Part shown: one piece after another, positions 1-64,000 of the stretch
Layout: each line of letters starts with the position of its first letter
Numbering within the stretch: position 1 is the stretch's first letter
Source: a virus
Taxonomy: Duplodnaviria; Caudoviricetes
Length of the DNA stretch: 64,000 nt
IMG/VR virus record: IMGVR_UViG_3300037851_000620
Span: 11,747 to 75,746 of that record
Direction: 5' to 3' (one strand)
The notes under the pieces: model-generated
Told to the model about the DNA's origin: nothing
Seen by the model: only the letters and a program-made list of their open reading frames with translations
Databases searched by the model: none
Translations under genes and position numbers: made by a program

Positions 1-1
1 T

Positions 2-778
2 GCTGAATTGTTTCAAGAACGTGTGTGTTATATGATACACGAATTGGAAAGCATGTTATCGGAAGATGAGCCAGCTGTGTTTGCTGGTCATTTTTCTGTT
101 AGTGAAGCAATGTTTGGTTCAGAACAATCTATGACAATCGGCACATCTGCTGATATTCCTATCAAGGAGCTGATTAGCGATAAATGGAGTTACGTTGCTC
201 TTGGTCATCTTCATCATCATCAAAGTCTGAGTGCTGCAGGAGAAGTTCCGGTTGTGTATGCTGGAAGCCTTGACCGTGTTGATTTTTCTGAGGAGAACGA
301 CGATAAGGGATTTATCGATGTTTCTATTTATGATGAAGACGGTATATATCCTGCAGAATGGGAATTTGTTTCTGTCGATCCTCGTCCTTTCAAGACAATA
401 CGTGTAGAGGCAACTACATCTCAAAATATTACAAAGAAAGTTCTTGTTATTATTTCCAAACGAGATTTGAAGGATCATGTTGTTAGAGTTATCGTATCTG
501 CTACAGAAGATAATGCCGACACTTATGTTGCAAATGTTATAGAAGAAGCACTGAAATCGGCAGGAGTGTACCTTGTACACGGGATGCGTTTAGATATAAA
601 AAGAGAGCAGCGTAATCGTTTAGAATTAGAAGAAGGTGAAGACATAGCAACATATTCGCATTTAGAGTTACTTGACATATATTTCCAAACACGCGATTTA
701 GAAGATGATAAGATAAATAAGTTGTTAGATCTTGCAAAAAGTGTTATGGAGGACGTGAATGACAGCAAAAAGTTTTAG
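2..778 (+). CDS. Mre11/SbcD-like metallophosphoesterase nuclease, 5'-truncated by the window edge
   Basis: Motifs FAGHF, YVALGHLH, YAGSLDRVDFSEE..KGF; frame open from the window start. Confidence 0.85.
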   Translation, partial: AELFQERVCYMIHELESMLSEDEPAVFAGHFSVSEAMFGSEQSMTIGTSADIPIKELISDKWSYVALGHLHHHQSLSAAGEVPVVYAGSLDRVDFSEENDDKGFIDVSIYDEDGIYPAEWEFVSVDPRPFKTIRVEATTSQNITKKVLVIISKRDLKDHVVRVIVSATEDNADTYVANVIEEALKSAGVYLVHGMRLDIKREQRNRLELEEGEDIATYSHLELLDIYFQTRDLEDDKINKLLDLAKSVMEDVNDSKKF

Positions 779-1814
779 CATTGCCAGAAATATGGTTGCA
801 GCAATGCGTAAGAAAGAGATGGAAGTATCTTTATTGAGTGACGATACTTCTCCGTGTACTGTGTCGTCGTTTGTATCCACTGGTTGTGTTGCGCTTGACG
901 TTATAATGGGTGGTGGATTACCAGTCGGTAGAATGACTGAAATGTTTGGCGATCCTTCATCTGGAAAATCTCTTATTGCGGCTCAAATGGCTGCTGTTAC
1001 ACAAGAAGATGGTGGAATTGTTGCGTATGCGGATACCGAAACTGCTGTTAGCAAAGCAATGATGCATAAGGTTGGCGTCAATGTTGATGAACTGATCTAT
1101 GCCAGTCCAGACACGGTTGATGAAGTATTCAAGTTCTTTGATTATGCTTTGGAATTGAAGATGAAAATGGCTCCTGAAGCATTTTTGTTGATGATCTGGG
1201 ACAGTGTGGCTGCAACTTCATCATCTGCAGAAATGGATAAGGATTATGGCGATGTTGGATATCTTACACATGCTCGTGTAATATCACAAGCATTGCGTAA
1301 AATTACACGTAAGATTTCCAAAGAAAAGACTGGGATGTTGTTCCTCAATCAAACACGCGATAAATTAGGTGTAATGTTTGGCGAAAAGACAGCGACGTTT
1401 GGAGGCAAAGCAATTTCATTTCATGCATCTGTTCGTGTGCAATTGTCTCTTGCTAATAAATTAAAGGTTATAGATGGAAAACGAAAACGTATTGTTGGAA
1501 TGAATACTCGTGCTGTTGTCGTAAAGAATAAAGTTGCCGCTCCATTCAAGGAAACAATATTGCCAATATATTTTGGCGATGGTATTGACGATCCATTGGC
1601 ATCATATCTTTGGCTGAAAGATAATGGCTTCATAACGACGAGCGGCAGTTCTCAAACATTAGAGTTGCCTGAGTATGAACCAATAAAGTTTTCCAAAAAT
1701 GCTTGGAATGGTATTTACGATAGCAGTTTCGATGCTATTGCGGAAACTATGATGGCAACAATTGAAGACGATTTTGCATCTAATGAGGTAGAGGAAGATG
1801 CTCCTGATAATTGA
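759..1814 (+). CDS. recA: RecA/UvsX-family recombinase
   Basis: STGCVALDVIMGGGLPVGRMTE, Walker A GDPSSGKS, IWDSVAA, NQTR, GGKAISFHASVR, KNKVAAPF. Confidence 0.95.
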   Translation: MTAKSFSIARNMVAAMRKKEMEVSLLSDDTSPCTVSSFVSTGCVALDVIMGGGLPVGRMTEMFGDPSSGKSLIAAQMAAVTQEDGGIVAYADTETAVSKAMMHKVGVNVDELIYASPDTVDEVFKFFDYALELKMKMAPEAFLLMIWDSVAATSSSAEMDKDYGDVGYLTHARVISQALRKITRKISKEKTGMLFLNQTRDKLGVMFGEKTATFGGKAISFHASVRVQLSLANKLKVIDGKRKRIVGMNTRAVVVKNKVAAPFKETILPIYFGDGIDDPLASYLWLKDNGFITTSGSSQTLELPEYEPIKFSKNAWNGIYDSSFDAIAETMMATIEDDFASNEVEEDAPDN

Positions 1815-2760
1815 TGGAAATAATCTTGCACATCGTTGTAAGCATACGTTTTCATTGTCTAATCATGGTGTTGATGTATCTGTGACTTACGGATTTTTAC
1901 GTGTGCTTGGAACAATGCTTCAAAAATTTTCACCATCTTCTGTTATTGTGTGCTGGGATGGAGGAGTTCCAGAATACAGGAAAAGAGCAGTTCCTGAATA
2001 CAAAGCAAATCGTCATATTGGCGATGATCCAGACGAGTATGTCGATTTTATGAGGCAAATGAAAGAGTTGGAAAACATAGCGTTGCCTCTGATGGGTGTT
2101 GTGTCTGTTTGGAAATATGGTGCAGAGGCAGACGACTTGATGTATCATGCATCGCGTATTGTAAAAGACAAATCAATTATTGTCACAACAGATAAAGATT
2201 TGTTACAAGCAGTTACATCAAATGTTTCTGTGTACAATCCTGTAAGAGACGTGATTTATACACCTGATTTGATAGAAGAAACATTTGGTGTGCCTGTTGA
2301 TAAGTTTGTCGATTGGCGTGCTTTACAAGGAGATTCAAGCGACAACATTCCAGGTGTGTATGGTGTTGGCGAAAAGACTGCTACTAAACTTTTCCAAGAA
2401 TATGGGAATCTGACATGTATTATGAATGTGGCACTTGGTCTTCATTCTAAACTCGTGATGAAAGGCAAGATAGCAGCCAATATAGCTGAATTTGGATTTC
2501 AAAGATTAGAAGGAAATCTTCTGATAACAAATTTGCGTGCTGATAGAGTAGGAGCACGCAATGCTATCATTGAAGCAGTTGGTAATCGTGCACCTGTAAA
2601 TACTACAGGGTTGAAGAAGTATTTACACAGTAATGGATTTATATCTTTGGTAGACGGCAAGTTGTTCAGTAATCTTTTGAAATTGAAAACTCCAATGATG
2701 CGAACAAATTTGCTTATGCCTGTGATTATTTCCAAACAGAGGATTCCATATGAAGATTGA
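1798..2760 (+). CDS. 5'-3' exonuclease / flap endonuclease (Pol I N-terminal type)
   Basis: IIDGNNLAHR, YKANR, EADD, TTDKDLLQ, GDSSDNIPGVYGVGEKTA. Confidence 0.92.
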   Translation: MLLIIDGNNLAHRCKHTFSLSNHGVDVSVTYGFLRVLGTMLQKFSPSSVIVCWDGGVPEYRKRAVPEYKANRHIGDDPDEYVDFMRQMKELENIALPLMGVVSVWKYGAEADDLMYHASRIVKDKSIIVTTDKDLLQAVTSNVSVYNPVRDVIYTPDLIEETFGVPVDKFVDWRALQGDSSDNIPGVYGVGEKTATKLFQEYGNLTCIMNVALGLHSKLVMKGKIAANIAEFGFQRLEGNLLITNLRADRVGARNAIIEAVGNRAPVNTTGLKKYLHSNGFISLVDGKLFSNLLKLKTPMMRTNLLMPVIISKQRIPYED

Positions 2761-3247
2761 CGTGTATATTGGGATAGATCCTGGTAAATCTGGTGGAATT
2801 GCAGTTGTTCATGTGCACGATTGTGAAACGTATATCGAAGCGATAGCAACACCATTAGCAGGTAAGACTTTGGATATCGCAAGAATATACGAATTTCTGT
2901 ATAATCATACTGAGGAATTGAACGCAATCGCTGTTGTTGAGAAAGTGCACGCAATGCCAGGGCAGGGTGTGTCTTCAATGTTTTCGTTTGGATATACAGT
3001 TGGTGTAATTCATGGTGTTATAACATCTTTGGGAGTGCCATTATATCTTATTGCTCCTCAAACATGGAAGAAAAGTATCCTTGCCGATACAAAGAAAGAT
3101 AAGGACGCTGCAATTGAATTTTGTCGCAGAGTTTATCCAAGCGTAGAATTATTGGCAACTCCAAGATCTAAGAAACCACATTCCGGCATCGCAGATGCAT
3201 TATGTTTGGCACACTACGGATATGAAAGGTTCAAAGATGTGGAATGA
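2750..3247 (+). CDS. RuvC-like Holliday junction resolvase
   Basis: IGIDPGKSGGIA, VVEKVHAMPGQGVSSMFSFG, PQTWKK, ADALCLA. Confidence 0.85.
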   Translation: MKIDVYIGIDPGKSGGIAVVHVHDCETYIEAIATPLAGKTLDIARIYEFLYNHTEELNAIAVVEKVHAMPGQGVSSMFSFGYTVGVIHGVITSLGVPLYLIAPQTWKKSILADTKKDKDAAIEFCRRVYPSVELLATPRSKKPHSGIADALCLAHYGYERFKDVE

Positions 3248-3939
3248 TATTCGACAATGAATATGTTACAGACCTTGTTGTTCAATGGAACAAGTCACGA
3301 GATCAGAAGATCCTTGATCTTGTCATTGAACACTCGATGAGCTTGGTTGAAGTCATTGTTAGCATTTACGATCCTATATATCGTGAAGATTTGATACAAG
3401 AGGCGTGTTTGCGTGTGCAATATGCGCTTCCATTCTTTGATCAAAGTATTTCCAATCTTTATAATTATCTAACAACTGTCATAAGAAATATTTGTATAAC
3501 ATATCTTAGACAGCAATACAGGTATTCTGAAGAATATGACATAGATCTTCATGTAATCGAGGCTCCTTCAAATCAGGAGCCTGATGACATATTGTCTGAA
3601 TTGATAGAGCGCAATAGGAAAAGATTTCCATCCTTTCCATCCGATACAATAGATCTTGCTTCTGAGTATATTTTTGAAGCATTGCTCAATAATAGTGGTA
3701 AGAGACAACTCATAGATGATTTATGTAAGATAGTTGGTTGTGAAAAGGCTGAAGCAAATTCTTTATATATTTCCACTATTATCTTTTTGCGTTATCACTA
3801 TCGCAATTTCTTTGATAGAAGGACATCAGAATACGACGAAGAATATTCTATAAAGCCAGATATTGCAGAAATATTTGGCGTGCATGTTGCGGAAACATTA
3901 TGCACGATCTTGGCTGGTATGCAAATAAAGTTTCCATAG
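3244..3939 (+). CDS. Phage sigma-70-like factor (region 2 recognisable)
   Basis: REDLIQEACL...LYNYLTTVIRN resembles sigma region 2; C-terminal half divergent. Confidence 0.65.
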   Translation: MIFDNEYVTDLVVQWNKSRDQKILDLVIEHSMSLVEVIVSIYDPIYREDLIQEACLRVQYALPFFDQSISNLYNYLTTVIRNICITYLRQQYRYSEEYDIDLHVIEAPSNQEPDDILSELIERNRKRFPSFPSDTIDLASEYIFEALLNNSGKRQLIDDLCKIVGCEKAEANSLYISTIIFLRYHYRNFFDRRTSEYDEEYSIKPDIAEIFGVHVAETLCTILAGMQIKFP

Positions 3940-3949
3940 CGTATATATT

Positions 3950-4258
3950 ATGGAGGCTGTTATGGATATTGCTATGATTTTAGCATTGACAAACTTGATA
4001 CTTGCACTGATTTTAGCTGTGTCGCAATTTAAGGTATCTCGTTTGTTGAAGAAAGGCTCGTGTTTTCGTTGGATAAAAATTGTTAGTGGGGTTGTTGGTA
4101 TATACTGGGCTGCTGTTTATGTGTATGTGCTGTTTACCGATCCTGCGACCGCTCCAATCGATTCTGTATTATTTGGTAAAATATTTATTCGCCCTGCAAT
4201 TACTGTCACGCTTGCTGTGATGAGTGCGGGAGCACTTCTTAGGTCGAAATGCGACTGA
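3950..4258 (+). CDS. Membrane protein, about 3 TM helices (possible lysis protein)
   Basis: Three hydrophobic stretches; RBS GGAGG close to start region. Confidence 0.6.
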   Translation: MEAVMDIAMILALTNLILALILAVSQFKVSRLLKKGSCFRWIKIVSGVVGIYWAAVYVYVLFTDPATAPIDSVLFGKIFIRPAITVTLAVMSAGALLRSKCD

Positions 4259-4632
4259 GGGGGATTATGCCTGACTTCACAGTAGATTTGGCTGGAATTG
4301 CTGCGCTTGTTATTGCTGCACTGTCATTGTATAAATCTTTCAAGATGACTCCTCACGAAGAAGTTGTTTCTGATGCAGATGCTGTTACAAAGTTTGCTAC
4401 TGCAGCCGGAATGTCGGCTGATCAAGTTATTGTAGCATTGAAACAGGTGGAAGATACAAACAAAACAATGGGAATCATGCGAACAGAACTAGATTCATTG
4501 CGGAATGAGGTCAAAAAGCGAGACGAACTCCTCGATGAGTGGCAGATGGGAATAGAATCTTTAATACGGCAGCTTAAAGAGCACAACATTGAGCCTGTTT
4601 GGAAGCCAAAACCTATTTCCAGACAAGTTTAG
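4249..4632 (+). CDS. N-terminal TM + coiled-coil protein (holin-like); start may be 4267
   Basis: LAGIAALVIAALSLY followed by heptad-rich region. Confidence 0.55.
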   Translation: MRLRGIMPDFTVDLAGIAALVIAALSLYKSFKMTPHEEVVSDADAVTKFATAAGMSADQVIVALKQVEDTNKTMGIMRTELDSLRNEVKKRDELLDEWQMGIESLIRQLKEHNIEPVWKPKPISRQV

Positions 4633-4633
4633 T
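4624..4633 (+). promoter_or_regulatory. CAAGTTTAGT repeated motif (candidate phage promoter element)
   Basis: Exact 10-mer at gene end/intergenic boundary, ~50 nt upstream of the TerS candidate; same motif at 16764, 21720, 34790, 53441. Confidence 0.6.
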
Positions 4634-4684
4634 TTAATGAGAAAATTGTAAAGAATAAAAAGAAGAAATTGTGATAGAGGTATT

Positions 4685-5362
4685 ATGTCAGTTGAAGAGA
4701 AACAAGCAAAGATAGTTGAAATACGACGAGGTACAATTGGAGGAGATACGTATCTCGTACGATTGCCAAACAACGGTAAAGAACCAAAGGCTATATGTTA
4801 TCGTAAGATGAAAAATCAGCCAACCATGCGTTGTACTCATGAGGCAGGTTACAGAACAAGCCATCTTGGAACAGGTGCCTGCAGATTTCATGGTGGGGCA
4901 GACAAGACTCCGACAATTTCAACTGGTATCAATGCCAAACAAACTCGTTTGCGTTTGCGGGATTCAATAGAAAATTATCTGAATTTGTCGCGTGACGATT
5001 TGCTTGATTTGACTGAGCATCTTGCCGCGACACGTGCTATCTTTGATGAGTTCCTGGAGAAATTTCCAAATCCTGATGACGAAAATTATGGGTTATGGTT
5101 TGGTCGCTTCAATGCGCTGATCATGACTCTTGGAAATCTCGTTGATAAGATATCCAGGATAGATTCTCGAAACACTCTTACAGCGGCACAAGTGCTGTAT
5201 TTGCGTGCTACAATGGTTGATATCCTTATGAAATATATTCCCGATCCTGATGTACGCGAGCGTGTTGTGAAAGAAATTGCCGTGCGTATGGGAGGAGATA
5301 TGGAATTGACTATGCGACCGTCTGAAGTATCGATGAAAAGCATTGTGGAAATTGAGCAATGA
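4685..5362 (+). CDS. Terminase small subunit candidate (HGGxSTG-type)
   Basis: RCTHEAG...GACRFHGGADKTPTISTG motif; lies upstream of TerL. Confidence 0.6.
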   Translation: MSVEEKQAKIVEIRRGTIGGDTYLVRLPNNGKEPKAICYRKMKNQPTMRCTHEAGYRTSHLGTGACRFHGGADKTPTISTGINAKQTRLRLRDSIENYLNLSRDDLLDLTEHLAATRAIFDEFLEKFPNPDDENYGLWFGRFNALIMTLGNLVDKISRIDSRNTLTAAQVLYLRATMVDILMKYIPDPDVRERVVKEIAVRMGGDMELTMRPSEVSMKSIVEIEQ

Positions 5363-6243
5363 AACTAATAATCGTAAGAAAAGGTGGTTCTGGTTCAGGA
5401 CATTTTGACCATGCAGGAAGACCTGGTGAACAAGGAGGGAGTTTACCTGGTACTGGTGGTGGGGATTCTGTAAAGGCTCTATACAAGCCTGGTCAGAAAG
5501 TGAATACAGAAAACATGATTCTTGATGTAATAAGAAACATTAAGAATTATCCAGATATGTATAACCTATTAATCGGTTTGGAAGCAGACGGTGGATTACC
5601 AGCAGGGGAAAATTTAGAGTTTATTGTGAAAGGTATGGTTGGTGCTGATGCCGTTCTCGAAGAAATGGATCCAGAATCTGCAATTGGTGAGCATGAAATA
5701 CGAAATAAGAAAATTTACGATGCTATACGCAAAGAAATAGATATATTGGCAGAAGAAGGAAGACATGCAGTTGATGAAGATGGTTGGGATGATCCTAATA
5801 ATGATGGAAAGTCAAGAGAAAGAAAAGCGTGGGAACGTAAATATTACGGCAAAGAGGTTGGTGGGCATAAGGCTGCTGAGCATGACGGTGTTAAGAGGAT
5901 TACATCTTATGTAAATGCGCTCATCGATGGTGCAGAAGCTGTTCCTCCAAAAAAGATGAGCAATAACGATATGTCATCAGATGAGAATTCACTCAAGCAA
6001 TCGCGTGATAGACTATTTAATCATTTCCAAATTGGAAGTTCTGTAAAATATGAAGGTCGCGAAGGTTGGAATGTTGTGGCTCATCTTCCATTTTATGCAG
6101 GAGACAAGCCAGCTGTAATTTTGCACGACAATGACAGTGGTGTTCGTCTCGTTGTATCTTCGAATGGTATTCAAAAAAGAATTCCAAAAGATGAGTCATT
6201 TGAATATTGGGATGTTGATAAGAAAAGGATGGTAAGACTATGA
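5359..6243 (+). CDS. Leader-peptide family protein 1 (orphan C-terminal domain)
   Basis: MKLIIVRK-GGSGSGHFDHAGRPGEQGGSLPG; ATGA-coupled at both ends. Confidence 0.8.
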   Translation: MKLIIVRKGGSGSGHFDHAGRPGEQGGSLPGTGGGDSVKALYKPGQKVNTENMILDVIRNIKNYPDMYNLLIGLEADGGLPAGENLEFIVKGMVGADAVLEEMDPESAIGEHEIRNKKIYDAIRKEIDILAEEGRHAVDEDGWDDPNNDGKSRERKAWERKYYGKEVGGHKAAEHDGVKRITSYVNALIDGAEAVPPKKMSNNDMSSDENSLKQSRDRLFNHFQIGSSVKYEGREGWNVVAHLPFYAGDKPAVILHDNDSGVRLVVSSNGIQKRIPKDESFEYWDVDKKRMVRL

Positions 6244-7418
6244 CTGAACCAATCCGAAATCCTGCTGCATTTACCTATCCCGAGCCATCGTTTATTTCAA
6301 AGCTGTTTGCAAAGGTCGGGATTCAGGCTGCTGAAGCAGTCTATAAACAGCTTATCGACGAGTCTCATTGGCAATATGAAAACGGAAAAGAAGTTGATCA
6401 TGCTGCGGCAAGAGAGGGTGGATTTCCTGGCACTATTATTCGTGCTACGATAGGTATGGAAGTAGACACAGCTTGGAAGGCTGGCAACTGGAAGCGTGCG
6501 CTTGACGATGGAATGATGGTTCAGACCTATCACTTTCATATTGGAAATATGTCAGGTTCTAATCAGGCAGACTTTCACCTGAACGCAACCAAAGAGTTTG
6601 CTGACGAGGTTGAAAAGTATGGAGCCATCGTGGTTTCTTACGGAGATTATGAAGCCGATGGCACAACCACACCAGTGACTACTCGCAAGCAAAATATGCT
6701 TGCTTTTCAGACTTATCTTCATAATAACAATCGCGAAAACGGTATTTATTCATCTGTAAAGTATTATCTCGAGCTTCTTGGAAATATTGCTCCTCCTCCC
6801 TGGTGTTGGTTATGGGGTGCTCATTGGACAGCTGGCACGCCTGTATTTCCAAGCGTGTGGAATAAAGCTAAAATCGTTGCTTGGCAGTACGCTGTTTGGG
6901 ATAATTTCTCGTTTGCGAAGCCTGTGCCTGGGAATGTTCCTGACATTGACGTCAATAAGTGGATCTATGCGCTGACAATGAAGGACTTCCTCAACTGGGG
7001 CACGACTTCTCCTCCTCCTGTTGATTGCTGTGACAAATTGGATGCAAAGATAAATGATTTGGCTTCAAGTGTTGGAAATCAGTTTGCAGAGATAAATCGA
7101 GTACTTTCAGAATTGAAAAGTGCTATCGGTTTGCATGTGCCTGTTACGACTGTGAATGTTTCGAAAGATTCGGTACTGCGTTGGGACAGGACATATAATG
7201 GTGTTTATAAGCCAAAATATGATTTTTATCCAACAGGGAGTGTGGATGATGTTGGAAAACGCATTCATGTGATTGGAAAATTGATGATATTTCCAATACC
7301 ATTGATTGGCGATGGTGGTCAGGTTTGCTATATGGTTGTAGAGCCAAAATATTACATTGGAATTCCGGCTGGAATAACATTGTTTATTCGAAAAGAAGAT
7401 ATAGTTTTCCCAACCTAA
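6240..7418 (+). CDS. GH25 muramidase endolysin
   Basis: IDESHWQ, YHF, DYE, GIYS, LWGAHW, AWQY, DIDVN match the GH25 TIM-barrel pattern; C-terminal probable cell-wall-binding region. Confidence 0.82.
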   Translation: MTEPIRNPAAFTYPEPSFISKLFAKVGIQAAEAVYKQLIDESHWQYENGKEVDHAAAREGGFPGTIIRATIGMEVDTAWKAGNWKRALDDGMMVQTYHFHIGNMSGSNQADFHLNATKEFADEVEKYGAIVVSYGDYEADGTTTPVTTRKQNMLAFQTYLHNNNRENGIYSSVKYYLELLGNIAPPPWCWLWGAHWTAGTPVFPSVWNKAKIVAWQYAVWDNFSFAKPVPGNVPDIDVNKWIYALTMKDFLNWGTTSPPPVDCCDKLDAKINDLASSVGNQFAEINRVLSELKSAIGLHVPVTTVNVSKDSVLRWDRTYNGVYKPKYDFYPTGSVDDVGKRIHVIGKLMIFPIPLIGDGGQVCYMVVEPKYYIGIPAGITLFIRKEDIVFPT

Positions 7419-7459
7419 TAAAAAGTCCATCTGTGCGCTCCCAGGAGGATCTACAACGA

Positions 7460-8842
7460 ATGCAATCGGTAAAATTGACCAATATTACGTTAATATTCAA
7501 GGTTGGGACTGACGATTCTGGTCATTGGGGACACTATGGTCGTCCAGGACTTGTTGGAGGCAGTCGTGCACGTCGTGGTCATCGTAGATCGGCTCCACCA
7601 ATAGAGACATATGCTATAGAATCTCAATGGATTTACGGTGATTATGAAGTTGGAGAATTGGCTCGTACAGCAGACGAGCTTAGAAGGCAAATTAGACGCG
7701 ATCGTGGCGAATTGATGTATCGATATATCAATTATCGTGGATATTCTCGTGAAGAAGCACGAGAACAAATTGCACAAGAGTTAGCATATTCTACTGAGCA
7801 TTTGCAAGACGCTCGTCGCGAACTCGAACGTAGGATAAATGAGCTAATCTATAGAGGTGAAGTTCCAAACGATCTTTGGTATGTCGACGGTGCTCCAGAC
7901 AATTATAACCAACTTTCATCTTTTGGACAGCCAGAAGGTTATAGCAATGCAGCAAGTCAGATGCTAGGAGATAGAGCACAAGAACCAACTCCTCAAATAG
8001 AACCAACTGTTGTGGCTCCTGCATCAGAAGCAGTACGAGCAAATGTTCAAAACAAGATGGTTGCTTTTATGCAGGATTGGCAATCAATTCCTATTGAAAT
8101 ATCCAATGACATTGTGCATGTAAACACAGCAGATTTTACACAAGAGGAAATAAGTCAATTAGAGCAAAAATTTGGCTTCAATTTGCAAGATATAAAGAAG
8201 ATGGTGTATCTTCCAAACACAACTGCAAATGTATCTATCAGAATAGAATCCGATTCGATGATAGGCATACGTGCATATATTTATCAGGCTGGTGAGAATG
8301 ATACTAATGTTGCTTATTTAAATTACGAGCTGATGGCATCTGAAGGCAAGCCAAATACATTTTATGCAGGATATTTGAAGATAGGAGATAGATTTAGAGA
8401 CAAGGATTATGGCACAACTCTTGTAACTCGTCATGCAATGATGGCAAAAATGGCGGGATACAAGACTATGGAATTCAGTGCTGACATTACAATTGGTAAA
8501 TATGCGTGGGCGAAAGAGGGTGCTAATTTCAAAGACAATGAAGGTCAATTGTTCCGTGCTAGGATGTTGATGAAGACATATGCTAGTGCAAAATTCGATG
8601 CTATTTATAGACAACCTGGTGTACGAGAAGCATTTATGGCATCGTTAAATAATTTACATTCCGCATACGATATTGCTACATTCAAATATCCTGGCATGAC
8701 AACATACGGTAGATACATCAGAAACGATGATGTATCTAGAGATATGCCTTTAGAGTTTGGAAAAGCATTCTTGTTAGACGACGATTCTAACTTTGGCAGT
8801 TGGCATGCTGTTGTAGATTTGACTAAACTCGGAGGATTTTGA
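7460..8842 (+). CDS. Leader-peptide family protein 2 with C-terminal GNAT-like domain
   Basis: Start moved to ATG 7460 (GGAGG at 7444). ITLIFK-VGTDDSGHWGHYGRPGLVGGS leader; FYAGYLKIGDRFRDKDYGT and ITIGKYAWAKEG GNAT-like motifs. Confidence 0.7.
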   Translation: MQSVKLTNITLIFKVGTDDSGHWGHYGRPGLVGGSRARRGHRRSAPPIETYAIESQWIYGDYEVGELARTADELRRQIRRDRGELMYRYINYRGYSREEAREQIAQELAYSTEHLQDARRELERRINELIYRGEVPNDLWYVDGAPDNYNQLSSFGQPEGYSNAASQMLGDRAQEPTPQIEPTVVAPASEAVRANVQNKMVAFMQDWQSIPIEISNDIVHVNTADFTQEEISQLEQKFGFNLQDIKKMVYLPNTTANVSIRIESDSMIGIRAYIYQAGENDTNVAYLNYELMASEGKPNTFYAGYLKIGDRFRDKDYGTTLVTRHAMMAKMAGYKTMEFSADITIGKYAWAKEGANFKDNEGQLFRARMLMKTYASAKFDAIYRQPGVREAFMASLNNLHSAYDIATFKYPGMTTYGRYIRNDDVSRDMPLEFGKAFLLDDDSNFGSWHAVVDLTKLGGF

Positions 8843-10179
8843 TGCTAATTATTTCCAAGCCAGAAGATGTGAATGGTGAGTCTGACAAAGACTTTTGGAA
8901 ATCTGTTTTAGAAACTGATGAACCACTCGGAATCTTTGCTGTCGCTGGTGCTGCGGCAACACAATTACAGTCAGTTGAAAAGGGAGGCAAAGGTTCTGGT
9001 CACTTTGGGCACAGAGGCAGACCAGGACAGATTGGAGGTTCTGTTGGAGGCATTCCTACATCCCTTGGAGAAAGCACGAAAATATATTCATTAGATGAGA
9101 TAAAATCTGAAGACCAAGAAGCATTAGCAAAAGCAAGAGAATATTATGCTCAACAAACACTTGCTATTGGCGGGAATTTTATGAATCCTGTCAATATAGT
9201 TCAGTGGGACAGAGTGCCTGGTGGGTGGAATACTTATCATCCGAAAGCGATTCACAATTTCAAAGTATATTTGTCAAAGATTTCTGGTGTTTTGTATGGA
9301 AATATTTCTGATGAGCTTGCTGCACGTTATGGAAGAGGTCTGTTGACAACAGATGAGGCTGTTCTAGATGCAAAACGGCAAAGAAAGACTGCCAAATTGC
9401 GATTCAAAGGTGGTAAACTCGCTGAGGACAATGTAGTCCCGGAATTTATTCCGTTTGAGCCTGAGATTGTTACAAAGAAGGCTAAACTCCGCTTGAAGGG
9501 AGGTGCCGGCTCTGGTTTCCATAATCACGCTGGTCGTCCAGGCGAAATAGGAGGCTCAGCATCCAGAGGCACTGTAAAAGATACAAGCTATTATGAAGAA
9601 AGGGATGCAGTCGGCGAATATTGGAGCAGATTGAACAGTTTCTTGCAAGGTTGGGCTGTAGCTGATGAAAAGGACAGTAATGTTACAGCAATACAAGCAG
9701 CAGCTTCTAGAGCGTTTGGAGTGTCACAAGAAGAGAACTTTGTGTATGAAAGATTTATGGAAAGAGTGCGTGTAGATCCTGCACAGTTTGAACAAGCAAT
9801 CAAGAATTTATACGATTATACGCAATCAAAATTGGCAAAAGATTATCCTGAAGGTTATATTGAAGTTTACCGTGCGTTGCATAACGTATACGATTATGAA
9901 CAATTTCCAACATCTGGTGAAGTGGATTTGAATGATGACATATTATCATCTTGGTCTAGGACGCCAGAAGGAGCAAAACAAGCAATTGAATATTGGGGGA
10001 CAAAGCAAAGCTATCGCCTTGTGAAAACACGAATTCCTACAAAGGACATTCTCATGTATCCAGGTTCTACGTGGGCAATGCGTAGACAGGTCGGTGAAGA
10101 GGAATTTGTTACAATCAATCGTGCTCCTCGCAAAGCAGAAGTCATCGAATCTGCATTAGATAAGAGAGATAAATCATGA
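8839..10179 (+). CDS. Leader-peptide family polyprotein 3 (two leaders) with C-terminal ADP-ribosyltransferase-like domain
   Basis: Leaders at 8983 and 9499, degenerate copy at 9391; R-S-E pattern VYRA (9871), LSSWS (9946), GEEEFV (10096). Confidence 0.72.
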   Translation: MMLIISKPEDVNGESDKDFWKSVLETDEPLGIFAVAGAAATQLQSVEKGGKGSGHFGHRGRPGQIGGSVGGIPTSLGESTKIYSLDEIKSEDQEALAKAREYYAQQTLAIGGNFMNPVNIVQWDRVPGGWNTYHPKAIHNFKVYLSKISGVLYGNISDELAARYGRGLLTTDEAVLDAKRQRKTAKLRFKGGKLAEDNVVPEFIPFEPEIVTKKAKLRLKGGAGSGFHNHAGRPGEIGGSASRGTVKDTSYYEERDAVGEYWSRLNSFLQGWAVADEKDSNVTAIQAAASRAFGVSQEENFVYERFMERVRVDPAQFEQAIKNLYDYTQSKLAKDYPEGYIEVYRALHNVYDYEQFPTSGEVDLNDDILSSWSRTPEGAKQAIEYWGTKQSYRLVKTRIPTKDILMYPGSTWAMRRQVGEEEFVTINRAPRKAEVIESALDKRDKS

Positions 10180-10760
10180 AACTCAAAATCGTAACAAAAG
10201 GTGGTTCAGGTTCAGGTCATTTCAATCATGAAGGACGTCCTGGTGAACAGGGTGGTAGTTTGCCTGGTACTGGTGGTGGTGCGCAAGCATCCTCAACAAG
10301 CAATTCATTTGAAGTACATGGGTCTAAAGTCAGTGTCAAGCCAGGTAGATATGAAAATTCTTTCGCATATACTGTGACGTCTTCTGATGGTGTTACATAC
10401 ACAGATTACGAAAGATCAGAGGAACAGGCAAAGAAGAAAGCAACTACGCTGGCAAAACTATTCAACAGTCCTGAAGGTAGGGCAGCACATTTGGCTGCCT
10501 CTTCTATGGCGAGCCGAGCTGATTCTGTCGCTGAATTGAAGAACGTGTTTTATCGTCAGATGAAGAACGAAGTCATCGTTGCAGATATTGATGGCTTCTA
10601 TGGAAACACTCAGGCTGCTATTGAGCTTGACGATATGAATAGATATGGCTTCAAGACTGTTGGCGACTTTGTTGCAGCCTTGGACAAAGGTGGTGCTTCG
10701 AAAGCAAAGCAAAAAAGAAGTCCCAAAGGTGCAGGTCGTTCATATTCTGTGTATGACTAA
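10176..10760 (+). CDS. Leader-peptide family protein 4 (orphan domain)
   Basis: MKLKIVTK-GGSGSGHFNHEGRPGEQGGSLPG. Confidence 0.8.
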   Translation: MKLKIVTKGGSGSGHFNHEGRPGEQGGSLPGTGGGAQASSTSNSFEVHGSKVSVKPGRYENSFAYTVTSSDGVTYTDYERSEEQAKKKATTLAKLFNSPEGRAAHLAASSMASRADSVAELKNVFYRQMKNEVIVADIDGFYGNTQAAIELDDMNRYGFKTVGDFVAALDKGGASKAKQKRSPKGAGRSYSVYD

Positions 10761-10859
10761 ACACGTAAAGAGCAAGCATTTCCAAACTATCTCTTTTCAC
10801 ATGTGTTCGCACGTAAATCATATCAAACAGGTAAATCATTTCGGAATGCTTCTTAGACT

Positions 10860-12716
10860 ATGCTAGAATCGAATGCTTCAACACCCACGTCAATTATAGA
10901 CCTGATCCGAAGTGTTTCCATACACGTCTCAGGAAACAATACGTATGCTAGATTCAGGAAAATGTATGGACACGACAGGATAGCATTCGTGTATGATTGC
11001 TTGCCGACATTTGCCAAAACGATGGCTCCATATCAAGAGGAAATATTAGGATACTTTGACAATGGTCATTACAGGGTTGCTGTAAGAGGTCCACACGGAT
11101 TAGGAAAGACGGCAATCGCAAGCATATTGGTTCACCATGGAGTTTTGACAGCAGAAACAGATGCCAAGGTTGCTACAACGGCATCAGCGTGGCGGCAGTT
11201 GGAAAAGTATCTATGGCCAGAGATTAAGAAATCCGCAAAGTTTCTAGAGTGGTCTGAGATAGGAAGAGGGATATATACAAGGGAAGAACTCCTCACAATG
11301 AGTATCAAGTTGAACCAAGGGATTGTAGAGGCATTTGCTGTAGCAAGCGATGACCATACTACAATTGAGGGTGCGCACGCAACACGAATGTTCTATGTTT
11401 TTGACGAAGCCAAGACGATACCAGGACCAACTTGGGACGCAGCAGAGGGTGCGTTTAGTAATGAAGGATTAACAATATCAGAATACGAAAGAGGAACTCC
11501 AGTAACAGGGTTAGAAAATAATTTATATAATAGTAATTCCCCTAATGGAGAAAGTAGTATAGGAAACGATTCCCGTAATGCCGTAGGTGCAGAGAACAAA
11601 AGTTCCAGTGCTGTGTATGCACGTGCTTCTGTAGAGGGTATTCAGAAGAGTGGTTCTAATAGTGTAGCAAACAAGTCCAAATCAGTCCTTCAGAACCCAC
11701 CCCTGGTCGTCCCTCATGGGCAAGGGATTGCTTCCACACGTACTCCTGCAAGCACGTTGCCAGCAACCATGTCTCCACCACGTGTCTCTGACATGATCGA
11801 GGATCACAGGCAATCACAAGTAATTAGCACTGCAAGCACTATCTATGAAGCATTAGCACTTGCAATCAGCACGCCTGGTGATCCAACAGGTCGGTTCTTT
11901 GATATACACATGCATAAGCCAGGGTATGAGGATTGGCATACTAGACACGTCACTCTAGAAGAAAGCATAGCAGCAGGACGTATTAGCAGGAAGTGGGCAG
12001 AGCAACGTGCTAGACAGTGGGGAGAAGAGAGTGCTGTGTATCAGAATCGTGTGCTTGGTGAGTTTGCTGATAACAGTGAGGATGGCATCATCCCTCGATC
12101 GTGGGTGTTACAAGCAAACGAGCGATGGCAAGCTAAACACAGGGCGGGCACACTAGACGATGATTCTCCTCGCATCCTTGGTGTAGACGTGGCACGTGGC
12201 GGCGAAGACAAAACGGTCATCGCTGTGAGGAACGGTGCGGCGGTCTCTAAAATTCACATATATTCGAAACTTGCGACCACGTCTGTCACAGGGCACGTGA
12301 AGAGTTTAGCGTCAGGCAGGAATATCCACATAGAGACTGACGGTGGTCTCGGTGCTGCGGTATATGATATGCTGAGGGAACAAGGGATTACAGGCTTGCG
12401 ACCGATTACCGTGTCCGGGAGCACGTTCTTCCGAGACAAGAGTAAGGAATTGACTTTTATCAATGTTCGTGCTGCTATGTGGTGGCACATGAGGGAATTA
12501 TTGGATCCGCACTATGGGAGCGATATATGCTTGCCACCACTGGAGGAATTGACTGCGGATTTGACGACACCACGGTGGGAGATAATGAAAGACGCCAGAG
12601 TTAAACTTGAATCAAAAGACGAAATTAGCAAGCGTTTGGGAAGAAGCACGGATTATGGAGACGCTGTTTGCTTGGCATTCTGGAATTCATCAACTGGTGG
12701 AGGAGTAGTGTTCTAA
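10860..12716 (+). CDS. terL: Terminase large subunit with ~125-aa low-complexity insertion
   Basis: Walker A VRGPHGLGKT, Walker B YVFDEA, coupling motif ISTPG, nuclease LGVDVARGGED and STDYGDA. Confidence 0.92.
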   Translation: MLESNASTPTSIIDLIRSVSIHVSGNNTYARFRKMYGHDRIAFVYDCLPTFAKTMAPYQEEILGYFDNGHYRVAVRGPHGLGKTAIASILVHHGVLTAETDAKVATTASAWRQLEKYLWPEIKKSAKFLEWSEIGRGIYTREELLTMSIKLNQGIVEAFAVASDDHTTIEGAHATRMFYVFDEAKTIPGPTWDAAEGAFSNEGLTISEYERGTPVTGLENNLYNSNSPNGESSIGNDSRNAVGAENKSSSAVYARASVEGIQKSGSNSVANKSKSVLQNPPLVVPHGQGIASTRTPASTLPATMSPPRVSDMIEDHRQSQVISTASTIYEALALAISTPGDPTGRFFDIHMHKPGYEDWHTRHVTLEESIAAGRISRKWAEQRARQWGEESAVYQNRVLGEFADNSEDGIIPRSWVLQANERWQAKHRAGTLDDDSPRILGVDVARGGEDKTVIAVRNGAAVSKIHIYSKLATTSVTGHVKSLASGRNIHIETDGGLGAAVYDMLREQGITGLRPITVSGSTFFRDKSKELTFINVRAAMWWHMRELLDPHYGSDICLPPLEELTADLTTPRWEIMKDARVKLESKDEISKRLGRSTDYGDAVCLAFWNSSTGGGVVF

Positions 12717-13081
12717 TGAACGATCTTCTTGAAAGACGTGCTAGATTCGTGTATGAAGGTGCAAGGCTTGCAAACATATCAACGAATGCTCCTATCAATC
12801 CTGTGCCATGGGAAGAACGCGAAGAGAGCTTCAAAGTACAGTTCTGTGAAGTGATTGACAGGCAAATGAGCGATGCACGATCGATGTCTCCAGAAGAACT
12901 GCATGGATCGTGGATGCAAGCATACTACACGATGGGATGGAAGTATGGCGAAGTGTATGATCGCGAGAACAAAATACACCCAGATCTTGTGCCATTTTCT
13001 ATGCTTCACAAACTTGAGCAAGACAAAGATGGGATTTTCATTGCACTATGTGAAATAGCACGGTTATGGATAACATCATGA
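12716..13081 (+). CDS. RyR-domain protein
   Basis: EELHGSWM...GWKYGEVYDRENKIHPDLVPF..L...EQDKD; start at TAATG overlap with terL. Confidence 0.8.
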   Translation: MNDLLERRARFVYEGARLANISTNAPINPVPWEEREESFKVQFCEVIDRQMSDARSMSPEELHGSWMQAYYTMGWKYGEVYDRENKIHPDLVPFSMLHKLEQDKDGIFIALCEIARLWITS

Positions 13082-13332
13082 AACTAATCATTCGTCACAA
13101 AGGTGGTCCAGGCTCTGGATTCTATGGACACGTTGGACGTCCAGGTCAGGTGGGAGGATCACAAGCGTCTAATACACAAACATATACAAAGCCATCAAAA
13201 GAGACACATGCTGGTCTTCTAGACACACGTAAAAATCCATTCGTGCCTGGAGCGTGGAGATCTTGGCTTCTGTGCGGATATTGTATACAGAAGCATCAAG
13301 AAGTGGGCAGGAAAAGGTTTGCAAAGCATTGA
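13078..13332 (+). CDS. Leader-peptide family protein 5, possibly frameshifted (continuation in another frame 13223-13423)
   Basis: MKLIIRHK-GGPGSGFYGHVGRPGQVGGS; ATGA-coupled start at 13078. Confidence 0.65.
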   Translation: MKLIIRHKGGPGSGFYGHVGRPGQVGGSQASNTQTYTKPSKETHAGLLDTRKNPFVPGAWRSWLLCGYCIQKHQEVGRKRFAKH

Positions 13333-13419
13333 TTATGAAGCGTATGCTGAGATCCTTACCAGACTCAATTTACTTGATGAATATGCTGCGTGCATAGAAA
13401 TCATGAAGAAGTATATGCC

Positions 13420-14004
13420 ATGAAATTTATTCTTTGCGCAGGTCAGGCTACACGGTGGATTTATCATACACCAAAACAACTCATCGAAGTCGATGGCGAG
13501 TCGTTGTTGTATAGAACAGAAAGGCTCATTGGAAATACTGGGATAGTTGTGTCGTCTAATAAAGGTATATTGAAGCACGCACAAGCGTACGAGTTCCGCA
13601 CTCACATCCCAGTTTGGCAAGAAACTATCGTACACTCTATTGTGTCTACTGCTAATCTTTGGGAAGACGTCAATACGTTCTATCTTGGAGACGTGTACTT
13701 CACAGACGAGTGTATGAAGACAATAGAGACGAGTGTGGTGTACGATATCCATTTCATCGGTTCGAAGCGTGAGATATTTGCTGTAAAGATTAGGAATACA
13801 GATATGTCGAAGGGCATGCTGACTGCGTGCACACGCATTGAGGATTGCAAACTTTGGAATTTGTATTATTACATAGCATTAGGTAATGCAAAGCCAGGCA
13901 ATCATACAGAGCCGTTGTCAGACAGCCTGTTTACCGTTATAGACGATAAAACACGTGACTTTGATCAATATTCGGACTATATAAATTTTAGGCGCAATAG
14001 ATGA
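13420..14004 (+). CDS. Sugar-phosphate nucleotidyltransferase-like (NTP_transferase fold)
   Basis: FILCAGQATRW, PKQLIEVDGESLL, FYLGDVYF, DFD; start at ATG 13420. Confidence 0.7.
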   Translation: MKFILCAGQATRWIYHTPKQLIEVDGESLLYRTERLIGNTGIVVSSNKGILKHAQAYEFRTHIPVWQETIVHSIVSTANLWEDVNTFYLGDVYFTDECMKTIETSVVYDIHFIGSKREIFAVKIRNTDMSKGMLTACTRIEDCKLWNLYYYIALGNAKPGNHTEPLSDSLFTVIDDKTRDFDQYSDYINFRRNR

Positions 14005-14494
14005 TAGAGACACTGACCTGGATTCTTCCTAGACCAAGAACAAATCCTTCATATAAAGGAGGATTTCCACGTCACTTTGAAGTGAAACTGATGCGCTTGT
14101 ATAACATGCCAGACCTTGTGCTTCATCCTTTTGAGGAAAGGCAGAGTGGGGGATGGTACAAGATCTTAAGTTAGATATTGAGCCAGACATTGTTGCAGAT
14201 GCTCACAATTTACCATATGATGATGAAACGTTCGATTTTATTGTGTTCGATCCTCCATATTCTGCACAAGAATCTGAATATATGTATGGTACTCCTCCTA
14301 TCAGGCTTATCTATTGCGTGAATGAATCTGTGCGTGTGTTGAAGACAGGAGGTTATATAGCTTTATACCATCGAGTTTGGATTCCTCGTCCAAAACATAC
14401 AAAATACGATAAGAGGATATTAGTTTGTCCTGGGCAATGGCATGAGACGAGAACGTGTCATGTATTTCAGAAGTACGCTGGAGAATATAAGTGA
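14001..14494 (+). pseudogene. DNA N6-adenine/N4-cytosine methyltransferase split by a 1-nt frameshift near 14133
   Basis: Frame A ...VLHPF; frame B GKAEWG...DIVADAHNLPY...FDPPYS; one extra G restores HPFGGKAEWG. Confidence 0.7.
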
Positions 14495-14745
14495 AGAAAA
14501 ATGCATCTGTAATTGCAAAAGCTGCTAAAATTATTGACGATTTACGCAAAGAAAACGCTCAATTGCGTAAAATCAATGCTGAAAACACGCTATTATTGTG
14601 TATTTTATGTCTAAATCAGCCAGAATATACACTTGTTGCAATGAAACAGGACTTTGATCCTAGGAATTATGTCTTGAAGCGTAATTATAATAGCGAAACA
14701 AGCCAATATACAGTACAATTGGTTAAAAAAGAGGAATCTTTATGA
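14491..14745 (+). CDS. Hypothetical protein
   Basis: GTGA-coupled ORF with N-terminal coiled coil. Confidence 0.6.
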   Translation: MKKNASVIAKAAKIIDDLRKENAQLRKINAENTLLLCILCLNQPEYTLVAMKQDFDPRNYVLKRNYNSETSQYTVQLVKKEESL

Positions 14746-14978
14746 TTTATGTAGACGATATGCGCGACGGTTGGTGCCACATGGTAACAGATGGCGACAT
14801 TGAAGAATTGCATACGTTTGCTCAAGGCATAGGTCTGAAACGTTCCTGGTTTCAGATTACAAACAATCCGCACTACGATTTGAAAGGCTTCGCGAAGCGC
14901 GAAGAGGCAATAAAGAATGGAGCCAAGCCTGTGACGTCACGTGAAATGATTTCCATTCTAAGGAGTGTGCGTGCATGA
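14742..14978 (+). CDS. DUF4031-family protein
   Basis: IYVDD, WCHMVTD, EELHTFAQGIGLKRSWFQ, HYDL. Confidence 0.82.
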   Translation: MIYVDDMRDGWCHMVTDGDIEELHTFAQGIGLKRSWFQITNNPHYDLKGFAKREEAIKNGAKPVTSREMISILRSVRA

Positions 14979-15655
14979 AGATAAGACTGAAGATAAGACT
15001 GAAGATAAGACTGAAGGGAGGCTCAGGTTCTGGTCACTTTGATCATGCAGGCATTCCTGGGCATCAAGGTGGCAGTCTGCCAGGGAATTCAACTGCTGTT
15101 TCATATTCAGGTGTGTCGACAACTGCTACATCGCGTTCAAGAATGCCAGAAGCCAATAGAGTCATGCTACAAAATATTGCAAAACGTCTTGGATATAACA
15201 AGCCACTCGTTTTTAAAGACACTGTTAATCCAGGAGATTCCAACTTGATGGGCGATTATGATGTCGAAACAGGCGTCATAACAATATACGATAATGCTTG
15301 GAGAGAGGGAGTATCTAAACAGGCTGTTGCTCATGAAGTCACGCATGCACAGTATCACGATGTTCTTGATGCTGTGGTGAATGAAGATGCACGTGTTGAT
15401 AATTACACACGCTTTGTTCAAAATAATTGGGACTCATTGTACGAAGCTGGGTCTAAGATAGAATGGTCAGATTATGCAAAGTCCTTCTGGGACGATACGT
15501 CTCCAGACGACGAGATTGACCATGCATTAGGTGAAACATATGCTGAGCTTGCTAGATTAGAAAGCAAGCAAATAGACATTTCTGGCAAGTTCGGGGACTC
15601 TATTTTGATACAATCTTACAGGGAGTTCAAGAAAGCATATGAAAACATCAAGTAG
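14975..15655 (+). CDS. Leader-peptide family protein 6 with zincin metallopeptidase-like domain
   Basis: (KIRL)x3-K-GGSGSGHFDHAGIPGHQGGS; VAHEVTH at 15332; downstream ETYAE. Confidence 0.72.
   Translation: MKIRLKIRLKIRLKGGSGSGHFDHAGIPGHQGGSLPGNSTAVSYSGVSTTATSRSRMPEANRVMLQNIAKRLGYNKPLVFKDTVNPGDSNLMGDYDVETGVITIYDNAWREGVSKQAVAHEVTHAQYHDVLDAVVNEDARVDNYTRFVQNNWDSLYEAGSKIEWSDYAKSFWDDTSPDDEIDHALGETYAELARLESKQIDISGKFGDSILIQSYREFKKAYENIK
14978..15016 (+). repeat. In-frame tandem repeat (AAGATAAGACTG)x3 + AAG encoding KIRLKIRLKIRLK
   Basis: Exact 12-nt unit read directly from the sequence. Confidence 0.95.
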
Positions 15656-16760
15656 AGTTATGTATTTAGACGATGACTTCAATATAGTCTCAAAAGACAA
15701 GGCGACTATTTCCAAAGTCTGGAAGGCTGATGGAAGCATAGAATTTCGTGCTATGCGATCTACGAAAGTGCGTTTGAAGGGAGGCTCAGGCTCTGGGCAT
15801 TTCCAACATCGTGGTCGTCCAGGACAAGTTGGTGGAAGCACAGCAGATAATCAAGCTGCATATGAGGCACGATTAGCAGCAGCATTGAATGCTGAGGACA
15901 CTGATAAGTGGGAAGCTGACAAGGTAAAAGATTTGCTTGCAGATACGAGTCGTTGGGAGTTAGATACATCTTATGCTACAGAGCGTGGTGCTAATGGTAT
16001 CTCAAAGACTGCAAAAATCCATATCCAAGGTGATGGCTATGCTATCATCAAACAGCCGTATTATAAAGATCCGGCAATGCCAGGCGATGTGTCTGTATAT
16101 TCCACTGAGAATGATCCTTACAAAGAAGAAGATACTTATTTGTTAGCACAAGCTCTTGGTTGGGATGTCGTTCCTGTTGGTGCATATGCAAGTGATACAA
16201 AAAACATTGTTGGTGGAGGTTTAGTATCTGTTCAACAGTGGGTTGACGATGTGCAAAGTGTGCACAGTTATATGGGAAAACCACAAAAAGACAAAGACGT
16301 CGATCTTGAAAGATTTAGACAGGTTGCGTGGATCGATACTATTACAGGAAACTATGATCGTCATGGTGCTAATTTATTGATAAAAAGTGTGAATGGTGTT
16401 GCAACTCCTGTGGCTATCGACAATGGCATAGCGTGGGATATAAAACGTTACGATTATGATCGTAAGGTTCGAGACAGTGGTTTGTCATTCTACGACAATG
16501 TCATGAATTCGGACAGTCATTATGGCGATGTACTTTCGCAAACACAGGCGCATAACAATGAAGGAAGATTTCCATTAGGAAAACAGATATCTCGTAGACA
16601 ATACAATCAAGTGAAATCATTCTTAGACACTGATAGTCCAACTCGTAGACAGTTTATCTCGCATTATGGAGATGAATGGCTTGCGCGAGCAAAATTGCGT
16701 GTGGATGGTGTGCGAGAATCTGCAGACAGACGCCTGTTTGGATACTCGTGGACAGACTGA
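15639..16760 (+). CDS. Leader-peptide family protein 7 with PI3/PI4-kinase / HipA-like kinase domain
   Basis: VRLK-GGSGSGHFQHRGRPGQVGGS at 15780; EEDTYLLAQALGWDVVP, SVQQWV, GNYDRHGANLL, VAIDNG. Confidence 0.78.
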   Translation: MKTSSRVMYLDDDFNIVSKDKATISKVWKADGSIEFRAMRSTKVRLKGGSGSGHFQHRGRPGQVGGSTADNQAAYEARLAAALNAEDTDKWEADKVKDLLADTSRWELDTSYATERGANGISKTAKIHIQGDGYAIIKQPYYKDPAMPGDVSVYSTENDPYKEEDTYLLAQALGWDVVPVGAYASDTKNIVGGGLVSVQQWVDDVQSVHSYMGKPQKDKDVDLERFRQVAWIDTITGNYDRHGANLLIKSVNGVATPVAIDNGIAWDIKRYDYDRKVRDSGLSFYDNVMNSDSHYGDVLSQTQAHNNEGRFPLGKQISRRQYNQVKSFLDTDSPTRRQFISHYGDEWLARAKLRVDGVRESADRRLFGYSWTD

Positions 16761-16763
16761 GGA

Positions 16764-16773
16764 CAAGTTTAGT
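16764..16773 (+). promoter_or_regulatory. CAAGTTTAGT repeated motif
   Basis: Intergenic, 16 nt before ATG 16790. Confidence 0.6.
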
Positions 16774-16789
16774 ATAAATAGAGGCAATC

Positions 16790-17017
16790 ATGGTGAAATA
16801 TTCATTTTATGAGCGTGATGATTCTGGAACGAAACTTGTTGGGACTGTTTCAGTTGCTGACAACAAGGTTATTTGGAATATTCCAGATTGGCTTCAAGAG
16901 GATATGAGCAAGCGTATTATGCCTGATGGCAAGCCTTTCGATAGGTTTAATCCTGTCCATGTTGCGCAGATTCCTGCTGAATACAGGTATTCACGATTGT
17001 TTGTAGAAATATTGTAA
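16790..17017 (+). CDS. Small hypothetical protein (possible partner/immunity of the upstream kinase)
   Basis: RBS GAGG; directly follows the kinase gene. Confidence 0.65.
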   Translation: MVKYSFYERDDSGTKLVGTVSVADNKVIWNIPDWLQEDMSKRIMPDGKPFDRFNPVHVAQIPAEYRYSRLFVEIL

Positions 17018-17037
17018 GGTATAATAAAAATAAATTT

Positions 17038-17433
17038 ATGGCGAAACTTTTAGTGATACTTCAAAATGCATATAAAGCACCAAGAGGCTTCAAGCCATCT
17101 ATGTCAAATAGATGTTTTCTGAAGTCACGGACAGGATCAAGACTTCAGAGAATATTGCCCGTTGGTGTCGATGTTTATATCATCAATGCTTCTCCTGAAA
17201 TTGGAAATCATGCAACGTCTAATTATTCTCCACAACCAGACTATGTGCAGAATGAATTAGACGCTGTTATGCCGGATGTTATTTTAGCTTGTGGTAACAA
17301 TGCTAAGAAAGTTATAAACTTGCTGAATTTGCAAGTTCCAGTAATTTCTATGAAGCATCCAGCATCTAGAACACTTACAAACACTGAGCTGTATGCTGTA
17401 AAGAATGAGCTATCAGAGTGTTTCAAGAGATGA
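17038..17433 (+). CDS. Uracil-DNA glycosylase-superfamily-like protein
   Basis: LVILQNAY, PDVILACGNNA, MKHPASR resemble UDG-fold motifs. Confidence 0.5.
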   Translation: MAKLLVILQNAYKAPRGFKPSMSNRCFLKSRTGSRLQRILPVGVDVYIINASPEIGNHATSNYSPQPDYVQNELDAVMPDVILACGNNAKKVINLLNLQVPVISMKHPASRTLTNTELYAVKNELSECFKR

Positions 17434-17437
17434 GTTA

Positions 17438-17521
17438 ATGGAAATCTTGTTTTGGGTTATTGGGATCATTGTGCTGGCTGTTTTGTATAGATCAGCAGCG
17501 AATATTTTAAATTCCAGATAG
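17438..17521 (+). CDS. Small single-TM peptide (27 aa)
   Basis: MEILFWVIGIIVLAVLYRSAANILNSR, translated by hand. Confidence 0.45.
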   Translation: MEILFWVIGIIVLAVLYRSAANILNSR

Positions 17522-17531
17522 GGAGGCAATC

Positions 17532-17645
17532 ATGGCTGGAACAAGAAAAGGATTGACTACATGGTTAGCATGGAAGATTTTATGTCTATTGTTGCTCGTT
17601 TTGGTGATAATGTCTTGCGTGGCATTGAATATATTGTTTGCTTGA
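17532..17645 (+). CDS. Small single-TM peptide (37 aa)
   Basis: GGAGG RBS at 17522; MAGTRKGLTTWLAWKILCLLLLVLVIMSCVALNILFA. Confidence 0.5.
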   Translation: MAGTRKGLTTWLAWKILCLLLLVLVIMSCVALNILFA

Positions 17646-17714
17646 TTGTCATAGCTATAATATTGACATTTCTTGGACTGTTAGCATTTTTCAACATGCT
17701 AATTGGAGATTGAA

Positions 17715-17825
17715 ATGGAATATCTTATACTCGTCCTCGTGATCGTTGTTTTTGCATATGTAAGTATTATGTCTCACACTGGAAAGAGAATCAAGCTATT
17801 TTGGAACGATTCTAAGCGGAGGTAG
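17715..17825 (+). CDS. Small single-TM peptide (36 aa)
   Basis: GGAG upstream; MEYLILVLVIVVFAYVSIMSHTGKRIKLFWNDSKRR. Confidence 0.5.
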   Translation: MEYLILVLVIVVFAYVSIMSHTGKRIKLFWNDSKRR

Positions 17826-17827
17826 AT

Positions 17828-18463
17828 TTGGCATTTTATTGGGTTGAAGAGTCTTGTCAAATTCAAAACTTGCCTGATATTCTTCTCTCTGTATTTGGGG
17901 AGAAGAGTGATGGTACGTTTGTTGAGGTTGGTGCATATGACGGTCGCACATATTCCAATACATATGGCTTGGCACGTATAGGTTGGCATGGCTTGTATAT
18001 TGAGGGGATAAAAGAATTCTACGAGCGTTGTGTTGGAAATCACAAACATAACACAAGAATTTCATGCGTGAATGCGTTTGTAAGTGATCATATAGGAACA
18101 CGAGCCGTGTACAAATTTGGAGAATGTTACACTATCGATCATGCGTTTGCGATGATACAAAACTGGAACATTCAACCAGAATTCTTTACAACGATTTTAC
18201 CATTAGGCGATATTCTAAAAGAGTACAGCATTCTACCAGGATTTGATCTTCTTGTTACGGATACAGACGGCAATGATTTTACAATTCTGAACGGTTTCGA
18301 CACTGATTATTGGATGCCGAAAATGATAATTTCTGAGGCTCATGAAGGTCATGAGACTGAGTTGTTCGATATGTATGCGGCTGATATCAATTCTCTGATG
18401 GATTCAAGGGGATATACAAAGATATACACAGATCATATCAATAACATATACGTGAGGTTGTAA
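17828..18463 (+). CDS. FkbM-family SAM methyltransferase
   Basis: FVEVGAYDGRTYSNT, GLYIEG, DLLVTDTDGND; GGAGG RBS, TTG start. Confidence 0.85.
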   Translation: MAFYWVEESCQIQNLPDILLSVFGEKSDGTFVEVGAYDGRTYSNTYGLARIGWHGLYIEGIKEFYERCVGNHKHNTRISCVNAFVSDHIGTRAVYKFGECYTIDHAFAMIQNWNIQPEFFTTILPLGDILKEYSILPGFDLLVTDTDGNDFTILNGFDTDYWMPKMIISEAHEGHETELFDMYAADINSLMDSRGYTKIYTDHINNIYVRL

Positions 18464-19993
18464 ATGACGGTTAAAAAACATCAGATGCCGTTGTATCTTG
18501 GAACATATGCTGAAAGAATTCTTGAAACACTTGTAGCAGAAGCTGCAGGGTCATTATGGCTAGAAACAGATACAAGCGATTTGTATGTTTGGGATGGAAA
18601 TTCATGGGCATATGTTGGAGGCACTTCATCTTTAGCATTAGATGATCTAAATGATGTATATATATCGTCTCCAAGCGATGGAAATGTATTAGGTTATGTT
18701 GGAAGTGTTGGTTTGTGGGAAGCTATAACTGTTACTGGTATGGGAGGTGGTGCTCTAGAGGATCTAACAGATGTAAATATTAACAGTCCATCAAATGGAC
18801 AGGCTCTTGTATGGGATAGTTCTAGTAGTGTGTGGGAGAATGCAACATTAGAAGGAGCTTTAAGCAACAAGCCTGCATTAGTATTGACATCTGGAAGTTC
18901 TGTTGACAATTCGTGTGGAAAGAATGGATCAGAGAGTGGTCATAGCAATGTTTCTGCTGTATATTATCCTCATACTTTTCAATTACTTACTGGTGTAAAA
19001 TTTACTCCTGATGCTGATGCTAATTACAGGTTCTATCTTGCTGAATACGACGGGACTGAAATTGCTGCGACTAGTTATTCATCATGTACTTCAGGCACTG
19101 AAAAGACATTTACACTAACAACTGCAGTTCTTCTTACACCATACAAAATTTTTCGTATTGGAATACAAAGAGAAACTGGCACAGGTGCATATCCATATAG
19201 AACAAGTGCTCTTGATACAATATATGGATACTTTACTGGTGGGTATTTTGAAAGTACATATTATTCTGGAAATCCGTTGGCTATAAAAGTGACGATAACT
19301 CCATATACTCCAACAGTAGAGAATGTTGGTGGATCATCTGGAGCTGATGCATCTGATATTACATACACACCATCAACACTTACTGATTGGGATGGTGATG
19401 CAGATCCAGGTAATGTGGATGATGCTCTTGATCAATTAGCAAACAATGTTGACGAACATTTGAGTGCAGCAGCTCCACATTCGGGACATGAGTTGATATC
19501 CAATAAAGGAGCGGTTAGTGGATATGCTCCTTTGGATGCGACTCAGAAAATACCGACTGCTAACCTGGGAGGTGCAGGTGCAAGTGGGTCAAACTTTTTA
19601 CGTGGTGATCAAACCTGGGCAGTTCCATCTGGCTTGTCTGATGGAAATGTGTTTTTTGTAATTGATGGTGGTGGATCAGTTATCGTAACTGGTTCTAAGG
19701 GATACGTCATTTGTCCGTTCAGTGGCACAATAACTGGATGGACTATTTTAGGTGATATCGCAGGAAGTATTGTTATAGATGTAAAGAAGAGCACTTATGC
19801 CAGTTTTCCTTCAACTACAAGTATTGCTGGAACAGAGAAGCCGACACTTGCTGGGGTGCAGAAAAATCAAGATTTGTCACTCGGGTCATGGACAACTGCA
19901 CTGACAGCAGGTGATATATTGGAATTCGTTGTTGATAGTGTTGCGATAGTAACACGGGTTCAACTGTCTATAAAAATCACAAAAACATCTTGA
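18464..19993 (+). CDS. Tail-fibre-like / virion appendage protein
   Basis: WLETDTSDLYVWDGNSW; two LxDLxDVxIxSPSxG...W repeats; S/T/G-rich beta content. Confidence 0.7.
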   Translation: MTVKKHQMPLYLGTYAERILETLVAEAAGSLWLETDTSDLYVWDGNSWAYVGGTSSLALDDLNDVYISSPSDGNVLGYVGSVGLWEAITVTGMGGGALEDLTDVNINSPSNGQALVWDSSSSVWENATLEGALSNKPALVLTSGSSVDNSCGKNGSESGHSNVSAVYYPHTFQLLTGVKFTPDADANYRFYLAEYDGTEIAATSYSSCTSGTEKTFTLTTAVLLTPYKIFRIGIQRETGTGAYPYRTSALDTIYGYFTGGYFESTYYSGNPLAIKVTITPYTPTVENVGGSSGADASDITYTPSTLTDWDGDADPGNVDDALDQLANNVDEHLSAAAPHSGHELISNKGAVSGYAPLDATQKIPTANLGGAGASGSNFLRGDQTWAVPSGLSDGNVFFVIDGGGSVIVTGSKGYVICPFSGTITGWTILGDIAGSIVIDVKKSTYASFPSTTSIAGTEKPTLAGVQKNQDLSLGSWTTALTAGDILEFVVDSVAIVTRVQLSIKITKTS

Positions 19994-20006
19994 AAGGAGT
20001 TTGATT

Positions 20007-20522
20007 ATGGCGAATACATGGACGGCATATTATTCAGGTGTGGCTTTTGCTGCAACAAAAAACATGGGTGCTGTACTGAATGGCGGCGCACGTGTACTAC
20101 GGGTGAAGCGTGTAGGTCTTATCAATGCTCAAACTGCAGCCGTTACTGGGGTTGTGTGTTCAATAGAGCTTAGAAGATACACAGGTGCATCCTTGGCATC
20201 ACCAACTGCGGTAACTCCTGTAGCGCATGATTCAACCAACTCTGCACTTTCATCTGTAACTGCAGGTCATGCTGGTACAATTGGTGGTACTCCAGCGACT
20301 TTGCGTCGTTTAATTTGGTCGAGTGATGAAGCAAAATTGTCAACCGCTCAAAACAATGAATGGGAAACACTTATCCCGCTCAACATCATTTATGATTCTT
20401 ATGGCGATACAACAGTACAACCGATTGTATTGCGTAATGGCGAGATGATCATGGTGTACAATGTGTCAGGTGCAGCGGGTTTGCTTGACGTTTGGATTGA
20501 ATTTCTAGATGAGGCATCCTAA
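20007..20522 (+). CDS. Putative virion structural protein
   Basis: AGGAG RBS; A/T/V-rich beta protein; L..GE motif shared with the next gene. Confidence 0.55.
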   Translation: MANTWTAYYSGVAFAATKNMGAVLNGGARVLRVKRVGLINAQTAAVTGVVCSIELRRYTGASLASPTAVTPVAHDSTNSALSSVTAGHAGTIGGTPATLRRLIWSSDEAKLSTAQNNEWETLIPLNIIYDSYGDTTVQPIVLRNGEMIMVYNVSGAAGLLDVWIEFLDEAS

Positions 20523-21647
20523 GTGGCAAGCACATACCTTGCACGGGTTGAGCAAGTTCCATCCGCTATAAATTTTGAGTTCCCGATTACTGCGATAACG
20601 GGGCATCCGTATTTGCAGCATGTTGCTCAACTGGCAATTATCAACAATGGTGCTGGTACGCTTGAGGTAAAAACCATACGCATAGCTCCATTGAGTTCAC
20701 AGAACGCAGCCTTGCCGGTAAACCTATCGGTGAGCAGGATAACCGTTCAGCCAGTGAACGGGACGGATGTTACTCCGATCAAACTTGACAGTGCAACAGC
20801 AAACTTGCCAGCACAAGTGCAGATCAAAATGTATCCAGACGCAGCGGTAGGGTCACGATTTTCGATGGTGAACATTGCCACTCGACAAAACACGGCACGT
20901 GTCAATCAGGCTGTATGTGCAAGATCATTCGGGGAATTTGGGTCTGTGGCTTTGTCGGGTAGCTTGGTCAGGAATTTCAGGCAGGATTTGTCTGGCACGT
21001 CTCAACCGATTGTGTTGAATGAAGGACAGGGACTGAATATCCAGGCTGAGCAGCAATCAGCAACTGCAGCCTATTCCGTGCTGATTGAGTTCTACACGTC
21101 AGATGGTTCATATATGCTCAATGAATATGTCTATCCACTTGCGGTAAATTCTCTACTCACTATCTGGAATGGGGTTGGCTCTGGGCGTGTAATTTCAATC
21201 AAAACAATTGCCATAAGTGAGATTTTAGAGGACACGATTCCTTATTTTGTTTTTGATATGATCGGTGCTGCTAGAGGTGGTAATGTAGTAACTCCTATAA
21301 AAATGGACAGCTCAAGTCCAGACACTGTCGATGTTGATGTGAGATCGAATTGCCTGGTTGACATTATTGGCTTTGATGCAGGAGCGATTATTGTAAATTC
21401 AGGCATGCGCAAGATGACGCGACAGACGTTTGGCATTGGTCTTTCGCAAACTGATGTTTCATTTGGGCGCGATGCTAGGGATGTTAGATTTGCCGATTCT
21501 CCAATTGTGTTAAGACAGGGTGTTGGAATTGCTATCATTCAGAAAAACTATGGCGGTGTTGGATTGCATGAGTTCATCATTTCATACACATTTACTCCAG
21601 CAGTTGTTGGTGGGTCAAGTGAACATGCTTACGGTGGAGCAGGATAA
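20523..21647 (+). CDS. Putative virion structural protein with internal duplication
   Basis: VTPIKLDS / VTPIKMDS and PIVLNEGQG / PIVLRQGVG repeats. Confidence 0.55.
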   Translation: MASTYLARVEQVPSAINFEFPITAITGHPYLQHVAQLAIINNGAGTLEVKTIRIAPLSSQNAALPVNLSVSRITVQPVNGTDVTPIKLDSATANLPAQVQIKMYPDAAVGSRFSMVNIATRQNTARVNQAVCARSFGEFGSVALSGSLVRNFRQDLSGTSQPIVLNEGQGLNIQAEQQSATAAYSVLIEFYTSDGSYMLNEYVYPLAVNSLLTIWNGVGSGRVISIKTIAISEILEDTIPYFVFDMIGAARGGNVVTPIKMDSSSPDTVDVDVRSNCLVDIIGFDAGAIIVNSGMRKMTRQTFGIGLSQTDVSFGRDARDVRFADSPIVLRQGVGIAIIQKNYGGVGLHEFIISYTFTPAVVGGSSEHAYGGAG

Positions 21648-21719
21648 TGAAATTAAACAATATACAGAATATTGTATATTCATGTGTATATTCATATATT
21701 AGAATATTTTACACGGTTG

Positions 21720-21729
21720 CAAGTTTAGT
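21720..21729 (+). promoter_or_regulatory. CAAGTTTAGT repeated motif
   Basis: End of an AT-rich intergenic gap, directly before AGGAGG RBS of 21749. Confidence 0.6.
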
Positions 21730-21748
21730 ATATTAGGAGGACTTCATA

Positions 21749-22087
21749 ATGGTTGATAAGATAAATGCTCATTTCGATTTTGTGGTTCAGGGTGTCACTT
21801 TTGAAGATGCTCGTGCACTCAATATGCGCATCATTAACGCTGTTGAGTTGTTGGATGCTTCTACTGGTGGAGGCTGGTATGTAGAAGACGACAAAGATAA
21901 TGTCGAGAAGCTCGCAGAGTTAGATGCTAATATTTACGAAATATTGGATGCAAAGTTCAAGACCGTGACGAAAGAGGCAGACACTGGCAATGCGTCTAAC
22001 GAAACAATCATATGGCTGAGAGGTTATGCTCAAGCTATCTGTTATGCGAAGAAGGTTGTGAGTGGGGAGATTGGGGATGAGGGCTGA
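21749..22087 (+). CDS. Hypothetical protein
   Basis: Strong AGGAGG RBS. Confidence 0.65.
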   Translation: MVDKINAHFDFVVQGVTFEDARALNMRIINAVELLDASTGGGWYVEDDKDNVEKLAELDANIYEILDAKFKTVTKEADTGNASNETIIWLRGYAQAICYAKKVVSGEIGDEG

Positions 22088-22400
22088 TCCGAAAACATTC
22101 ACAAACAAAGATGTACAACGTGCGGCTCAGGAATTACAGAAGTATCGTAATTGTCCTGAAAAGTTGATCAATGAGGTTGACAGGCGTTGTAGGAAGAAGA
22201 ACATTCCAATTAATTGGCGTCAAACAGGCTCTCATGTTGTTGGACAGGCTCCGAATGCTGATGTTGTGATCCCCAATCATGGAGAGATTCCAAAAGGAAC
22301 GCTTATGAGCATCGTCAAGATGCTTGCTGCAATCGGTGTGGTTATATTCATTGGCTTCTGTTATTACTCATACATTCTGATTCCTGCAGGAGGGAACTGA
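22077..22400 (+). CDS. HicA-like domain with C-terminal TM helix
   Basis: RQTGSH...VVIPNHGEIPKGTLMSIVK followed by LAAIGVVIFIGFCYYSYILI. Confidence 0.6.
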   Translation: MRADPKTFTNKDVQRAAQELQKYRNCPEKLINEVDRRCRKKNIPINWRQTGSHVVGQAPNADVVIPNHGEIPKGTLMSIVKMLAAIGVVIFIGFCYYSYILIPAGGN

Positions 22401-22525
22401 TGAATGGATTTTTGTTCAAACGATTGTGGTGCTGGACATGTAATAAAGTGACATGGTGGCATATGGTAAATAACCACTATCGTTGCTCTGTGTGTGGACA
22501 GCGTAGTATCGCTGATCTGAAATGA
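22400..22525 (+). CDS. Small zinc-ribbon peptide (41 aa)
   Basis: CWTC...CSVC; TGATG coupling. Confidence 0.55.
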   Translation: MNGFLFKRLWCWTCNKVTWWHMVNNHYRCSVCGQRSIADLK

Positions 22526-22549
22526 TTCTAACACTCGCCCAGGTGTATA

Positions 22550-22720
22550 ATGAAAATCGATATCACGCAGTTATGTGTTGCGACATTGATCGCGATGTTT
22601 GTGCTAGGATGTGCAATAGTTCTAGCAGCCACTCTAATTAGAAAGGCTCAGCACGAAAAGTCTTTGCGATATACAAAATGGGAACAAAGCGAGGAGAATG
22701 ATGATGAAGAAAAACAGTAA
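22550..22720 (+). CDS. Small single-TM protein (56 aa)
   Basis: AGGT RBS; hydrophobic N-terminus, acidic tail. Confidence 0.5.
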   Translation: MKIDITQLCVATLIAMFVLGCAIVLAATLIRKAQHEKSLRYTKWEQSEENDDEEKQ

Positions 22721-22814
22721 ACTGTATAACATTGTTTGGATGACGGTCATTGTTATTGGCAGTGGGGTTGCGGTTGTAGTTTGGATGTTTGCCGCATCGG
22801 CAAACGGTATGTAA
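22698..22814 (+). CDS. Small single-TM protein (38 aa)
   Basis: GAGGAG RBS; IVWMTVIVIGSGVAVVVWMF; TAATG-coupled to next gene. Confidence 0.5.
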   Translation: MMMKKNSKLYNIVWMTVIVIGSGVAVVVWMFAASANGM

Positions 22815-23020
22815 TGAAAATCCGGATGCGTGCAATTTTATCCGTAATTCACATATTACTTATACGAGCCGACAAACTTGCCAAAGAAATTCCACCTGAT
22901 CCTTCAACTGAAGAGCATTTATCGACACTCAAGAACGACATCAGTCATGCTGAGATGGTTGTGACGAACATGCTTGTAACATCACGCATAGCAGATATGT
23001 CTTATGAAGATCCTAATTGA
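22814..23020 (+). CDS. Hypothetical protein
   Basis: Start at TAATG overlap. Confidence 0.55.
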   Translation: MKIRMRAILSVIHILLIRADKLAKEIPPDPSTEEHLSTLKNDISHAEMVVTNMLVTSRIADMSYEDPN

Positions 23021-23561
23021 TAAAGAGTTGAAAGAGTGGATTAAGACAGGCATATATCCGCACGATTTGGCATACATAAATCCAGCCAGCGTCGATCTTT
23101 GCTTGGGTCATGGTTGGATAGATATAGAAGGCTATACATTGTCAAACAACGATTTAACGCTGTATCCTCGCTCTGCATATACAGACGTGTGGAATACATT
23201 TGCCAGGATCTTCCATTTCCAAAGGCATCCAACGGCTGTTCTTGCTACAACATTAGAGCGAGTTGTGCTTCTTCCTGATGAAGCAGCGTCTATCAAGCTG
23301 AAAACGACTCCGAGTCGTGAAGGTCTTGGGCATCCGATTGCAGATTGGGTAGATCCTGGATTTCAAGGTCAACTTACGCTCATGCTTCATGCTCACAAAC
23401 GGATTTCCATCCCGTATGGCAGGAGAATTGTTCAGATAGTGGTGTATAAGCTAGACTATCCTGTTGAAATCTCTTATGCACACACAGGACATTATCAAGA
23501 TCAGGCTGGTCCAACAATTTCATGGAGGCATATGTGGTATGCTAGACATAAACGATCCTGA
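23004..23561 (+). CDS. dcd: dCTP deaminase / trimeric dUTPase-family protein
   Basis: INPASVDLCLG, KTTPSREGL, VDPGFQGQLTL, RIVQIV, YQDQAG. Confidence 0.8.
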   Translation: MKILIDKELKEWIKTGIYPHDLAYINPASVDLCLGHGWIDIEGYTLSNNDLTLYPRSAYTDVWNTFARIFHFQRHPTAVLATTLERVVLLPDEAASIKLKTTPSREGLGHPIADWVDPGFQGQLTLMLHAHKRISIPYGRRIVQIVVYKLDYPVEISYAHTGHYQDQAGPTISWRHMWYARHKRS

Positions 23562-24054
23562 TACATTCATACAACCACGCTGGAAGTTTTGTAGTGCACG
23601 CGACACACATGTCAATATGCCAGCGTTCTTCTTGAAGACAGCCATCGATATTCTGACTCCGCTGTATTCATGTAATCGTCCTCCTGGAGCTGCAGGAGCA
23701 ATCCTTGAGACAAAATCTCATGTAATCATTGCGCCTGTTATACCAACGATAGGATATCCAACTTGTAAGCATGTTGGGTGCGATATCGTTGATGGGCACT
23801 GTGTAAGAGCAATTCATGCTGAGAGGCGTGCGTTGTTGTGGGCAGCGAAATACGGTATTCCTACAGACGAGTCTACTGTGTACTCGATACTCAAACCTTG
23901 TTATGAGTGTACAAAGGAGCTGATTGCGGCTGGCGTAAAGTTAATTTATTACGCTGGGATTGCTTATGATGAAGACAGGACAAAAGCTGTACTCAAAGCA
24001 GCAGATGTCCTGTGCATTGCGGTAGACGTCAAATTGGAGTACGGAAATGCTTGA
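23539..24054 (+). CDS. dCMP deaminase (ComEB-like)
   Basis: IHAE and KPCYEC zinc motifs; GGAGG RBS at 23524, ATG 23539. Confidence 0.85.
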   Translation: MLDINDPDTFIQPRWKFCSARDTHVNMPAFFLKTAIDILTPLYSCNRPPGAAGAILETKSHVIIAPVIPTIGYPTCKHVGCDIVDGHCVRAIHAERRALLWAAKYGIPTDESTVYSILKPCYECTKELIAAGVKLIYYAGIAYDEDRTKAVLKAADVLCIAVDVKLEYGNA

Positions 24055-25201
24055 AACAACCAGATATATAACATCGACGAGCTTCTTTATTGATCAGTTG
24101 GAGGCGTTGCTAAAACAGGGATGCAAAGTGGCACCGAGAGGCAATGAAACAAAAGAATTATTGAATCAATTCTTTGAGATTTACTATCCAACCTATCGCT
24201 GTATCTTGCTTCCTAAACGTAGAAATAATATCTTTGCTCAGATTGCAGAGACATTGTGGATGATTGCTGGACGTGACGATATTGAGTGGCTGAGTTTCTA
24301 TCTTCCTCGTGCTCCACAATTTAGCGATAACGGACGTTCTTGGCGTGGGGCATATGGTCCGAGATTGAGGAATTGGAACAGTTCTGATAAGAAAGTTGAT
24401 CAACTTTCTTATGTTGTTGAAGCCTTGAAGAACGATAGTCTTACACGTCAAGCAGTCATTTCCATTTGGGATCCTGGTATCGATACCACTCCTGGTAAAG
24501 ATATTCCTTGCAATAACTGGTTGCAATTCATCTTACGTGATGGGTTGTTGAGTATGAGTGTTGCACAACGTTCATCAGATTTGATATGGGGATACAGTGG
24601 CATAGATGCATTCTCATGGTCTGTACTTCACGAAATGATGGCGTATTGGACAGAGTCTAATGTTCATATCCGCTCTCATCTTGTTGGCAGTCAACATATC
24701 TATCAGCAGCATTATGTTCTTGGGTACGACATTTTACAGAATTACAAGGCGTGCATGTATGATAGAGTTTCGTGTCTTAATGCGCATCTTCTCGATGATG
24801 TGTATCTTCCTCCTAAGTTCCAAACTCCGTTTGATAAGATCGATGTTGCATTACAGCACCTGTTTCGGCTCGAGCTGTTTATGCGGAATGGAGCGATGTC
24901 GTTTCAGGCTATATGGGACGATATCGAAACGGATACATGCATATCCTATGATCCATTCTTGATTCAGTGTGCGCAGATGCTTTTGGTGTATCATGTATAC
25001 CAAAACGTGAAGAAAAATCACGAAGGCGAGGACTTAGATAAGTTCAAGCCTGATATTATGCAGTTCGTTAACAAAATGGAAAAGAGCGATTTTCGCCTGT
25101 GTGCGGTCGAGTTCATGTCACGTTATATGAACATCGAGACCGATGATATGGCTCATTCTAGTGACGTGTTGGAGCTGAAACGATTGAATATTTTGCAATA
25201 A
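24047..25201 (+). CDS. Thymidylate-synthase-family enzyme (possible dCMP hydroxymethylase/methylase)
   Basis: YGPRLR, DQL, TRQAVI, DIPCN, QRSSDLIWG, SQHIY; Asp at the specificity position. Confidence 0.85.
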   Translation: MLETTRYITSTSFFIDQLEALLKQGCKVAPRGNETKELLNQFFEIYYPTYRCILLPKRRNNIFAQIAETLWMIAGRDDIEWLSFYLPRAPQFSDNGRSWRGAYGPRLRNWNSSDKKVDQLSYVVEALKNDSLTRQAVISIWDPGIDTTPGKDIPCNNWLQFILRDGLLSMSVAQRSSDLIWGYSGIDAFSWSVLHEMMAYWTESNVHIRSHLVGSQHIYQQHYVLGYDILQNYKACMYDRVSCLNAHLLDDVYLPPKFQTPFDKIDVALQHLFRLELFMRNGAMSFQAIWDDIETDTCISYDPFLIQCAQMLLVYHVYQNVKKNHEGEDLDKFKPDIMQFVNKMEKSDFRLCAVEFMSRYMNIETDDMAHSSDVLELKRLNILQ

Positions 25202-25204
25202 GTA

Positions 25205-25246
25205 TATATTCATAGGTTTGTAGATAAAAACCTATATGTGAATATA
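25205..25246. terminator. Bulged inverted repeat after the TS-like gene (terminator or operator)
   Basis: ATAGGTTT/AAACCTAT inner arms; TATATTCA/TGAATATA outer arms. Confidence 0.35.
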
Positions 25247-25277
25247 GCTTATTTGACACACATATTTGAGGATAATT

Positions 25278-25835
25278 ATGTCATATTACAAGGCTGCTGA
25301 AGTGTCTGCAAGTTTATTGGCTGAGTCGCCTATACAAGTTGCATCTTGTGAATTAACACGACCTGCAAACACGACAGCATATTCAGCTAACGATGTATGG
25401 AACGATTCAGATACATATAATCCAAGCTGTTTCGTGTTTCAATATCCACCAAGCTGGGCTAATACTATTGTTTGGATATCGCAAGTTGTAGTTGCATCTA
25501 ATAATCCAAACTTCGCATCAGTTGTGATAGTTATGTTCTATAGAAAATATCCTATGGCAATCCCATTAGATAATACATCGCAGATAGCTGCATTAGGGTA
25601 TTGGACAGAGCGCACAAGTTTCAGTCAATTTGGAAGTTCGTTATCTATGCTGAACATAGGTGCAGCAACAGGGAAAATAGGATTGTTAGCTTCGAATACA
25701 CATTCACCAGTTATGTTAGACGAAACTGCAAAATTGTATGCGCAGCTGCGTTTGGGCGCACTCTATACACCATTGCCTGGTGAGAGTGTATATATTCGAG
25801 TCATTGCAAATAGATCGCTCACGAATGTATTTTAG
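25278..25835 (+). CDS. Putative virion decoration protein, paralog A
   Basis: LTRPANTTAYSANDV motif; paralogous to the next gene. Confidence 0.6.
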   Translation: MSYYKAAEVSASLLAESPIQVASCELTRPANTTAYSANDVWNDSDTYNPSCFVFQYPPSWANTIVWISQVVVASNNPNFASVVIVMFYRKYPMAIPLDNTSQIAALGYWTERTSFSQFGSSLSMLNIGAATGKIGLLASNTHSPVMLDETAKLYAQLRLGALYTPLPGESVYIRVIANRSLTNVF

Positions 25836-25859
25836 AGGACATATTAGAGGATACCTTAC

Positions 25860-26411
25860 ATGTCTAAATCTATTGAAAAATCGCTCGAATTGACTTCTAT
25901 GACCAGATTTTGCGAAGCTGAGGCATCGTTTACACGTCCAAACAACACCACGCAATATACGGCACAAGACTTAGTGACTTCAGCATTAAGTCTAGATGCT
26001 GTTGGATGTATAGCATTCACTTTACCAGATTGGACAAGAAATATGAGTGGTCTGATCTACAAGATATTTTGTGCGAAATCTGGAGATACTACAACTAATG
26101 CAAGCTTCACTATGTATTTGTGGAATAGACCACCGACTGTCATCAATGCAGTTGATAATACTCCATATCCAAGCCAAATACCTGTGTGGAAAGATAGAGA
26201 TGCATTCATAGGAACGATAGCTTGCGGCACGCAAACAGTTGGAATGACTGGGGGAGGGACGTATGCTTTATCTGCAGCAGCAAACTTGTATTATGCATTA
26301 CCTGGTGGTGGAAATACAATCTATGGTCTTTTGACTGTATCTGCTGCATATGTGCCAATAGCATCAGAGCAATTTTATTTTCGGATTACGTGCATATATC
26401 CTCCATATTAG
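25860..26411 (+). CDS. Putative virion decoration protein, paralog B
   Basis: FTRPNNTTQYTAQDLV motif; YxPxxxExxYxR C-terminus shared with paralog A. Confidence 0.6.
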   Translation: MSKSIEKSLELTSMTRFCEAEASFTRPNNTTQYTAQDLVTSALSLDAVGCIAFTLPDWTRNMSGLIYKIFCAKSGDTTTNASFTMYLWNRPPTVINAVDNTPYPSQIPVWKDRDAFIGTIACGTQTVGMTGGGTYALSAAANLYYALPGGGNTIYGLLTVSAAYVPIASEQFYFRITCIYPPY

Positions 26412-26425
26412 ATTGATACAATTTT

Positions 26426-27178
26426 ATGCATAAACTGAAGAGAGAAACTTACACATCAATATCGTTTGGAGTCAAGAAGAGCTACATGCAGAAGGTGCTG
26501 AGTCTGAATCCGACCGGATATTGGACGCTTGGGGATGCCTCAGGCACAACGGCGGTTGACTTGAAAGGCTTGGGCAATGGGACTTACTACGGCTGTTTGC
26601 TGAACCAACCTGGCATGGGCGACGGTCGCAAGTCGGTGTACTTCGACAATGACAACGATTACATGCAGTTCCATTCTGCTGGATTTGCCAGCGTGTTTAA
26701 CGGCAATCTATTCTCGTTTGCGTGTTGGCTGAAAGCCAACAACGCAAGTTTTTGGACGGATGGCTTATATCATGATTGGGTGATATGCAGGGTGGATGGG
26801 AACAACAATGTGTTTGTCAGGAAGTCAAGTATCAACAACGATATCACATTCAGCCGCACAGCAGCAGCAACACTAAAATCCTGGTCTGTGGATGCCAGGA
26901 CGTATATACCGGACCTGACCGGATGGTTTCACCTGGCGATAGTTTGCAACCAAGCCAGCGACATCTTCAAGGGCTATATCAACGGCGTGGACGTGACACC
27001 GGTATTCTCTGGCAACGGCTCATGGTCTGGCACATTAGATGCAGGTTACCAACTCTTAGGTGGTAGTATTGCTATACCAGCAATTGAGATTCATGAATGG
27101 TACGGCTGGATGCAGCACTTTGTATATTTCAATCGCAAACTCACACCTGATGAAGTTCTGAAGCTGGCAAAACAATAA
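26426..27178 (+). CDS. LamG / concanavalin A-like lectin-domain protein
   Basis: GYWTLGDASGTTAVD, FSFACWLK, WFHLAIV, YINGV, FNRKLTPDEV. Confidence 0.8.
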   Translation: MHKLKRETYTSISFGVKKSYMQKVLSLNPTGYWTLGDASGTTAVDLKGLGNGTYYGCLLNQPGMGDGRKSVYFDNDNDYMQFHSAGFASVFNGNLFSFACWLKANNASFWTDGLYHDWVICRVDGNNNVFVRKSSINNDITFSRTAAATLKSWSVDARTYIPDLTGWFHLAIVCNQASDIFKGYINGVDVTPVFSGNGSWSGTLDAGYQLLGGSIAIPAIEIHEWYGWMQHFVYFNRKLTPDEVLKLAKQ

Positions 27179-27202
27179 TTAGATTGCTTAGGAGATTTTA
27201 TA

Positions 27203-27529
27203 ATGTCATTGTCTGCAGAAATTTATCTAAAACAACTTGCGGCACTTATCGAAGAAGTGAATCCATGGCTGACACACACTGTAACTGTCGTGACTGCTGG
27301 AATAGAAGTACGTGGTCCGGACATGCCTGGGAATGGTTTCTATCTGAAGGCTCATCCTGACAATACAGATACGGTATGGATTGGAAATAATGGATCAGGT
27401 GTGCTATCATCTGCTGTTGGATTTCCATTGAATCCTGGTGAGGTGATCTACGTGCCTGTCAGTAATTTGAATAGAATTATGTTCGATGCTGACGTGTCAG
27501 GAGAGAAAATTTGCTGTATACGTTTGTAA
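27203..27529 (+). CDS. Small putative virion protein
   Basis: LKAHPDNTDTVWIG...GFPLNPGE motif typical of small phage jelly-roll proteins. Confidence 0.55.
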   Translation: MSLSAEIYLKQLAALIEEVNPWLTHTVTVVTAGIEVRGPDMPGNGFYLKAHPDNTDTVWIGNNGSGVLSSAVGFPLNPGEVIYVPVSNLNRIMFDADVSGEKICCIRL

Positions 27530-27598
27530 TTGTACTACTGCACGGTTTCAGCACGTGTGCAATCATTGTGCACTTTTATATTTAATGACCACTCCCTA

Positions 27599-27640
27599 TT
27601 AAGTACTTAAGTATTTAATGCATTAAGGGATTAAGGTTAA
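27599..27640. repeat. 8-bp-periodic TTAA array with two perfect 12-bp palindromes
   Basis: TTAA at 27599, 27607, 27615, 27623, 27631 (and 27637); TTAAGTACTTAA and TTAATGCATTAA. Confidence 0.85.
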
Positions 27641-27735
27641 GTTTGTTAATAGTTTTGAGTTTTAAAAGCAGACACGTGTTTGCGTGGCTGTGCCACGTAA
27701 GCAAAGATTTATGAAAGTTTTCTGAGGAGATTTAC

Positions 27736-29721
27736 ATGGGTCTGATGGATAGATTCAAGAAAGGATTCAATGCCTTTGTTTCTTCTTCATCTGGGGAAGA
27801 AGCTGCACGTCGATTCGACGTCATATTGGATCCAGCTGCAACTTCAGAGGCGATTGAGCAGTATATAGCACAAAAACAGAGCGAATCGAAACTAGACGTG
27901 CGCAAAACGTCTAACGATCTTGCTTTGTATTCAATATATGGCGCACTGAAGTCATTTTATAGGGATAGGTTATCCAAAATCCCTGATTATGAAGATCCAT
28001 CGCGGGATATTTATATCTCAGATATTTGGCGTCAAGAGCCAATCCTTGCTGGGGCTGTATATTCAATGACAGCCAAAATGACAGCAATGCGTTGGACTGT
28101 TACAGGGAAGCGCAAGCGTGCAATGGCTGCTGCCCAAATATTTGCAGAAGCTGCACATATGGATGGATACGATTGGGGAGGCTTCATTGCTTCCACCGCT
28201 GCCGATTTTTATACCACAAATCGTGGTGTGTTTTGGGAGACTCCTCGTATTGGAAATCCTCTTTATGGCAAACTTGCAGAGCTTGGTCATATTGATTCCC
28301 TTGCTTGTAATCTTACAGGGAATAGAGATTTCCCGATGCTATATGATTCAGAGACGGTTGGCCAGGTTATACGATTCAAGCGTGGCGAATATATCCATTT
28401 TGCCAGTTTACCGTCTCCTCGCGAACGGCATCTTGGACAAGGATTTTGCGCTGTTGACCGTGCCTATCGTGCTTTGAAGCTTCTGATAGCAGTTCATAAT
28501 TATGATGACGAGAAGTTGAATAATCTTCCTCCTGAAGGAATCGCTTCTGTTTCCGGTTTGACGATGGAAGAGTTCAACGACGCTGTTGCGCTTTGGAAAA
28601 ATCAGCGCAAGCAAGATAACAGTCTTACATTTCCTCAGGTGTTATGGCTGATAGGTTCGTCGCCAGGTGCTGAAGTGAATGTAAATATCAGTGGATTCAG
28701 TCAATTGCCTGAATCATTTGATAGAGAGCAGGTTGTAACTCACTATATTTCCACTCTTGCGCTTGATTTCGGTGTAGATGCTCGTGAATTCTGGCCAATT
28801 TCGAGCGGATCACTTGGCACAGCGTCTGAAAGTGAAATTCAGCACTTGAAAGCGAAGGGAAAAGGTCCAGGCGAATTTATTTCCACTGTCGAACGTCATC
28901 TGAATGGCGAGCTGGATGACGATACTCAATTTGCGTTTGACACTCAAGATATTGGCGAAGATATGACACGAGCGGCATACGCAAAGGCTATGATTGATGC
29001 CTATTATCCATTATTCACAGGCACTCCCGCTGGTAAGAGTAAAGCCAGTCCTGGTGGGAAGCCAAACACTGAAGCAACTCCTAATCCTGAAGAAATTCCT
29101 CTCAGCGATGCTTCTGGGCAAGCAATGTCTGCTGCAGGTCCAGCAGCTGGTGGTCCAGAACAGGTCATTTCCAAAGACGATCTGTTACGAATCCTTGCTG
29201 ATCATCATGTCATTCCAGAGTGGATGATGAATGATAAGCGAGAAATGGTGCTAGATACAAGCATTCATATCTCAAAAGAACTCGATCCTGACGAATATAC
29301 ATCATTTGTCTTTGAGAAAGGTATTCTAAAAGAGCATCGTTTGCCTCCGATAACAATCAATTCTCCTACAATCGGTGTAGATCGTGCTACTGGCAAAGAT
29401 AAGACGGTATATGCTTTGGTCAATAATGGAAAAGTTGTAGACACAAGCGAGGACTATACTGAAATTATGAAATCGCTTGATGAAGAGCGTCAACATGACA
29501 TGCTTCTGTTCTTGAAGCAAAAAGAAGAAGAGATTTTTGCTGGGATGCGCAAAATTGTTGGAAATCCGATACCAGAAGGTGAGGTCGTTCGTGGTACTCG
29601 CGTCACAGCAAACACACTGCGTGATGAGCTAGAGCGTTGGCGCAATCATCCGATTCTTGCTCCTTATGCGCTGACTGAAGAAGAATTGGCTAAAATGATT
29701 GAAGAAGGCAAGAAACAATAA
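27736..29721 (+). CDS. Portal protein
   Basis: Size and position before MuF/protease/capsid; EPILAGAV, portal-like helical pattern, long disordered C-terminus. Confidence 0.75.
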   Translation: MGLMDRFKKGFNAFVSSSSGEEAARRFDVILDPAATSEAIEQYIAQKQSESKLDVRKTSNDLALYSIYGALKSFYRDRLSKIPDYEDPSRDIYISDIWRQEPILAGAVYSMTAKMTAMRWTVTGKRKRAMAAAQIFAEAAHMDGYDWGGFIASTAADFYTTNRGVFWETPRIGNPLYGKLAELGHIDSLACNLTGNRDFPMLYDSETVGQVIRFKRGEYIHFASLPSPRERHLGQGFCAVDRAYRALKLLIAVHNYDDEKLNNLPPEGIASVSGLTMEEFNDAVALWKNQRKQDNSLTFPQVLWLIGSSPGAEVNVNISGFSQLPESFDREQVVTHYISTLALDFGVDAREFWPISSGSLGTASESEIQHLKAKGKGPGEFISTVERHLNGELDDDTQFAFDTQDIGEDMTRAAYAKAMIDAYYPLFTGTPAGKSKASPGGKPNTEATPNPEEIPLSDASGQAMSAAGPAAGGPEQVISKDDLLRILADHHVIPEWMMNDKREMVLDTSIHISKELDPDEYTSFVFEKGILKEHRLPPITINSPTIGVDRATGKDKTVYALVNNGKVVDTSEDYTEIMKSLDEERQHDMLLFLKQKEEEIFAGMRKIVGNPIPEGEVVRGTRVTANTLRDELERWRNHPILAPYALTEEELAKMIEEGKKQ

Positions 29722-31763
29722 TGGCTACCATTTCCATTAGATTCAAAGGTGGTTCAGGTTCTGGACATTTTAATCATGCTGGCAGACCTGGAGAAGTTGG
29801 TGGTTCTCTTTCTAGAAAAGCAGGTAATCAAGCACGTGCAGGAATGGTAAATAGGATACGCAATTTGCAACTTCTAGATGAGAATGATCCTAATTTCATG
29901 TCTAAAGTCGATGCAATTGTTGATGATTATAGGTTATCGAATAACGATCTTGGAAGGCTGTACAAAAGCGATATCCCGTTTGTATTGGAGGCGATTTCAA
30001 GATTCCCATCGTCTGATTTGCCTGTTGTGTGGGAGTCTTATAAATCAGATGACATGAAACAAAAACTAGAATCTATGGCTATCGAGGATGGGGAGGATAT
30101 CGATGCATATAAAAGTGCAGCTGGCATAGGAAGATTCAATGGAACAGATTACGAGATAAATATTCATACAGTATCAGATAATGAGTGGATAAGTGGATTA
30201 GATCTTCCTGATGTTATGCATAATAAAGCTGGAACAATGGTTGCGGTTGCTGCACATGAGTATGCACATTCTTTTGACCTATACTATAAATTTTCTGGAA
30301 CAAAAGCATGGGATGATGCAGTAAAATCTGATAAATTGTCTGTATCTGGATATGGAAGACGAAACAATCAAGAGGATTTCGCCGAATCTATGGCATTGAT
30401 GGCTATACGTCCTGCATTTTTCAAGAAAAGATATCCTGCAAGATATGATTCAATACGTTCAATGCTGGATTGGGATCCTGCAGTTCCAAACACTGTAAAT
30501 AAGGAATATGTTGGACAGGCATTTGATGAAGTTCCATACAGGATTTTTGTAGTAACAACATCTGGATATCATTTACAGTTATTATCGTCAAAAATCACAA
30601 AAGAAGTGCATTTCAAAGAATTGACTCAAGTTGATGAAGACATTACTGCTGTCATAGCATTCAACTTTGAAGGCATGTTTGATGCACTACTCGATAGATT
30701 TAAGCCAGAGGATGTTGTTAGAGATTCTCATATAACATTGCTGAATCTTGGCGAAATAGAAAGAATTCCTATTTCCAAAGAAAATTTGATGGTCATATTA
30801 GAAGGATTTGCAAAAAGTCATGCTATTATAGATGGCAAGATAACAGGTGTTGCAACATTCAGTACAAATCCTGATGAAGATGGAAAAGTTCCTATTGTAT
30901 TGTTATATGATAGTCCGCAACTTCCATTCTTTAGAGTAGATTTGCAACGCATATTGAGAGAATTAGGTATCGAATATCTTGAACAAAATCATGGATTTAT
31001 CCCTCATATTACATTAGCATATATCTATGAGCCGTATGTGGAAGTTACATTCAAACCAGAAATATTGTATATCGATTCTTTGTGGTTGTTTTGGGGAACT
31101 GAAAAGTATAGTTTTTCATTACAAGGTGTTGTCGTAGAAAAGCAGCTTCCAATTGATGACGATAGCAAGAAGCGATTGATAGAAATTCGTCGTAACATTT
31201 TCAATGACGATGTAGACAGACTTGCAGAACGTATGTATACAGGTGAGATGTCGCTTGGTGCTTGGGAAGAAACGATGAAGCGGTATATTCGAGAGCTGCA
31301 TACGTCTGTTGCAGCAATTGGAAAAGGTGGGTGGGATCAGATGACCTGGGCAGATTGGGGTCGTCTTGGTGCTGTCATGCGTGAACAATACAGATATCTT
31401 CATGGGTTTGCTGAAGCAATTGCTGAGAATCGGGAGACTATTTCCATTAATGCTATCAAAGCAAGAGCGCATTTGTATGGAACTGCTGCAGGGCATTCGG
31501 CATATCTTATAGAAGCAGGAGCTGATATTGCATCACAGCTTCCATGGTTGCCGAAAGATGGTTCTACTGAATGCCTTGTTGGTTGTAAATGTCAATGGGA
31601 TTTGAAGAAGGTTGGTGTAGAAAAGAATATGCAATTAGTTCAAGCAACTTGGAAATTAAATCCTGCTGAGCATTGCAAAACCTGTATTGATCGAAAAGGC
31701 TATGTAGTTGTAATACGTGTGCCGAAAGATGCAATCGTGCCGAATAAAATTGGTGGATATTAG
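29721..31763 (+). CDS. Leader-peptide family protein 8: zincin + 2H phosphoesterase + MuF-like minor head domain
   Basis: ISIRFK-GGSGSGHFNHAGRPGEVGGS; AHEYAH (30255) and VSGYG...EDFAES; two HITL motifs (30729, 31005); C-terminal PKDGSTECLVGCKC and AEHCKTC. Confidence 0.8.
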   Translation: MATISIRFKGGSGSGHFNHAGRPGEVGGSLSRKAGNQARAGMVNRIRNLQLLDENDPNFMSKVDAIVDDYRLSNNDLGRLYKSDIPFVLEAISRFPSSDLPVVWESYKSDDMKQKLESMAIEDGEDIDAYKSAAGIGRFNGTDYEINIHTVSDNEWISGLDLPDVMHNKAGTMVAVAAHEYAHSFDLYYKFSGTKAWDDAVKSDKLSVSGYGRRNNQEDFAESMALMAIRPAFFKKRYPARYDSIRSMLDWDPAVPNTVNKEYVGQAFDEVPYRIFVVTTSGYHLQLLSSKITKEVHFKELTQVDEDITAVIAFNFEGMFDALLDRFKPEDVVRDSHITLLNLGEIERIPISKENLMVILEGFAKSHAIIDGKITGVATFSTNPDEDGKVPIVLLYDSPQLPFFRVDLQRILRELGIEYLEQNHGFIPHITLAYIYEPYVEVTFKPEILYIDSLWLFWGTEKYSFSLQGVVVEKQLPIDDDSKKRLIEIRRNIFNDDVDRLAERMYTGEMSLGAWEETMKRYIRELHTSVAAIGKGGWDQMTWADWGRLGAVMREQYRYLHGFAEAIAENRETISINAIKARAHLYGTAAGHSAYLIEAGADIASQLPWLPKDGSTECLVGCKCQWDLKKVGVEKNMQLVQATWKLNPAEHCKTCIDRKGYVVVIRVPKDAIVPNKIGGY

Positions 31764-31789
31764 TATATATCTATGAATAGGAGTATCCT

Positions 31790-33190
31790 ATGCCTTGGGA
31801 TATAAAGATTGAAAACGGAAAGCATTGTGTATACAAAAAGACAACTGGCAAGATAATGCATTGCTATGACAATGAGAAGGATGCAAAAGATTATCTTGGC
31901 GCATTGTATGCAAATGTCAGCGAGAAGGAATTAAAAGAATTTCTTGCTGATAATATTTCCAATATTGCAACTTTCAAAGAAGCGGATGGTCGTTATAAAA
32001 TCGTTGCTGTGTCGACTGCTGCACTCAAAGATCGTGATGGGGAGACGTTTGATGTTGCCGCGATTGATTACGATGCTCGTGCTGCTGCAAAGCATGGTGA
32101 CTATCCTGAATTTCGCATGTTTCACAAGAAAGGTTTGAAGATTGGAAAAGTTGAGAAGATGAAGCGAGTCGGTATATTTGCTGTAGACGAAGGACATTCG
32201 TATACCGATCAATTTTCCTTAGAAGTTTGCGAAAAGATGTTGTCTACAAATGATGGAAAATGGCGCACGTCTCGTGGATTTTACGTTGTTGAAGCATCAG
32301 GGGATTGCCCTGTTTGTAAGGAATCATTGCTTATACAGACCAAGCATATGGTTGCAGGCTTCAGATGCCCGAGTTGTAATGCGGTGCACATGAGTAGTCG
32401 GGGAGTGCTTGGAGACATGCACTTTCGGAAGGCACGGACTTTTGATGTCACGGTGACTGATAATCCATCAGTGCCGTGGACAGGAGTTTCTGCATTCAAA
32501 GAAAATTCAAGTTTGGAGGATTTGGAAATGACAAAACAGCAGTTGGAGAAGAAACTTCTCGACGCTGGCATCAGCAAGGAAGCGATTGCGGCTCGTCTTG
32601 AAGGTTTGTCGGAAGAGCAGTTGAAAGAGTTCTCTGACATTCCGTTCGCAACCATGCTGAAAGAGTTTGGCAATGATGCTGGTGAAGAGGAAGAGTACGA
32701 CACGATTGCTCTTGACGAGGAATCGTTGAAGGAGTTTGGCAAGATTGTGCGTGCTGTCATTCGCGAAGAGATGGGCACAGTCATTAAGGAGCAGGTTGCG
32801 GCTGCGATCGAAGGTTTGGAAATCGATATTGCCGATCTTGGTGGTATGGAAGTCGATTTCAAAGAGGCTCCTCAATTTGTTGAGCTGAAAGAAGCAGTAG
32901 ATTCATTGACTGAAAAGGTTGAGAAGCTTCTGACTTCTGATGAGCAACGGCTGAAGGAGATGCTGGAAGAGACTCCTCGCGCTGGTAAGCTGCGCATTCG
33001 TCGCTACAAGAAAGCATCTCCACCCGGAGATGAAGAAGATGATGACGAAGACGATGATGAAATGGACGATGACGAAGACGTCTACGACAAGAAAACAGGT
33101 CATCGCCAGAAAGAATCTGGGCTGATCATCGTTGGTGCTGATGGCAAAACCGCGAAAAGCATGACCGAGTTCGTCCTCGGATCTGAATAA
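31790..33190 (+). CDS. Prohead protease (HK97/S78-like) fused to scaffold
   Basis: DRDGE, FRMFH, RTSRGF, DVTVTDNPSV resemble the HK97 protease fold; acidic coiled-coil C-terminus; directly upstream of capsid gene. Confidence 0.65.
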   Translation: MPWDIKIENGKHCVYKKTTGKIMHCYDNEKDAKDYLGALYANVSEKELKEFLADNISNIATFKEADGRYKIVAVSTAALKDRDGETFDVAAIDYDARAAAKHGDYPEFRMFHKKGLKIGKVEKMKRVGIFAVDEGHSYTDQFSLEVCEKMLSTNDGKWRTSRGFYVVEASGDCPVCKESLLIQTKHMVAGFRCPSCNAVHMSSRGVLGDMHFRKARTFDVTVTDNPSVPWTGVSAFKENSSLEDLEMTKQQLEKKLLDAGISKEAIAARLEGLSEEQLKEFSDIPFATMLKEFGNDAGEEEEYDTIALDEESLKEFGKIVRAVIREEMGTVIKEQVAAAIEGLEIDIADLGGMEVDFKEAPQFVELKEAVDSLTEKVEKLLTSDEQRLKEMLEETPRAGKLRIRRYKKASPPGDEEDDDEDDDEMDDDEDVYDKKTGHRQKESGLIIVGADGKTAKSMTEFVLGSE

Positions 33191-33233
33191 ATAACATAAC
33201 CAAAAAGAATTCATGTGATGGAGGTACAATAAG

Positions 33234-34706
33234 ATGAAGAAAAAGATGAAGAAAGGTATCTATTCTCCCGAAGATATGCAGGCTCTTGGTCGTGCTATCG
33301 GATCCTCGCTGGCGTCTGCTCAGTTCGGCATGCAAAACGCTCAGCGACCTGCAGCCTTCGAAATGTTCAAGGAAGCCAGCATCACCCCGACGTCGGTTTC
33401 CATTTACGGTCGTAATTCGATCTTCGATGCGTGCAGCCCTGGTGATGTGTTTGGTCTTCAGGTTCAGACGATTGGTTTGATGCCGTGGATCGGTTGGCGT
33501 CCGAATCGCTTCTATCGCCGACATGTTGATTTCATCCCGTGGTGGGGTCCTGCTGGTACGAAGAGCGGCTCTCCTGCAACAGGTGCGAAGTCTCCGTGCG
33601 ACGACCCGACATCTTGGGAATATGCAATCTGCGGATACGACCTGTGCCACACGTCCTTCTACAGCATTGGCAGCGAAGGTCTCGATCCTCATACGATTGT
33701 GCAAGATCGTTGCGAAACGTCGCCTCGTTATCGTCTGAATGGTCAGTTGATCAGCGACGATGTTGAGTGGCAGATGAACGGTATCATGAACGTTCTCGCT
33801 CAGCAGATGCGCCGTGCACTGATCCATGGCTCTCACGACAATGCCAATGAGATGGATGGTCTTGAGCAAATCATCAAGACAGGCTACACCAACGACAACA
33901 ATACTACCTGCCCTCAGATTGACAGCATCTTGGTTGACTGGAACAACGACGACCTTGATGGCGCTGTGAACAATCTTGGAAATTTCTTCGATTATCTTGA
34001 CGAAGTTGTGACCGAGATCGAATGGCGTGCTCAAGAGCTTGGTCCGATCCTCGAGACCGATATGGTTCTGATCACATCGCGCTTTATGGCAACCTGTTTG
34101 CTCGATGCTTATGCATGCTACACGACCTGTGGTGTGACTGATACCAATGACGTCACGGATCAGGCACTGCGTGCTCAACAGCGTGCGGCTCGTATGGCTC
34201 TGAATGGTGGTCCGCTCTATGATGGTGCTCGTGCGGTTGGATATCTCAACCTGAAATCTGGGCGTCGGCTGCCGATCATCGTCGAGGATGCTTTGGATAT
34301 CTCAAAGTTTTCGACGACATACTGCACCGACGTCTACCTGCTGACTCGGCGCATCGGTTCGCGCGACGTTCTGTATGGCGAATACCTGGATATGCGCGAG
34401 TACGAGAATCGTGTGAAGAGGCAGTTTACAAACTTCTCCGGTCGCTCTGATTCGATGGGTCGCTTTGCTCTTAAAGGCAAAGAGGACAACTTCTGCATCA
34501 GCCTGATGATGGGCACGTCTCCAGAGATCTACTTGTCGGCTCCATGGGCACAGGTTCGCTTCCAGGATGTTTGCTGCACTCGCAAGCGCACTCCGCTGAC
34601 TGGCGATCCTTTCCAGCCGTATTATATGCCTGGTGGGAAGCCTTTGCATACTGCAACTCCTCAGACCGATTGTGGTCCGGACTGCGGTCAGGATGGAACT
34701 GCATAG
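33234..34706 (+). CDS. Major capsid protein
   Basis: Position after protease/scaffold; strong GGAGG RBS; C-ending codon bias; EMDGLEQII; terminator follows. Confidence 0.75.
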   Translation: MKKKMKKGIYSPEDMQALGRAIGSSLASAQFGMQNAQRPAAFEMFKEASITPTSVSIYGRNSIFDACSPGDVFGLQVQTIGLMPWIGWRPNRFYRRHVDFIPWWGPAGTKSGSPATGAKSPCDDPTSWEYAICGYDLCHTSFYSIGSEGLDPHTIVQDRCETSPRYRLNGQLISDDVEWQMNGIMNVLAQQMRRALIHGSHDNANEMDGLEQIIKTGYTNDNNTTCPQIDSILVDWNNDDLDGAVNNLGNFFDYLDEVVTEIEWRAQELGPILETDMVLITSRFMATCLLDAYACYTTCGVTDTNDVTDQALRAQQRAARMALNGGPLYDGARAVGYLNLKSGRRLPIIVEDALDISKFSTTYCTDVYLLTRRIGSRDVLYGEYLDMREYENRVKRQFTNFSGRSDSMGRFALKGKEDNFCISLMMGTSPEIYLSAPWAQVRFQDVCCTRKRTPLTGDPFQPYYMPGGKPLHTATPQTDCGPDCGQDGTA

Positions 34707-34750
34707 CATTCTCCTTGGAAATCGACTTGGGCGTCGATTACATTCTCCTG

Positions 34751-34780
34751 AATGGGCTGGTAGCAATACCAGCCCATTTC
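34751..34780 (+). terminator. Rho-independent terminator-like hairpin after the capsid gene
   Basis: AATGGGCTGG-tagcaata-CCAGCCCATT then T. Confidence 0.75.
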
Positions 34781-34789
34781 ATAATGATA

Positions 34790-34799
34790 CAAGTTTAGT
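34790..34799 (+). promoter_or_regulatory. CAAGTTTAGT repeated motif
   Basis: Between the terminator and ATG 34805; no room for an RBS, so a leaderless transcript is possible. Confidence 0.6.
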
Positions 34800-34804
34800 A
34801 TTAT

Positions 34805-35620
34805 ATGAGAACAATATTTGTAAAGACACGTTGGTATTATCAATCTTATACAGACTTCTGGAAACTGGTCGAGTTATCTGATTTTCAGACGTGTTTTGTT
34901 GATGAGATGGACTTGTATGCTGAAGATACGGCATACATCGTTGCTCCGATGAATGGGGAATGGAGACCGTTCGTAGATGAGCGTCCAAACAGAAAGGCTA
35001 AACTCATCTTGTGGAATCTTGAACGTCCAGGTGGTAGTGGTTCAGTTGCAAAATATGCATCAGACAATTTAGAACTGGTTGGAAAATATCTTGATAAGGT
35101 TGTTGTATCTGATAGAAGCCTTGCTAATCTTTGCGGACTCGATTACATTATTATGGGTGGGCATCCCGATCTTGGAATTCCTGGAATGCCATCGCTGAAG
35201 AAATACGATCTAATTCACCTGTCATGTTATAGCAATGCTAGAAGCTGGATGTTTGATACTCCAGATCATCCAAAGACAATGTTGCTTGGAAACTTGACTG
35301 TTGCAAGGAATGGTTGGGGTCAGGATCGTCACTGGAGTCTTCAAGAATCACGATTCATGCTGAACGTTCATCAGGATGGATTTCCATTTATCGAGCCGTT
35401 GCGCTTTATTCTTGCAGCTGAATATGGACTTCCAGTAATTTCTGAGGCATCAAATTCATTCTTTCCATACGAGAATTTTGTTATTCCGTTGTATGATGTA
35501 AAGAACGGTTATTATTCGTATGGAGATAGTGTATATATGCATGGAATAAATTTCAGAAATTATGTCAATAGGCATTTTCCATTTCGCAGATGTGTAGAGG
35601 ATTATGTAAATACGCTATGA
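34805..35620 (+). CDS. Glycosyltransferase-like protein (GT-B C-terminal type)
   Basis: SRFMLNVHQ...EPLRFILAAEYGLPVISE resembles Glyco_trans_1_2-type motifs. Confidence 0.55.
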   Translation: MRTIFVKTRWYYQSYTDFWKLVELSDFQTCFVDEMDLYAEDTAYIVAPMNGEWRPFVDERPNRKAKLILWNLERPGGSGSVAKYASDNLELVGKYLDKVVVSDRSLANLCGLDYIIMGGHPDLGIPGMPSLKKYDLIHLSCYSNARSWMFDTPDHPKTMLLGNLTVARNGWGQDRHWSLQESRFMLNVHQDGFPFIEPLRFILAAEYGLPVISEASNSFFPYENFVIPLYDVKNGYYSYGDSVYMHGINFRNYVNRHFPFRRCVEDYVNTL

Positions 35621-36360
35621 TTACAGCATGCTACATACTTCACTATGGTGTTGAATGGCTGTACTGGTCTGTGCGTTCCGTTGTAGATTCTGTTGATAGG
35701 GTAAATTTGTTCTATACACCATTTCCATCCCATGGTCACGGAACAAACCTTGTGTGTCCAGAAACTCGCGATCAGTTGCGTGAGGCATTAATTCCCCTTC
35801 TTGTTCACGACTATGATATAAGATGGTTTGATTGTCCTGACAGATTTCCTCACGAGGGTGCACATAGAACGTATGCGGTAAATACTTGCTTTGATGATGG
35901 TGCTGATAAGATTGTTGTTGTAGATGCCGATGAAATTTGGGATAGCGAAGTATTGTATAAAGCATTGAAAGAATCGTATAGCGATAATAGATCATATCGT
36001 ATAGGGATGCGGCATTTTTGGCGATCTACGAAATGGGTGTGTGATGATGCAGCTGCTCCCACGCGAATTATAGTCAGGGATGGAAATCCGACTACAGAAG
36101 GCTATCTTCCAGGCAAAGTTCTTCATATGGGTTATGCTCAAACTCCTGAGATTATACGCTATAAACAGGATATCCATGGGCATAAGGCTGAGTGGAGGCA
36201 GGGGTGGTTCGAAAATATCTTCTTGCCATGGAAGCCTGGTGTTGGTGATGTGCATCCAACAAATCTGAAATATTGGGATCCTGTAGAATATAAAGACGAT
36301 GGACTTCTTGAATATTTGATAGGCGATCATCCTCAGTGGGGAAAGGACTTAATTGTATGA
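35617..36360 (+). CDS. GT-A-fold glycosyltransferase-like protein
   Basis: SVVDSVD, IVVVDADEIW (DxD), VLHMGY; ATGA-coupled. Confidence 0.6.
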   Translation: MITACYILHYGVEWLYWSVRSVVDSVDRVNLFYTPFPSHGHGTNLVCPETRDQLREALIPLLVHDYDIRWFDCPDRFPHEGAHRTYAVNTCFDDGADKIVVVDADEIWDSEVLYKALKESYSDNRSYRIGMRHFWRSTKWVCDDAAAPTRIIVRDGNPTTEGYLPGKVLHMGYAQTPEIIRYKQDIHGHKAEWRQGWFENIFLPWKPGVGDVHPTNLKYWDPVEYKDDGLLEYLIGDHPQWGKDLIV

Positions 36361-36968
36361 ATATGAAGGATTTGGAATCGCTTGCAATCAAGAGTATTCA
36401 CGAACCATGGGGTGTTGGAATTCCTGGTCTAAAGACTAATTCTGAAGCAGCTGCACCATATTACAGGTTTCTGCACAAGGTTGTAGATCTTTATAAGCCA
36501 GAGGCAGTCCTTGAATGTGGTGTGTATCTTGGTGTGGCATCTGTTCATATGGCTGTTGCAAACTTGGATACAAAAGTTATAGGTATAGATATTTCTTTGC
36601 GACAAGAGCCACAAAAGTATGCGGAATTGTATGGAAATTTGACATATATCGAAGGCGATACAACATCGCGACTTACATGTGATCGTGTTGAAAAGATTCT
36701 AAACAGAAAGAAACTTGGTATACTGTTTCTAGATTCTGAGCATAACGGAACAGTTCCAACGCTGGAATATCTGATATATAAGAAGTTCTTTGCTCATGAG
36801 TGTCTGATTGCTTGCGACGATATCCTGGACAAGCGTATGGAGGAATTCTGGGTGAAACTTCCAGGAGAAAAGGCAATCTTAAATTATCTTCATCCATCAC
36901 CATATACAGGAGTTCCTGAGCCTGGGTTTGGAATCAGCATTGTGAGGACTAATTATAATCATGCCTGA
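36357..36968 (+). CDS. Class I SAM methyltransferase (Methyltransf_24-like)
   Basis: VLECGVYLGVAS, IGID, EGDT, LFLDSEH, IACDD. Confidence 0.82.
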   Translation: MNMKDLESLAIKSIHEPWGVGIPGLKTNSEAAAPYYRFLHKVVDLYKPEAVLECGVYLGVASVHMAVANLDTKVIGIDISLRQEPQKYAELYGNLTYIEGDTTSRLTCDRVEKILNRKKLGILFLDSEHNGTVPTLEYLIYKKFFAHECLIACDDILDKRMEEFWVKLPGEKAILNYLHPSPYTGVPEPGFGISIVRTNYNHA

Positions 36969-37566
36969 TATTTCCATTATCATTCCGCATAAGCGCACAG
37001 AATTAAACGATTATTGCTTGGAGCTGAATCTGCGCATGCTTCTAGAAAATACAAGATGTAGTTATGAGCTGATAATCGATACAGAGGCTCCGAAAGATCC
37101 GTATAAGATCTGGAATGAGGCATCACGGTCTGCACGTGCTGACATCCTCGTGTTTACAAACTCTGATGTTCTTATGGCGATAAATTGGGATTTCCATTTC
37201 GTTGCACATATGGAGTACAATGCTATCATTACAGGCTATCTTGTAGAGCCAGGAAACATTGGCGTTGCTGATGTAAATATTCATCGTGATTTTGGAAAAA
37301 ATCCGCATACGTTCGACAGACTGGCGTTTGAAGCGTTTGCTATACAGCACCCTGTTCCAGATTATACAATTCAACGAGGATGGTACATGCCATGTGCTAT
37401 GCGCAAAGACTTCTTCTTGAATGCTGGTGGATTTGATACTACTCTTGGGTTCCCAAATCCTAATGACATCATCTTTTGGGAACATTGTATAAAAGATTAT
37501 GGAACCAAACTAATTCGAGTAAAGTCTTTTGCATATCATTTTCAAAACTTGAGTGGGAGAAGCTGA
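36961..37566 (+). CDS. GT2-family glycosyltransferase
   Basis: ISIIIP, WNEA, VFTNSD, GGFD, NDIIF. Confidence 0.72.
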   Translation: MPDISIIIPHKRTELNDYCLELNLRMLLENTRCSYELIIDTEAPKDPYKIWNEASRSARADILVFTNSDVLMAINWDFHFVAHMEYNAIITGYLVEPGNIGVADVNIHRDFGKNPHTFDRLAFEAFAIQHPVPDYTIQRGWYMPCAMRKDFFLNAGGFDTTLGFPNPNDIIFWEHCIKDYGTKLIRVKSFAYHFQNLSGRS

Positions 37567-39272
37567 TGATTGTTTCCGTTGTATCAGGAACGTATAATAG
37601 GCTCGACTATCTCAAGCATATGGTTGACAGTGTGAGAAAGTCGATAGGTGTTGGAATTCCATACGAAATAGTTCTTGTTGATGGTGGGAGTACGGATGGG
37701 ACTCAAGACTGGTGCAAATCTCAGCCTGATGTTGTTTTGATAGAGCAATATACACTTCTTGGGGCTGTGAAAGCATTCAATGCTGGGGCATATGCGGCGC
37801 GAGGAAAGTATGTAATCCTTGCGAACGATGATATTTCTTTTATCGATGAGTCAATTTTGTGTGCATTGTCATTTATGGAAGATAACCAAGATGTTGGGAT
37901 AGGTTGCTTTTATCAAGATCGTCGTGGGTGGCAATGGCATGTAGAGCAAATGTCGGCTGTTACTGAATCTGGAACTCCGACAACGGCATATTACGGGCAG
38001 GTGTGTATAGTCCGTAAATGGCTTGGCGATCGTGTTGGATGGTGGGGTGATTATCTTCGCACTTATGGTGGAGATAATGAATTATCGTGTAATGTGCTTG
38101 AATTAGGTTATAAAATACTTCCAATTCCGTGTGCAAAAATACACGATTATACACCACAAGATGATTTGCGCACACGGAATAATGAGGTCAAGCCTGTCAA
38201 TAACCAACATCCAGATACATATGCATGGCTTCAGAAGTGGACAAGAAATGGAAAACTTGGTCCGATTGTGAGATCATCGCCAATAGTTCCAAATTCGGAT
38301 AATAAATCAATTCGTGTGTTATATCTTCCGATATACGAGCCTGGGCACGTTCTTCAGAAATCTACGAAGCATGGGTTGCGTGATGCTCTTGCTAGATCGT
38401 GCATGGTTCTAGAGCTTGATTACCTTGCTATGGATATTGGTGCTGTCTATGATGCTGCGTGTGCGTTCGATCCGCATCTTATTTTGACACAGCTTCATAG
38501 TGGCGATTCTATTTATCACTCTATGATTGTAGAGCTTAGGAATATGCTCGATCCTGCTGTGATGTTTGTGAACTGGAATGGAGATTACCATCCCGAGACA
38601 TTGTTTTCTGATGCGTATATATTGTTGATGAGACGTTTCGACCTGGTTGGTGTTGTTACGACATCTGTAGAAGCACCATTCGATGCCGCAGGAATTCGGT
38701 GGTTCTATTGGCAGATTGGTTACGAAGAAGCGTCTGCAAAAGGATCTAATGCGACGCCTGTTCATGATGTATTATTTCTTGGAAATGGATATTCTAAAGA
38801 CAGATTTCAACTTGCTTCTGTGTTGAAAGGTATGCGAGGGATAAATGTTGGGATATATGGATCGTGGCCAAATAATCAAGCATCTGGAAGCAACTTGTAT
38901 GACTTCGATGCTGGTGCAAGGCTATACAGCAAATGCAAAATCGCAATCGGCGATTCTCAGTGGCCACATGCTGCCGGATTCGTCTCAAACAGACTTTTCC
39001 AAGCAATGTCAGCCGGAGCATTTCTATTGCACCAACATTTTGACGGTATGGAAGAGCTTCTCGGACTCAGAGATGGAGTCAATATTGCAGTTTGGGAATC
39101 CCTCTCTGATCTCGAAAATAAGATCAAATACTATTTGGCACATCCGGACGAGAGAAGAAACATTGCTGAGGCTGGCACTCGGCATATACGATCTAATCAT
39201 TCCTTTGACAATAGAGTGAGGGAATTGTTTGAGGAATTGGCTGTTGTAAGAAGTGAGAGGATACATGCATGA
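37566..39272 (+). CDS. Bifunctional GT2 + GT-B (CgeB-like) glycosyltransferase
   Basis: VVSGTYNR, LVDGGSTDGT, LANDD, YGGDNELS; DVLFLG, SNRLFQAMSAG, IKYYLAHPDER. Confidence 0.85.
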   Translation: MIVSVVSGTYNRLDYLKHMVDSVRKSIGVGIPYEIVLVDGGSTDGTQDWCKSQPDVVLIEQYTLLGAVKAFNAGAYAARGKYVILANDDISFIDESILCALSFMEDNQDVGIGCFYQDRRGWQWHVEQMSAVTESGTPTTAYYGQVCIVRKWLGDRVGWWGDYLRTYGGDNELSCNVLELGYKILPIPCAKIHDYTPQDDLRTRNNEVKPVNNQHPDTYAWLQKWTRNGKLGPIVRSSPIVPNSDNKSIRVLYLPIYEPGHVLQKSTKHGLRDALARSCMVLELDYLAMDIGAVYDAACAFDPHLILTQLHSGDSIYHSMIVELRNMLDPAVMFVNWNGDYHPETLFSDAYILLMRRFDLVGVVTTSVEAPFDAAGIRWFYWQIGYEEASAKGSNATPVHDVLFLGNGYSKDRFQLASVLKGMRGINVGIYGSWPNNQASGSNLYDFDAGARLYSKCKIAIGDSQWPHAAGFVSNRLFQAMSAGAFLLHQHFDGMEELLGLRDGVNIAVWESLSDLENKIKYYLAHPDERRNIAEAGTRHIRSNHSFDNRVRELFEELAVVRSERIHA

Positions 39273-40398
39273 CGTTACGATTATTATCCCAATCTATTGT
39301 ACGACTGAAAAGTCTTTGGAATGGCTTGGTGAGTGCCTTGAAAGTGCACTTATTCAAGATTGCGAAGTCGTCACAGTCGACGACGGATCACCTATTGATG
39401 TCTCAGATATCACAAGAAAGTTTAGAGGGAATCATTATCCTTCCAGACATATCGGAGTCGCAGCTGCAAGAAATGAAGCAGTTCTTCGAGCAAAATCAAG
39501 ACTCGTGTTACCACTTGATTGTGACGATAGACTCGTGCCAGGCGCAATTAATAAACTCGTCGCAATGTGGGATGGAAATACTCCAGTCTATCCAGACGTC
39601 AGAAAGTTCGGAGAAATAAATGAGCCGCATTATGCTTTATTGGATTTTACATGCGAGCACGTATATACTCATGTTGGGTTTACATCGGTCAATGTCTTAC
39701 ATGCGAAAGATCAATGGAAATCTGTCGGAGGTTGGAACAAAGATTTAGAGTTTTATGAGGATGGGGAGTATAACGCACGCCTGTTTGCAAGATGGTGCGC
39801 TGTAAGGCTTCCCGAGCCGTTGGTTGAGTACAGGATACATGATTCACAACGCACGAAAACATACAAAAGCGAATCTGCTGCGTATGCAAAACTTGTTTTA
39901 TCGATGATAAGGAGATTAGATATGCCTTGTTCAACATGCTCAAAAAGACGTGGAAATACTTCACAGTTGTCTACACTAGATACCAGTGGTACGACAATGA
40001 GAGTCGCTGGTGGGAATTCTGCTGTTGATGTCAATTCTTTGCCTGGTGAAGTTGATGGCAGAGTTTTGTCGCAATACACAGGTGGTCAAGGTCGCGGGAA
40101 GCATTATTATCGCGGCATCTCGACAGGATTTCCATACAAAGTACAATATCATGATTACGTGTATGCCGATCCTTCTGATGTTAAAACAGAAGGAGATATG
40201 AACAATCGTTCGTTATTGCTTAGAGTGAAACAGGTTGTGAAGCAGACGATGCCGGCTCCTGTTCCGACACCGACTCCGTTCGATATTCCCAAAAAAGAAG
40301 AGCCAGTTGTTCAGACCGTTGCTGAAACTCCAGCTGTGGAGCCGCAGGAAGTCCTCAGGAAGCCGAAAAAGGATGTAAGTAGGAAAGCTAAACAATGA
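39265..40398 (+). CDS. GT2 glycosyltransferase with C-terminal phage-type domain
   Basis: IIIPIY, VDDGS, GVAAARN, LDCDD, YEDGEY; internal RBS+ATG at 39922. Confidence 0.8.
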   Translation: MHDVTIIIPIYCTTEKSLEWLGECLESALIQDCEVVTVDDGSPIDVSDITRKFRGNHYPSRHIGVAAARNEAVLRAKSRLVLPLDCDDRLVPGAINKLVAMWDGNTPVYPDVRKFGEINEPHYALLDFTCEHVYTHVGFTSVNVLHAKDQWKSVGGWNKDLEFYEDGEYNARLFARWCAVRLPEPLVEYRIHDSQRTKTYKSESAAYAKLVLSMIRRLDMPCSTCSKRRGNTSQLSTLDTSGTTMRVAGGNSAVDVNSLPGEVDGRVLSQYTGGQGRGKHYYRGISTGFPYKVQYHDYVYADPSDVKTEGDMNNRSLLLRVKQVVKQTMPAPVPTPTPFDIPKKEEPVVQTVAETPAVEPQEVLRKPKKDVSRKAKQ

Positions 40399-40751
40399 CC
40401 AATATTGCGCTCTGTGGGCTCTCTACAGCAGCCATCGTGTTCTTATTGAAGTACACTGATGGTCCATTTGATATATTCTATCGGCTGCGTAAAGCATCTG
40501 GTATGATTATTCCGTTGTACGATACTTTGAATATTTCCATCGTAGGTTATGCGGAAGACGACGATCCTGAACGATTTTGGGCATTGTGGTTCAGATGCTT
40601 CTGGTGCATGTCTACATGGATTGCATTCTTTGTATCGATAGCGTATATATTATTGATGAGGATGCCTGTTGCTTTATTTCCATTTCTATGGTTTGCATCT
40701 ATTGGAGTATCTGGATTACTGCTGGAGTTATTGAATAAATGGCGAGAATAA
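40395..40751 (+). CDS. DUF1360-like membrane protein
   Basis: DGPFDIFYRLR and CFWCMSTW motifs. Confidence 0.65.
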   Translation: MTNIALCGLSTAAIVFLLKYTDGPFDIFYRLRKASGMIIPLYDTLNISIVGYAEDDDPERFWALWFRCFWCMSTWIAFFVSIAYILLMRMPVALFPFLWFASIGVSGLLLELLNKWRE

Positions 40752-41833
40752 CAGCTGGAATATTGCCTGAAGGTTTCGTTCCTGGTCTGACTATTGACAG
40801 ATATCAGGAAATTATGAGGCTGCCGATTGCAGCCTTCAATGGTTTGAATAAGCCAGATGAACTCCCTGTTTATCAATGTTCGGAGATTTGGAAGCAAGGC
40901 GAGCGTGATGGTCTTGCGATGCATCTTGCGCAAGCAGAAGAAATGCGTGAAGTAGAATTAGGATATCCATTATCTCTGAAATACTTTTCATGCAAGACTT
41001 ATGAATATGGCTATCCTGTTATAATTCCTGTCAAGCACATGATCGAGATAGGCACTCAGAAGTTTAGTGACATTTCCATAGGTGCTGCATTAACATTAGG
41101 TGTAGAAACGACACCAAACGATCCTGTAACACTTGTGATTGCTTCTGCATTGACTGATGCTTCTGAAATTCGTGTTTATTATCCTGGCGAAGATGTTGAA
41201 ATCCATCCTTCAAGTGTGACGATTTCTGGTGGTAACATTACCATTAATATCCCTCGATCGAGGCTTGTGAAGCCTTCTTTGTTAGATGACCGTGAAGATC
41301 ATTTGAGCTATTATGAGAATGATAATTTCTTGACGACAGTTGATGTCAAGCGCAAATACTACGATATTTCAGATGCCGCATACTTTATATGGACTGAAGA
41401 TCAATGTGCTTGCAGTACTGTGTCATCTGATGTATTATCTGAGAAATCACAACTAGCATTTCCAAAGATAGAAGATACAAGACTTAGTATCGTATATTTC
41501 ACTCCGGCAACATATTCGGCTCCGACATGGACTGCTGCGTGTTGGTCGTATGCTTGTGAGCCAAATCATGTGCGCTTGAATTTCACTGCAGGACGTCGAG
41601 CGTCTATGTATACAGAAGTACAGACAGCACGTCTTGCGCATACACTTATGCCAAACAAACCATGTTCATGTCCGACCGTTCATCAGTATTGGCAGGAAGA
41701 TATTGTAGATTCGCAACAGAATACTCCATACGGACGTCGTGTTGGAGCACTGAACGCATGGCTTGCAGATAGTCGACAAAAAGTTGGACAAGGTGGAAAA
41801 TTTCCATCCATGAGAGGACATTATGGGCGATAA
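40739..41833 (+). CDS. Head completion / adaptor protein candidate
   Basis: Position in the head-neck region; LAQAEE...ELGY, Cys-rich C-terminus. Confidence 0.5.
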   Translation: MARITAGILPEGFVPGLTIDRYQEIMRLPIAAFNGLNKPDELPVYQCSEIWKQGERDGLAMHLAQAEEMREVELGYPLSLKYFSCKTYEYGYPVIIPVKHMIEIGTQKFSDISIGAALTLGVETTPNDPVTLVIASALTDASEIRVYYPGEDVEIHPSSVTISGGNITINIPRSRLVKPSLLDDREDHLSYYENDNFLTTVDVKRKYYDISDAAYFIWTEDQCACSTVSSDVLSEKSQLAFPKIEDTRLSIVYFTPATYSAPTWTAACWSYACEPNHVRLNFTAGRRASMYTEVQTARLAHTLMPNKPCSCPTVHQYWQEDIVDSQQNTPYGRRVGALNAWLADSRQKVGQGGKFPSMRGHYGR

Positions 41834-42545
41834 AAATTTGAAAGTTGTGTTTGCATTTGAAAAAGAAAATCCTGAATCGATGAACGCACCTGTGCTGAAA
41901 GGTGGTAAAGGAAGCGGACATCACGGGCATAAAGGTATTCCTGGACACCAAGGAGGAAGCCTTCCAGAAGGTGCTGCTGGTAATGCTGGAGAAGCACTGA
42001 ATGCTATTCTTGGTGAAGAATTGGCAAATACTCCTCGTGCTCCGATGCCAGACACTACACCTGTTGGAAATGTCAAGCCAGGTGGCAAACAACTGACTAT
42101 GGACGAGTTGCAGAAGCAGATGGATAGACATAACGAAAGAGTTGTGACAGAAGGTGTGCAAATTTCGTCTTATAATGGTCGCACAGGTCGGTCGTCTTGG
42201 TACAGACAAACAAACAGATTCGATCAGACTGTGTCGTTCAATACTCCTGAAGAAGCTGATATTTGGATGAACGAAATCCATGGGCAGTTATCGGATGGTA
42301 AATATGAACATCGTTGGAATAAAGATACATACTTGCCATATTTGTATAAGGTGAAAGTTGATAGGTCGAAGCCAACAACTTTTCCAAAACAGCATTATGG
42401 AGATCCGCATCTGAGTTTCACAGATTTGGCGTTTGTATTTGAAGGTGATACATACGAGGCACGAGGCAGATATACTCAGAAAGATGCTCGTGCTATCCTT
42501 GCAAAGATTTCCAAAGCATACAGAGCTTCGTATTCGGATTATTGA
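41823..42545 (+). CDS. Leader-peptide family protein 9 (orphan domain)
   Basis: PVLK-GGKGSGHHGHKGIPGHQGGSLP at 41901. Confidence 0.78.
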   Translation: MGDKNLKVVFAFEKENPESMNAPVLKGGKGSGHHGHKGIPGHQGGSLPEGAAGNAGEALNAILGEELANTPRAPMPDTTPVGNVKPGGKQLTMDELQKQMDRHNERVVTEGVQISSYNGRTGRSSWYRQTNRFDQTVSFNTPEEADIWMNEIHGQLSDGKYEHRWNKDTYLPYLYKVKVDRSKPTTFPKQHYGDPHLSFTDLAFVFEGDTYEARGRYTQKDARAILAKISKAYRASYSDY

Positions 42546-43114
42546 TGCCTCTAACATTGATTCGTCGTCCTCGCTCTCCTCGTGTCCTTCATGATATTAT
42601 CAAGGACGAAGTCCGTGCAGCTTATAAACAGCTTGGCGATGAGATGATTGCACGATTAGAGAAGGACATCGACGAATGGGCAGCGAAGCCAGATTTCCAA
42701 AGTCGTATAGAGGTTGGCGACAAACGTTGGATGGTTTCTGTACGATATGACAAGGATACAGATATCGGTACAATCTATATGTGGGTTGATGAAGGAACGG
42801 CTGAAGCTGGTGGAAAGGGAAGTAAATATCCAATAGTTCCTGTGAATGCCAAAGCATTGAAATTTACTGTTCCTAACATGCCGAAAACACGACCAAATGT
42901 TATTGCTGGTATTCCAGGTGTTGTGATGGCGCAAGGCAATGCGACTGTTATGGATGTTTACAGCCAAAAGGTTATGCATCCAGGCATCACACCGAGGAAT
43001 TTTACCAAATCCTTGCGTGAAGAGTATATGCAGCGAGAAAAAGTTGGAGGCTTCCGTTCTGTAACAGAAGCTGCAATCAAGCGAGGAACTCGCAAAATTG
43101 GGAAATATGCATAG
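42545..43114 (+). CDS. HK97 gp10-like neck/tail completion protein
   Basis: WVDEGT, YPIVPVNAKALKF, KVMHPGITPRNF. Confidence 0.65.
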   Translation: MPLTLIRRPRSPRVLHDIIKDEVRAAYKQLGDEMIARLEKDIDEWAAKPDFQSRIEVGDKRWMVSVRYDKDTDIGTIYMWVDEGTAEAGGKGSKYPIVPVNAKALKFTVPNMPKTRPNVIAGIPGVVMAQGNATVMDVYSQKVMHPGITPRNFTKSLREEYMQREKVGGFRSVTEAAIKRGTRKIGKYA

Positions 43115-43127
43115 AGAGAGAGAGAAA

Positions 43128-43589
43128 ATGACAAAACTCATCATAACATACAAAGGTGGTTCTGGTTCTGGGCATCATGGTCACAGAGGAAGACCTGGTG
43201 AGCAAGGTGGTTCTCTTCCTGGTGATGGTGGTGCTCCTAAACAGGATGTTCCTGACTACGAATTTAAGCCTGGTGTTGAAGATGTGTATAGAGAGCTTGT
43301 AAATTCTGGAATAGAGGAATTTTCTGTCGTAACAGATAAACGACCGAAAGTCGGAGGTTTTGGTGCTGGTCAGTATATAAAATTAACATATGCAGGATCG
43401 CGAAAGATAGACGATCTTGCTGATGGAATCGATACAATAATGAGAAAGGCAGGATTTTCTCATACACACAATTCAAGTGGATGGTCGCATTATAAGAAAG
43501 GAAATGTGATATTGTCTACAAAGCGATCTGTTCACGGAACTACAGGGAATACATATAAATCGAAATACACGATTGCAAATCTTGGATAA
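43128..43589 (+). CDS. Leader-peptide family protein 10 (orphan domain)
   Basis: MTKLIITYK-GGSGSGHHGHRGRPGEQGGSLPG; start 43128 after GA-rich RBS. Confidence 0.78.
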   Translation: MTKLIITYKGGSGSGHHGHRGRPGEQGGSLPGDGGAPKQDVPDYEFKPGVEDVYRELVNSGIEEFSVVTDKRPKVGGFGAGQYIKLTYAGSRKIDDLADGIDTIMRKAGFSHTHNSSGWSHYKKGNVILSTKRSVHGTTGNTYKSKYTIANLG

Positions 43590-43595
43590 GTATGC

Positions 43596-43964
43596 ATGAA
43601 AGCTAAACTTTTATCGCAACATGGTTCATCATCTTTGATACTTTATACCGATTCTGACGGTGTTTTCCAAGCATGTATAGTCGATTCAGAAGACGTTATG
43701 ACGTCTCGGGTTGGCGAAGAATTTACACTAGAGGATACCGTCTTGTCTAGAGCAACTCCTTATGGGATTGACTGGTCTGTGCCATATCCTGGAGGGATTT
43801 GCATATCGGCTGGCGATTTCCAAAATGTTATGTATCGCCATGGTGTTATATCGTTAGAAGATCTGAAAAGAAACACGAATGCTGTCGTGGATGCTTTGGT
43901 CGAGTTATGGAAAATATCTACGATAGAAATTTACAAAGCTGCGAAGAGTAGCATGGAGGTTTGA
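43596..43964 (+). CDS. Hypothetical structural-region protein
   Basis: ORF between neck and tail genes. Confidence 0.6.
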   Translation: MKAKLLSQHGSSSLILYTDSDGVFQACIVDSEDVMTSRVGEEFTLEDTVLSRATPYGIDWSVPYPGGICISAGDFQNVMYRHGVISLEDLKRNTNAVVDALVELWKISTIEIYKAAKSSMEV

Positions 43965-43965
43965 T

Positions 43966-45468
43966 ATGTCATATGCGATTGGTGATGGACGAATCTGGTT
44001 GCAACGTAAGAAGTTTGAAGGCTATGATCTGTTACTGCCTTATGGTTTGACAAATGTGACGGATCCTGTTGGTGGTCTGACGCCTGTGCGAGAGCCTTCT
44101 GCAACCAAACGGAGGACTACGGTAATCACGGATATCCTTCGTGGTGAGCCAGGTCTTCCTGAATTCCAAATTGAAACTCGCTTGAAGGCGACACTCAATT
44201 ATATGTTTGCGCTCAAAGATTGTGCTGTGAATTATCAGGCACATCTTGGTGCGTGTGACCGTGCTGACAACTACACGGCATCTGAGATCATGCTTCATTG
44301 GGAACGTTCGCATCGTGGCGATATGACGATCGACAGGTTATCCAAAATCCAAGGCGATGAAGCACCTATCCAGATTGCCACTCCGTGGTCGGCAGAAGTT
44401 GGTCCTATCTTGATCGATTTCATGGCAGAATTTCTGAGTGCACGCACGATTGCAGAGTCGGAGAATATCACTGGTGTTGCCTTCTTGGAAAGTGAATGCT
44501 TCGAAGACTGCAAAGCACAAGAAGATGCCGGCGAAAACGGATACATCGTGACGGCAGCTGCAGCTGGGTCTCCTTCGAACAAAGCAAATGTTTGGTTCAC
44601 GGAAGACAAAGGCGAATCTTGGGCAGAAGCATCGGCATATCCATTTGCTGGTGGTGAAGATATTTCGGATGTTGTTCTGATCGGGACGAAGTATAATCAC
44701 CGTGTCATCGTTGCTCGTGGTACTACTGATGCAGGAAATCCCGCCGAGATCGCGTATGCTGACGTCACGGATATCGGGACTACTACTTGGGTGAATGTGA
44801 ACGTTGGTGCTGTGAATGGTCAGTACATCAATAAGCTGTTGTTGCTTGACAGCCGGCATTTGTATGCGATTACCAACGATGGATATGTGTACCTATCCTC
44901 AAATCTTGGTGCATCGTGGACTGCCAAACTCACGACTGCAGTGAACGCACTATACGACATTGCAGGCTTGGGGTCTGGTGAACATGCTGGCACAATCTGG
45001 GTTGTTGGTGCAAGCAATACGATCTATCTGAGCGAAGATTTCGGAAGCACATGGACAGCGAAGACAGGTCCTACAGCTGGTGCTGGCGATGCAGCAAAGA
45101 GCGTGACCGTAACTCCAGATGGTACGATGATCTTTGGAAATGATGCTGGCGAGATTTATGGCACGTATGACGAAGCGACCGAGTGGCATGTACTCGCTGC
45201 GCAAGGAGTCATTCCTACCAGCGTCGACGCTCTTGCATGTTGGGGAGATTCGCTGATCTGGATTGCTGTCAACACAGCGTCTGGTGGTCGAGTTTTGAGG
45301 TCTACCGATGGTGGTGCTTCATTCCGATTGTGGCATCTGAACATCCCTACGAACAGTGGTTTGACAGACCTGGAAGCTGTTGATCCGAACATCGTATATG
45401 TGGTCGGAGCGGCTCACAGCGGTATGGGATTCATCACTCGCACCAAATCCAACGTTACTGGTATCTAG
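43966..45468 (+). CDS. Major tail (tube) protein candidate with C-terminal BNR/Asp-box beta-propeller
   Basis: GGAGG RBS; position before chaperone and tape measure; Asp-box repeats TEDKGESW, SSNLGASW, SEDFGSTW, STDGGASF; followed by terminator. Confidence 0.6.
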   Translation: MSYAIGDGRIWLQRKKFEGYDLLLPYGLTNVTDPVGGLTPVREPSATKRRTTVITDILRGEPGLPEFQIETRLKATLNYMFALKDCAVNYQAHLGACDRADNYTASEIMLHWERSHRGDMTIDRLSKIQGDEAPIQIATPWSAEVGPILIDFMAEFLSARTIAESENITGVAFLESECFEDCKAQEDAGENGYIVTAAAAGSPSNKANVWFTEDKGESWAEASAYPFAGGEDISDVVLIGTKYNHRVIVARGTTDAGNPAEIAYADVTDIGTTTWVNVNVGAVNGQYINKLLLLDSRHLYAITNDGYVYLSSNLGASWTAKLTTAVNALYDIAGLGSGEHAGTIWVVGASNTIYLSEDFGSTWTAKTGPTAGAGDAAKSVTVTPDGTMIFGNDAGEIYGTYDEATEWHVLAAQGVIPTSVDALACWGDSLIWIAVNTASGGRVLRSTDGGASFRLWHLNIPTNSGLTDLEAVDPNIVYVVGAAHSGMGFITRTKSNVTGI

Positions 45469-45471
45469 GAT

Positions 45472-45494
45472 GAGGGGAGGAAACTCCCCTCTTT
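45472..45494 (+). terminator. Terminator-like hairpin with GAAA loop
   Basis: GAGGGGAG-GAAA-CTCCCCTC-TTT. Confidence 0.75.
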
Positions 45495-45500
45495 CAACTT

Positions 45501-46145
45501 ATGTCTAAAGACAAGAAACGCAGAAATCCTGCTGGTGTTGTGTTTGATAATCTGAAGAGTGGTTTCCGAATATTCGTGAAGCCACTCCCTCCTTATTACA
45601 TCGATTTAATCGACGACCAGCTTCCTCTTCCAGAATATCCAAAAAGAGCTGTTACACTGATAGCAGGTGATGTTGTATATTGGGATTATAATCCTCCTTT
45701 GGAAGAACCATCAACAGATGACGAAGATTTCGAGTTGTATGCACGGTGGCGAGAAGTCAATGAATTACGGCGCGATTTGGAAAAAGAGCGAGAGATTGTA
45801 AAGCGTAAGTTTCTATTGAGCAATTGTGTATCAATCTTAGATGGTCCATACAAACTTGAAGGTAAAGACTGGGTTGAGCGTGTCGAAGCAGCATTTCCAA
45901 ACTTCACTATTCCTGAACATCCTGGTAAACGACGTCTTATCTTTTTGCAAACACAAGTTATCTTATCTGTTGATGAAATGGAAATAATACTTGCTAGTGC
46001 TGTTGCTCCGGAGGTGACCATGCAGGGCATTACAAATGCCCTGCTAGGATTTCAACATAACTTGGCAGAAAGAGAAAATTTCAGAGGCATTGAGCAGACT
46101 TCCGAAGTCGGGGATCGAGTACGATCTGAGACTGTGGGAGCATGA
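45501..46145 (+). CDS. Tail assembly chaperone (G-like)
   Basis: Between tail tube and tape measure genes; overlaps an open +1 frame. Confidence 0.6.
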   Translation: MSKDKKRRNPAGVVFDNLKSGFRIFVKPLPPYYIDLIDDQLPLPEYPKRAVTLIAGDVVYWDYNPPLEEPSTDDEDFELYARWREVNELRRDLEKEREIVKRKFLLSNCVSILDGPYKLEGKDWVERVEAAFPNFTIPEHPGKRRLIFLQTQVILSVDEMEIILASAVAPEVTMQGITNALLGFQHNLAERENFRGIEQTSEVGDRVRSETVGA

Positions 46146-46293
46146 AACAGCAATGGAAATGGGAATGGTGCCAGATGAACATTGGTATGATATTCCTGTG
46201 AGGACACGAGAGCGCATGGTTGCTACCAGAATGGCAAGAATGTTTATAGAAGCTGCTGCTGCGCAAGAAGCTGTAGAGGATGCATATGCCTAA
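46048..46293 (+). CDS. Tail assembly chaperone T-like segment, probably reached by frameshift
   Basis: Frame open from 46048 (after TAG 46045); no strong ATG/RBS; ends overlapping the tape measure start. Confidence 0.55.
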   Translation, partial: DFNITWQKEKISEALSRLPKSGIEYDLRLWEHETAMEMGMVPDEHWYDIPVRTRERMVATRMARMFIEAAAAQEAVEDAYA

Positions 46294-48751
46294 CAGTCCT
46301 GATGATATCCTTTTCGGTGCTTCTGTTGATGATCAGACTGGCAAATTTTTCGACGATTTCAATACTCGTCTGAATGGTTTGGATAATAAAATGAAACAAG
46401 GATTTGCTGGAATTGATTCTATGTCTGGCAAATCTGTTTTAGGTCTTTCTGCTGTTGCTGGTGCTGTTGGTGGTGTTGCTGCAATGATAGGCACAAAACT
46501 TCTTGATTCTGTTGGAAATGCTGCTGCGGCAATGCAAAATCTTGTAAAAGAATCTACACTGTTGGCAGCACGCAATGAAACACTTGGCGTGTCGCTAGAG
46601 ATTGTTGGGCAAAATGCTGGATACTCGAAAGAAGAATTAAAAGGTTATGAAGAAGGTCTGAAAAAGACAGGTATTTCCATTCTTGAATCTAAGCAAGGTC
46701 TTGTATCTATGATACAAGCAGATCTCGATCTTGCCGATGCCGCAAAATTGGCACGAGTTTCTCAAGATGCTGCTGTGTTGGCTGGATTAAACTCGTCAGA
46801 AACATTCCAACGTGTGTTGCGAGGCATTACAACATTACAGCCTGAAATATTGCGTAGTTTGAATTTGGAAGTCAATCTTCAAAAAGAAGTTGAAGAATAT
46901 GCACGCAAGAACAATATTGCAGCGGCAAGCATAGATTATGCTACGAAAAAGCAGATAGCATTGAATGCAGTTTTGGAAAAAGGTAAAACAATTGCAGGTG
47001 CTTATGAAGCTGCAATGGGAACTGTTGGAAAGAAATTAGGATCGCTTGAGCGGTATAAAGAGGATTTCAAAGTTTTGTTTGGAACGACATTCCTTCCAGC
47101 ATTTGGTGCTGGTGTAGATTTTATTATAAAGAAATTAGAGGAAATGAAGAAGTGGATAGAGGAAAACAAGGAATCACTTGAAACTTTTGGAGCTGCTGCA
47201 AAGACTGTTGTTGAAGGAGCAATAAAATTATTCGAGCAATTGATAGGTGTTATATCTAGCATTCCTGGATATATAGTCGATATTTCTGGAAAGATTGCTC
47301 AAGCAATTGCAAACAGTGGTGGAAATATAATACCAGATATTTCTGATAGTGAGTTAGAGAAGCGTAAAGCTAAACTCGGTGTTTATTTCGGACAGGTTGT
47401 AGCACTGGCTGCAGGGTCGATAGCGTATATTGGTGTATTTGTTGGAGAGGCAGTTGATTCTGTTATATCTGTTGGGCGTGCAGCGGCTGCAGCATTGTCT
47501 GGCGATTTTGACAAAGCCAATGACATTATGTATGAAGCTGCAGAAAGATTTCTTTCTACACCAGAGCGTGCAAAAGATGCGTTTGGAAATGCTGCATTGG
47601 AGGCAGGTAAGTTTGTTGGTGTTGTAGAAGAGGTCGGAGACGCTGCAGACGATGCATCTTCTGGAATAGACAAAATGGCGAAAGCTACAGAAGCATTAGC
47701 AGAAGCCACTATCCAAGCAAATAATTTATTGGCAGAATTTGCAAAAAAGATGGAAGAAGAAGCTGCAGAATTGGCTATAAAGGCAGCACGAGAAGCGCAA
47801 GAAACAGCGATGCGCGAAGCATGGGAGTTGGAAGATCTAGCACGGCAGCACGCAGAGCGAGTTGCGGCAATAATGGAAAACGCTGCACAATCTCAGCAAG
47901 AAGCAATGGAACGTCATTCTCAAGAACGTATAAATATAGAAATAAATCTTCAGAGGCAGTTACGAGATATTCGTAGACGATTCGAGTTTGAGGCTTCTGA
48001 GCTTGCACGTGCTCGTGACGCTGTTGGATTATTGCAGTTGATGAGGCGTAATCGTCAAGAAGTAGAAGATGCTCGTATTGCTGCACAAGATCAGCGACAA
48101 GATTCAGATCGTCAGTATCAGTTGGAATTGAGACAAATAGAAGCCAGACGTCGCAAAGCATTACAAGATCTTGCTCGTCAAGAAGTTCGCGAGGCAGAAG
48201 TTCGCGAGCGAAGCAGACAACGTAATCGTCAATTACAACAACTGCATGATAGATGGGAAGAAGAGGACAGACGTCGTAAATATGCTCGTCAACTTGCAGA
48301 CTTGTTACGGCAAATTCAAGGTATGAGTGGTATGACACAGTCTGGGCTGAATATCCTTACGACACAATGGAGCAATTATTTTGGAAATCTTTTAAATATG
48401 GCAACAACATATATGACATACATGAACAGAATCATAGTTCCAGGTGGGACTGTTCAGCAATATAACCCTGCTGGAAGTCCTGGCGGTCTTGGATTTCAGA
48501 CAAATTCTGTACCTGGTGGGACAAGTTCTACAAAAGTTGTTGGACAGGGTGGGCAGGTTTCACAAATGCTTGCTGATGCTGCAAAAAGATTCAAAGAAAT
48601 TGGAAATATTTCGCGTGTTCCTGCAGTCAGTTCGCGAAAATCTACAGACCGTAAAGAGATTTCAATCACTGTCGAAGGTAGTGGTTTAGATCCATATATC
48701 CAAAGAGTGGTAGCAAGGACATTGTACGAGATAGAAAGGAATAAAGGATAA
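46280..48751 (+). CDS. Tape measure protein
   Basis: Ala/Gly-rich helical protein, TMP core region, E/R/Q coiled coil; follows chaperones. Confidence 0.85.
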   Translation: MHMPNSPDDILFGASVDDQTGKFFDDFNTRLNGLDNKMKQGFAGIDSMSGKSVLGLSAVAGAVGGVAAMIGTKLLDSVGNAAAAMQNLVKESTLLAARNETLGVSLEIVGQNAGYSKEELKGYEEGLKKTGISILESKQGLVSMIQADLDLADAAKLARVSQDAAVLAGLNSSETFQRVLRGITTLQPEILRSLNLEVNLQKEVEEYARKNNIAAASIDYATKKQIALNAVLEKGKTIAGAYEAAMGTVGKKLGSLERYKEDFKVLFGTTFLPAFGAGVDFIIKKLEEMKKWIEENKESLETFGAAAKTVVEGAIKLFEQLIGVISSIPGYIVDISGKIAQAIANSGGNIIPDISDSELEKRKAKLGVYFGQVVALAAGSIAYIGVFVGEAVDSVISVGRAAAAALSGDFDKANDIMYEAAERFLSTPERAKDAFGNAALEAGKFVGVVEEVGDAADDASSGIDKMAKATEALAEATIQANNLLAEFAKKMEEEAAELAIKAAREAQETAMREAWELEDLARQHAERVAAIMENAAQSQQEAMERHSQERINIEINLQRQLRDIRRRFEFEASELARARDAVGLLQLMRRNRQEVEDARIAAQDQRQDSDRQYQLELRQIEARRRKALQDLARQEVREAEVRERSRQRNRQLQQLHDRWEEEDRRRKYARQLADLLRQIQGMSGMTQSGLNILTTQWSNYFGNLLNMATTYMTYMNRIIVPGGTVQQYNPAGSPGGLGFQTNSVPGGTSSTKVVGQGGQVSQMLADAAKRFKEIGNISRVPAVSSRKSTDRKEISITVEGSGLDPYIQRVVARTLYEIERNKG

Positions 48752-49188
48752 TGTCTTATTGTGAAGACATAGGCTATCAGATTGGATTGTCTCCGACAGA
48801 GATGACGACTTTGAGGAATCTTGGAGTTCCTCCACCAGATCAGATTGTATATAAACCATCTGGGATATATTATGTAAGGTCGGATTTCCATCGTGTTGGT
48901 GATGGGTTTGCATCGTGTGAATGGACATGGGACATAATCTCGTTAGCACGTTTGTATAAATTGATAGACCTTCTTGCAGGTGAAGAATCTGCGAATGTTT
49001 ATATTGTTACAGATAAGCGAGATGCAACATTTCCAAATCCGGAAGCATCTTTTGGATTGTTTTCTGCTATTATGTGGAAGCCTGTTATAACAGGTGAAGA
49101 AGGTGTTTTTGTAGCAAAATCTCCGTATGCTATTCAAACTGTGAAAGTTCAATTTGTGTACATGGTTGAGCTGACTGGGTATCTATGA
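48751..49188 (+). CDS. Distal tail protein-like
   Basis: Small beta-rich ORF directly after the tape measure gene. Confidence 0.5.
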   Translation: MSYCEDIGYQIGLSPTEMTTLRNLGVPPPDQIVYKPSGIYYVRSDFHRVGDGFASCEWTWDIISLARLYKLIDLLAGEESANVYIVTDKRDATFPNPEASFGLFSAIMWKPVITGEEGVFVAKSPYAIQTVKVQFVYMVELTGYL

Positions 49189-52097
49189 CAGTATCTCTTG
49201 CTGATATCAATGCTTTGAGGGATGGTCATCCTCATATTTCCAAAATATACATGTCAGTTCTGAAGCCGACGGTTGTATATTGCGGGACTGTGTCTGGATC
49301 TCCTGCGTTTGGAGCACGTGCTATAACAGTCGTTGATGTTTCAGGAGATATTACAGACATAGAATCTGGAATGACTGTGTTTGTTGGGACGTCTTGTGGT
49401 GATAACAGTATTTCCAAAAGACGATTCAGGTCACGTGCTGGGCAAATTCTTACATTAGATGAAAATAGCATCACGTGGGTTGCAGGGCAGTATATAACGG
49501 TATACAAAAATTGGGAATTGTGGAGCATATTTCAGTATATAGATCCTACGACTTATGTTTTCTACAAAGATTATGACATAGCCTATACTAATGATAATTT
49601 GTATCAATCTCCTGTTGCAATCGCAGGATCTCATCGTGCAAAGTTTATCGATGGTCCATATGTATCGTTCGATCTTGATGCATCAGATTCCTATGCTATT
49701 GCAGCTGGGGCAACGATATCGTCCTATCTTTGGGAATGTGATGGAGGTTCGATAGTCAATCCTGCTGCTGCAGTAACAACTATCAATTTTACACTGCCTG
49801 GGCAATATTGGTTGAAGTTGACAGTGACAGACAGTAATGGAAAATTGCAATCGACGAGGCGTGTATTATTTGTGCATCAAAGAACGGGTGCATATGCTCC
49901 TCATACTGGACTTGAATTTGATGCAGGACTTTCTGGAGATTGGTCGAGGGGTGGTTGGACAGCAAGTGTGAAAATGCGAGCTGATGCACCTGTGTCTGAT
50001 ATTCCTGATGGAGCACTTGTTGTATTATGGTACGAAACATACTTTGGTGGATCAGAGTATTATGTTGGAGGAGATAATACATTATTTGTAGGATATATAG
50101 CTGACGAGAAGATTACCAAAGAGCTTGACGTCGGTTATGTTACATTCAATTTAGAGACGATAAACTATTTGTTGGATAAGACAGCAATGCGGAGCGTCTC
50201 GATTGAAAACGATTCTACTCCATCTACATGGTATGAGATGGCTAATTTGACCATGCGCAGAGCTGTTCATCATTTATTGCGTTGGCATTCAACGATGTTG
50301 GATATTTGTGATGTATTCATGGATGAGGACGATAACCTTATCTATGCCCTCGATGATTTTACAAACGGCACGTTGTATAAGATGATAGACGTGTTTACTT
50401 ATCAACACGGAAACTTTTCTCATTTATGTTCATCCAGGGTTGGAAAAGTTTATTTGGATAGAGATATAAACGTTCTAACAGTTGCCGAGAGTGCCGCAAA
50501 AGGTGTGGACTTGATCATGGATAATGCGGATAGGCGTGGTCCAACAGACTTAGATATTGTCCGTGATCCTCATAACAGAGTATCTTACGTTCTGATATCT
50601 GGAACGTCATATGATGGTTCAACTAACACGCCGATCATTGCTCAGGCTCCTGGTGAGATTCCGGATAATTTTGGGTCTACAGAAACCACATTTGAGCGTT
50701 TGGTATTGGAAAATCAGGCTCAGGCAAACTTCTATGCTGGAAAGGTTATAGCGATAGCAAACAGAGAATTTGTAGAAATAAGAATTCCGTTGGCTGGCAA
50801 TTATCTTGGTGTGTTGGATATTGTCCCGCAGCGTTGGTGGTATCTTCAATTTGACGCGAATTCTAATAAGCGAGAGGTGTCTTTTGCAGGGAATGTTGTT
50901 CCACGCTTGATAAATACAGAGATAAGCACACAAGCTGGAACAATATTAGTCGAAGTTGGTGTTGAGCCAGAAGTATCTAGTGTTGACGGTATTGCGGCTC
51001 CGATTCCTACCACAGAACCACCGGATAATCCTGTAGATTACCCAATGCCTCCGATTCCTGAGCTTCCTCCATGGCCACCATTACCATTACCAACAACTTG
51101 CCATGAACAGCCAACAGCACCTGCAAATGGTCCATTCACTGGAGCGTTTACAGGGACATTGAGCAGTATAGATCCAGTTCCATATGTTTTGAATTATCTT
51201 AATAGTTATATCAGAATGGGATCGTCAACCTTCAAAACAACTGTTCTTATAGAAGGTTGTAAATATCAAAGTACAAATGGTGGAGCTTCATGGACTCCAT
51301 GGGTTGATACAGATGGTTTGGTAATCTCTGCATATGACATAGCGACTGGACCAAAATCTCCTGTTGCTACAAACTTTCCTGTATTGGCGTCTGATACTGA
51401 CGGTTGCGGTTGGAGGGGTGGAGAATTTACACAGGTTGCTGCGGTTTTAACAGATTGTTACATGACGAAACTTGAGCCTGCACAACTATTCTTCAATGGC
51501 TTGGATGAGTTCGAAATATTTACAGGATGCTCTCATACAGAAATTATTGACAAGATGCGTTGGAAATCGCTTGGTGTAACACCACCGGAAGATGGCTCTC
51601 AAAAGACTTATGTTATAGCAAGGCTACATTTTTCAGCCTTGGCACCATTCATAAATGAGGCGTCTGGTTCGTTGAAATTTTCATTTATTCCTGTGTCTGG
51701 AGGTTCTCCAATAGCAGATTTTAGTGGGGATTATGGTTCATCTATGTACACATCGAAAGTGGAAGATCATCATGGAGAAATATTTGATATGTATTCCATT
51801 CCTGCTCCGGATGGATTATCCGTTGGCAGTTCTACTGATCCTCCTGCTAGGATAGGCGAGGTCGGTTACTGCTACCAGGCAAGAGGAGGAGCATCGCAAG
51901 ACATAGCTATTGGAGATAATTATATTGGATTTCATACGCAAGGTTATAGTGGTGCGATAGGTGCATTTGAAACAGAGTTTCAGATGATGAATATTTTCTG
52001 GTCAAAATCCGGCAATCCAGACCAATTGCTTATGACGTCAGTTATACATAAGATAGACGTCACTGCTATCCGGGTTTATAATGTGTGCTTCGATTAG
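49185..52097 (+). CDS. Tail tip / baseplate hub protein with PKD-like domain
   Basis: LDASDS...SYLW...F..PGQYWLKLTVTDSNG PKD motif; proline-rich linker; C-terminal putative receptor-binding domain. Confidence 0.65.
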   Translation: MTVSLADINALRDGHPHISKIYMSVLKPTVVYCGTVSGSPAFGARAITVVDVSGDITDIESGMTVFVGTSCGDNSISKRRFRSRAGQILTLDENSITWVAGQYITVYKNWELWSIFQYIDPTTYVFYKDYDIAYTNDNLYQSPVAIAGSHRAKFIDGPYVSFDLDASDSYAIAAGATISSYLWECDGGSIVNPAAAVTTINFTLPGQYWLKLTVTDSNGKLQSTRRVLFVHQRTGAYAPHTGLEFDAGLSGDWSRGGWTASVKMRADAPVSDIPDGALVVLWYETYFGGSEYYVGGDNTLFVGYIADEKITKELDVGYVTFNLETINYLLDKTAMRSVSIENDSTPSTWYEMANLTMRRAVHHLLRWHSTMLDICDVFMDEDDNLIYALDDFTNGTLYKMIDVFTYQHGNFSHLCSSRVGKVYLDRDINVLTVAESAAKGVDLIMDNADRRGPTDLDIVRDPHNRVSYVLISGTSYDGSTNTPIIAQAPGEIPDNFGSTETTFERLVLENQAQANFYAGKVIAIANREFVEIRIPLAGNYLGVLDIVPQRWWYLQFDANSNKREVSFAGNVVPRLINTEISTQAGTILVEVGVEPEVSSVDGIAAPIPTTEPPDNPVDYPMPPIPELPPWPPLPLPTTCHEQPTAPANGPFTGAFTGTLSSIDPVPYVLNYLNSYIRMGSSTFKTTVLIEGCKYQSTNGGASWTPWVDTDGLVISAYDIATGPKSPVATNFPVLASDTDGCGWRGGEFTQVAAVLTDCYMTKLEPAQLFFNGLDEFEIFTGCSHTEIIDKMRWKSLGVTPPEDGSQKTYVIARLHFSALAPFINEASGSLKFSFIPVSGGSPIADFSGDYGSSMYTSKVEDHHGEIFDMYSIPAPDGLSVGSSTDPPARIGEVGYCYQARGGASQDIAIGDNYIGFHTQGYSGAIGAFETEFQMMNIFWSKSGNPDQLLMTSVIHKIDVTAIRVYNVCFD

Positions 52098-52939
52098 GAT
52101 TTCCAATGATACGAGATATTGTAATTGCTCAACAAAAACAAGCTGATAAGTTTGAACGCAACAGGCAGCTTGTGAAGGCAGTTACCGCAGCTGTTCAATC
52201 TACGACATCGATTGCTGTTACAGGACGTCCAGGATATATTTGGGTCAAGGAGTTTGGTCAAGATGGTGCATTGATGCAGGTATTCAATACATCAGTTCAA
52301 GATAGATCTGGACTTCCTGTATTGATAGGCTATGAGCCAAAGCCACCATTTCGCAGAATGGTAATCGGAATGGATTGGGAGATCTTTTCTGTAATTACAA
52401 ATTTCTCTGGATCTCCATATTTACCAAACCATCATACTACGCACGAATGGCCAGATCTGAATCCTGCACCAGATGCTGTTTCTGTATATTCTAGAGCAAT
52501 AGTTCCACTTAGGACATACGCATATTCTGGAATGACTGTTGGAATTGCTCCGGCTGTTTATGTATATAATGGTGTTATGACAAGGTATTCTGGTGGAACG
52601 CTTGATCTGACTCCATATATTCCTGCTAACATAGATTACCATCGTCAGGTTCTGATTTATCTCAATATTGTGTCAAATACAGCCGCTGCACTTGCAGGAA
52701 CAGAAGTCCCATCGGTTGTGGCTGCAGATTACGAAGATCTTCCAGCTGCATCGTTACCATCCGCATGGGTTGAGCTGACTGAGGGAATGACTACGGTATA
52801 TGAATACAACATAACAGATGCTAGAGCATTCTTGGCAGGTTCTTACGATATGGCAGAAGAGGCGTCTGTGAGGCGTCAATTGGCAATTTTAGATGCCGAA
52901 ATGGATATGGCAATATCGAGGCATATAGTGGAGGGATGA
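52085..52939 (+). CDS. Minor tail protein (start may be 52106)
   Basis: LPNHHTTHEW motif; position in the tail module. Confidence 0.55.
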   Translation: MLRLGFPMIRDIVIAQQKQADKFERNRQLVKAVTAAVQSTTSIAVTGRPGYIWVKEFGQDGALMQVFNTSVQDRSGLPVLIGYEPKPPFRRMVIGMDWEIFSVITNFSGSPYLPNHHTTHEWPDLNPAPDAVSVYSRAIVPLRTYAYSGMTVGIAPAVYVYNGVMTRYSGGTLDLTPYIPANIDYHRQVLIYLNIVSNTAAALAGTEVPSVVAADYEDLPAASLPSAWVELTEGMTTVYEYNITDARAFLAGSYDMAEEASVRRQLAILDAEMDMAISRHIVEG

Positions 52940-52940
52940 T

Positions 52941-53438
52941 ATGACATACGGTAACACGATTGCAGATGGCTCAGGAACGTTTCTTCATCTGTTGGTAAAT
53001 GCGGATGGACAACTTGTTATAGACGAGGGTTGGACTCTATCGTTACAGGCAGAGGAAAACGCAAACGACTCAGATAAATCATTCACTGTTCCAGCAGATA
53101 CCGAATGGGATATCCAAAATATCTGGATAGAATACGCATCTACAGGAACAGCTGGAAATAGAATCTTGATGGTAGAGATTCAAGACGATGCAGCAGATGT
53201 AATTCTTCGAATCACTGCTGGGGCTGTTCAGGCTGCATCACTCACTCGGTATTATGTGTTTGCACCGAATGTATCAGACCTGACATCGTTCAGGAATACA
53301 TCGTACCTGACAAATCCATTACCAAAACTAATCCTTCCTGCAGGTTATGTTATTCATATCTACGATTCGGCTGTTGTAGATGCTGCGGCTGATGATATGG
53401 TTATTCAAATGTTGTTGAAGTCACGGAGTGTGCCGTGA
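52941..53438 (+). CDS. Putative virion protein
   Basis: GGAGGG RBS; FTVPADTEW and LILPAGY jelly-roll-like motifs. Confidence 0.5.
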   Translation: MTYGNTIADGSGTFLHLLVNADGQLVIDEGWTLSLQAEENANDSDKSFTVPADTEWDIQNIWIEYASTGTAGNRILMVEIQDDAADVILRITAGAVQAASLTRYYVFAPNVSDLTSFRNTSYLTNPLPKLILPAGYVIHIYDSAVVDAAADDMVIQMLLKSRSVP

Positions 53439-53440
53439 TA

Positions 53441-53450
53441 CAAGTTTAGT
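53441..53450 (+). promoter_or_regulatory. CAAGTTTAGT repeated motif
   Basis: Intergenic, directly before GAGGAGG RBS of 53471. Confidence 0.6.
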
Positions 53451-53470
53451 TAAATTAGAGGAGGCTTCAA

Positions 53471-53833
53471 ATGTTTGTAATCGGTTTTGTAGTGCTGGCA
53501 ATGTTTCTTGTATCAATCATGCAACTCGAGGCGTTCAGCCTGACAGATTTCCTGGTATGGTTGGCGGCTGGAGGAAGTGCAGTGGCGGTGTCGTGGATTT
53601 CTGAGCGCATTCCTAAGTTCCAAACGCTCACTCCTGATGCCCGTAAAATTATTCAATATGTGGCTTCTATGCTCTTGGCGATCGGTGCATTTGCCGTGAA
53701 TAAATATGTTCCGGAGGCATACCTGCTGGCTGCGGCTCCATACTTTGGAATTGCGGCAGGGCTGTTCGGAGTGTTTTTCTTGAACCAAGCTGCTCATGTC
53801 CTCGATCCGGCGAAATACCGAAAGAAAGAATAG
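53471..53833 (+). CDS. Holin candidate (3-4 TM helices)
   Basis: Hydrophobic helices; basic C-terminus KYRKKE; end of the tail module. Confidence 0.6.
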   Translation: MFVIGFVVLAMFLVSIMQLEAFSLTDFLVWLAAGGSAVAVSWISERIPKFQTLTPDARKIIQYVASMLLAIGAFAVNKYVPEAYLLAAAPYFGIAAGLFGVFFLNQAAHVLDPAKYRKKE

Positions 53834-53853
53834 CATAATTCATGCGTTCAATA

Positions 53854-53881
53854 ATTACAGCCAGAGAAATCTGGCTGTAAT
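53854..53881. terminator. Perfect 12-bp stem, GAAA-loop hairpin
   Basis: ATTACAGCCAGA-GAAA-TCTGGCTGTAAT. Confidence 0.7.
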
Positions 53882-53893
53882 CATCTAACTCAA

Positions 53894-55246
53894 ATGGAAA
53901 TAATTGTAGACGATATAAGTTCATATGTTGTAGATTGTATGAAAGTGCCGAAAGCACTTGCAGCAATTAGAGATGTATGTAAAGCACGTCCTGAAGGCTA
54001 TCGTTTTATGAAGCGATATAAGTCTGGAGTTTGGGATGGCTACATCTCTCTTATGCATACAACTACGAAATTTCCAACAGGCTTGCTTCCATTTGTTGCA
54101 ATTCGTCTAAAAGAATTAGGCTACCACTTACAATACAAGATAATGTCGCAATACAAAGAACCACTAGAAGTAAAATCAGATGATTTGAAAGGTATTGTTC
54201 TTAGAGATTACCAAATTGATGCTATAAACACATTATTGCAACGCAAACGTGGTGTTGCAAAAATGGCAACCAATTCTGGCAAGACAGAAGTGATGGCAGG
54301 TATTATCAAGGCATTAGACATTCCTCATACTATTGTTATTGTACCAAGAAAAGAACTGTTACATCAGACTGCTGAACGATTTCAATACAGATTAGGCATA
54401 CAGGTTGGAAAAATTGGTGACGGTATCTGGGACAGACAACAAGTGACAGTTGCTATGCTACAAACATTGCATTCTCGTCTAGATGGCACGCTTGATAATT
54501 ATCTTCTTATGGTTGACGAGTGTCATCATGGATCAAGTGATTCTGTAATGGATATCATGAAGCAAATAAGAGGAGGTTATCGGTTTGGGTTTTCCGGTAC
54601 TCCTTTGAAGAATGATGTATTGTCAGACATGAAACTTATGGCTGTTACAGGCAGGATTGTTGTAGACATTTCCAACAAGTTTCTAATAACTGAGGGATAC
54701 AGTGCTGTTCCAAAAGTGTATCTTCACACGATAGAAAATTTTGAAGACTCTGTATGGGAAGACAAATATCCAACAGCTTATGAAGAAATGATTGTAAAGA
54801 ATGACAAACGCAATAAGATAATTGCTTCTGTGGCAAAAGAGGCTGATGGAGTTGTATTGATTTTGGTAAATACCTTAGAGCATGGTCGCATATTACAGAA
54901 TATGATCAAGGGATCTACATTCGTTCACGGATCTAATTCTTCTGATATGCGTTTGGGAATATTGACTACAATGCGCGAAAAAGCAAGTGGGGTGTTCATA
55001 GCATCTCCGATATTTGATGAAGGTGTCGATGTTTCCAGTATAGATACCGTTATATTGGCAGGTGGTGGGAAGTCGTATGTGAAATTGCTGCAACGTATTG
55101 GCAGAGGTTTGCGTAAGAAAGAGGGAAATGGAAATGTGCTGCAAGTGCATGACTTCATAGACGATACAAATAAATACTTGCTGAATCACAGTGATTTGAG
55201 GGCAATGACTTATGCAAAAGAAGGTTTCGAAACAATCATTGCATGA
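53894..55246 (+). CDS. SF2 helicase (UvsW/XPB-like)
   Basis: LRDYQ, ATNSGKT, VDECHH, FSGT, FDEGVD, QRIGRGLR. Confidence 0.92.
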   Translation: MEIIVDDISSYVVDCMKVPKALAAIRDVCKARPEGYRFMKRYKSGVWDGYISLMHTTTKFPTGLLPFVAIRLKELGYHLQYKIMSQYKEPLEVKSDDLKGIVLRDYQIDAINTLLQRKRGVAKMATNSGKTEVMAGIIKALDIPHTIVIVPRKELLHQTAERFQYRLGIQVGKIGDGIWDRQQVTVAMLQTLHSRLDGTLDNYLLMVDECHHGSSDSVMDIMKQIRGGYRFGFSGTPLKNDVLSDMKLMAVTGRIVVDISNKFLITEGYSAVPKVYLHTIENFEDSVWEDKYPTAYEEMIVKNDKRNKIIASVAKEADGVVLILVNTLEHGRILQNMIKGSTFVHGSNSSDMRLGILTTMREKASGVFIASPIFDEGVDVSSIDTVILAGGGKSYVKLLQRIGRGLRKKEGNGNVLQVHDFIDDTNKYLLNHSDLRAMTYAKEGFETIIA

Positions 55247-55796
55247 TACTACGATTCCTCAACTGGTTTTCCATTATGTTGATGCATGCGAGTCTGTGTA
55301 TAAATACAGACCATATGTTCCTAAGAAATATTACGGAAAATTTTCTGTGTTTGAAGACGATTTGCGTGAAATGCAAATATCTTCTATGGATTATGCAAAC
55401 AGTGTTGTTGCATTGACAAAGAAATTTGTGAAAGGCAAAGGTATGAAATGTTTGCCAATAAACATGTTTCTTGGAAATTATTGTTTGAAAGTTTACAATC
55501 GTTATCTTTCTACAAACACGGTAACAGTTGTTGATACAGATCGGCAAGTTATGTTATATAATGAGTTGTTAGTTGCACGTTTCTACATAGACAAGAACAT
55601 ACACAGGGATGGAAATAGTCATATTCGTATGAGCGATGCTATTGACGAGCTAGAACCACTGCTAGACAAGCGTTGGATAGCCTTATATGAAAATAGTAAA
55701 ATCAGACCTATCGAGGATGCTTTGGAAATATTGTGTAAAGAATATAAGGTGAAGTCTGCTGATAGTTATCTTGAAATTGTGGAAGCACTGTCATGA
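55212..55796 (+). CDS. Hypothetical replication-module protein
   Basis: ATGA-coupled to the DnaB-like gene. Confidence 0.6.
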   Translation: MQKKVSKQSLHDTTIPQLVFHYVDACESVYKYRPYVPKKYYGKFSVFEDDLREMQISSMDYANSVVALTKKFVKGKGMKCLPINMFLGNYCLKVYNRYLSTNTVTVVDTDRQVMLYNELLVARFYIDKNIHRDGNSHIRMSDAIDELEPLLDKRWIALYENSKIRPIEDALEILCKEYKVKSADSYLEIVEALS

Positions 55797-57076
55797 CAGA
55801 TTCGTATTCGTTTTCAAGGGAATTGAGGATGAAAGTCCTTGCCTTGATGCTTGATAATGCTTGGATGCGTAGGGTTGGAAATGTTATAATTAAGCCAGAA
55901 TACTTTGAAAGCGATGATGAGGAAGCATTTGCGAAGGCTATATTACAATATAGAGAAACTTATGGCAGGTCTCCAAAAGATCCTGCTGACACAATTCATA
56001 TTTGTGGCGGGAAACATTCAACATTCATATTAGATGTGTATGAATTATATGAAGAGGGAGATGATCTTTTAGATCTTGTGAAAGACGTCGTTATACAGTT
56101 TGCAAAAGAACAGGCTGCAAAAATTGCTATTCTTGAAAGTGTAGAAGATATAAAAGTTGGAAATATGGCGAAGCCTATCGAGCGCATGAAATCTGCTCTG
56201 AAGGTTGGTGAAGAGCTGTTATCACCAGGATTAGATCCTATTCGTGATATAGATAAATGGTTATACAATTATTGGGAAGACAAAGTTCGTACAGGATTGG
56301 TTCATGTCGATCATGTTCTTGAAGGAGGATTGAATAAAGGAGAAGAAGGGATTGTGCTTGCTCCTCCTAATCGTGGTAAGAGCATGATGCTTATCAATAT
56401 TGGATACGGTGCAGCAACAATCGGTTCTGGCAAACACGTTGTTCATTTTACACATGAAATGAGCGTTGAACAAACTGCAAAACGTTATGCGGCTCGTATG
56501 TTATTCAGATTTCCAAAACCAGAAGATAATCTTGATGAATATGCTGAAGAAATTGTTGTTGCGGCACGCAAACTCCTTACAGGGAAGATACGTATTATCG
56601 GTGGTTCTGCTTCCACACGCTCTATAGAATCGCACTTAGAGCAATTGGCGTCAGAAGACGATTTTGAATTAGGTTTGATAATCGACGATTATCTAGACAA
56701 AGTTTATCCACCAAAAGATTATGCCGATAGGCGATTTGAATTATCTGCTTTGTACGATTGGTTCAGGAATCTTTGCGAGCATTATCAAGTTCCAGGGTGG
56801 AGTGCATCACAATCTGGTAGAAACTCATTGTCTAAAGAAATAATTACAATGCAAGACGTTGCAGAAGACATTGGAAAAGCAAATATTGCAGACGTGATTG
56901 TTGCGTTATGTCAGACATACGATGAAGTACAGATAGATCAATGCAGATTGTTTATGGCAAAAGTTCGCGATGCTTCAAAGAAACAAGGACTTATCCAAGC
57001 TAAATATTATGGTGGTTCACAAGCTATTGTCACGACTGGATTTATTGATATAAACAAGGACAAGAAGGATGTATGA
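55793..57076 (+). CDS. DnaB-like (SF4) replicative helicase
   Basis: APPNRGKS, FTHEM, IIDDYLD, SASQ, AEDIGK..IADV, AKVR. Confidence 0.9.
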   Translation: MTDSYSFSRELRMKVLALMLDNAWMRRVGNVIIKPEYFESDDEEAFAKAILQYRETYGRSPKDPADTIHICGGKHSTFILDVYELYEEGDDLLDLVKDVVIQFAKEQAAKIAILESVEDIKVGNMAKPIERMKSALKVGEELLSPGLDPIRDIDKWLYNYWEDKVRTGLVHVDHVLEGGLNKGEEGIVLAPPNRGKSMMLINIGYGAATIGSGKHVVHFTHEMSVEQTAKRYAARMLFRFPKPEDNLDEYAEEIVVAARKLLTGKIRIIGGSASTRSIESHLEQLASEDDFELGLIIDDYLDKVYPPKDYADRRFELSALYDWFRNLCEHYQVPGWSASQSGRNSLSKEIITMQDVAEDIGKANIADVIVALCQTYDEVQIDQCRLFMAKVRDASKKQGLIQAKYYGGSQAIVTTGFIDINKDKKDV

Positions 57077-58004
57077 CATAGAGCAGTTTGTTGCCAGACA
57101 ATTTGACGATTATAGTTATTATGGTAATCCTGTTACAGATATCCAAATTTCATGTCCGTTCTGTGAAGAGCGTGGTGCTGGTTATGATTCGAAGCATCAT
57201 CTTCATATTCATATAGATGACGACAAACAAGTCGTTCATTGTTTTCGGTGTGGGTATGGCAGATCTTGGATACATTTTGTCATGGATGTCACAGGCTTGC
57301 CGTATTGGCAAGCTGTTGGCGAAATATATGTAAGACCGAAGATAAGAGACGGTATTATAAATGGTATAAACACTGAGCGTGTGATTCCGACGGTAATTGC
57401 TCAAGAAAGTCATTTTCCAGAAGATTTCCAATTGTTACATAAAACAAATATCAAAGAAAGTCATCTTGCATTAGCAGCACGCAGATATATGAAGCATCGG
57501 CACTTTCCTATCTCAGTATATAGAAGATATGGGATAGGCATAGCTGAAAGTATTGGATATCGTGTTATAATACCAATCGAACAGGGATATTGGCAAGGTC
57601 GTTCGATTTATAAATGGTTGAAACCAAAGTATATGAATCCGAAAGTGCCGGCACGCAACATACTATTCAATGCTGGTGCGTTGGAAATGTATGATGAAGT
57701 TGTTATTTGTGAGGGAGCATTCAGTGCTATGGCAATAGGCGACAATGCTATTGCACTTATTGGAAAAGAACCGACAGACGAGAAGATAGAGCGCATACTT
57801 AGGTCTAATGTCAGTAAATTTGTTATTGCGCTTGAAGACGGTGCATTTGCTTCAATGAGCAAATTGCTTGATGTGTTGTATGCAAGAGGCAAGAACGTTG
57901 TTGTGTGGAAATATTTGGTGGGAGATCCAGCAGACGATAACAATGAGTTTGTTTCAGTTCAGTATGATTTGAAAGCTAAACTTTCCTTGCTGTTAGATAA
58001 ATGA
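57069..58004 (+). CDS. DNA primase (zinc finger + TOPRIM)
   Basis: CPFC...HCFRC, WQGR, KYMNP, ICEGAFSA, ALED, GDPAD. Confidence 0.9.
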   Translation: MYDIEQFVARQFDDYSYYGNPVTDIQISCPFCEERGAGYDSKHHLHIHIDDDKQVVHCFRCGYGRSWIHFVMDVTGLPYWQAVGEIYVRPKIRDGIINGINTERVIPTVIAQESHFPEDFQLLHKTNIKESHLALAARRYMKHRHFPISVYRRYGIGIAESIGYRVIIPIEQGYWQGRSIYKWLKPKYMNPKVPARNILFNAGALEMYDEVVICEGAFSAMAIGDNAIALIGKEPTDEKIERILRSNVSKFVIALEDGAFASMSKLLDVLYARGKNVVVWKYLVGDPADDNNEFVSVQYDLKAKLSLLLDK

Positions 58005-58039
58005 CCTTTCAAAATAGAAAGGTTACACAAAACTGGTGC

Positions 58040-58067
58040 TTTACTTTTGCACAAAACACGGTATAAT
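58040..58067 (+). promoter_or_regulatory. Host sigma70/sigmaA-type promoter candidate
   Basis: TTTACT-N16-TATAAT in the intergenic gap before 58135. Confidence 0.5.
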
Positions 58068-58134
58068 AGTCCTTGTACGACGCCAGTCGTAATGACGGAG
58101 TCTGAGACATTTAGACCGAGCTGCAGGAGGCTCA

Positions 58135-59268
58135 ATGACTACCCAAATCAATGAACGTGAGCAATTTACCTTGAGGGTCAAGCGCAATTCTGAGCTTGAC
58201 AAGATGATGCGAGCGTCTGTCGGCGGTGAGCCAATCACTGTCGAAGAACTCGTTGAGGTTGGTGGGAAGGCACGTTCCCCGTTCCTTCTGAAGTTGTGCA
58301 ACGATTTGTTTGACAATGTTCGTGTCGTCAACAAGCGTGGCACAAAAGACATCAAGATGTCGTATGTTGACCTGACGCCTGTCACACCTGTCGCTGTTGG
58401 TGTAGACGTGGTAAACTACGCTCCGGAGGTAATCGGAGCGCAGACCATTGCACCTGAGATTTCTGATGTGAAATGGCCACAGGCTCCCCCGATGGTAGAT
58501 AGCCTTGGCGATGTGTTTCGCAAACCTGCGTGGTTTGACATGATGGCTGCGATGGTTGATAACGGTCGTCATATTGCCTTGGCAGGTTCGCCTGGTGTTG
58601 GGAAAGATACCGCTGTTCAGGAACTCGCTGCGCAAGAAGGAAAAATCCTTGTGACTGTGAGCGGTGACGCTGGTTTTCGTCGCAAGGATTTGGTTGGGAC
58701 ATTGCAGATTGCCAACGGTCGCTCCTTCTTTGAGGTTGCCGAGTATGCGGCTGCAGTCGTGAACGGCTGGTGGGCATTGGTGACAGAGGTGAACGCTGCG
58801 GATGCCGATGCTTTGCTTTTCATGAACAGTCAGATGGCGGCTCCATACGTTATCAACATCGCTGGTAAGGCATACCCTGTTCATCCTGACTTTCGCCTGT
58901 TCGTGTCGTACAATCCTGGTCTGGTTGGAACCAAGCCTTTGCCGCAGAGTTTCAAAGACAGATTCTTTTCCATCCAGGTGCCGTTCTTCACCGAAACTCA
59001 GATGAAGAATATTCTGGTTGCGCACGGTGCTCCGGCTGATATGTCTTGGGTTGATGAGATTGTGAAGTTTGGAATGCTGCTGTGGAAATCCAACGAGCGC
59101 GGTCAAATCCGTTATCAAATCACGTCTCGACGTTTGATGGATGCCGTTGCGCTCATGAAGACTGATATCGTGTCCTCTACAACAGAGGCAATCAACCTTG
59201 CGGTTATCTCGGCTATCGACAGCCCTGTCGAGGCTCAGACCGCTCGTCAGATTTTGAATAATCTCTAG
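58135..59268 (+). CDS. MoxR/CbbQ-like AAA+ ATPase
   Basis: GSPGVGKD, VTEVNAAD, HPDFRLFVSYNPG..GTKPLPQSFKDRF, TSRRL. Confidence 0.88.
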   Translation: MTTQINEREQFTLRVKRNSELDKMMRASVGGEPITVEELVEVGGKARSPFLLKLCNDLFDNVRVVNKRGTKDIKMSYVDLTPVTPVAVGVDVVNYAPEVIGAQTIAPEISDVKWPQAPPMVDSLGDVFRKPAWFDMMAAMVDNGRHIALAGSPGVGKDTAVQELAAQEGKILVTVSGDAGFRRKDLVGTLQIANGRSFFEVAEYAAAVVNGWWALVTEVNAADADALLFMNSQMAAPYVINIAGKAYPVHPDFRLFVSYNPGLVGTKPLPQSFKDRFFSIQVPFFTETQMKNILVAHGAPADMSWVDEIVKFGMLLWKSNERGQIRYQITSRRLMDAVALMKTDIVSSTTEAINLAVISAIDSPVEAQTARQILNNL

Positions 59269-59274
59269 GAGGAT

Positions 59275-60579
59275 GTGATGGCTCGTGGTGATGTAAGACC
59301 TGTTGCTTCAAATTATCGTGGTGGGAGTTACGGTCGTTCCTCGCAATCTCGTGTGTATGACGACGAGGGTCGCGGTCAGTCAGAGCGTTTGTGGGAGTGG
59401 TTTGAGCGCAATTTCCTCAGAAATGAGACAGCTGACGAGAAGTACAGCTGGCTGATGTCTCAGACTGATGATGTGTACTATCAGTTGTTGAAATACAGCG
59501 TGTTGCGCTATGGGTTGATGGACATAGCGTTCTTTCGGACTCCCGGCTGGTACGATGGTGGCGATACTCGTGCGCATCGTTTGGTTATCAAGCATCTTGA
59601 TGAGAAGAAGTGGTGCGAATTTCATGCTTGTATGCTTGCTGCGTATGAGCGTGAAAAAGAGCGCAAAGAACGCGAGATGCATGCGCATGCCGAGGAAATG
59701 CAAGGTCGCTGGGCAGCGTACGAGATGCAGCGTAAGGCTGAGGCTGCTCGGATTGAGCGCGAGGATTGGGAGGCAATTCACGAGACGGTAGACTATACTG
59801 CTGGTATGCTGTCAAGTGAACTCAATCAGACGTTTGTCAATGCCGATGCTGTTGGAAGTTCTGGCGAATGGATTGAAGACGCTGTTGATGTGTACACGAG
59901 CGGTGACGGATTTGGATACGATACTCAGAAAGCGACTGGTGTGAAGTTGCAAGTCACTTTGTCGCTTGACCTGTCTAATTCGATGTACTATAACGGTATT
60001 CACAAAGTTGCCGCGACTGCGTTTCGTGACCTTGGGTTGACCCTCCGGCAGTTGAAAGCGCAATATCCTGAAGATTTGTATGTGGCATTCTTCACGTTTT
60101 CCAAAGATTTGTATGGCGAACGTGGGCGTGGTATGGGTGTTCAGACGTTGCGCGAGCCGAGAGCGGAGGAAAACCCTGCTAATCCAGAAATCGATTTCGG
60201 GCAGTTTCGCAGTTATCTTCCTTCTGTGATTGAGAACTGGTCACGTGTTGGCGAGTTCGATGGAACGGAAACTTATTTCACTCCGCTGTTTGAGGCTATT
60301 GCGAAGTGGGAATCGGAAAATAGCGATCCGAAAGCTGTGCGTTTGGATATCGTCATCACAGACTACGTTGCTGAGCACAAGAATGATATTCGTGCGGCTG
60401 ATGTGGTTCAGGAACGGCGCAATGGGAATCTTCAGACTGTCATGTTGAATTTCATGTCTGAGACAGAGTGGTTGGGTAGCACGTTGCCAAAACGCTGTTT
60501 CATGGTGAAAGTCGACAAAGACAATATCGCTGGTATCCTGCGCAATATCCTGTCCGAGTTTGTTGCTGTGAATATGTGA
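59275..60579 (+). CDS. vWA-domain protein (MoxR partner)
   Basis: MIDAS-like LSLDLSNSM, GTET, VITD. Confidence 0.75.
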   Translation: MMARGDVRPVASNYRGGSYGRSSQSRVYDDEGRGQSERLWEWFERNFLRNETADEKYSWLMSQTDDVYYQLLKYSVLRYGLMDIAFFRTPGWYDGGDTRAHRLVIKHLDEKKWCEFHACMLAAYEREKERKEREMHAHAEEMQGRWAAYEMQRKAEAARIEREDWEAIHETVDYTAGMLSSELNQTFVNADAVGSSGEWIEDAVDVYTSGDGFGYDTQKATGVKLQVTLSLDLSNSMYYNGIHKVAATAFRDLGLTLRQLKAQYPEDLYVAFFTFSKDLYGERGRGMGVQTLREPRAEENPANPEIDFGQFRSYLPSVIENWSRVGEFDGTETYFTPLFEAIAKWESENSDPKAVRLDIVITDYVAEHKNDIRAADVVQERRNGNLQTVMLNFMSETEWLGSTLPKRCFMVKVDKDNIAGILRNILSEFVAVNM

Positions 60580-60582
60580 GGA

Positions 60583-60810
60583 ATGATGGAAGAGCCGAGA
60601 TTACGACCGAAAGTTGTTAGATTATCAACCCGATGTGCAGCGTGTGGAGGTATTATCTACACAAATCACTGGTGTTTGCGTGGTGTTGTGAATGGAAAAG
60701 AAATCTTCATTCATGACAATGGTGAGGTGTGCCTTCAGAAATTGAGGGCACATCTTCATCTTCCTCAGACAGATCATCAGAAATTCCTTTCATCGAGAAC
60801 AATTTTGTAG
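60583..60810 (+). CDS. Small Cys/His protein
   Basis: CAACG...H...C; GAGG RBS. Confidence 0.5.
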   Translation: MMEEPRLRPKVVRLSTRCAACGGIIYTNHWCLRGVVNGKEIFIHDNGEVCLQKLRAHLHLPQTDHQKFLSSRTIL

Positions 60811-60845
60811 TATAATTTGTTCAGTGCTGCAGGAGGCACAAAACG

Positions 60846-62822
60846 ATGAGTACAGTACGATTTTCGAAGGCAGAGTTTGAAAAGGTGCTAGATGATAGCA
60901 TCCTTGGCACGGATCTTTCATGGTCTTGTGCTGGTATCGTGAGTGGGGAGTACCGATACGTTTCTCAACTCGCTGATCATGTATTCCTCCAAATCAATTC
61001 GTCTGTCCTTTCTGATGGGTTTGCCGCAGGGACAGGCGACAATTCTATTCGCTTGTGGCTGACTGACGAGAAACTCAAGCCTGTTGCCAAGAAAACGCAA
61101 CGTTGGGTGACGCGATTGCCTGGTTGGGAACGTCGCCTGGATGCGGCAATCAATGCTGTGGTTGCTCTTGGGAAAGCTGTTCACTCGAAACAGAAACAAA
61201 AGGTTGAAGAGACTGCTGCAAAAGTCAGTATGCCGTCTTGTCCGAAATGTGGCGGCATGATGGCTGTGCGTACACGCAAGAGCGACGGTAAACAATTCTA
61301 CGGTTGCCGCATGTTTCCTGCGTGCAATGGTACTCGTGATATTGACTGGAACAAGACCGTTACCGTCGAGCAAGTTGTTACGAGCACCGAACACAAATGG
61401 TCGCATTTGCAGATAGCTATCTTCAACAAGATTCCCAAACTTGCGGATAGTTGTCATTTGGTGGTTGAGGCACTTGCCGGCACAGGCAAAACTACCACCA
61501 TCGCACAGTCTACGAAACTTCTTCCTCGCGAAAAGAAAATTGTCGTGCTTGCGTTCAATCGCCACAATATTCCCTCAATCAAGGAGAAAGTTCCAGAGTG
61601 GGTGAAAGTTTGCACCTATCACTCGCTTGCGTTTGCTGGGTGTCGTAAAGTATGGGGTGGTGATATTGTGGTCGATGAAGACAAGGTCGACCACATTATT
61701 GAAAATATCCTTAACAGGGACGTCTACAAGTATCTTTTCGGAACGATACGGCAAATTGTATCGCTGGTCAAGGCAAACCTTACTGGGACGTCCCCAGAGG
61801 AGCTGTTGGATATTGCTGGATATTACGGTATAGAATTGAACGGCGATGCCGAGATCGTTTTCGCCACGGTTGCTCAGGTGATATCGCGGTGTGCGGCAAC
61901 CACAAAGGTTATCGATTACGATGATATGTGCTGGTTGCCGATCGTTCACAATGTTCAGTTGGAAAAGTACGACTATGTCTATGTTGACGAGGCGCAAGAT
62001 ACTAATCGTAATCAGATGGCTATCGCGCTTGCCTCTGTCAGCCCGACTGGTCATATCATTGCCGTCGGCGATCGCTATCAGTCTATGTATGGTTTCCGTG
62101 GTGCTGATGCGAATGCAATTCCAAACCTGATCAACGATCTTGGTGCTGAAGTGTTACCGCTCAGTATCACTTATCGCAATCCTCAGTGTGTGGTAGATTT
62201 GGTGCGGGAGAAGTTTCCAAACATTCCTCTCGAGGGGACTGGTAAGGCAGGTTCTATCACCTATACTACCGATCAGCAAGCAATCGTGATGTACAAGGCT
62301 GGTGATATGGTATTGTGCCGCACAAATGCTCCCCTGGTTGCGCCTGTGTTTGCGCTTATCCGCAATGGCATCAAGGCGACGATCCGTGGGCGGGATATTG
62401 GAAAAGGTCTGACGTCGCTCATCAAGAAGATGAAAGCTAAAGACTTGACCGACCTGATTCGCAAACTTGGGGAATATCAGAACAAAGAATATTCCAAACT
62501 GATTGCTGCAGACAAGAACTCGGCAGCGCAAGCCTTGAAGGATAAGGTTGAGACAATCATAGCCTTGTCCGATGGCGTCTATGCTATTAGCGAATTGGAA
62601 GAGAGGATTTCCACTATCTTCTCTGATAAGGTTGAAGGAGTAGTGTTTTCAACAATTCATCGTGCGAAAGGTCTTGAATCAGAGCGTGTGTTTATCCTTC
62701 ACCCAGAACTCCTTCCTCACCCGATGGCGAAGAAGGAATGGGAGAAGGAACAAGAACGCAATATTGAATATGTTGCGCTGACTCGTACTTTGTCAGAGCT
62801 AATTTGGGTCTTGGAGGCATAA
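60846..62822 (+). CDS. UvrD/Rep-like SF1 helicase with N-terminal topoisomerase-type C4 zinc ribbon
   Basis: CPKCGGMM...FYGC..FPAC; ALAGTGKTT, VDEAQD, VGDRYQSMYGFRGA, TYRNP, TIHRAKGLE, YVALTR. Confidence 0.9.
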   Translation: MSTVRFSKAEFEKVLDDSILGTDLSWSCAGIVSGEYRYVSQLADHVFLQINSSVLSDGFAAGTGDNSIRLWLTDEKLKPVAKKTQRWVTRLPGWERRLDAAINAVVALGKAVHSKQKQKVEETAAKVSMPSCPKCGGMMAVRTRKSDGKQFYGCRMFPACNGTRDIDWNKTVTVEQVVTSTEHKWSHLQIAIFNKIPKLADSCHLVVEALAGTGKTTTIAQSTKLLPREKKIVVLAFNRHNIPSIKEKVPEWVKVCTYHSLAFAGCRKVWGGDIVVDEDKVDHIIENILNRDVYKYLFGTIRQIVSLVKANLTGTSPEELLDIAGYYGIELNGDAEIVFATVAQVISRCAATTKVIDYDDMCWLPIVHNVQLEKYDYVYVDEAQDTNRNQMAIALASVSPTGHIIAVGDRYQSMYGFRGADANAIPNLINDLGAEVLPLSITYRNPQCVVDLVREKFPNIPLEGTGKAGSITYTTDQQAIVMYKAGDMVLCRTNAPLVAPVFALIRNGIKATIRGRDIGKGLTSLIKKMKAKDLTDLIRKLGEYQNKEYSKLIAADKNSAAQALKDKVETIIALSDGVYAISELEERISTIFSDKVEGVVFSTIHRAKGLESERVFILHPELLPHPMAKKEWEKEQERNIEYVALTRTLSELIWVLEA

Positions 62823-62823
62823 G

Positions 62824-63066
62824 ATGTCTAAGAAACTGTACAAAATCGGTATGTATGAGGGCACTCCTGTAAATACTGCATCAGATTACATGAGAGCCTG
62901 TGTAGTGGTTGCTAACACTCCTCATCAAGCACGGTTGTTTGCATCGACTGCTGCCGGAGATGAAGGCAAGAAAGTATGGCTTGATCCGAAAAAATCGTTT
63001 TGCCATATCATTCAACCCGATAAGTGCGATATCGGAATCCTTGTGGCAAACACGCATCGAGGATAG
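62824..63066 (+). CDS. Hypothetical protein
   Basis: GGAGG RBS. Confidence 0.6.
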   Translation: MSKKLYKIGMYEGTPVNTASDYMRACVVVANTPHQARLFASTAAGDEGKKVWLDPKKSFCHIIQPDKCDIGILVANTHRG

Positions 63067-63075
63067 GGGATTGAA

Positions 63076-63765
63076 ATGCCACGAAAACCACGAGTTTCCA
63101 AGTTTAGTGAATTAGAGAATAGTGAAGCTGTGTATGACGAGATTGCAAAGTTTATAAGATATCTTGCAAGTCGTTATGCTGGCTCTTATCAAATCCTGAT
63201 GGAGTATGACGAATTGATTGCGGAGTTGAATCTTGAGTTTGTGAAGGGGATACAAGCCTATGGCAATCGTCCGATGGGTGAACTCAAGGCAATACTCCGT
63301 AGAATGATGGATAATCGGATTGCTGAGTTGCGGTATAGATATTATCGTACTCATCGGCGTGCTGAGGTTGAAATCATATCCTTGGAAATGGAAGTCGGTG
63401 GTGGGGATGTGTCTCATATCAGCCAATTGGTTCAAACTAATACCGACGAAGGCACTCCAGTAGAAGAATTGATAGAAGGCAATCCTGATTCGTCATATCT
63501 CTATGATTCCAAAGAGCGTGTTGCCGCAACTCGTGCGTTATTGTCCCCGAATACTGTAAAGGTATTCGATGCTATTGTTTATGGAAATAAGCAACTGGCG
63601 GCAGTGATGCACCTATCGTGCCAACGTTCAGCAGTAATATTCAAATCTGCGAACGTGAAATTAAAGCCATGGCATGTTGCGGATGCTCTGTGTATGGAGG
63701 AAAGGGAGGTCAAGGCTGCGTTTCGTGAAATTAAACAAGCCTATGCAGAGGTGTTGAATGGCTAA
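63076..63765 (+). CDS. Second sigma-70-like / HTH transcription factor
   Basis: DELIAELNLEFVK...ILRRMMDNRI (region 2-like); C-terminal HTH-like WHVADALCMEEREVK. Confidence 0.55.
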   Translation: MPRKPRVSKFSELENSEAVYDEIAKFIRYLASRYAGSYQILMEYDELIAELNLEFVKGIQAYGNRPMGELKAILRRMMDNRIAELRYRYYRTHRRAEVEIISLEMEVGGGDVSHISQLVQTNTDEGTPVEELIEGNPDSSYLYDSKERVAATRALLSPNTVKVFDAIVYGNKQLAAVMHLSCQRSAVIFKSANVKLKPWHVADALCMEEREVKAAFREIKQAYAEVLNG

Positions 63766-63982
63766 AGATCTTGCTAATCTGAAAGAAATCTACAGTCAAT
63801 TCAAGAAAGACGAATTGCTGCAGATAGCTGCAGAACTCGAGTTGAAAATTACTCCTGAAGTGTCGACTCGTCAGATAACCCAAATGGTTATTTCCAATAT
63901 CGAAGAAGATGGTGTTCCTGAGATGGAGGGGATATCTGACACATTGGCAGAGTTCCTGCATGTTTGCGGATTTGTTGATTAA
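63758..63982 (+). CDS. Hypothetical protein
   Basis: GAGG RBS; helical acidic protein. Confidence 0.55.
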   Translation: MAKDLANLKEIYSQFKKDELLQIAAELELKITPEVSTRQITQMVISNIEEDGVPEMEGISDTLAEFLHVCGFVD

Positions 63983-64000
63983 GATGGAAATATTATCGAA

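Follow-up and report, generated by a model that had tools for sequence, protein, structure and literature searches.

What does a 28-residue glycine-rich peptide do in ten genes of one uncultivated phage of ~75 kb, where it lies at or near the N-terminus of the protein or inside it? In the window, i.e., the whole 64,000-nucleotide stretch analyzed here, a six-frame scan and alignment located 11 copies of this tag in ten plus-strand genes (Table 1), just where an earlier note on this DNA had placed them. Their consensus is h-x-h-x-K-GG-x-GSG-[HF]-x-x-H-x-G-[RI]-PG-x-x-GGS. The GG of the canonical copies falls at 5383, 8983, 9499, 10200, 13102, 15017, 15780, 29748, 41901, and 43155, and a variant, K-VGTDDSG-HWGHYGRPGLVGGS, lies at 7502. 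Neither the minus strand of the window (six-frame scan) nor the remaining 11.7 kb of the 75,746-bp contig contained a copy. The core H.G.PG..GG, observed 11 times, did not occur in 200 mononucleotide and 200 triplet shuffles, and columns K8, G9, S13, G14, H18, G20, P22, G23, G26, G27, and S28 are invariant in the window. A strand-K-GG half-site without the remainder of the motif is present at 9391-9414.

Table 1. Tag copies and head or packaging genes in the window
Feature	Position	Strand	Context
Tag 1 (MKLIIVRK-GG...GGS)	5359..5442	+	N-terminus of gene 5359-6243 (294 aa), cargo partly matching an 889-aa polyvalent protein
Tag 2, variant with one additional residue	7478..7564	+	Near N-terminus of gene 7460-8842
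Tag 3, internal (residue ~48)	8959..9042	+	Two-module gene 8842-10179
Tag 4, internal (residue ~220)	9475..9558	+	Gene 8842-10179
Tag 5	10176..10259	+	N-terminus of gene 10176-10760 (194 aa), orphan cargo
Large terminase	10860..12716	+	phrog_2, E 1.9e-30; synteny; flanked by first tagged-gene hot spot
Tag 6	13078..13161	+	N-terminus of short gene 13066-13332 (88 aa), ~55-aa cargo
Tag 7 (GIPGHQ subtype)	14975..15076	+	N-terminus of gene 14975-15655, HEVTH zincin-like
Tag 8	15756..15839	+	Gene 15639-16760, PI3/PI4-kinase-like cargo
Portal protein	27736..29721	+	Abuts tagged MuF-like gene 29721-31763 on its upstream side
Tag 9	29724..29807	+	N-terminus of gene 29721-31763
Protease-scaffold gene	31790..33190	+	Putative prohead protease (residues ~60-245) fused to acidic helical scaffold
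Major capsid protein, large uncultivated clade	33234..34706	+	Weak phrog_212 match
Tag 10 (GIPGHQ subtype)	41877..41960	+	Gene 41823-42545, orphan cargo
Tag 11	43131..43214	+	N-terminus of gene 43128-43589, orphan cargo

The tag consists of a short strand of alternating hydrophobic residues with K or R as its last residue, the segment GG-x-GSG-[NHF]-[FHWY]-G-H-x-G-R-P-G-x-[VIRQ]-GGS, and a flexible linker of Ala, Pro, Gly, and Ser, and it stands ahead of each small effector module. When modeled alone with AlphaFold2, the tag gave a pLDDT of 54, with no secondary structure and no fold. Thus, as modeled, it is a disordered linear motif.

Selection acts on the tag peptide and not on the DNA, as the earlier note had argued. 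Among the ten canonical tags, protein identity was 77% but DNA identity only 65%, 60% of the codons for identical residues differed, and the longest common DNA word was 17 nt. Even the copies at 5383 and 10200, with 90% amino acid and 83% nucleotide identity, had synonymous differences in 37% of their identical codons. The subtypes GRPGEQGGSLPG (genes 5359, 10176, and 43128) and GIPGHQGGSLP (genes 14975 and 41823) recur as described before.

The description of the tag as an N-terminal leader holds for seven of the ten genes, in which it lies within the first 15 residues. In the rest it is internal: gene 8842-10179 has two internal copies, and, going by ribosome-binding sites, 39 residues probably precede the tag in gene 15639-16760 and 18 in gene 41823-42545. 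The same reading favors 7460, rather than 7325 as given earlier, as the probable start of the tag-2 gene.

The identities previously assigned to the cargo (ART, GNAT, PI3/4-kinase, zincins, and 2H) could be verified in part. The tag-2 cargo is GNAT-like through transitive homology to a PF00583 protein. The module after tag 4 shows the pattern R/S-x-S/E-x-E and matches both a DRAT-like ART (E 1e-5) and two further proteins (E 1e-54), and the cargo of gene 15639-16760 matches four proteins, all with PF00454. Cargo residues 60-188 of gene 5359-6243 match residues 752-876 of an 889-aa polyvalent protein from another locus. The strand of tag 7 is tripled by a perfect 12-nt tandem repeat (14976-15016), and gene 13066-13332 is not continuous with the next open reading frame, because five stop codons lie between them. 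Two or more effector modules share one polypeptide in gene 8842-10179, where two are tagged, and in gene 29721-31763, which combines a lethal-factor-like zincin (HEYAH ... EDFAE) with a weak match to 2H phosphoesterase and a Cys-rich C-terminal domain that is conserved. Each of the remaining eight genes has one tag and one cargo region of 55 to 440 aa; they are split relatives of polyvalent proteins, not polyvalent themselves.

A profile search with the leader, proposed earlier for cataloging fused domains, returned 4,392 protein clusters at an E of ≤1e-3 and 783 at an E of ≤1e-10. The tag is thus not peculiar to the phage studied here. The best matches were proteins of 600 to 3,150 aa with 3 to 10 copies each, spaced at a median of 225 aa, and a copy was also present in the first 60 residues in 96 of the 149 top-match giant proteins. 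Because the tag is mostly internal to giant proteins, "leader" is too narrow a name, and a processing-site role is at least as likely as that of a pure address. Across 1,133 unique instances, G9, G10, G12, S13, G14, H18, G20, G23, G26, G27, and S28 were 96 to 100% conserved, R21 89%, and P22 87%. These sequences identify the tag as a motif at the junctions of phage-type polyvalent proteins (Iyer et al. 2017) that is widespread and not private to one phage. No cultured phage with the tag was found, nor any paper printing its sequence.

The Pfam effector domains fused to the tag were ART-PolyVal, ADPrib_exo_Tox, ATLF zincin, Zeta_toxin, GNAT, PI3_PI4_kinase, and 2H/LigT, along with NUDIX, ParB_N, and ChaB. 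Head domains were fused to it as well, namely Phage_Mu_F (PF04233), Phage_portal (PF04860), Phage_portal_3 (PF06381), and Peptidase_S78_2 (PF14550), the tag sitting downstream of both portal domains. Tags fall exactly between domains, as in portal(62-399)-tag(479)-tag(668)-VapB-like-tag(877)-tag(1077)-oxidoreductase and in ChaB-tag-x-tag-S78_2 protease-tag-x. A recognized portal, from one of three families, lay within 10 kb of the tag in at least 30 of 69 sampled IMG/VR viral contigs. These fusions and this proximity support the tie to head assembly that the earlier note had drawn.

Related phages of ~75 kb have a syntenic backbone, and their tagged genes, with non-homologous cargo, are found at the same three hot spots, one of which lies between the MuF-like and protease-scaffold genes. 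Cargo behind the tag is therefore swapped at fixed genomic positions among related phages, which bears out the suspected cassette shuffling and, together with the fused domains, the portability of the tag ahead of unrelated enzyme modules.

The head genes of the window were assigned as follows. A profile of the portal and 11 relatives matched the PDB portal 8q7d (E 9.6e-11). Homologs of the capsid protein fall into 179 clusters; among the 120 listed, identity runs from 58 to 79%, and many are on 70- to 80-kb contigs. Gene 29721-31763 lies directly downstream of the portal, in the same order as in two relatives. The claim of a tagged MuF gene beside the portal stands for position and tag but not for PF04233 membership: the protein had no Pfam match, PF04233 included, and hhalign gave its C-terminal family a probability of 1.7% against PF04233-bearing domains. 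An AlphaFold2 model of the C-terminal domain (pLDDT 83) matched a "minor capsid protein" (E 3.6e-3) and "phage head morphogenesis domain" proteins (E 0.02 to 0.03) in a Foldseek search of BFVD, at TM scores of 0.33 to 0.39. The domain is called MuF-like by position and this borderline fold match, not by family membership.

The product of gene 31790-33190 is a probable prohead protease and a candidate for the enzyme that acts on the tag. The protease call is a lead only: in the ESM Atlas the product resembled Peptidase_S78/S78_2/S77 clusters in features (0.90 to 0.91) and structure (TM 0.57 to 0.65), with two nearest rows (TM 0.75 to 0.77) that carry no protease family, and it had no sequence match in Pfam, PHROG, or PDB. 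Its location, with the MuF-like gene on one side and the capsid gene on the other, suits a prohead protease.

In our reading, to which we give a probability of roughly one half judged from sequence evidence, the tag is a label at the N-terminus by which injected enzymes are packaged or processed. Most phages string the modules together in one giant protein, anchored to portal, MuF, or protease domains inside the head. In the ~75-kb phage, this string is broken into ten genes, with the tag kept at or near each N-terminus; the set comprises the zincin, 2H, and MuF-like protein by the portal, a second zincin, PI3/4-kinase-like, GNAT-like, and ART-like proteins, and orphans. We infer packaging, cleavage, the scissile bond, and injection as follows. 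During head assembly the tag would be read and its module marked for procapsid incorporation. It may also be the place where a maturation protease, either the S78-like protease-scaffold protein or the zincin of the portal-adjacent protein, trims or separates modules. The cut would plausibly fall between K/R and GG and leave a Gly N-terminus. Among 67 N-terminal tags, the start Met was 7 to 10 residues ahead of GG in 31 (8 residues in 19) and directly ahead of it in 7, so that both forms could yield such an N-terminus. Ejection of the DNA would then carry the variable set of enzymes into the host.

Several findings weigh against this label. Phages with three unrelated portal families carry nearly identical tags, and docking on a fast-evolving capsid or portal surface is hard to square with this. 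For a protease site, twenty conserved residues go far beyond the need, and conservation lies mostly on the P' side of the proposed K-GG bond. Seven of the ten tagged genes lie 14 to 24 kb away from the head genes and adjoin the terminase, a lysozyme, and methyltransferases. Other junction peptides, of the GHPFRGNQW and HPRDxxGxF types, co-occur with the tag in the same proteins, and thus one reader protein may be insufficient to account for all junctions.

Injection of proteins with DNA is known for phages, but the cargo is difficult to recognize except in T4, P1, N4, and phiKZ-like phages. Here, an apparently unpublished 20-residue motif in more than 4,000 protein clusters bounds small enzyme modules that number in the hundreds, many of them with an unknown fold. 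The motif provides a sequence handle for listing candidate anti-defense and host-takeover effectors in metagenomes, a concrete peptide on which the processing long predicted for polyvalent proteins can be tested, and a candidate tag with which capsids might be loaded with proteins. A broader proposal, possible but tentative, is that the tag serves thousands of uncultivated phages as a universal portable virion-cargo label, the module behind it being loaded, cut between K/R and GG, and injected. If this holds, sequence alone could reveal which enzymes a phage injects, foreign proteins could be loaded into capsids by means of the 28-mer, and the GHPFRGNQW and HPRDxxGxF alternatives would make up a small address code.

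The alternative that survives best, although we consider it rather unlikely, is a pure processing site or linker that tells a protease where to cut, with N-terminal copies as fission leftovers or propeptides and no addressing. Most tags are indeed internal and exactly between domains, the prohead protease domain itself lies between tags in one protein (P0207), and tag proteins show a tenfold enrichment of zincin peptidases (126 HExxH sites versus 12 expected). The h-R-L-K-GG form of the tag resembles Gly-Gly protease sites, which include the ubiquitin tail LRLRGG and virion polyprotein sites of adenovirus and ASFV. Zincin processing of polyvalent proteins was predicted previously (Iyer et al. 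2017; PMC5512222). A leftover would decay, yet N-terminal tags are conserved as well as internal ones; the 96 giant proteins that start with the tag have nothing to cut off there; and fission has in every case left the strand on the downstream module. In the window, neither a cysteine peptidase specific for Gly-Gly nor a JAB peptidase was detected.

It is quite unlikely that the tag binds a universal partner other than a capsid protein. This partner could be the DNA minor groove, contacted by an AT-hook or Pax-linker-like G-R-P-G-x-[VI]-GGS-x-P that tethers each enzyme to the phage genome in the head and at entry, or a conserved host factor bound after injection. The near-identity across three portal families points to a partner that does not co-evolve, and invariant Gly with one Arg would suit backbone-mediated groove contacts. 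The sole PDB resemblance of the tag is to the Pax paired-domain linker RPGVIGGSKP (1pdn), which lies in the DNA minor groove, but this match is not significant (E 0.4 to 0.7), and the tag is no more than weakly basic, position 24 being Glu in 48% of instances.

Self-association is highly improbable. Tags would pair via the beta-strand or a Gly-X-Y-like stretch, and free modules would assemble non-covalently at the portal on the MuF-like protein, itself tagged, in place of the covalent string. The portal-adjacent protein does have the same tag, a self-recognizing tag would be portable between unrelated phages, and five consecutive Gly-X-Y triplets are readable in the motif (GNF-GHA-GRP-GEV-GGS). 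A stable triple helix needs more than five triplets, the tag has no predicted structure, and it is kept between covalently joined modules, where a clasp would be needless. Finally, a DNA-level recombination joint or repeat, held similar by gene conversion and serving cassette exchange only, is scarcely credible: related phages do exchange cargo at the tag, but the codon and DNA-identity comparison contradicts it, and the same peptide is kept in thousands of diverged proteins.

Among known systems, the T4 capsid targeting sequence is a possible parallel, a short common N-terminal peptide on unrelated proteins (IPI-III and Alt), including an ADP-ribosyltransferase. These proteins go into the head and enter the host with the injected DNA, and the targeting sequence is removed by the prohead protease gp21. 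The two peptides have no sequence likeness: the tag is longer, Gly-rich, internal too, and found across phages with different portal families. It contains no T4-type L/I-x-E cleavage site, its strand ending in K-GG, and gp21 is an S77 protease, whereas the candidate here looks S78-like in the ESM Atlas. In phiKZ and SPN3US, many internal head proteins lose N-terminal regions at maturation through gp175 and gp245, but the cleavage motif is [S/A/G]-x-E, without a conserved 20-residue Gly-rich tag (PMC10052503, PMC7411985). Encapsulin cargo-loading peptides, another possible parallel, use a short conserved peptide and a flexible linker to send unrelated enzymes inside an HK97-fold shell; they are usually C-terminal and differ from the tag in sequence.

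In the MuF polymorphic toxins of temperate phages, a portal-adjacent head-morphogenesis domain carries exchangeable effectors (Jamet et al. 2017; PMC5576092), and the MuF-like protein here may be comparable. Those toxins have one C-terminal toxin after MuF, with an immunity gene. Here the modules come first, ahead of a MuF-like domain without a PF04233 match, and most cargo lies outside this protein; the tag motif is not described in that paper. Polyvalent proteins, for which packaging, injection, and proteolytic processing were predicted (Iyer, Burroughs, Anand, de Souza, and Aravind 2017; PMC5512222), have the same repertoire (ART-PolyVal, zincin MPTase, GNAT, kinases, 2H, ParB, and MuF linkage), as seen both in Pfam domains of tag-bearing proteins and in transitive matches of the window's cargo, and the head-gene neighborhood is common to both. 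The junction motif is not mentioned in the text of that paper. A polyvalent protein is one polypeptide, whereas the modules here are mostly separate single-domain genes over 38 kb, and the window is useful because each tag-cargo pair can thus be tested singly.

The six-frame scan of the window returned eleven copies of the tag, the 28-residue glycine-rich peptide, all on the + strand and spread over ten ORFs as the earlier note had described; shuffled windows gave 0 matches to its core versus the 11 observed. The remaining 11.7 kb of the 75,746-bp single-contig assembly held no further tag. In the alignment of the copies (n = 11), the invariant columns were K8, G9, S13, G14, H18, G20, P22, G23, G26, G27, and S28. 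The ten canonical tags shared 77% identity in protein versus 65% in DNA, 60% of their identical-residue codons differed, and their longest common DNA word was 17 nt. Thus, selection acts on the tag peptide and not on the DNA, as claimed before, and this divergence rules out a DNA repeat or gene conversion as the source of the similarity.

When starts were judged by ribosome-binding sites, the description of the tag as a leader held for 7 of the 10 genes, in which it lies within the first 15 residues. However, 18 to 39 residues precede it in two genes, and gene 8842-10179 carries two internal copies. In the latter gene, a strand-K-GG half-site (AKLRFK-GG, 9391-9414) occurs without the remaining motif 30 residues upstream of tag 4 and may represent a degenerate tag or a minimal site. 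Ahead of tag 7, the K-I-R-L strand is tripled (MKIRLKIRLKIRLK-GG) through a perfect tandem repeat of 12 nt in 3.4 copies (14976-15016), which looks like recent slippage. Read-through of 13066-13332 into 13390-14004 was rejected because five stops lie between them.

Features of the window, module order of three tag proteins, and places of the other junction peptides
Feature	Position or architecture	Strand	Basis
Canonical tag copies (GG start)	5383, 8983, 9499, 10200, 13102, 15017, 15780, 29748, 41901, 43155	+	Six-frame scan
Variant tag, one residue longer (start)	7502	+	Six-frame scan
Large terminase	10860-12716	+	Pfam/PHROGs
Thymidylate synthase	24047-25201	+	Pfam/PHROGs
Portal	27736-29721	+	Profile match to PDB portal
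Tagged portal-adjacent (MuF-like) gene	29721-31763	+
Candidate protease-scaffold gene	31790-33190	+
Capsid protein	33234-34706	+
RecA, flap endonuclease, sigma factor, GH25 lysozyme			Pfam/PHROGs
Glycosyltransferases			Pfam/PHROGs
UvsW, DnaB, UvrD-like helicases			Pfam/PHROGs
P0073	portal-tag-x-tag-VapB-like-tag-x-tag-oxidoreductase		Pfam
P0019	tag-ART-tag-x-tag-PolyA_pol-HD-tag-x-tag-x		Pfam
P0207	ChaB-tag-x-tag-S78_2 protease-tag-x		Pfam
Other junction peptides	L057 (30-6134, 7548-9833), L046, L047, L054, L055, L058; P0050, P0132

The tag is absent from Pfam and PHROGs. We built a profile from the eleven copies, and the search that the earlier note had proposed, run against 1.84 billion representative proteins, matched 4,392 clusters (E ≤ 1e-3), of which 783 reached E ≤ 1e-10 and 102 reached E ≤ 1e-30. 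The top matches were 600 to 3,150 aa long with 3 to 10 copies per protein, spaced 225 aa apart (median), and the first copy fell within 60 residues in 96 of 149 of them. The consensus of 1,133 unique instances was [h-x-x-(K/R)]-GG-P-GSG-[N/H/F]-[F/H]-G-H-A-G-R-P-G-[E/K/Q]-V-GGS-[A/L]-P, in which Gly, Ser13, His18, and Ser28 were conserved at 96 to 100%, Arg21 at 89%, and Pro22 at 87%. Both subtypes named previously are real; GIPGHQ is a recurrent allele, and His24 accompanies Ile21 in 56 of 72 instances versus Arg21 in 13 of 1,015. Searches of other scope returned little: a word-indexed search with region 1-40 gave only 4 proteins, tblastn with the 34-aa tag found no match among cultured phages, most probably through low-complexity filtering, the tag-rich P0029 and P0024 met nothing but unrelated domains when compared with phages and plasmids, and a narrow pattern, which undercounts the tag, found 5 loci in 185,579 species genomes, 3 of them among genes homologous to viral loci.

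In the tag proteins, the tags lie precisely between the Pfam domains. These domains are ART-PolyVal, ADPrib_exo_Tox, ATLF-type zincin, Zeta_toxin, GNAT, PI3_PI4_kinase, 2H/LigT, KptA, NUDIX, ParB_N, ChaB, Peptidase_M90, and SprT-like, and the structural ones are Phage_Mu_F, Phage_portal, Phage_portal_3, and Peptidase_S78_2. HExxH motifs are enriched tenfold. Within the window, the PI3/4-kinase-like cargo stands for 15639-16760, because all four matched proteins carry PF00454, and the GNAT-like cargo for 7460-8842, which matches GNAT modules that are repeated in P0157. The ART-like assignment found a match to DRAT-like ART in the second module of 8842-10179, but a weak one. Of the two zincin-like cargoes, the portal-adjacent gene has HEYAH ... 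EDFAE, as in lethal-factor-type zincins, and 14975-15655 has HEVTH. Four cargoes are orphans.

The portal-adjacent gene also gave weak 2H matches, and in a set of 50,697 phage records, tblastn of its product (29721-31760) found nothing beyond short matches of 14 to 27% in the 2H region. Its C-terminal domain is common to many tag proteins (E < 1e-70). The MuF identity proposed for it is plausible but unproven: position after the portal and borderline matches of the predicted model (AF2, pLDDT 83) to "minor capsid" and "head morphogenesis" proteins support it, whereas the domain lies outside PF04233.

Every gene of the window lies on the + strand. The profile of the portal and 11 relatives matches PDB portal 8q7d (E = 9.6e-11). 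Homologues of the capsid protein fill 179 clusters, with 58 to 79% identity among the 120 listed and many on 70- to 80-kb contigs; the phage is a member of a large, abundant uncultivated clade without a close cultured relative, as judged by the tblastn of the portal-adjacent product. Between the portal-adjacent and capsid genes lies a gene whose residues 60 to 245 resemble S78/S78_2/S77 prohead proteases (ESM Atlas: feature score, 0.90 to 0.91; TM, 0.57 to 0.65) and whose C-terminal half forms an acidic, helical scaffold. Because Pfam, PHROGs, and PDB sequence searches gave no match, the protease call is a lead, not proof. The L-R-I-R-R-[FY]-K conserved in the scaffold was weighed as another copy of the strand of the tag, but the idea was dropped, because a matrix of clade strands ranked it outside the top 45 sites. 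Among the 68 ORFs, Pfam found no peptidase specific for Gly-Gly, whether DUB-like or JAB.

The block directly after the capsid gene (34805-40398), kept in relatives, holds two GT2-type glycosyltransferases (37476-39272, 39253-40398) and methyltransferase-like genes and may serve virion or capsid glycosylation. Small ORFs matched dCTP-deaminase-like, dCMP-deaminase, UDG-superfamily, HicA-toxin-like, and RyR-domain proteins in Pfam, which with the thymidylate synthase hints that nucleotide metabolism is modified; the window yielded no tRNA genes. In several related contigs, A3 portals (L003:4704-7166, L010:1381-3939, L034:4129-6735, and others) form untagged portal-MuF-type fusions of ~820 aa with a C-terminal H-P-x-C-x-C ... 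H-P-x-C-H-C domain.

Among the 74 IMG/VR loci around the tag, a recognised portal lies within 10 kb of it in at least 30 of 69 contigs, and these portals fall in three unrelated families. In the few loci that come from bacterial assemblies, the neighbouring genes are homologous to those of the viral loci. Backbone order is kept in the clade relatives L002/L036, L042/L053, L024, L039, L007, L026, and L008, with tagged genes at the same three hot spots. The first lies between the terminase and the 4685-5362 homologue, the second follows the portal and MuF-like gene, and the third is around the 40739-41833 homologue. The tagged cargo of these relatives mostly lacks a homologue in the window, which amounts to cassette turnover at fixed sites. 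The cargo of 5359-6243 reappears within an 889-aa polyvalent protein of L039; therefore, both fusion and fission occur. Two neighbours of tagged genes were also seen. The 225-aa product of 4685-5362, conserved beside tagged genes and upstream of the terminase in 8 related contigs (44 to 66% identity) without a Pfam match, may be the small terminase. The untagged 190-aa product of 42542-43114, assigned to no known family, stands between tagged genes in the window and likewise in a related 75.3-kb phage (L036:9432-10004, 38% identity); it might serve tagged cargo as a chaperone or adaptor.

AlphaFold2 modelling of the tag alone gave no fold (125 instances; pLDDT 54; no secondary structure); thus, the tag is a linear motif and not a domain. 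Gene fission leaves a short strand on the downstream module, and the N-terminal form in the clade is M-K-h-x-h-x-x-K-GG. Among 67 N-terminal cases from all loci, Met lies 7 to 10 residues ahead of GG in 31 (8 residues in 19) and immediately ahead in 7. These positions, together with the strand-K-GG half-site at 9391-9414, would fit a cut between [K/R] and GG, or Met removal, baring a Gly N-terminus on each module.

Our preferred reading, to which we give a probability of about 0.5, is that the tag is an assembly-time label: it would mark modules for the procapsid and the site of maturation-protease action, and the modules would then be injected into the host. A pure address sits poorly with near-identical tags in phages with unrelated portals. 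A pure cleavage site is doubtful, given the length of the tag, its conservation on the P' side, and its retention at N-termini. Binding to a universal partner such as DNA is improbable; apart from His-tag artefacts, the profile met only a non-significant Pax paired-domain linker in PDB, a likeness that suggests this reading. Less likely than these readings are a self-association clasp between tags, which we consider quite improbable, and a DNA-level joint, which the codon and DNA divergence contradicts and which has next to no chance of being right.

The label reading can be set beside known systems. As reported previously, polyvalent proteins are predicted to be packaged in the head and processed by zincins (Iyer et al. 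2017, PMC5512222), and the tag proteins belong among the phage-type polyvalent proteins of that study. Neither its text nor the MuF-toxin paper (Jamet et al. 2017, PMC5576092) mentions the motif, and searches with literal strings and with several ways of writing the motif led to no paper that prints it. The tag occurs widely, is strongly conserved and apparently undescribed, and can be tested directly, with a function that we propose from sequence. Two other junction peptides, LGD-x-x-GH-[PED]-F-[RH]-GNQ-[WY]-T and [HQ]-PRD-x-x-G-x-[FW], each followed by a Gly/Ser-rich linker, stand at module borders of polyvalent proteins or contigs that also have the GRPG tag and co-occur with it within proteins in L057, L046, and P0132; therefore, the tag is one of several such peptides in polyvalent proteins. 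To these giant proteins the window adds a split form, with ten separately encoded tagged modules and eleven tags in one 75-kb genome.

Follow-up and report, generated by a model that had tools for sequence, protein, structure and literature searches.

A general design in which a phage head protein is presumed to carry enzymes into the host has been described before (Iyer, Burroughs, Anand, de Souza and Aravind 2017, PMC5512222). The polyvalent proteins of that work combine unrelated enzymatic domains with a virion structural domain and lie in the packaging/head module. Zincins occur in these virion-delivered proteins, with autoproteolytic processing proposed as their main role, and 2H domains joined to MuF or portal were predicted to be RNases or degraders of defence nucleotides. 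In the MuF polymorphic toxins, a conserved head-protein domain encoded directly downstream of the portal gene (SPP1 gp7, Mu gpF) is joined to variable toxins or effectors (metallopeptidase, ART, nuclease); SPP1 gp7 binds the portal and is present in 1-2 copies per capsid (Jamet et al. 2017, PMC5576092).

We describe here a 680-aa protein encoded in the window, the 64,000-nucleotide stretch of virus DNA that was analysed, in which a leader tag, a zincin-like domain and a 2H phosphoesterase domain precede a C-terminal anchor domain. Like the polyvalent proteins, it joins a zincin-like MPTase with an Asp three residues after HExxH, and a second, unrelated enzymatic domain, to a portal-adjacent anchor within head-module synteny; it differs from them in that the structural anchor belongs to phrog_24776, which MuF models do not recognise, and in that the modules bear a KGG..GRPG..GGS leader. 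In our favoured view the product is a minor head protein, one of the 'polyvalent effectors', that is probably packaged and released from the capsid along with the DNA. Because the general concept is published, the value of the locus lies in its newer elements, the anchor family and the tag, and in its testable cultured relatives (Synechococcus phage S-CBS4 and Microbacterium phage ValentiniPuff).

Gene layout and neighbourhood

The gene is one continuous frame from an ATG at 29721 to a stop at 31761-31763, and its start codon overlaps the TAA stop of the upstream 661-aa ORF (TAATG). The frame is not a product of chance, because the protein has 53 homologues (E<=1e-3, word-indexed search) and its C-terminal-domain profile matches 4,120 cluster representatives (50% identity) at E<=1e-3. 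When positions were checked by script, the ORF and motifs picked out by an earlier sequence-only reading proved real and each motif lay where that reading had put it: the leader KGGSGSG...GRPGEVGGS at aa 9-29 (nt 29745-29807), HEYAH at nt 30255-30269, VSGYG at aa 208-212, EDFAES at aa 218-223, and the two HITL motifs at nt 30729 and 31005. The four-part layout it proposed (leader, zincin, 2H, C-terminal Cys-rich domain) is likewise supported (Table 1). The protein has just five cysteines (C618, C622, C624, C652 and C655), and each falls within the final 63 residues. The same reading called the protein a polyprotein, a term that implies cleavage and that we do not retain; the single leader is N-terminal and no leader copies occur at the internal domain junctions.

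Table 1. Features of the locus, in coordinates of the window.
Feature	Coordinates	Strand	Basis
Upstream 661-aa ORF, portal-sized, putative portal	27736..29721	+	Synteny with the ORF preceding the anchor gene in close relatives L002-L009
Whole gene: 680-aa multidomain head-module protein P0001	29721..31763	+	ORF list, translation, homologues
Leader tag, aa 3-29: short hydrophobic strand (ISIRF) then KGGSGSGHFNHAGRPGEVGGS	29727..29807	+	Repeated motif
Zincin-like metallopeptidase domain (putative), approx. aa 60-255	29898..30485	+	HEYAH 179-183, D186, SGYG 209-212, EDFAE 218-222
2H phosphoesterase domain, approx. aa 303-470, HITL at aa 337 and aa 429	30627..31130	+	Motifs, profile matches
Conserved anchor domain, aa 471-680, family phrog_24776	31131..31760	+	PHROG match, AF2 model, profile search

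Seven close relatives share a gene order of a ~650-aa ORF, the anchor gene (221 to 701 aa long among them), a ~470-aa ORF and a ~480-aa capsid-like ORF. In the window and close relatives the ORF preceding the anchor gene is conserved and is not recognised by portal models; the window's own copy matched nothing in PHROG, Pfam, NCBIfam or PDB, nor did hhalign against two recognised portals confirm it as one. In distant members the anchor gene is portal-adjacent, the order being terminase, recognised portal, stand-alone anchor and major head protein. PHROG-recognised portals directly precede the anchor genes of L011 and L017, and portal is likewise followed by anchor in the cultured phage S-CBS4, where the anchor family is represented by the free-standing gp013, whose gene overlaps the end of the portal gene. 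In contrast to the full architecture described here, gp013 consists of the anchor alone, and it is annotated 'hypothetical protein'.

The C-terminal anchor and its relation to MuF

The C-terminal domain belongs to phrog_24776, which is matched by the 680-aa protein and by all of 105 relatives. This is an uncharacterised family whose usual form is a stand-alone gene of ~210 residues directly after the portal gene. The AF2 model of the domain (pLDDT 91.5) has four long helices and a small Cys/His-rich beta element (C618, C622, C624, H651, C652, C655). Fusion partners of the family include ART-PolyVal, DRAT, M90/ATLF, ADPrib_exo_Tox, PBECR3 and PT-HINT, so that the anchor, like MuF, is joined to ADP-ribosyltransferases, nucleases and peptidases; in the present phage clade the commonest cargo architecture is 2H plus anchor. 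Effectors in relatives are N-terminal to the anchor, C-terminal to it or inserted inside it, and distant anchor relatives carry C-terminal toxins as MuF toxins do. The reversed domain order to which the sequence-only reading drew attention is therefore not distinguishing, as effectors occur on either side of the anchor.

That reading had also taken the C-terminal domain for MuF-like. Neither PF04233 nor TIGR01641 matched the protein or its C-terminal domain at E<=1, and PF04233 was matched by none of 114 relatives (9 distant stand-alone members, and 105 others at E<=0.01). PF25310/VG15 was matched faintly (E 0.004) by 2 of the 105. Aligned by hhalign with the SPP1-gp7 family the anchor gave probabilities of 1-11%, and with the BPs gp4/VG15 family, which we take to be the MuF4 of Jamet, 0.1-4%, with only the Cys motifs aligning in each case, although a MuF1-versus-VG15 control also failed (3%). 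Fold matches in BFVD were weak ('minor capsid / head morphogenesis' models, E 2.7e-4 to 0.2, TM 0.3-0.58), and the ESM Atlas gave a faint lead from the anchor to a PF04233 cluster (score 0.84). As there is no statistically supported similarity to MuF1 or VG15, the analogy with MuF rests on position and architecture, and we regard the anchor as a positional and architectural analogue of MuF and a possible homologue. It shares with the MuF toxins a gene directly downstream of the portal gene and a conserved head-protein domain joined to variable effectors; it differs in lacking a PF04233 match and a supported profile similarity, in that cargo is mostly N-terminal in this clade, and in that its CxxC knuckle comes after, not before, the C...CxC motif. 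A search of this genome and of five near-complete relatives found no canonical MuF gene, so in these six genomes the phrog_24776 family appears to fill the post-portal slot occupied elsewhere by MuF genes.

We consider it an even question whether the domain nonetheless belongs to the MuF superfamily itself, so far diverged that it would count as a fifth MuF family. The shared post-portal position and toxin-carrying habit, and the lack of canonical MuF in all six anchor-bearing genomes, are consistent with descent from MuF, as are the faint PF25310 and Atlas leads and the enrichment of the BFVD matches for 'minor capsid protein' and 'phage head morphogenesis domain'. So too is the motif of distant members, AEHCxDC...GW...LPxPG..C..NCxC, which resembles D.R.[RC]..[HC]..LDG...NCRC of MuF1 and ACGFC...HDxCxC of VG15, exactly the segments that hhalign pairs. 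Against this stand the lack of PF04233 and TIGR01641 matches in the 680-aa protein and of PF04233 matches in 114 relatives, and hhalign probabilities that do not exceed 11%, a comparison of low power given the failed control.

The 2H and zincin-like enzyme domains

The two HxT motifs of the 2H superfamily are both present, ~92 residues apart as in LigT/ThpR enzymes, and H337, T339, H429 and T431 are invariant among 18 aligned sequences. Searched against the PDB, the family profile matched PH0099, a LigT-type 2',5' RNA ligase / 2',3'-cyclic phosphodiesterase, at E 1.4e-9 over ~120 residues, ThpR at E 2.7e-5, and Acb1 chains at E 0.018-0.4. On its own the region gave weak Pfam, NCBIfam and PHROG matches (PF13563, 18 bits against a cut-off of 27; TIGR02258, E 2e-4), unlike the 2H domains of relatives, which score above the cut-off. 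Motifs and profiles together strongly support a genuine 2H domain, in agreement with the sequence-only reading. The domain shares both features with LigT/ThpR-type enzymes (e.g. Pyrococcus PH0099, PDB 1vdx); it differs from them in being joined to a phage head protein, in a genome without an RNA ligase partner. Neither an RNA ligase nor RtcB was matched in the genome, which argues against a phage-encoded RNA-repair pathway; in the PF09511 (RNA ligase) search the control failed too, and no weight is placed on it. Elsewhere a portal (P0049) and an S78_2 prohead protease (gp7 of the cultured phage ValentiniPuff) bear related 2H domains, so that head-assembly proteins are recurrent carriers of such domains. 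The gp7 2H domain is 28% identical to ours and its gene lies beside a canonical MuF gene; the full architecture is missing there, and the protein is annotated 'capsid maturation protease'.

Phage T4 Acb1 is a small stand-alone protein and is not known to be packaged. It is an anti-CBASS 2H nuclease (Hobbs et al. 2022, PMC9117128) and shares with the present domain the 2H superfamily, a phage origin and a possible role in counter-defence. The sequence-only reading had suggested a possible anti-CBASS or anti-type III CRISPR enzyme; PF23474 was not matched by the 680-aa protein at E<=1 and LigT/ThpR is far closer. A specifically Acb1-like cyclic-oligonucleotide phosphodiesterase of this kind seems to us rather unlikely. 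The marginal profile matches to Acb1 chains point towards it, as do a relative 29% identical, P0050, which reaches E 1e-5 on the Pfam Acb1 model (25.7 bits, just under the cut-off of 27), and the prediction of such a role for 2H domains joined to MuF or portal (Iyer et al. 2017, PMC5512222). The profile nevertheless favours LigT/ThpR-type 2',3'-cyclic phosphodiesterases by ~7 orders of magnitude, and HxT motifs cannot reveal the substrate choice of 2H enzymes, so an anti-CBASS role is just one among several possible substrates.

The zincin-like region has the HExxH helix and downstream Glu ligand of lethal-factor/MtfA-like zincins, in the form of HEYAH, D186 and E218/E222; H179, E180, H183, D186, E218 and E222 are invariant in an alignment of five sequences. 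It aligns weakly, across HExxH and S.Y...E.FAES, with the ATLF/Peptidase_M90 domain of relative P0023, which is above cut-off on both Pfam models (PF07737, PF06167). Its structural neighbours in the ESM Atlas are ATLF/M90 clusters (TM 0.51-0.53, or 0.66 by target, from the Atlas's own model); our AF2 model of the region (pLDDT 41.6) is unusable. The region shares HExxHxxD and a downstream E.FAE helix with the anthrax lethal factor / MtfA (Peptidase_M90) gluzincins and differs from them in matching neither Pfam model, ATLF or M90; its zincin fold is putative. Motifs and the weak alignment give moderate support to a zincin of the anthrax-lethal-factor type, the signature noted in the sequence-only reading. 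A single close homologue, P0003, was found among 5.8 billion proteins, and there the zincin is joined to different cargo and not to the anchor.

Both enzyme domains might instead act late in the producing cell and never be delivered; the protein would then help assembly and use its 2H and zincin domains in maturing the head or in late RNA metabolism. The gene sits within the late structural block, the head module of the window holds no prohead protease recognisable by HMM, a related 2H domain is joined to the prohead serine protease of ValentiniPuff gp7, and autoproteolysis has been proposed for polyvalent-protein zincins (Iyer et al. 2017, PMC5512222). The zincin could, for instance, remove leader tags or process scaffold or cargo. 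We judge this improbable, as the zincin is missing from most relatives that carry leader tag and anchor and hence cannot be a general tag-processing enzyme, its sole close homologue rides with other cargo, and the downstream 466-aa ORF, which has a protease-like motif, is on motifs the better candidate for a maturation protease.

Proposed role and the leader-tagged modules

A packaged effector is supported by the start overlap with a portal-sized ORF, the head-module synteny and the fusion to effectors of delivered type, and virion delivery is plausible given the head-module position. The conserved C-terminal 210 residues, a helical bundle with a Cys-rich zinc-ribbon-like element, would be the core of the protein; the analogy with SPP1 gp7/MuF suggests that they most likely dock it close to the portal of the procapsid. 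In this clade the anchor appears to have gained N-terminal cargo, first a LigT-like 2H domain and here also a leader-tagged zincin cassette. Packaging would involve the whole protein, which would exit the capsid together with the DNA. From the first moments of infection the 2H domain could then attack host RNA ends or defence signals, its substrates being of the 2',3'-cyclic-phosphate, 2'-5'-linked or cyclic-oligonucleotide type, and the zincin might cut host proteins or process its own carrier. A virion-borne 2H enzyme would act ahead of any phage gene expression, when cyclic-nucleotide defences would need blunting. If the anchor is packaged, phrog_24776 would add a large unannotated family to the carriers of injected phage effectors, and hundreds of 'hypothetical' fusions (ARTs, nucleases, peptidases, 2H) could become readable as early counter-defence cargo.

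More tentatively, we suggest that environmental phages may share a widespread capsid-loading system, so far undescribed, made up of the phrog_24776 anchor together with the KGGxGSGxxGHxGRPGxxGGS leader. The anchor would pair with the portal in the manner of MuF and would have escaped recognition as such. The leader would be a portable tag, read in head targeting or by a protease, for packing at least 10 interchangeable effector cassettes (which may include the zincin, the 2H enzyme and modules resembling an ART and a kinase), and in the 680-aa protein both loading routes would be fused. Such a leader could also be of practical use, as a tag with which to load capsids with foreign proteins. The nearest functional analogy is with T4 Alt and internal proteins, in which a short N-terminal capsid-targeting sequence is common to unrelated cargo that goes into the head and is then injected. 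The present leader differs from it in being of unrelated sequence, ~27 residues long, glycine-rich and also internal between modules.

The KGG..GRPG..GGS leader was not found by a term search of Iyer et al. 2017 (PMC5512222) or in the other literature searched. The window holds 11 copies, six of them at ORF N-termini, and in homologues the motif is also found between modules; the peptide is conserved among copies whose DNA identity is merely about 60%. At least 118 stretches in IMG/VR match a degenerate form of the pattern. Parts encoded here as separate leader-tagged genes are joined to the anchor or zincin elsewhere: the ART-like module of 8839-10179 recurs in P0028, and the module encoded at 15639-16760 sits in P0003, the zincin homologue. 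Cassette shuffling among leader-tagged modules is thus apparent from sequence comparison.

Architecture of the 680-residue protein

The window is a one-strand segment of a phage genome. The ORF list and its translation give a product of 680 residues for this gene, whose source record (75,746 bp) is estimated to be 96% complete. The start codon shares its first base with the TAA stop codon of the upstream 661-residue ORF, giving TAATG. A script check placed the HEYAH and both HITL motifs exactly where the sequence-only reading had put them, and likewise located VSGYG and EDFAES at residues 208-223; all five cysteines fall within the last 63 residues. We divided the protein by BLASTP against its 52 database relatives, which resolved four independently distributed parts. 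Only the C-terminal domain, the anchor, is common to nearly all of these relatives (52-78% identity), in which its partners include ART-PolyVal, DRAT, Peptidase_M90/ATLF and unknown domains as well as Vsr/intein insertions. Among the closest relatives the architecture seen most often is a 2H domain plus the anchor, about 385 residues long and having neither leader nor zincin.

Positions of the gene, its domains, neighboring ORFs and leader copies (nucleotides in window coordinates)
Feature	Nucleotides	Residues	Basis or remark
Upstream ORF	27736-29721		portal-sized
680-residue ORF	29721-31763	1-680	ORF list and translation
Leader		3-31	BLASTP split
N-domain (zincin-like)		~40-295	BLASTP split
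2H domain		~300-470	BLASTP split
C-domain (anchor)		471-680	BLASTP split
HEYAH motif	30255		script check
HITL motifs	30729, 31005		script check
Downstream 466-residue ORF	31790-33190		
88-residue ORF	13066-13332		full leader plus short tail
Leader copies	5416, 7538, 9016, 9532, 10233, 13135		first base of GRPG..GG core
Leader copies (continued)	15050, 15813, 29781, 41934, 43188		first base of GRPG..GG core

The protein had been described as a polyprotein with its domains in reversed order. Because effectors occur before, after or within the anchor in relatives, that order does not distinguish this protein, and because its internal domain junctions are free of leader copies the polyprotein description is unsupported. 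The best-supported reading is instead a virion-associated polyvalent effector. The anchor would dock close to the portal, like SPP1 gp7 of the MuF family (PMC5576092), and the cargo enzymes would be packaged along with it and could then enter the host together with the DNA; we infer the packaging, the ejection and the substrates, as well as any cleavage. Fusions of 2H domains to MuF and to portal proteins have already been described by Iyer et al. 2017, who also gave zincins as the hub domain of polyvalent proteins in phages and predicted a role against nucleotide-activated defences (PMC5512222), and Jamet et al. 2017 reported MuF toxins that carry metallopeptidase, ART and nuclease domains (PMC5576092), so the general design of the gene was already known. 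What is new is the uncharacterised anchor family, its rearranged cysteine cluster and the shared leader tag.

The anchor family and its relation to MuF proteins

In the confident AF2 model of the anchor (pLDDT 91.5), the cysteines sit on a small beta element that comes after four long helices. A profile search recovered 4,120 cluster representatives at E<=1e-3, mostly stand-alone proteins of 200-220 residues, and all 105 relatives tested matched phrog_24776, a family with no assigned function. In distant relatives the anchor gene lies directly after a PHROG-recognised portal gene and before that of the major head protein. A cultured member is gp013 of Synechococcus phage S-CBS4 (4989-5651 of reference locus L156), annotated as a hypothetical protein. 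Its gene and the end of the portal gene overlap, and downstream of it come two glycosyltransferase genes and one for a methyltransferase. Some family members carry a C-terminal ADPrib_exo_Tox, PBECR3, DRAT or PT-HINT domain, which is the layout of MuF toxins.

In distant members the cysteines follow the order AEHCxDC ... C..NCxC, whereas in the clade of the 680-residue protein C618..C622.C624 comes first and AEHC652..C655 second, the CxxC knuckle being shifted to the opposite side. Two homologues (P0042 and P0048) have a Vsr-endonuclease/intein insertion at this cluster, near query residues 615-619. Three others (P0028, P0031 and P0040) have a leader and an extra module of about 225 residues inserted between query residues 634 and 640, within the small beta element.

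The C-terminal domain had been called MuF-like, a description that stands for its position and cargo but found no counterpart among MuF HMMs. Neither PF04233 nor TIGR01641 matched the query in Pfam and NCBIfam searches, PF04233 was absent from 114 relatives and from the source genome and five related near-complete genomes, and HMM searches with the C-domain (Pfam, NCBIfam, PHROG) returned phrog_24776 only. Comparison of the anchor by hhalign with an SPP1-gp7 alignment and with a BPs-gp4/VG15-type alignment of 13 actinophage sequences gave at most 11% probability, over the cysteine motifs only; since a MuF1-VG15 control failed equally, these runs are uninformative rather than negative. Foldseek with the anchor model against PDB and VIA wide returned generic helical bundles only, and a fold search in BFVD gave weak matches, among which 'minor capsid / head morphogenesis' models were over-represented. 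The anchor is thus MuF-like in position and cargo, its membership of the MuF family is unproven, and we consider it about as likely as not to be a diverged relative of MuF.

The N-terminus of Mycobacterium phage BPs gp4 (3403-4602 of reference locus L025) matches PF25310 'VG15' with an E value of 2e-33. Because BPs and Angel, the seed phage of MuF4, are both in cluster G, we treat the BPs gp4 family as Jamet's MuF4. GenBank names for BPs gp4-type genes vary among MuF-like minor capsid protein, capsid maturation protease and hypothetical protein.

The portal-sized ORF upstream of the query gene is 50-54% identical in five relatives. It had no match to portal models in PHROGs, Pfam and NCBIfam or to PDB sequences, nor did a profile search of PDB or hhalign against two recognised portals yield anything. 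Directly downstream of the query gene, the 466-residue ORF has a conserved N-terminal half with VSTAAxKDRxGETF, conserved His/Ser and a CPxC..CPxC zinc ribbon, and an acidic, coiled-coil-like C-terminal half. Its sequence resembles a fusion of prohead protease and scaffold; HMM and PDB searches and hhalign against the S78_2 protease of Microbacterium phage ValentiniPuff gave no supporting match, and comparison of a downstream 490-residue ORF with PDB returned nothing useful.

The zincin-like and 2H cargo domains

Peptidase HMMs did not match the query, and a region-restricted search of a 5.8-billion-protein index found a single close homologue of its zincin stretch (P0003, 86%). This stretch does align with P0023, a homologue whose matching region exceeds the cut-off for Pfam ATLF and Peptidase_M90: HEYAH falls on HELAH, and SVSGYG..NQEDFAESMA on AVSRYS..SREFFAESMV. 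In a small alignment H179, E180, H183, D186, E218 and E222 are invariant. The query shares the Asp three residues after HExxH with a phage-type MPTase clade described by Iyer et al. 2017 (PMC5512222). Structural neighbors of the stretch in the ESM Atlas are ATLF/M90 clusters (TM 0.51-0.66); an AF2 model of the region from five sequences was poor (pLDDT 41.6). In agreement with the sequence-only reading, we consider the N-domain probably a gluzincin, with moderate support. Most relatives that bear the leader tag have no zincin, so we rejected a role for it as a general tag-processing protease.

The 2H region of the query alone gave sub-threshold matches to PF13563 (E 0.003), TIGR02258 (E 2e-4) and PHROG 'RNA ligase' families. 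The His and Thr residues of both HxT motifs do not vary across an alignment of 18 sequences, and the profile from this alignment matched the LigT/ThpR-type solved structures PH0099 (E 1.4e-9) and ThpR (E 2.7e-5), compared with E values of only 0.018-0.4 for Acb1 chains; the Acb1 Pfam model did not match the query. On the strength of the invariant motifs and the LigT/ThpR match, we assign the domain by sequence as a genuine, LigT-like 2H enzyme. An anti-CBASS role had been raised; the substrate cannot be read off the sequence. Family searches of the genome found no RNA_ligase or RtcB, consistent with the remark of Iyer et al. 2017 that 2H domains of polyvalent proteins are unpaired with ligases (PMC5512222); the control for a PF09511 RNA-ligase search gave no match, and that search thus carries no information.

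Related 2H domains are fused to a portal in the homologue P0049 and to an S78_2 prohead protease in ValentiniPuff gp7 (5887-7059 of reference locus L001). The latter, annotated 'capsid maturation protease', exceeds the cut-off for PF13563, also has Peptidase_S78_2, and adjoins gp6, a canonical MuF gene. ValentiniPuff is a culturable system in which virion-borne 2H enzymes could be examined.

The leader tag and its cassettes

The leader consists of a hydrophobic strand followed by KGGxGSGxxGHxGRPGxxGGS. Its 11 copies in the window, six of them at ORF N-termini, sit on otherwise unrelated ORFs, and the leader is also found between modules of homologues. The copies are nearly identical as peptides and only about 60% identical as DNA, which argues that the peptide itself is under selection and led us to reject the idea that the leader is no more than a recombination scar or a recent repeat of DNA. 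Its degenerate DNA pattern matches at least 118 IMG/VR stretches, with as many as nine copies in the same orientation within 11 kb. No tblastn match was found in GenBank phages, the motif was not found in the literature searched, and the anchor family's distant clade lacks the leader.

The units that are shuffled each consist of a leader and a domain. In P0003 a query-type zincin is fused to a module that the window encodes separately, as a tagged gene (15639-16760); in P0028 the module of 8839-10179 is fused to the anchor; and one relative (L003) has four small tagged genes between its anchor gene and capsid genes. The 88-residue ORF of the window, a leader with little behind it, could be a cargo cassette that is truncated or in decay.
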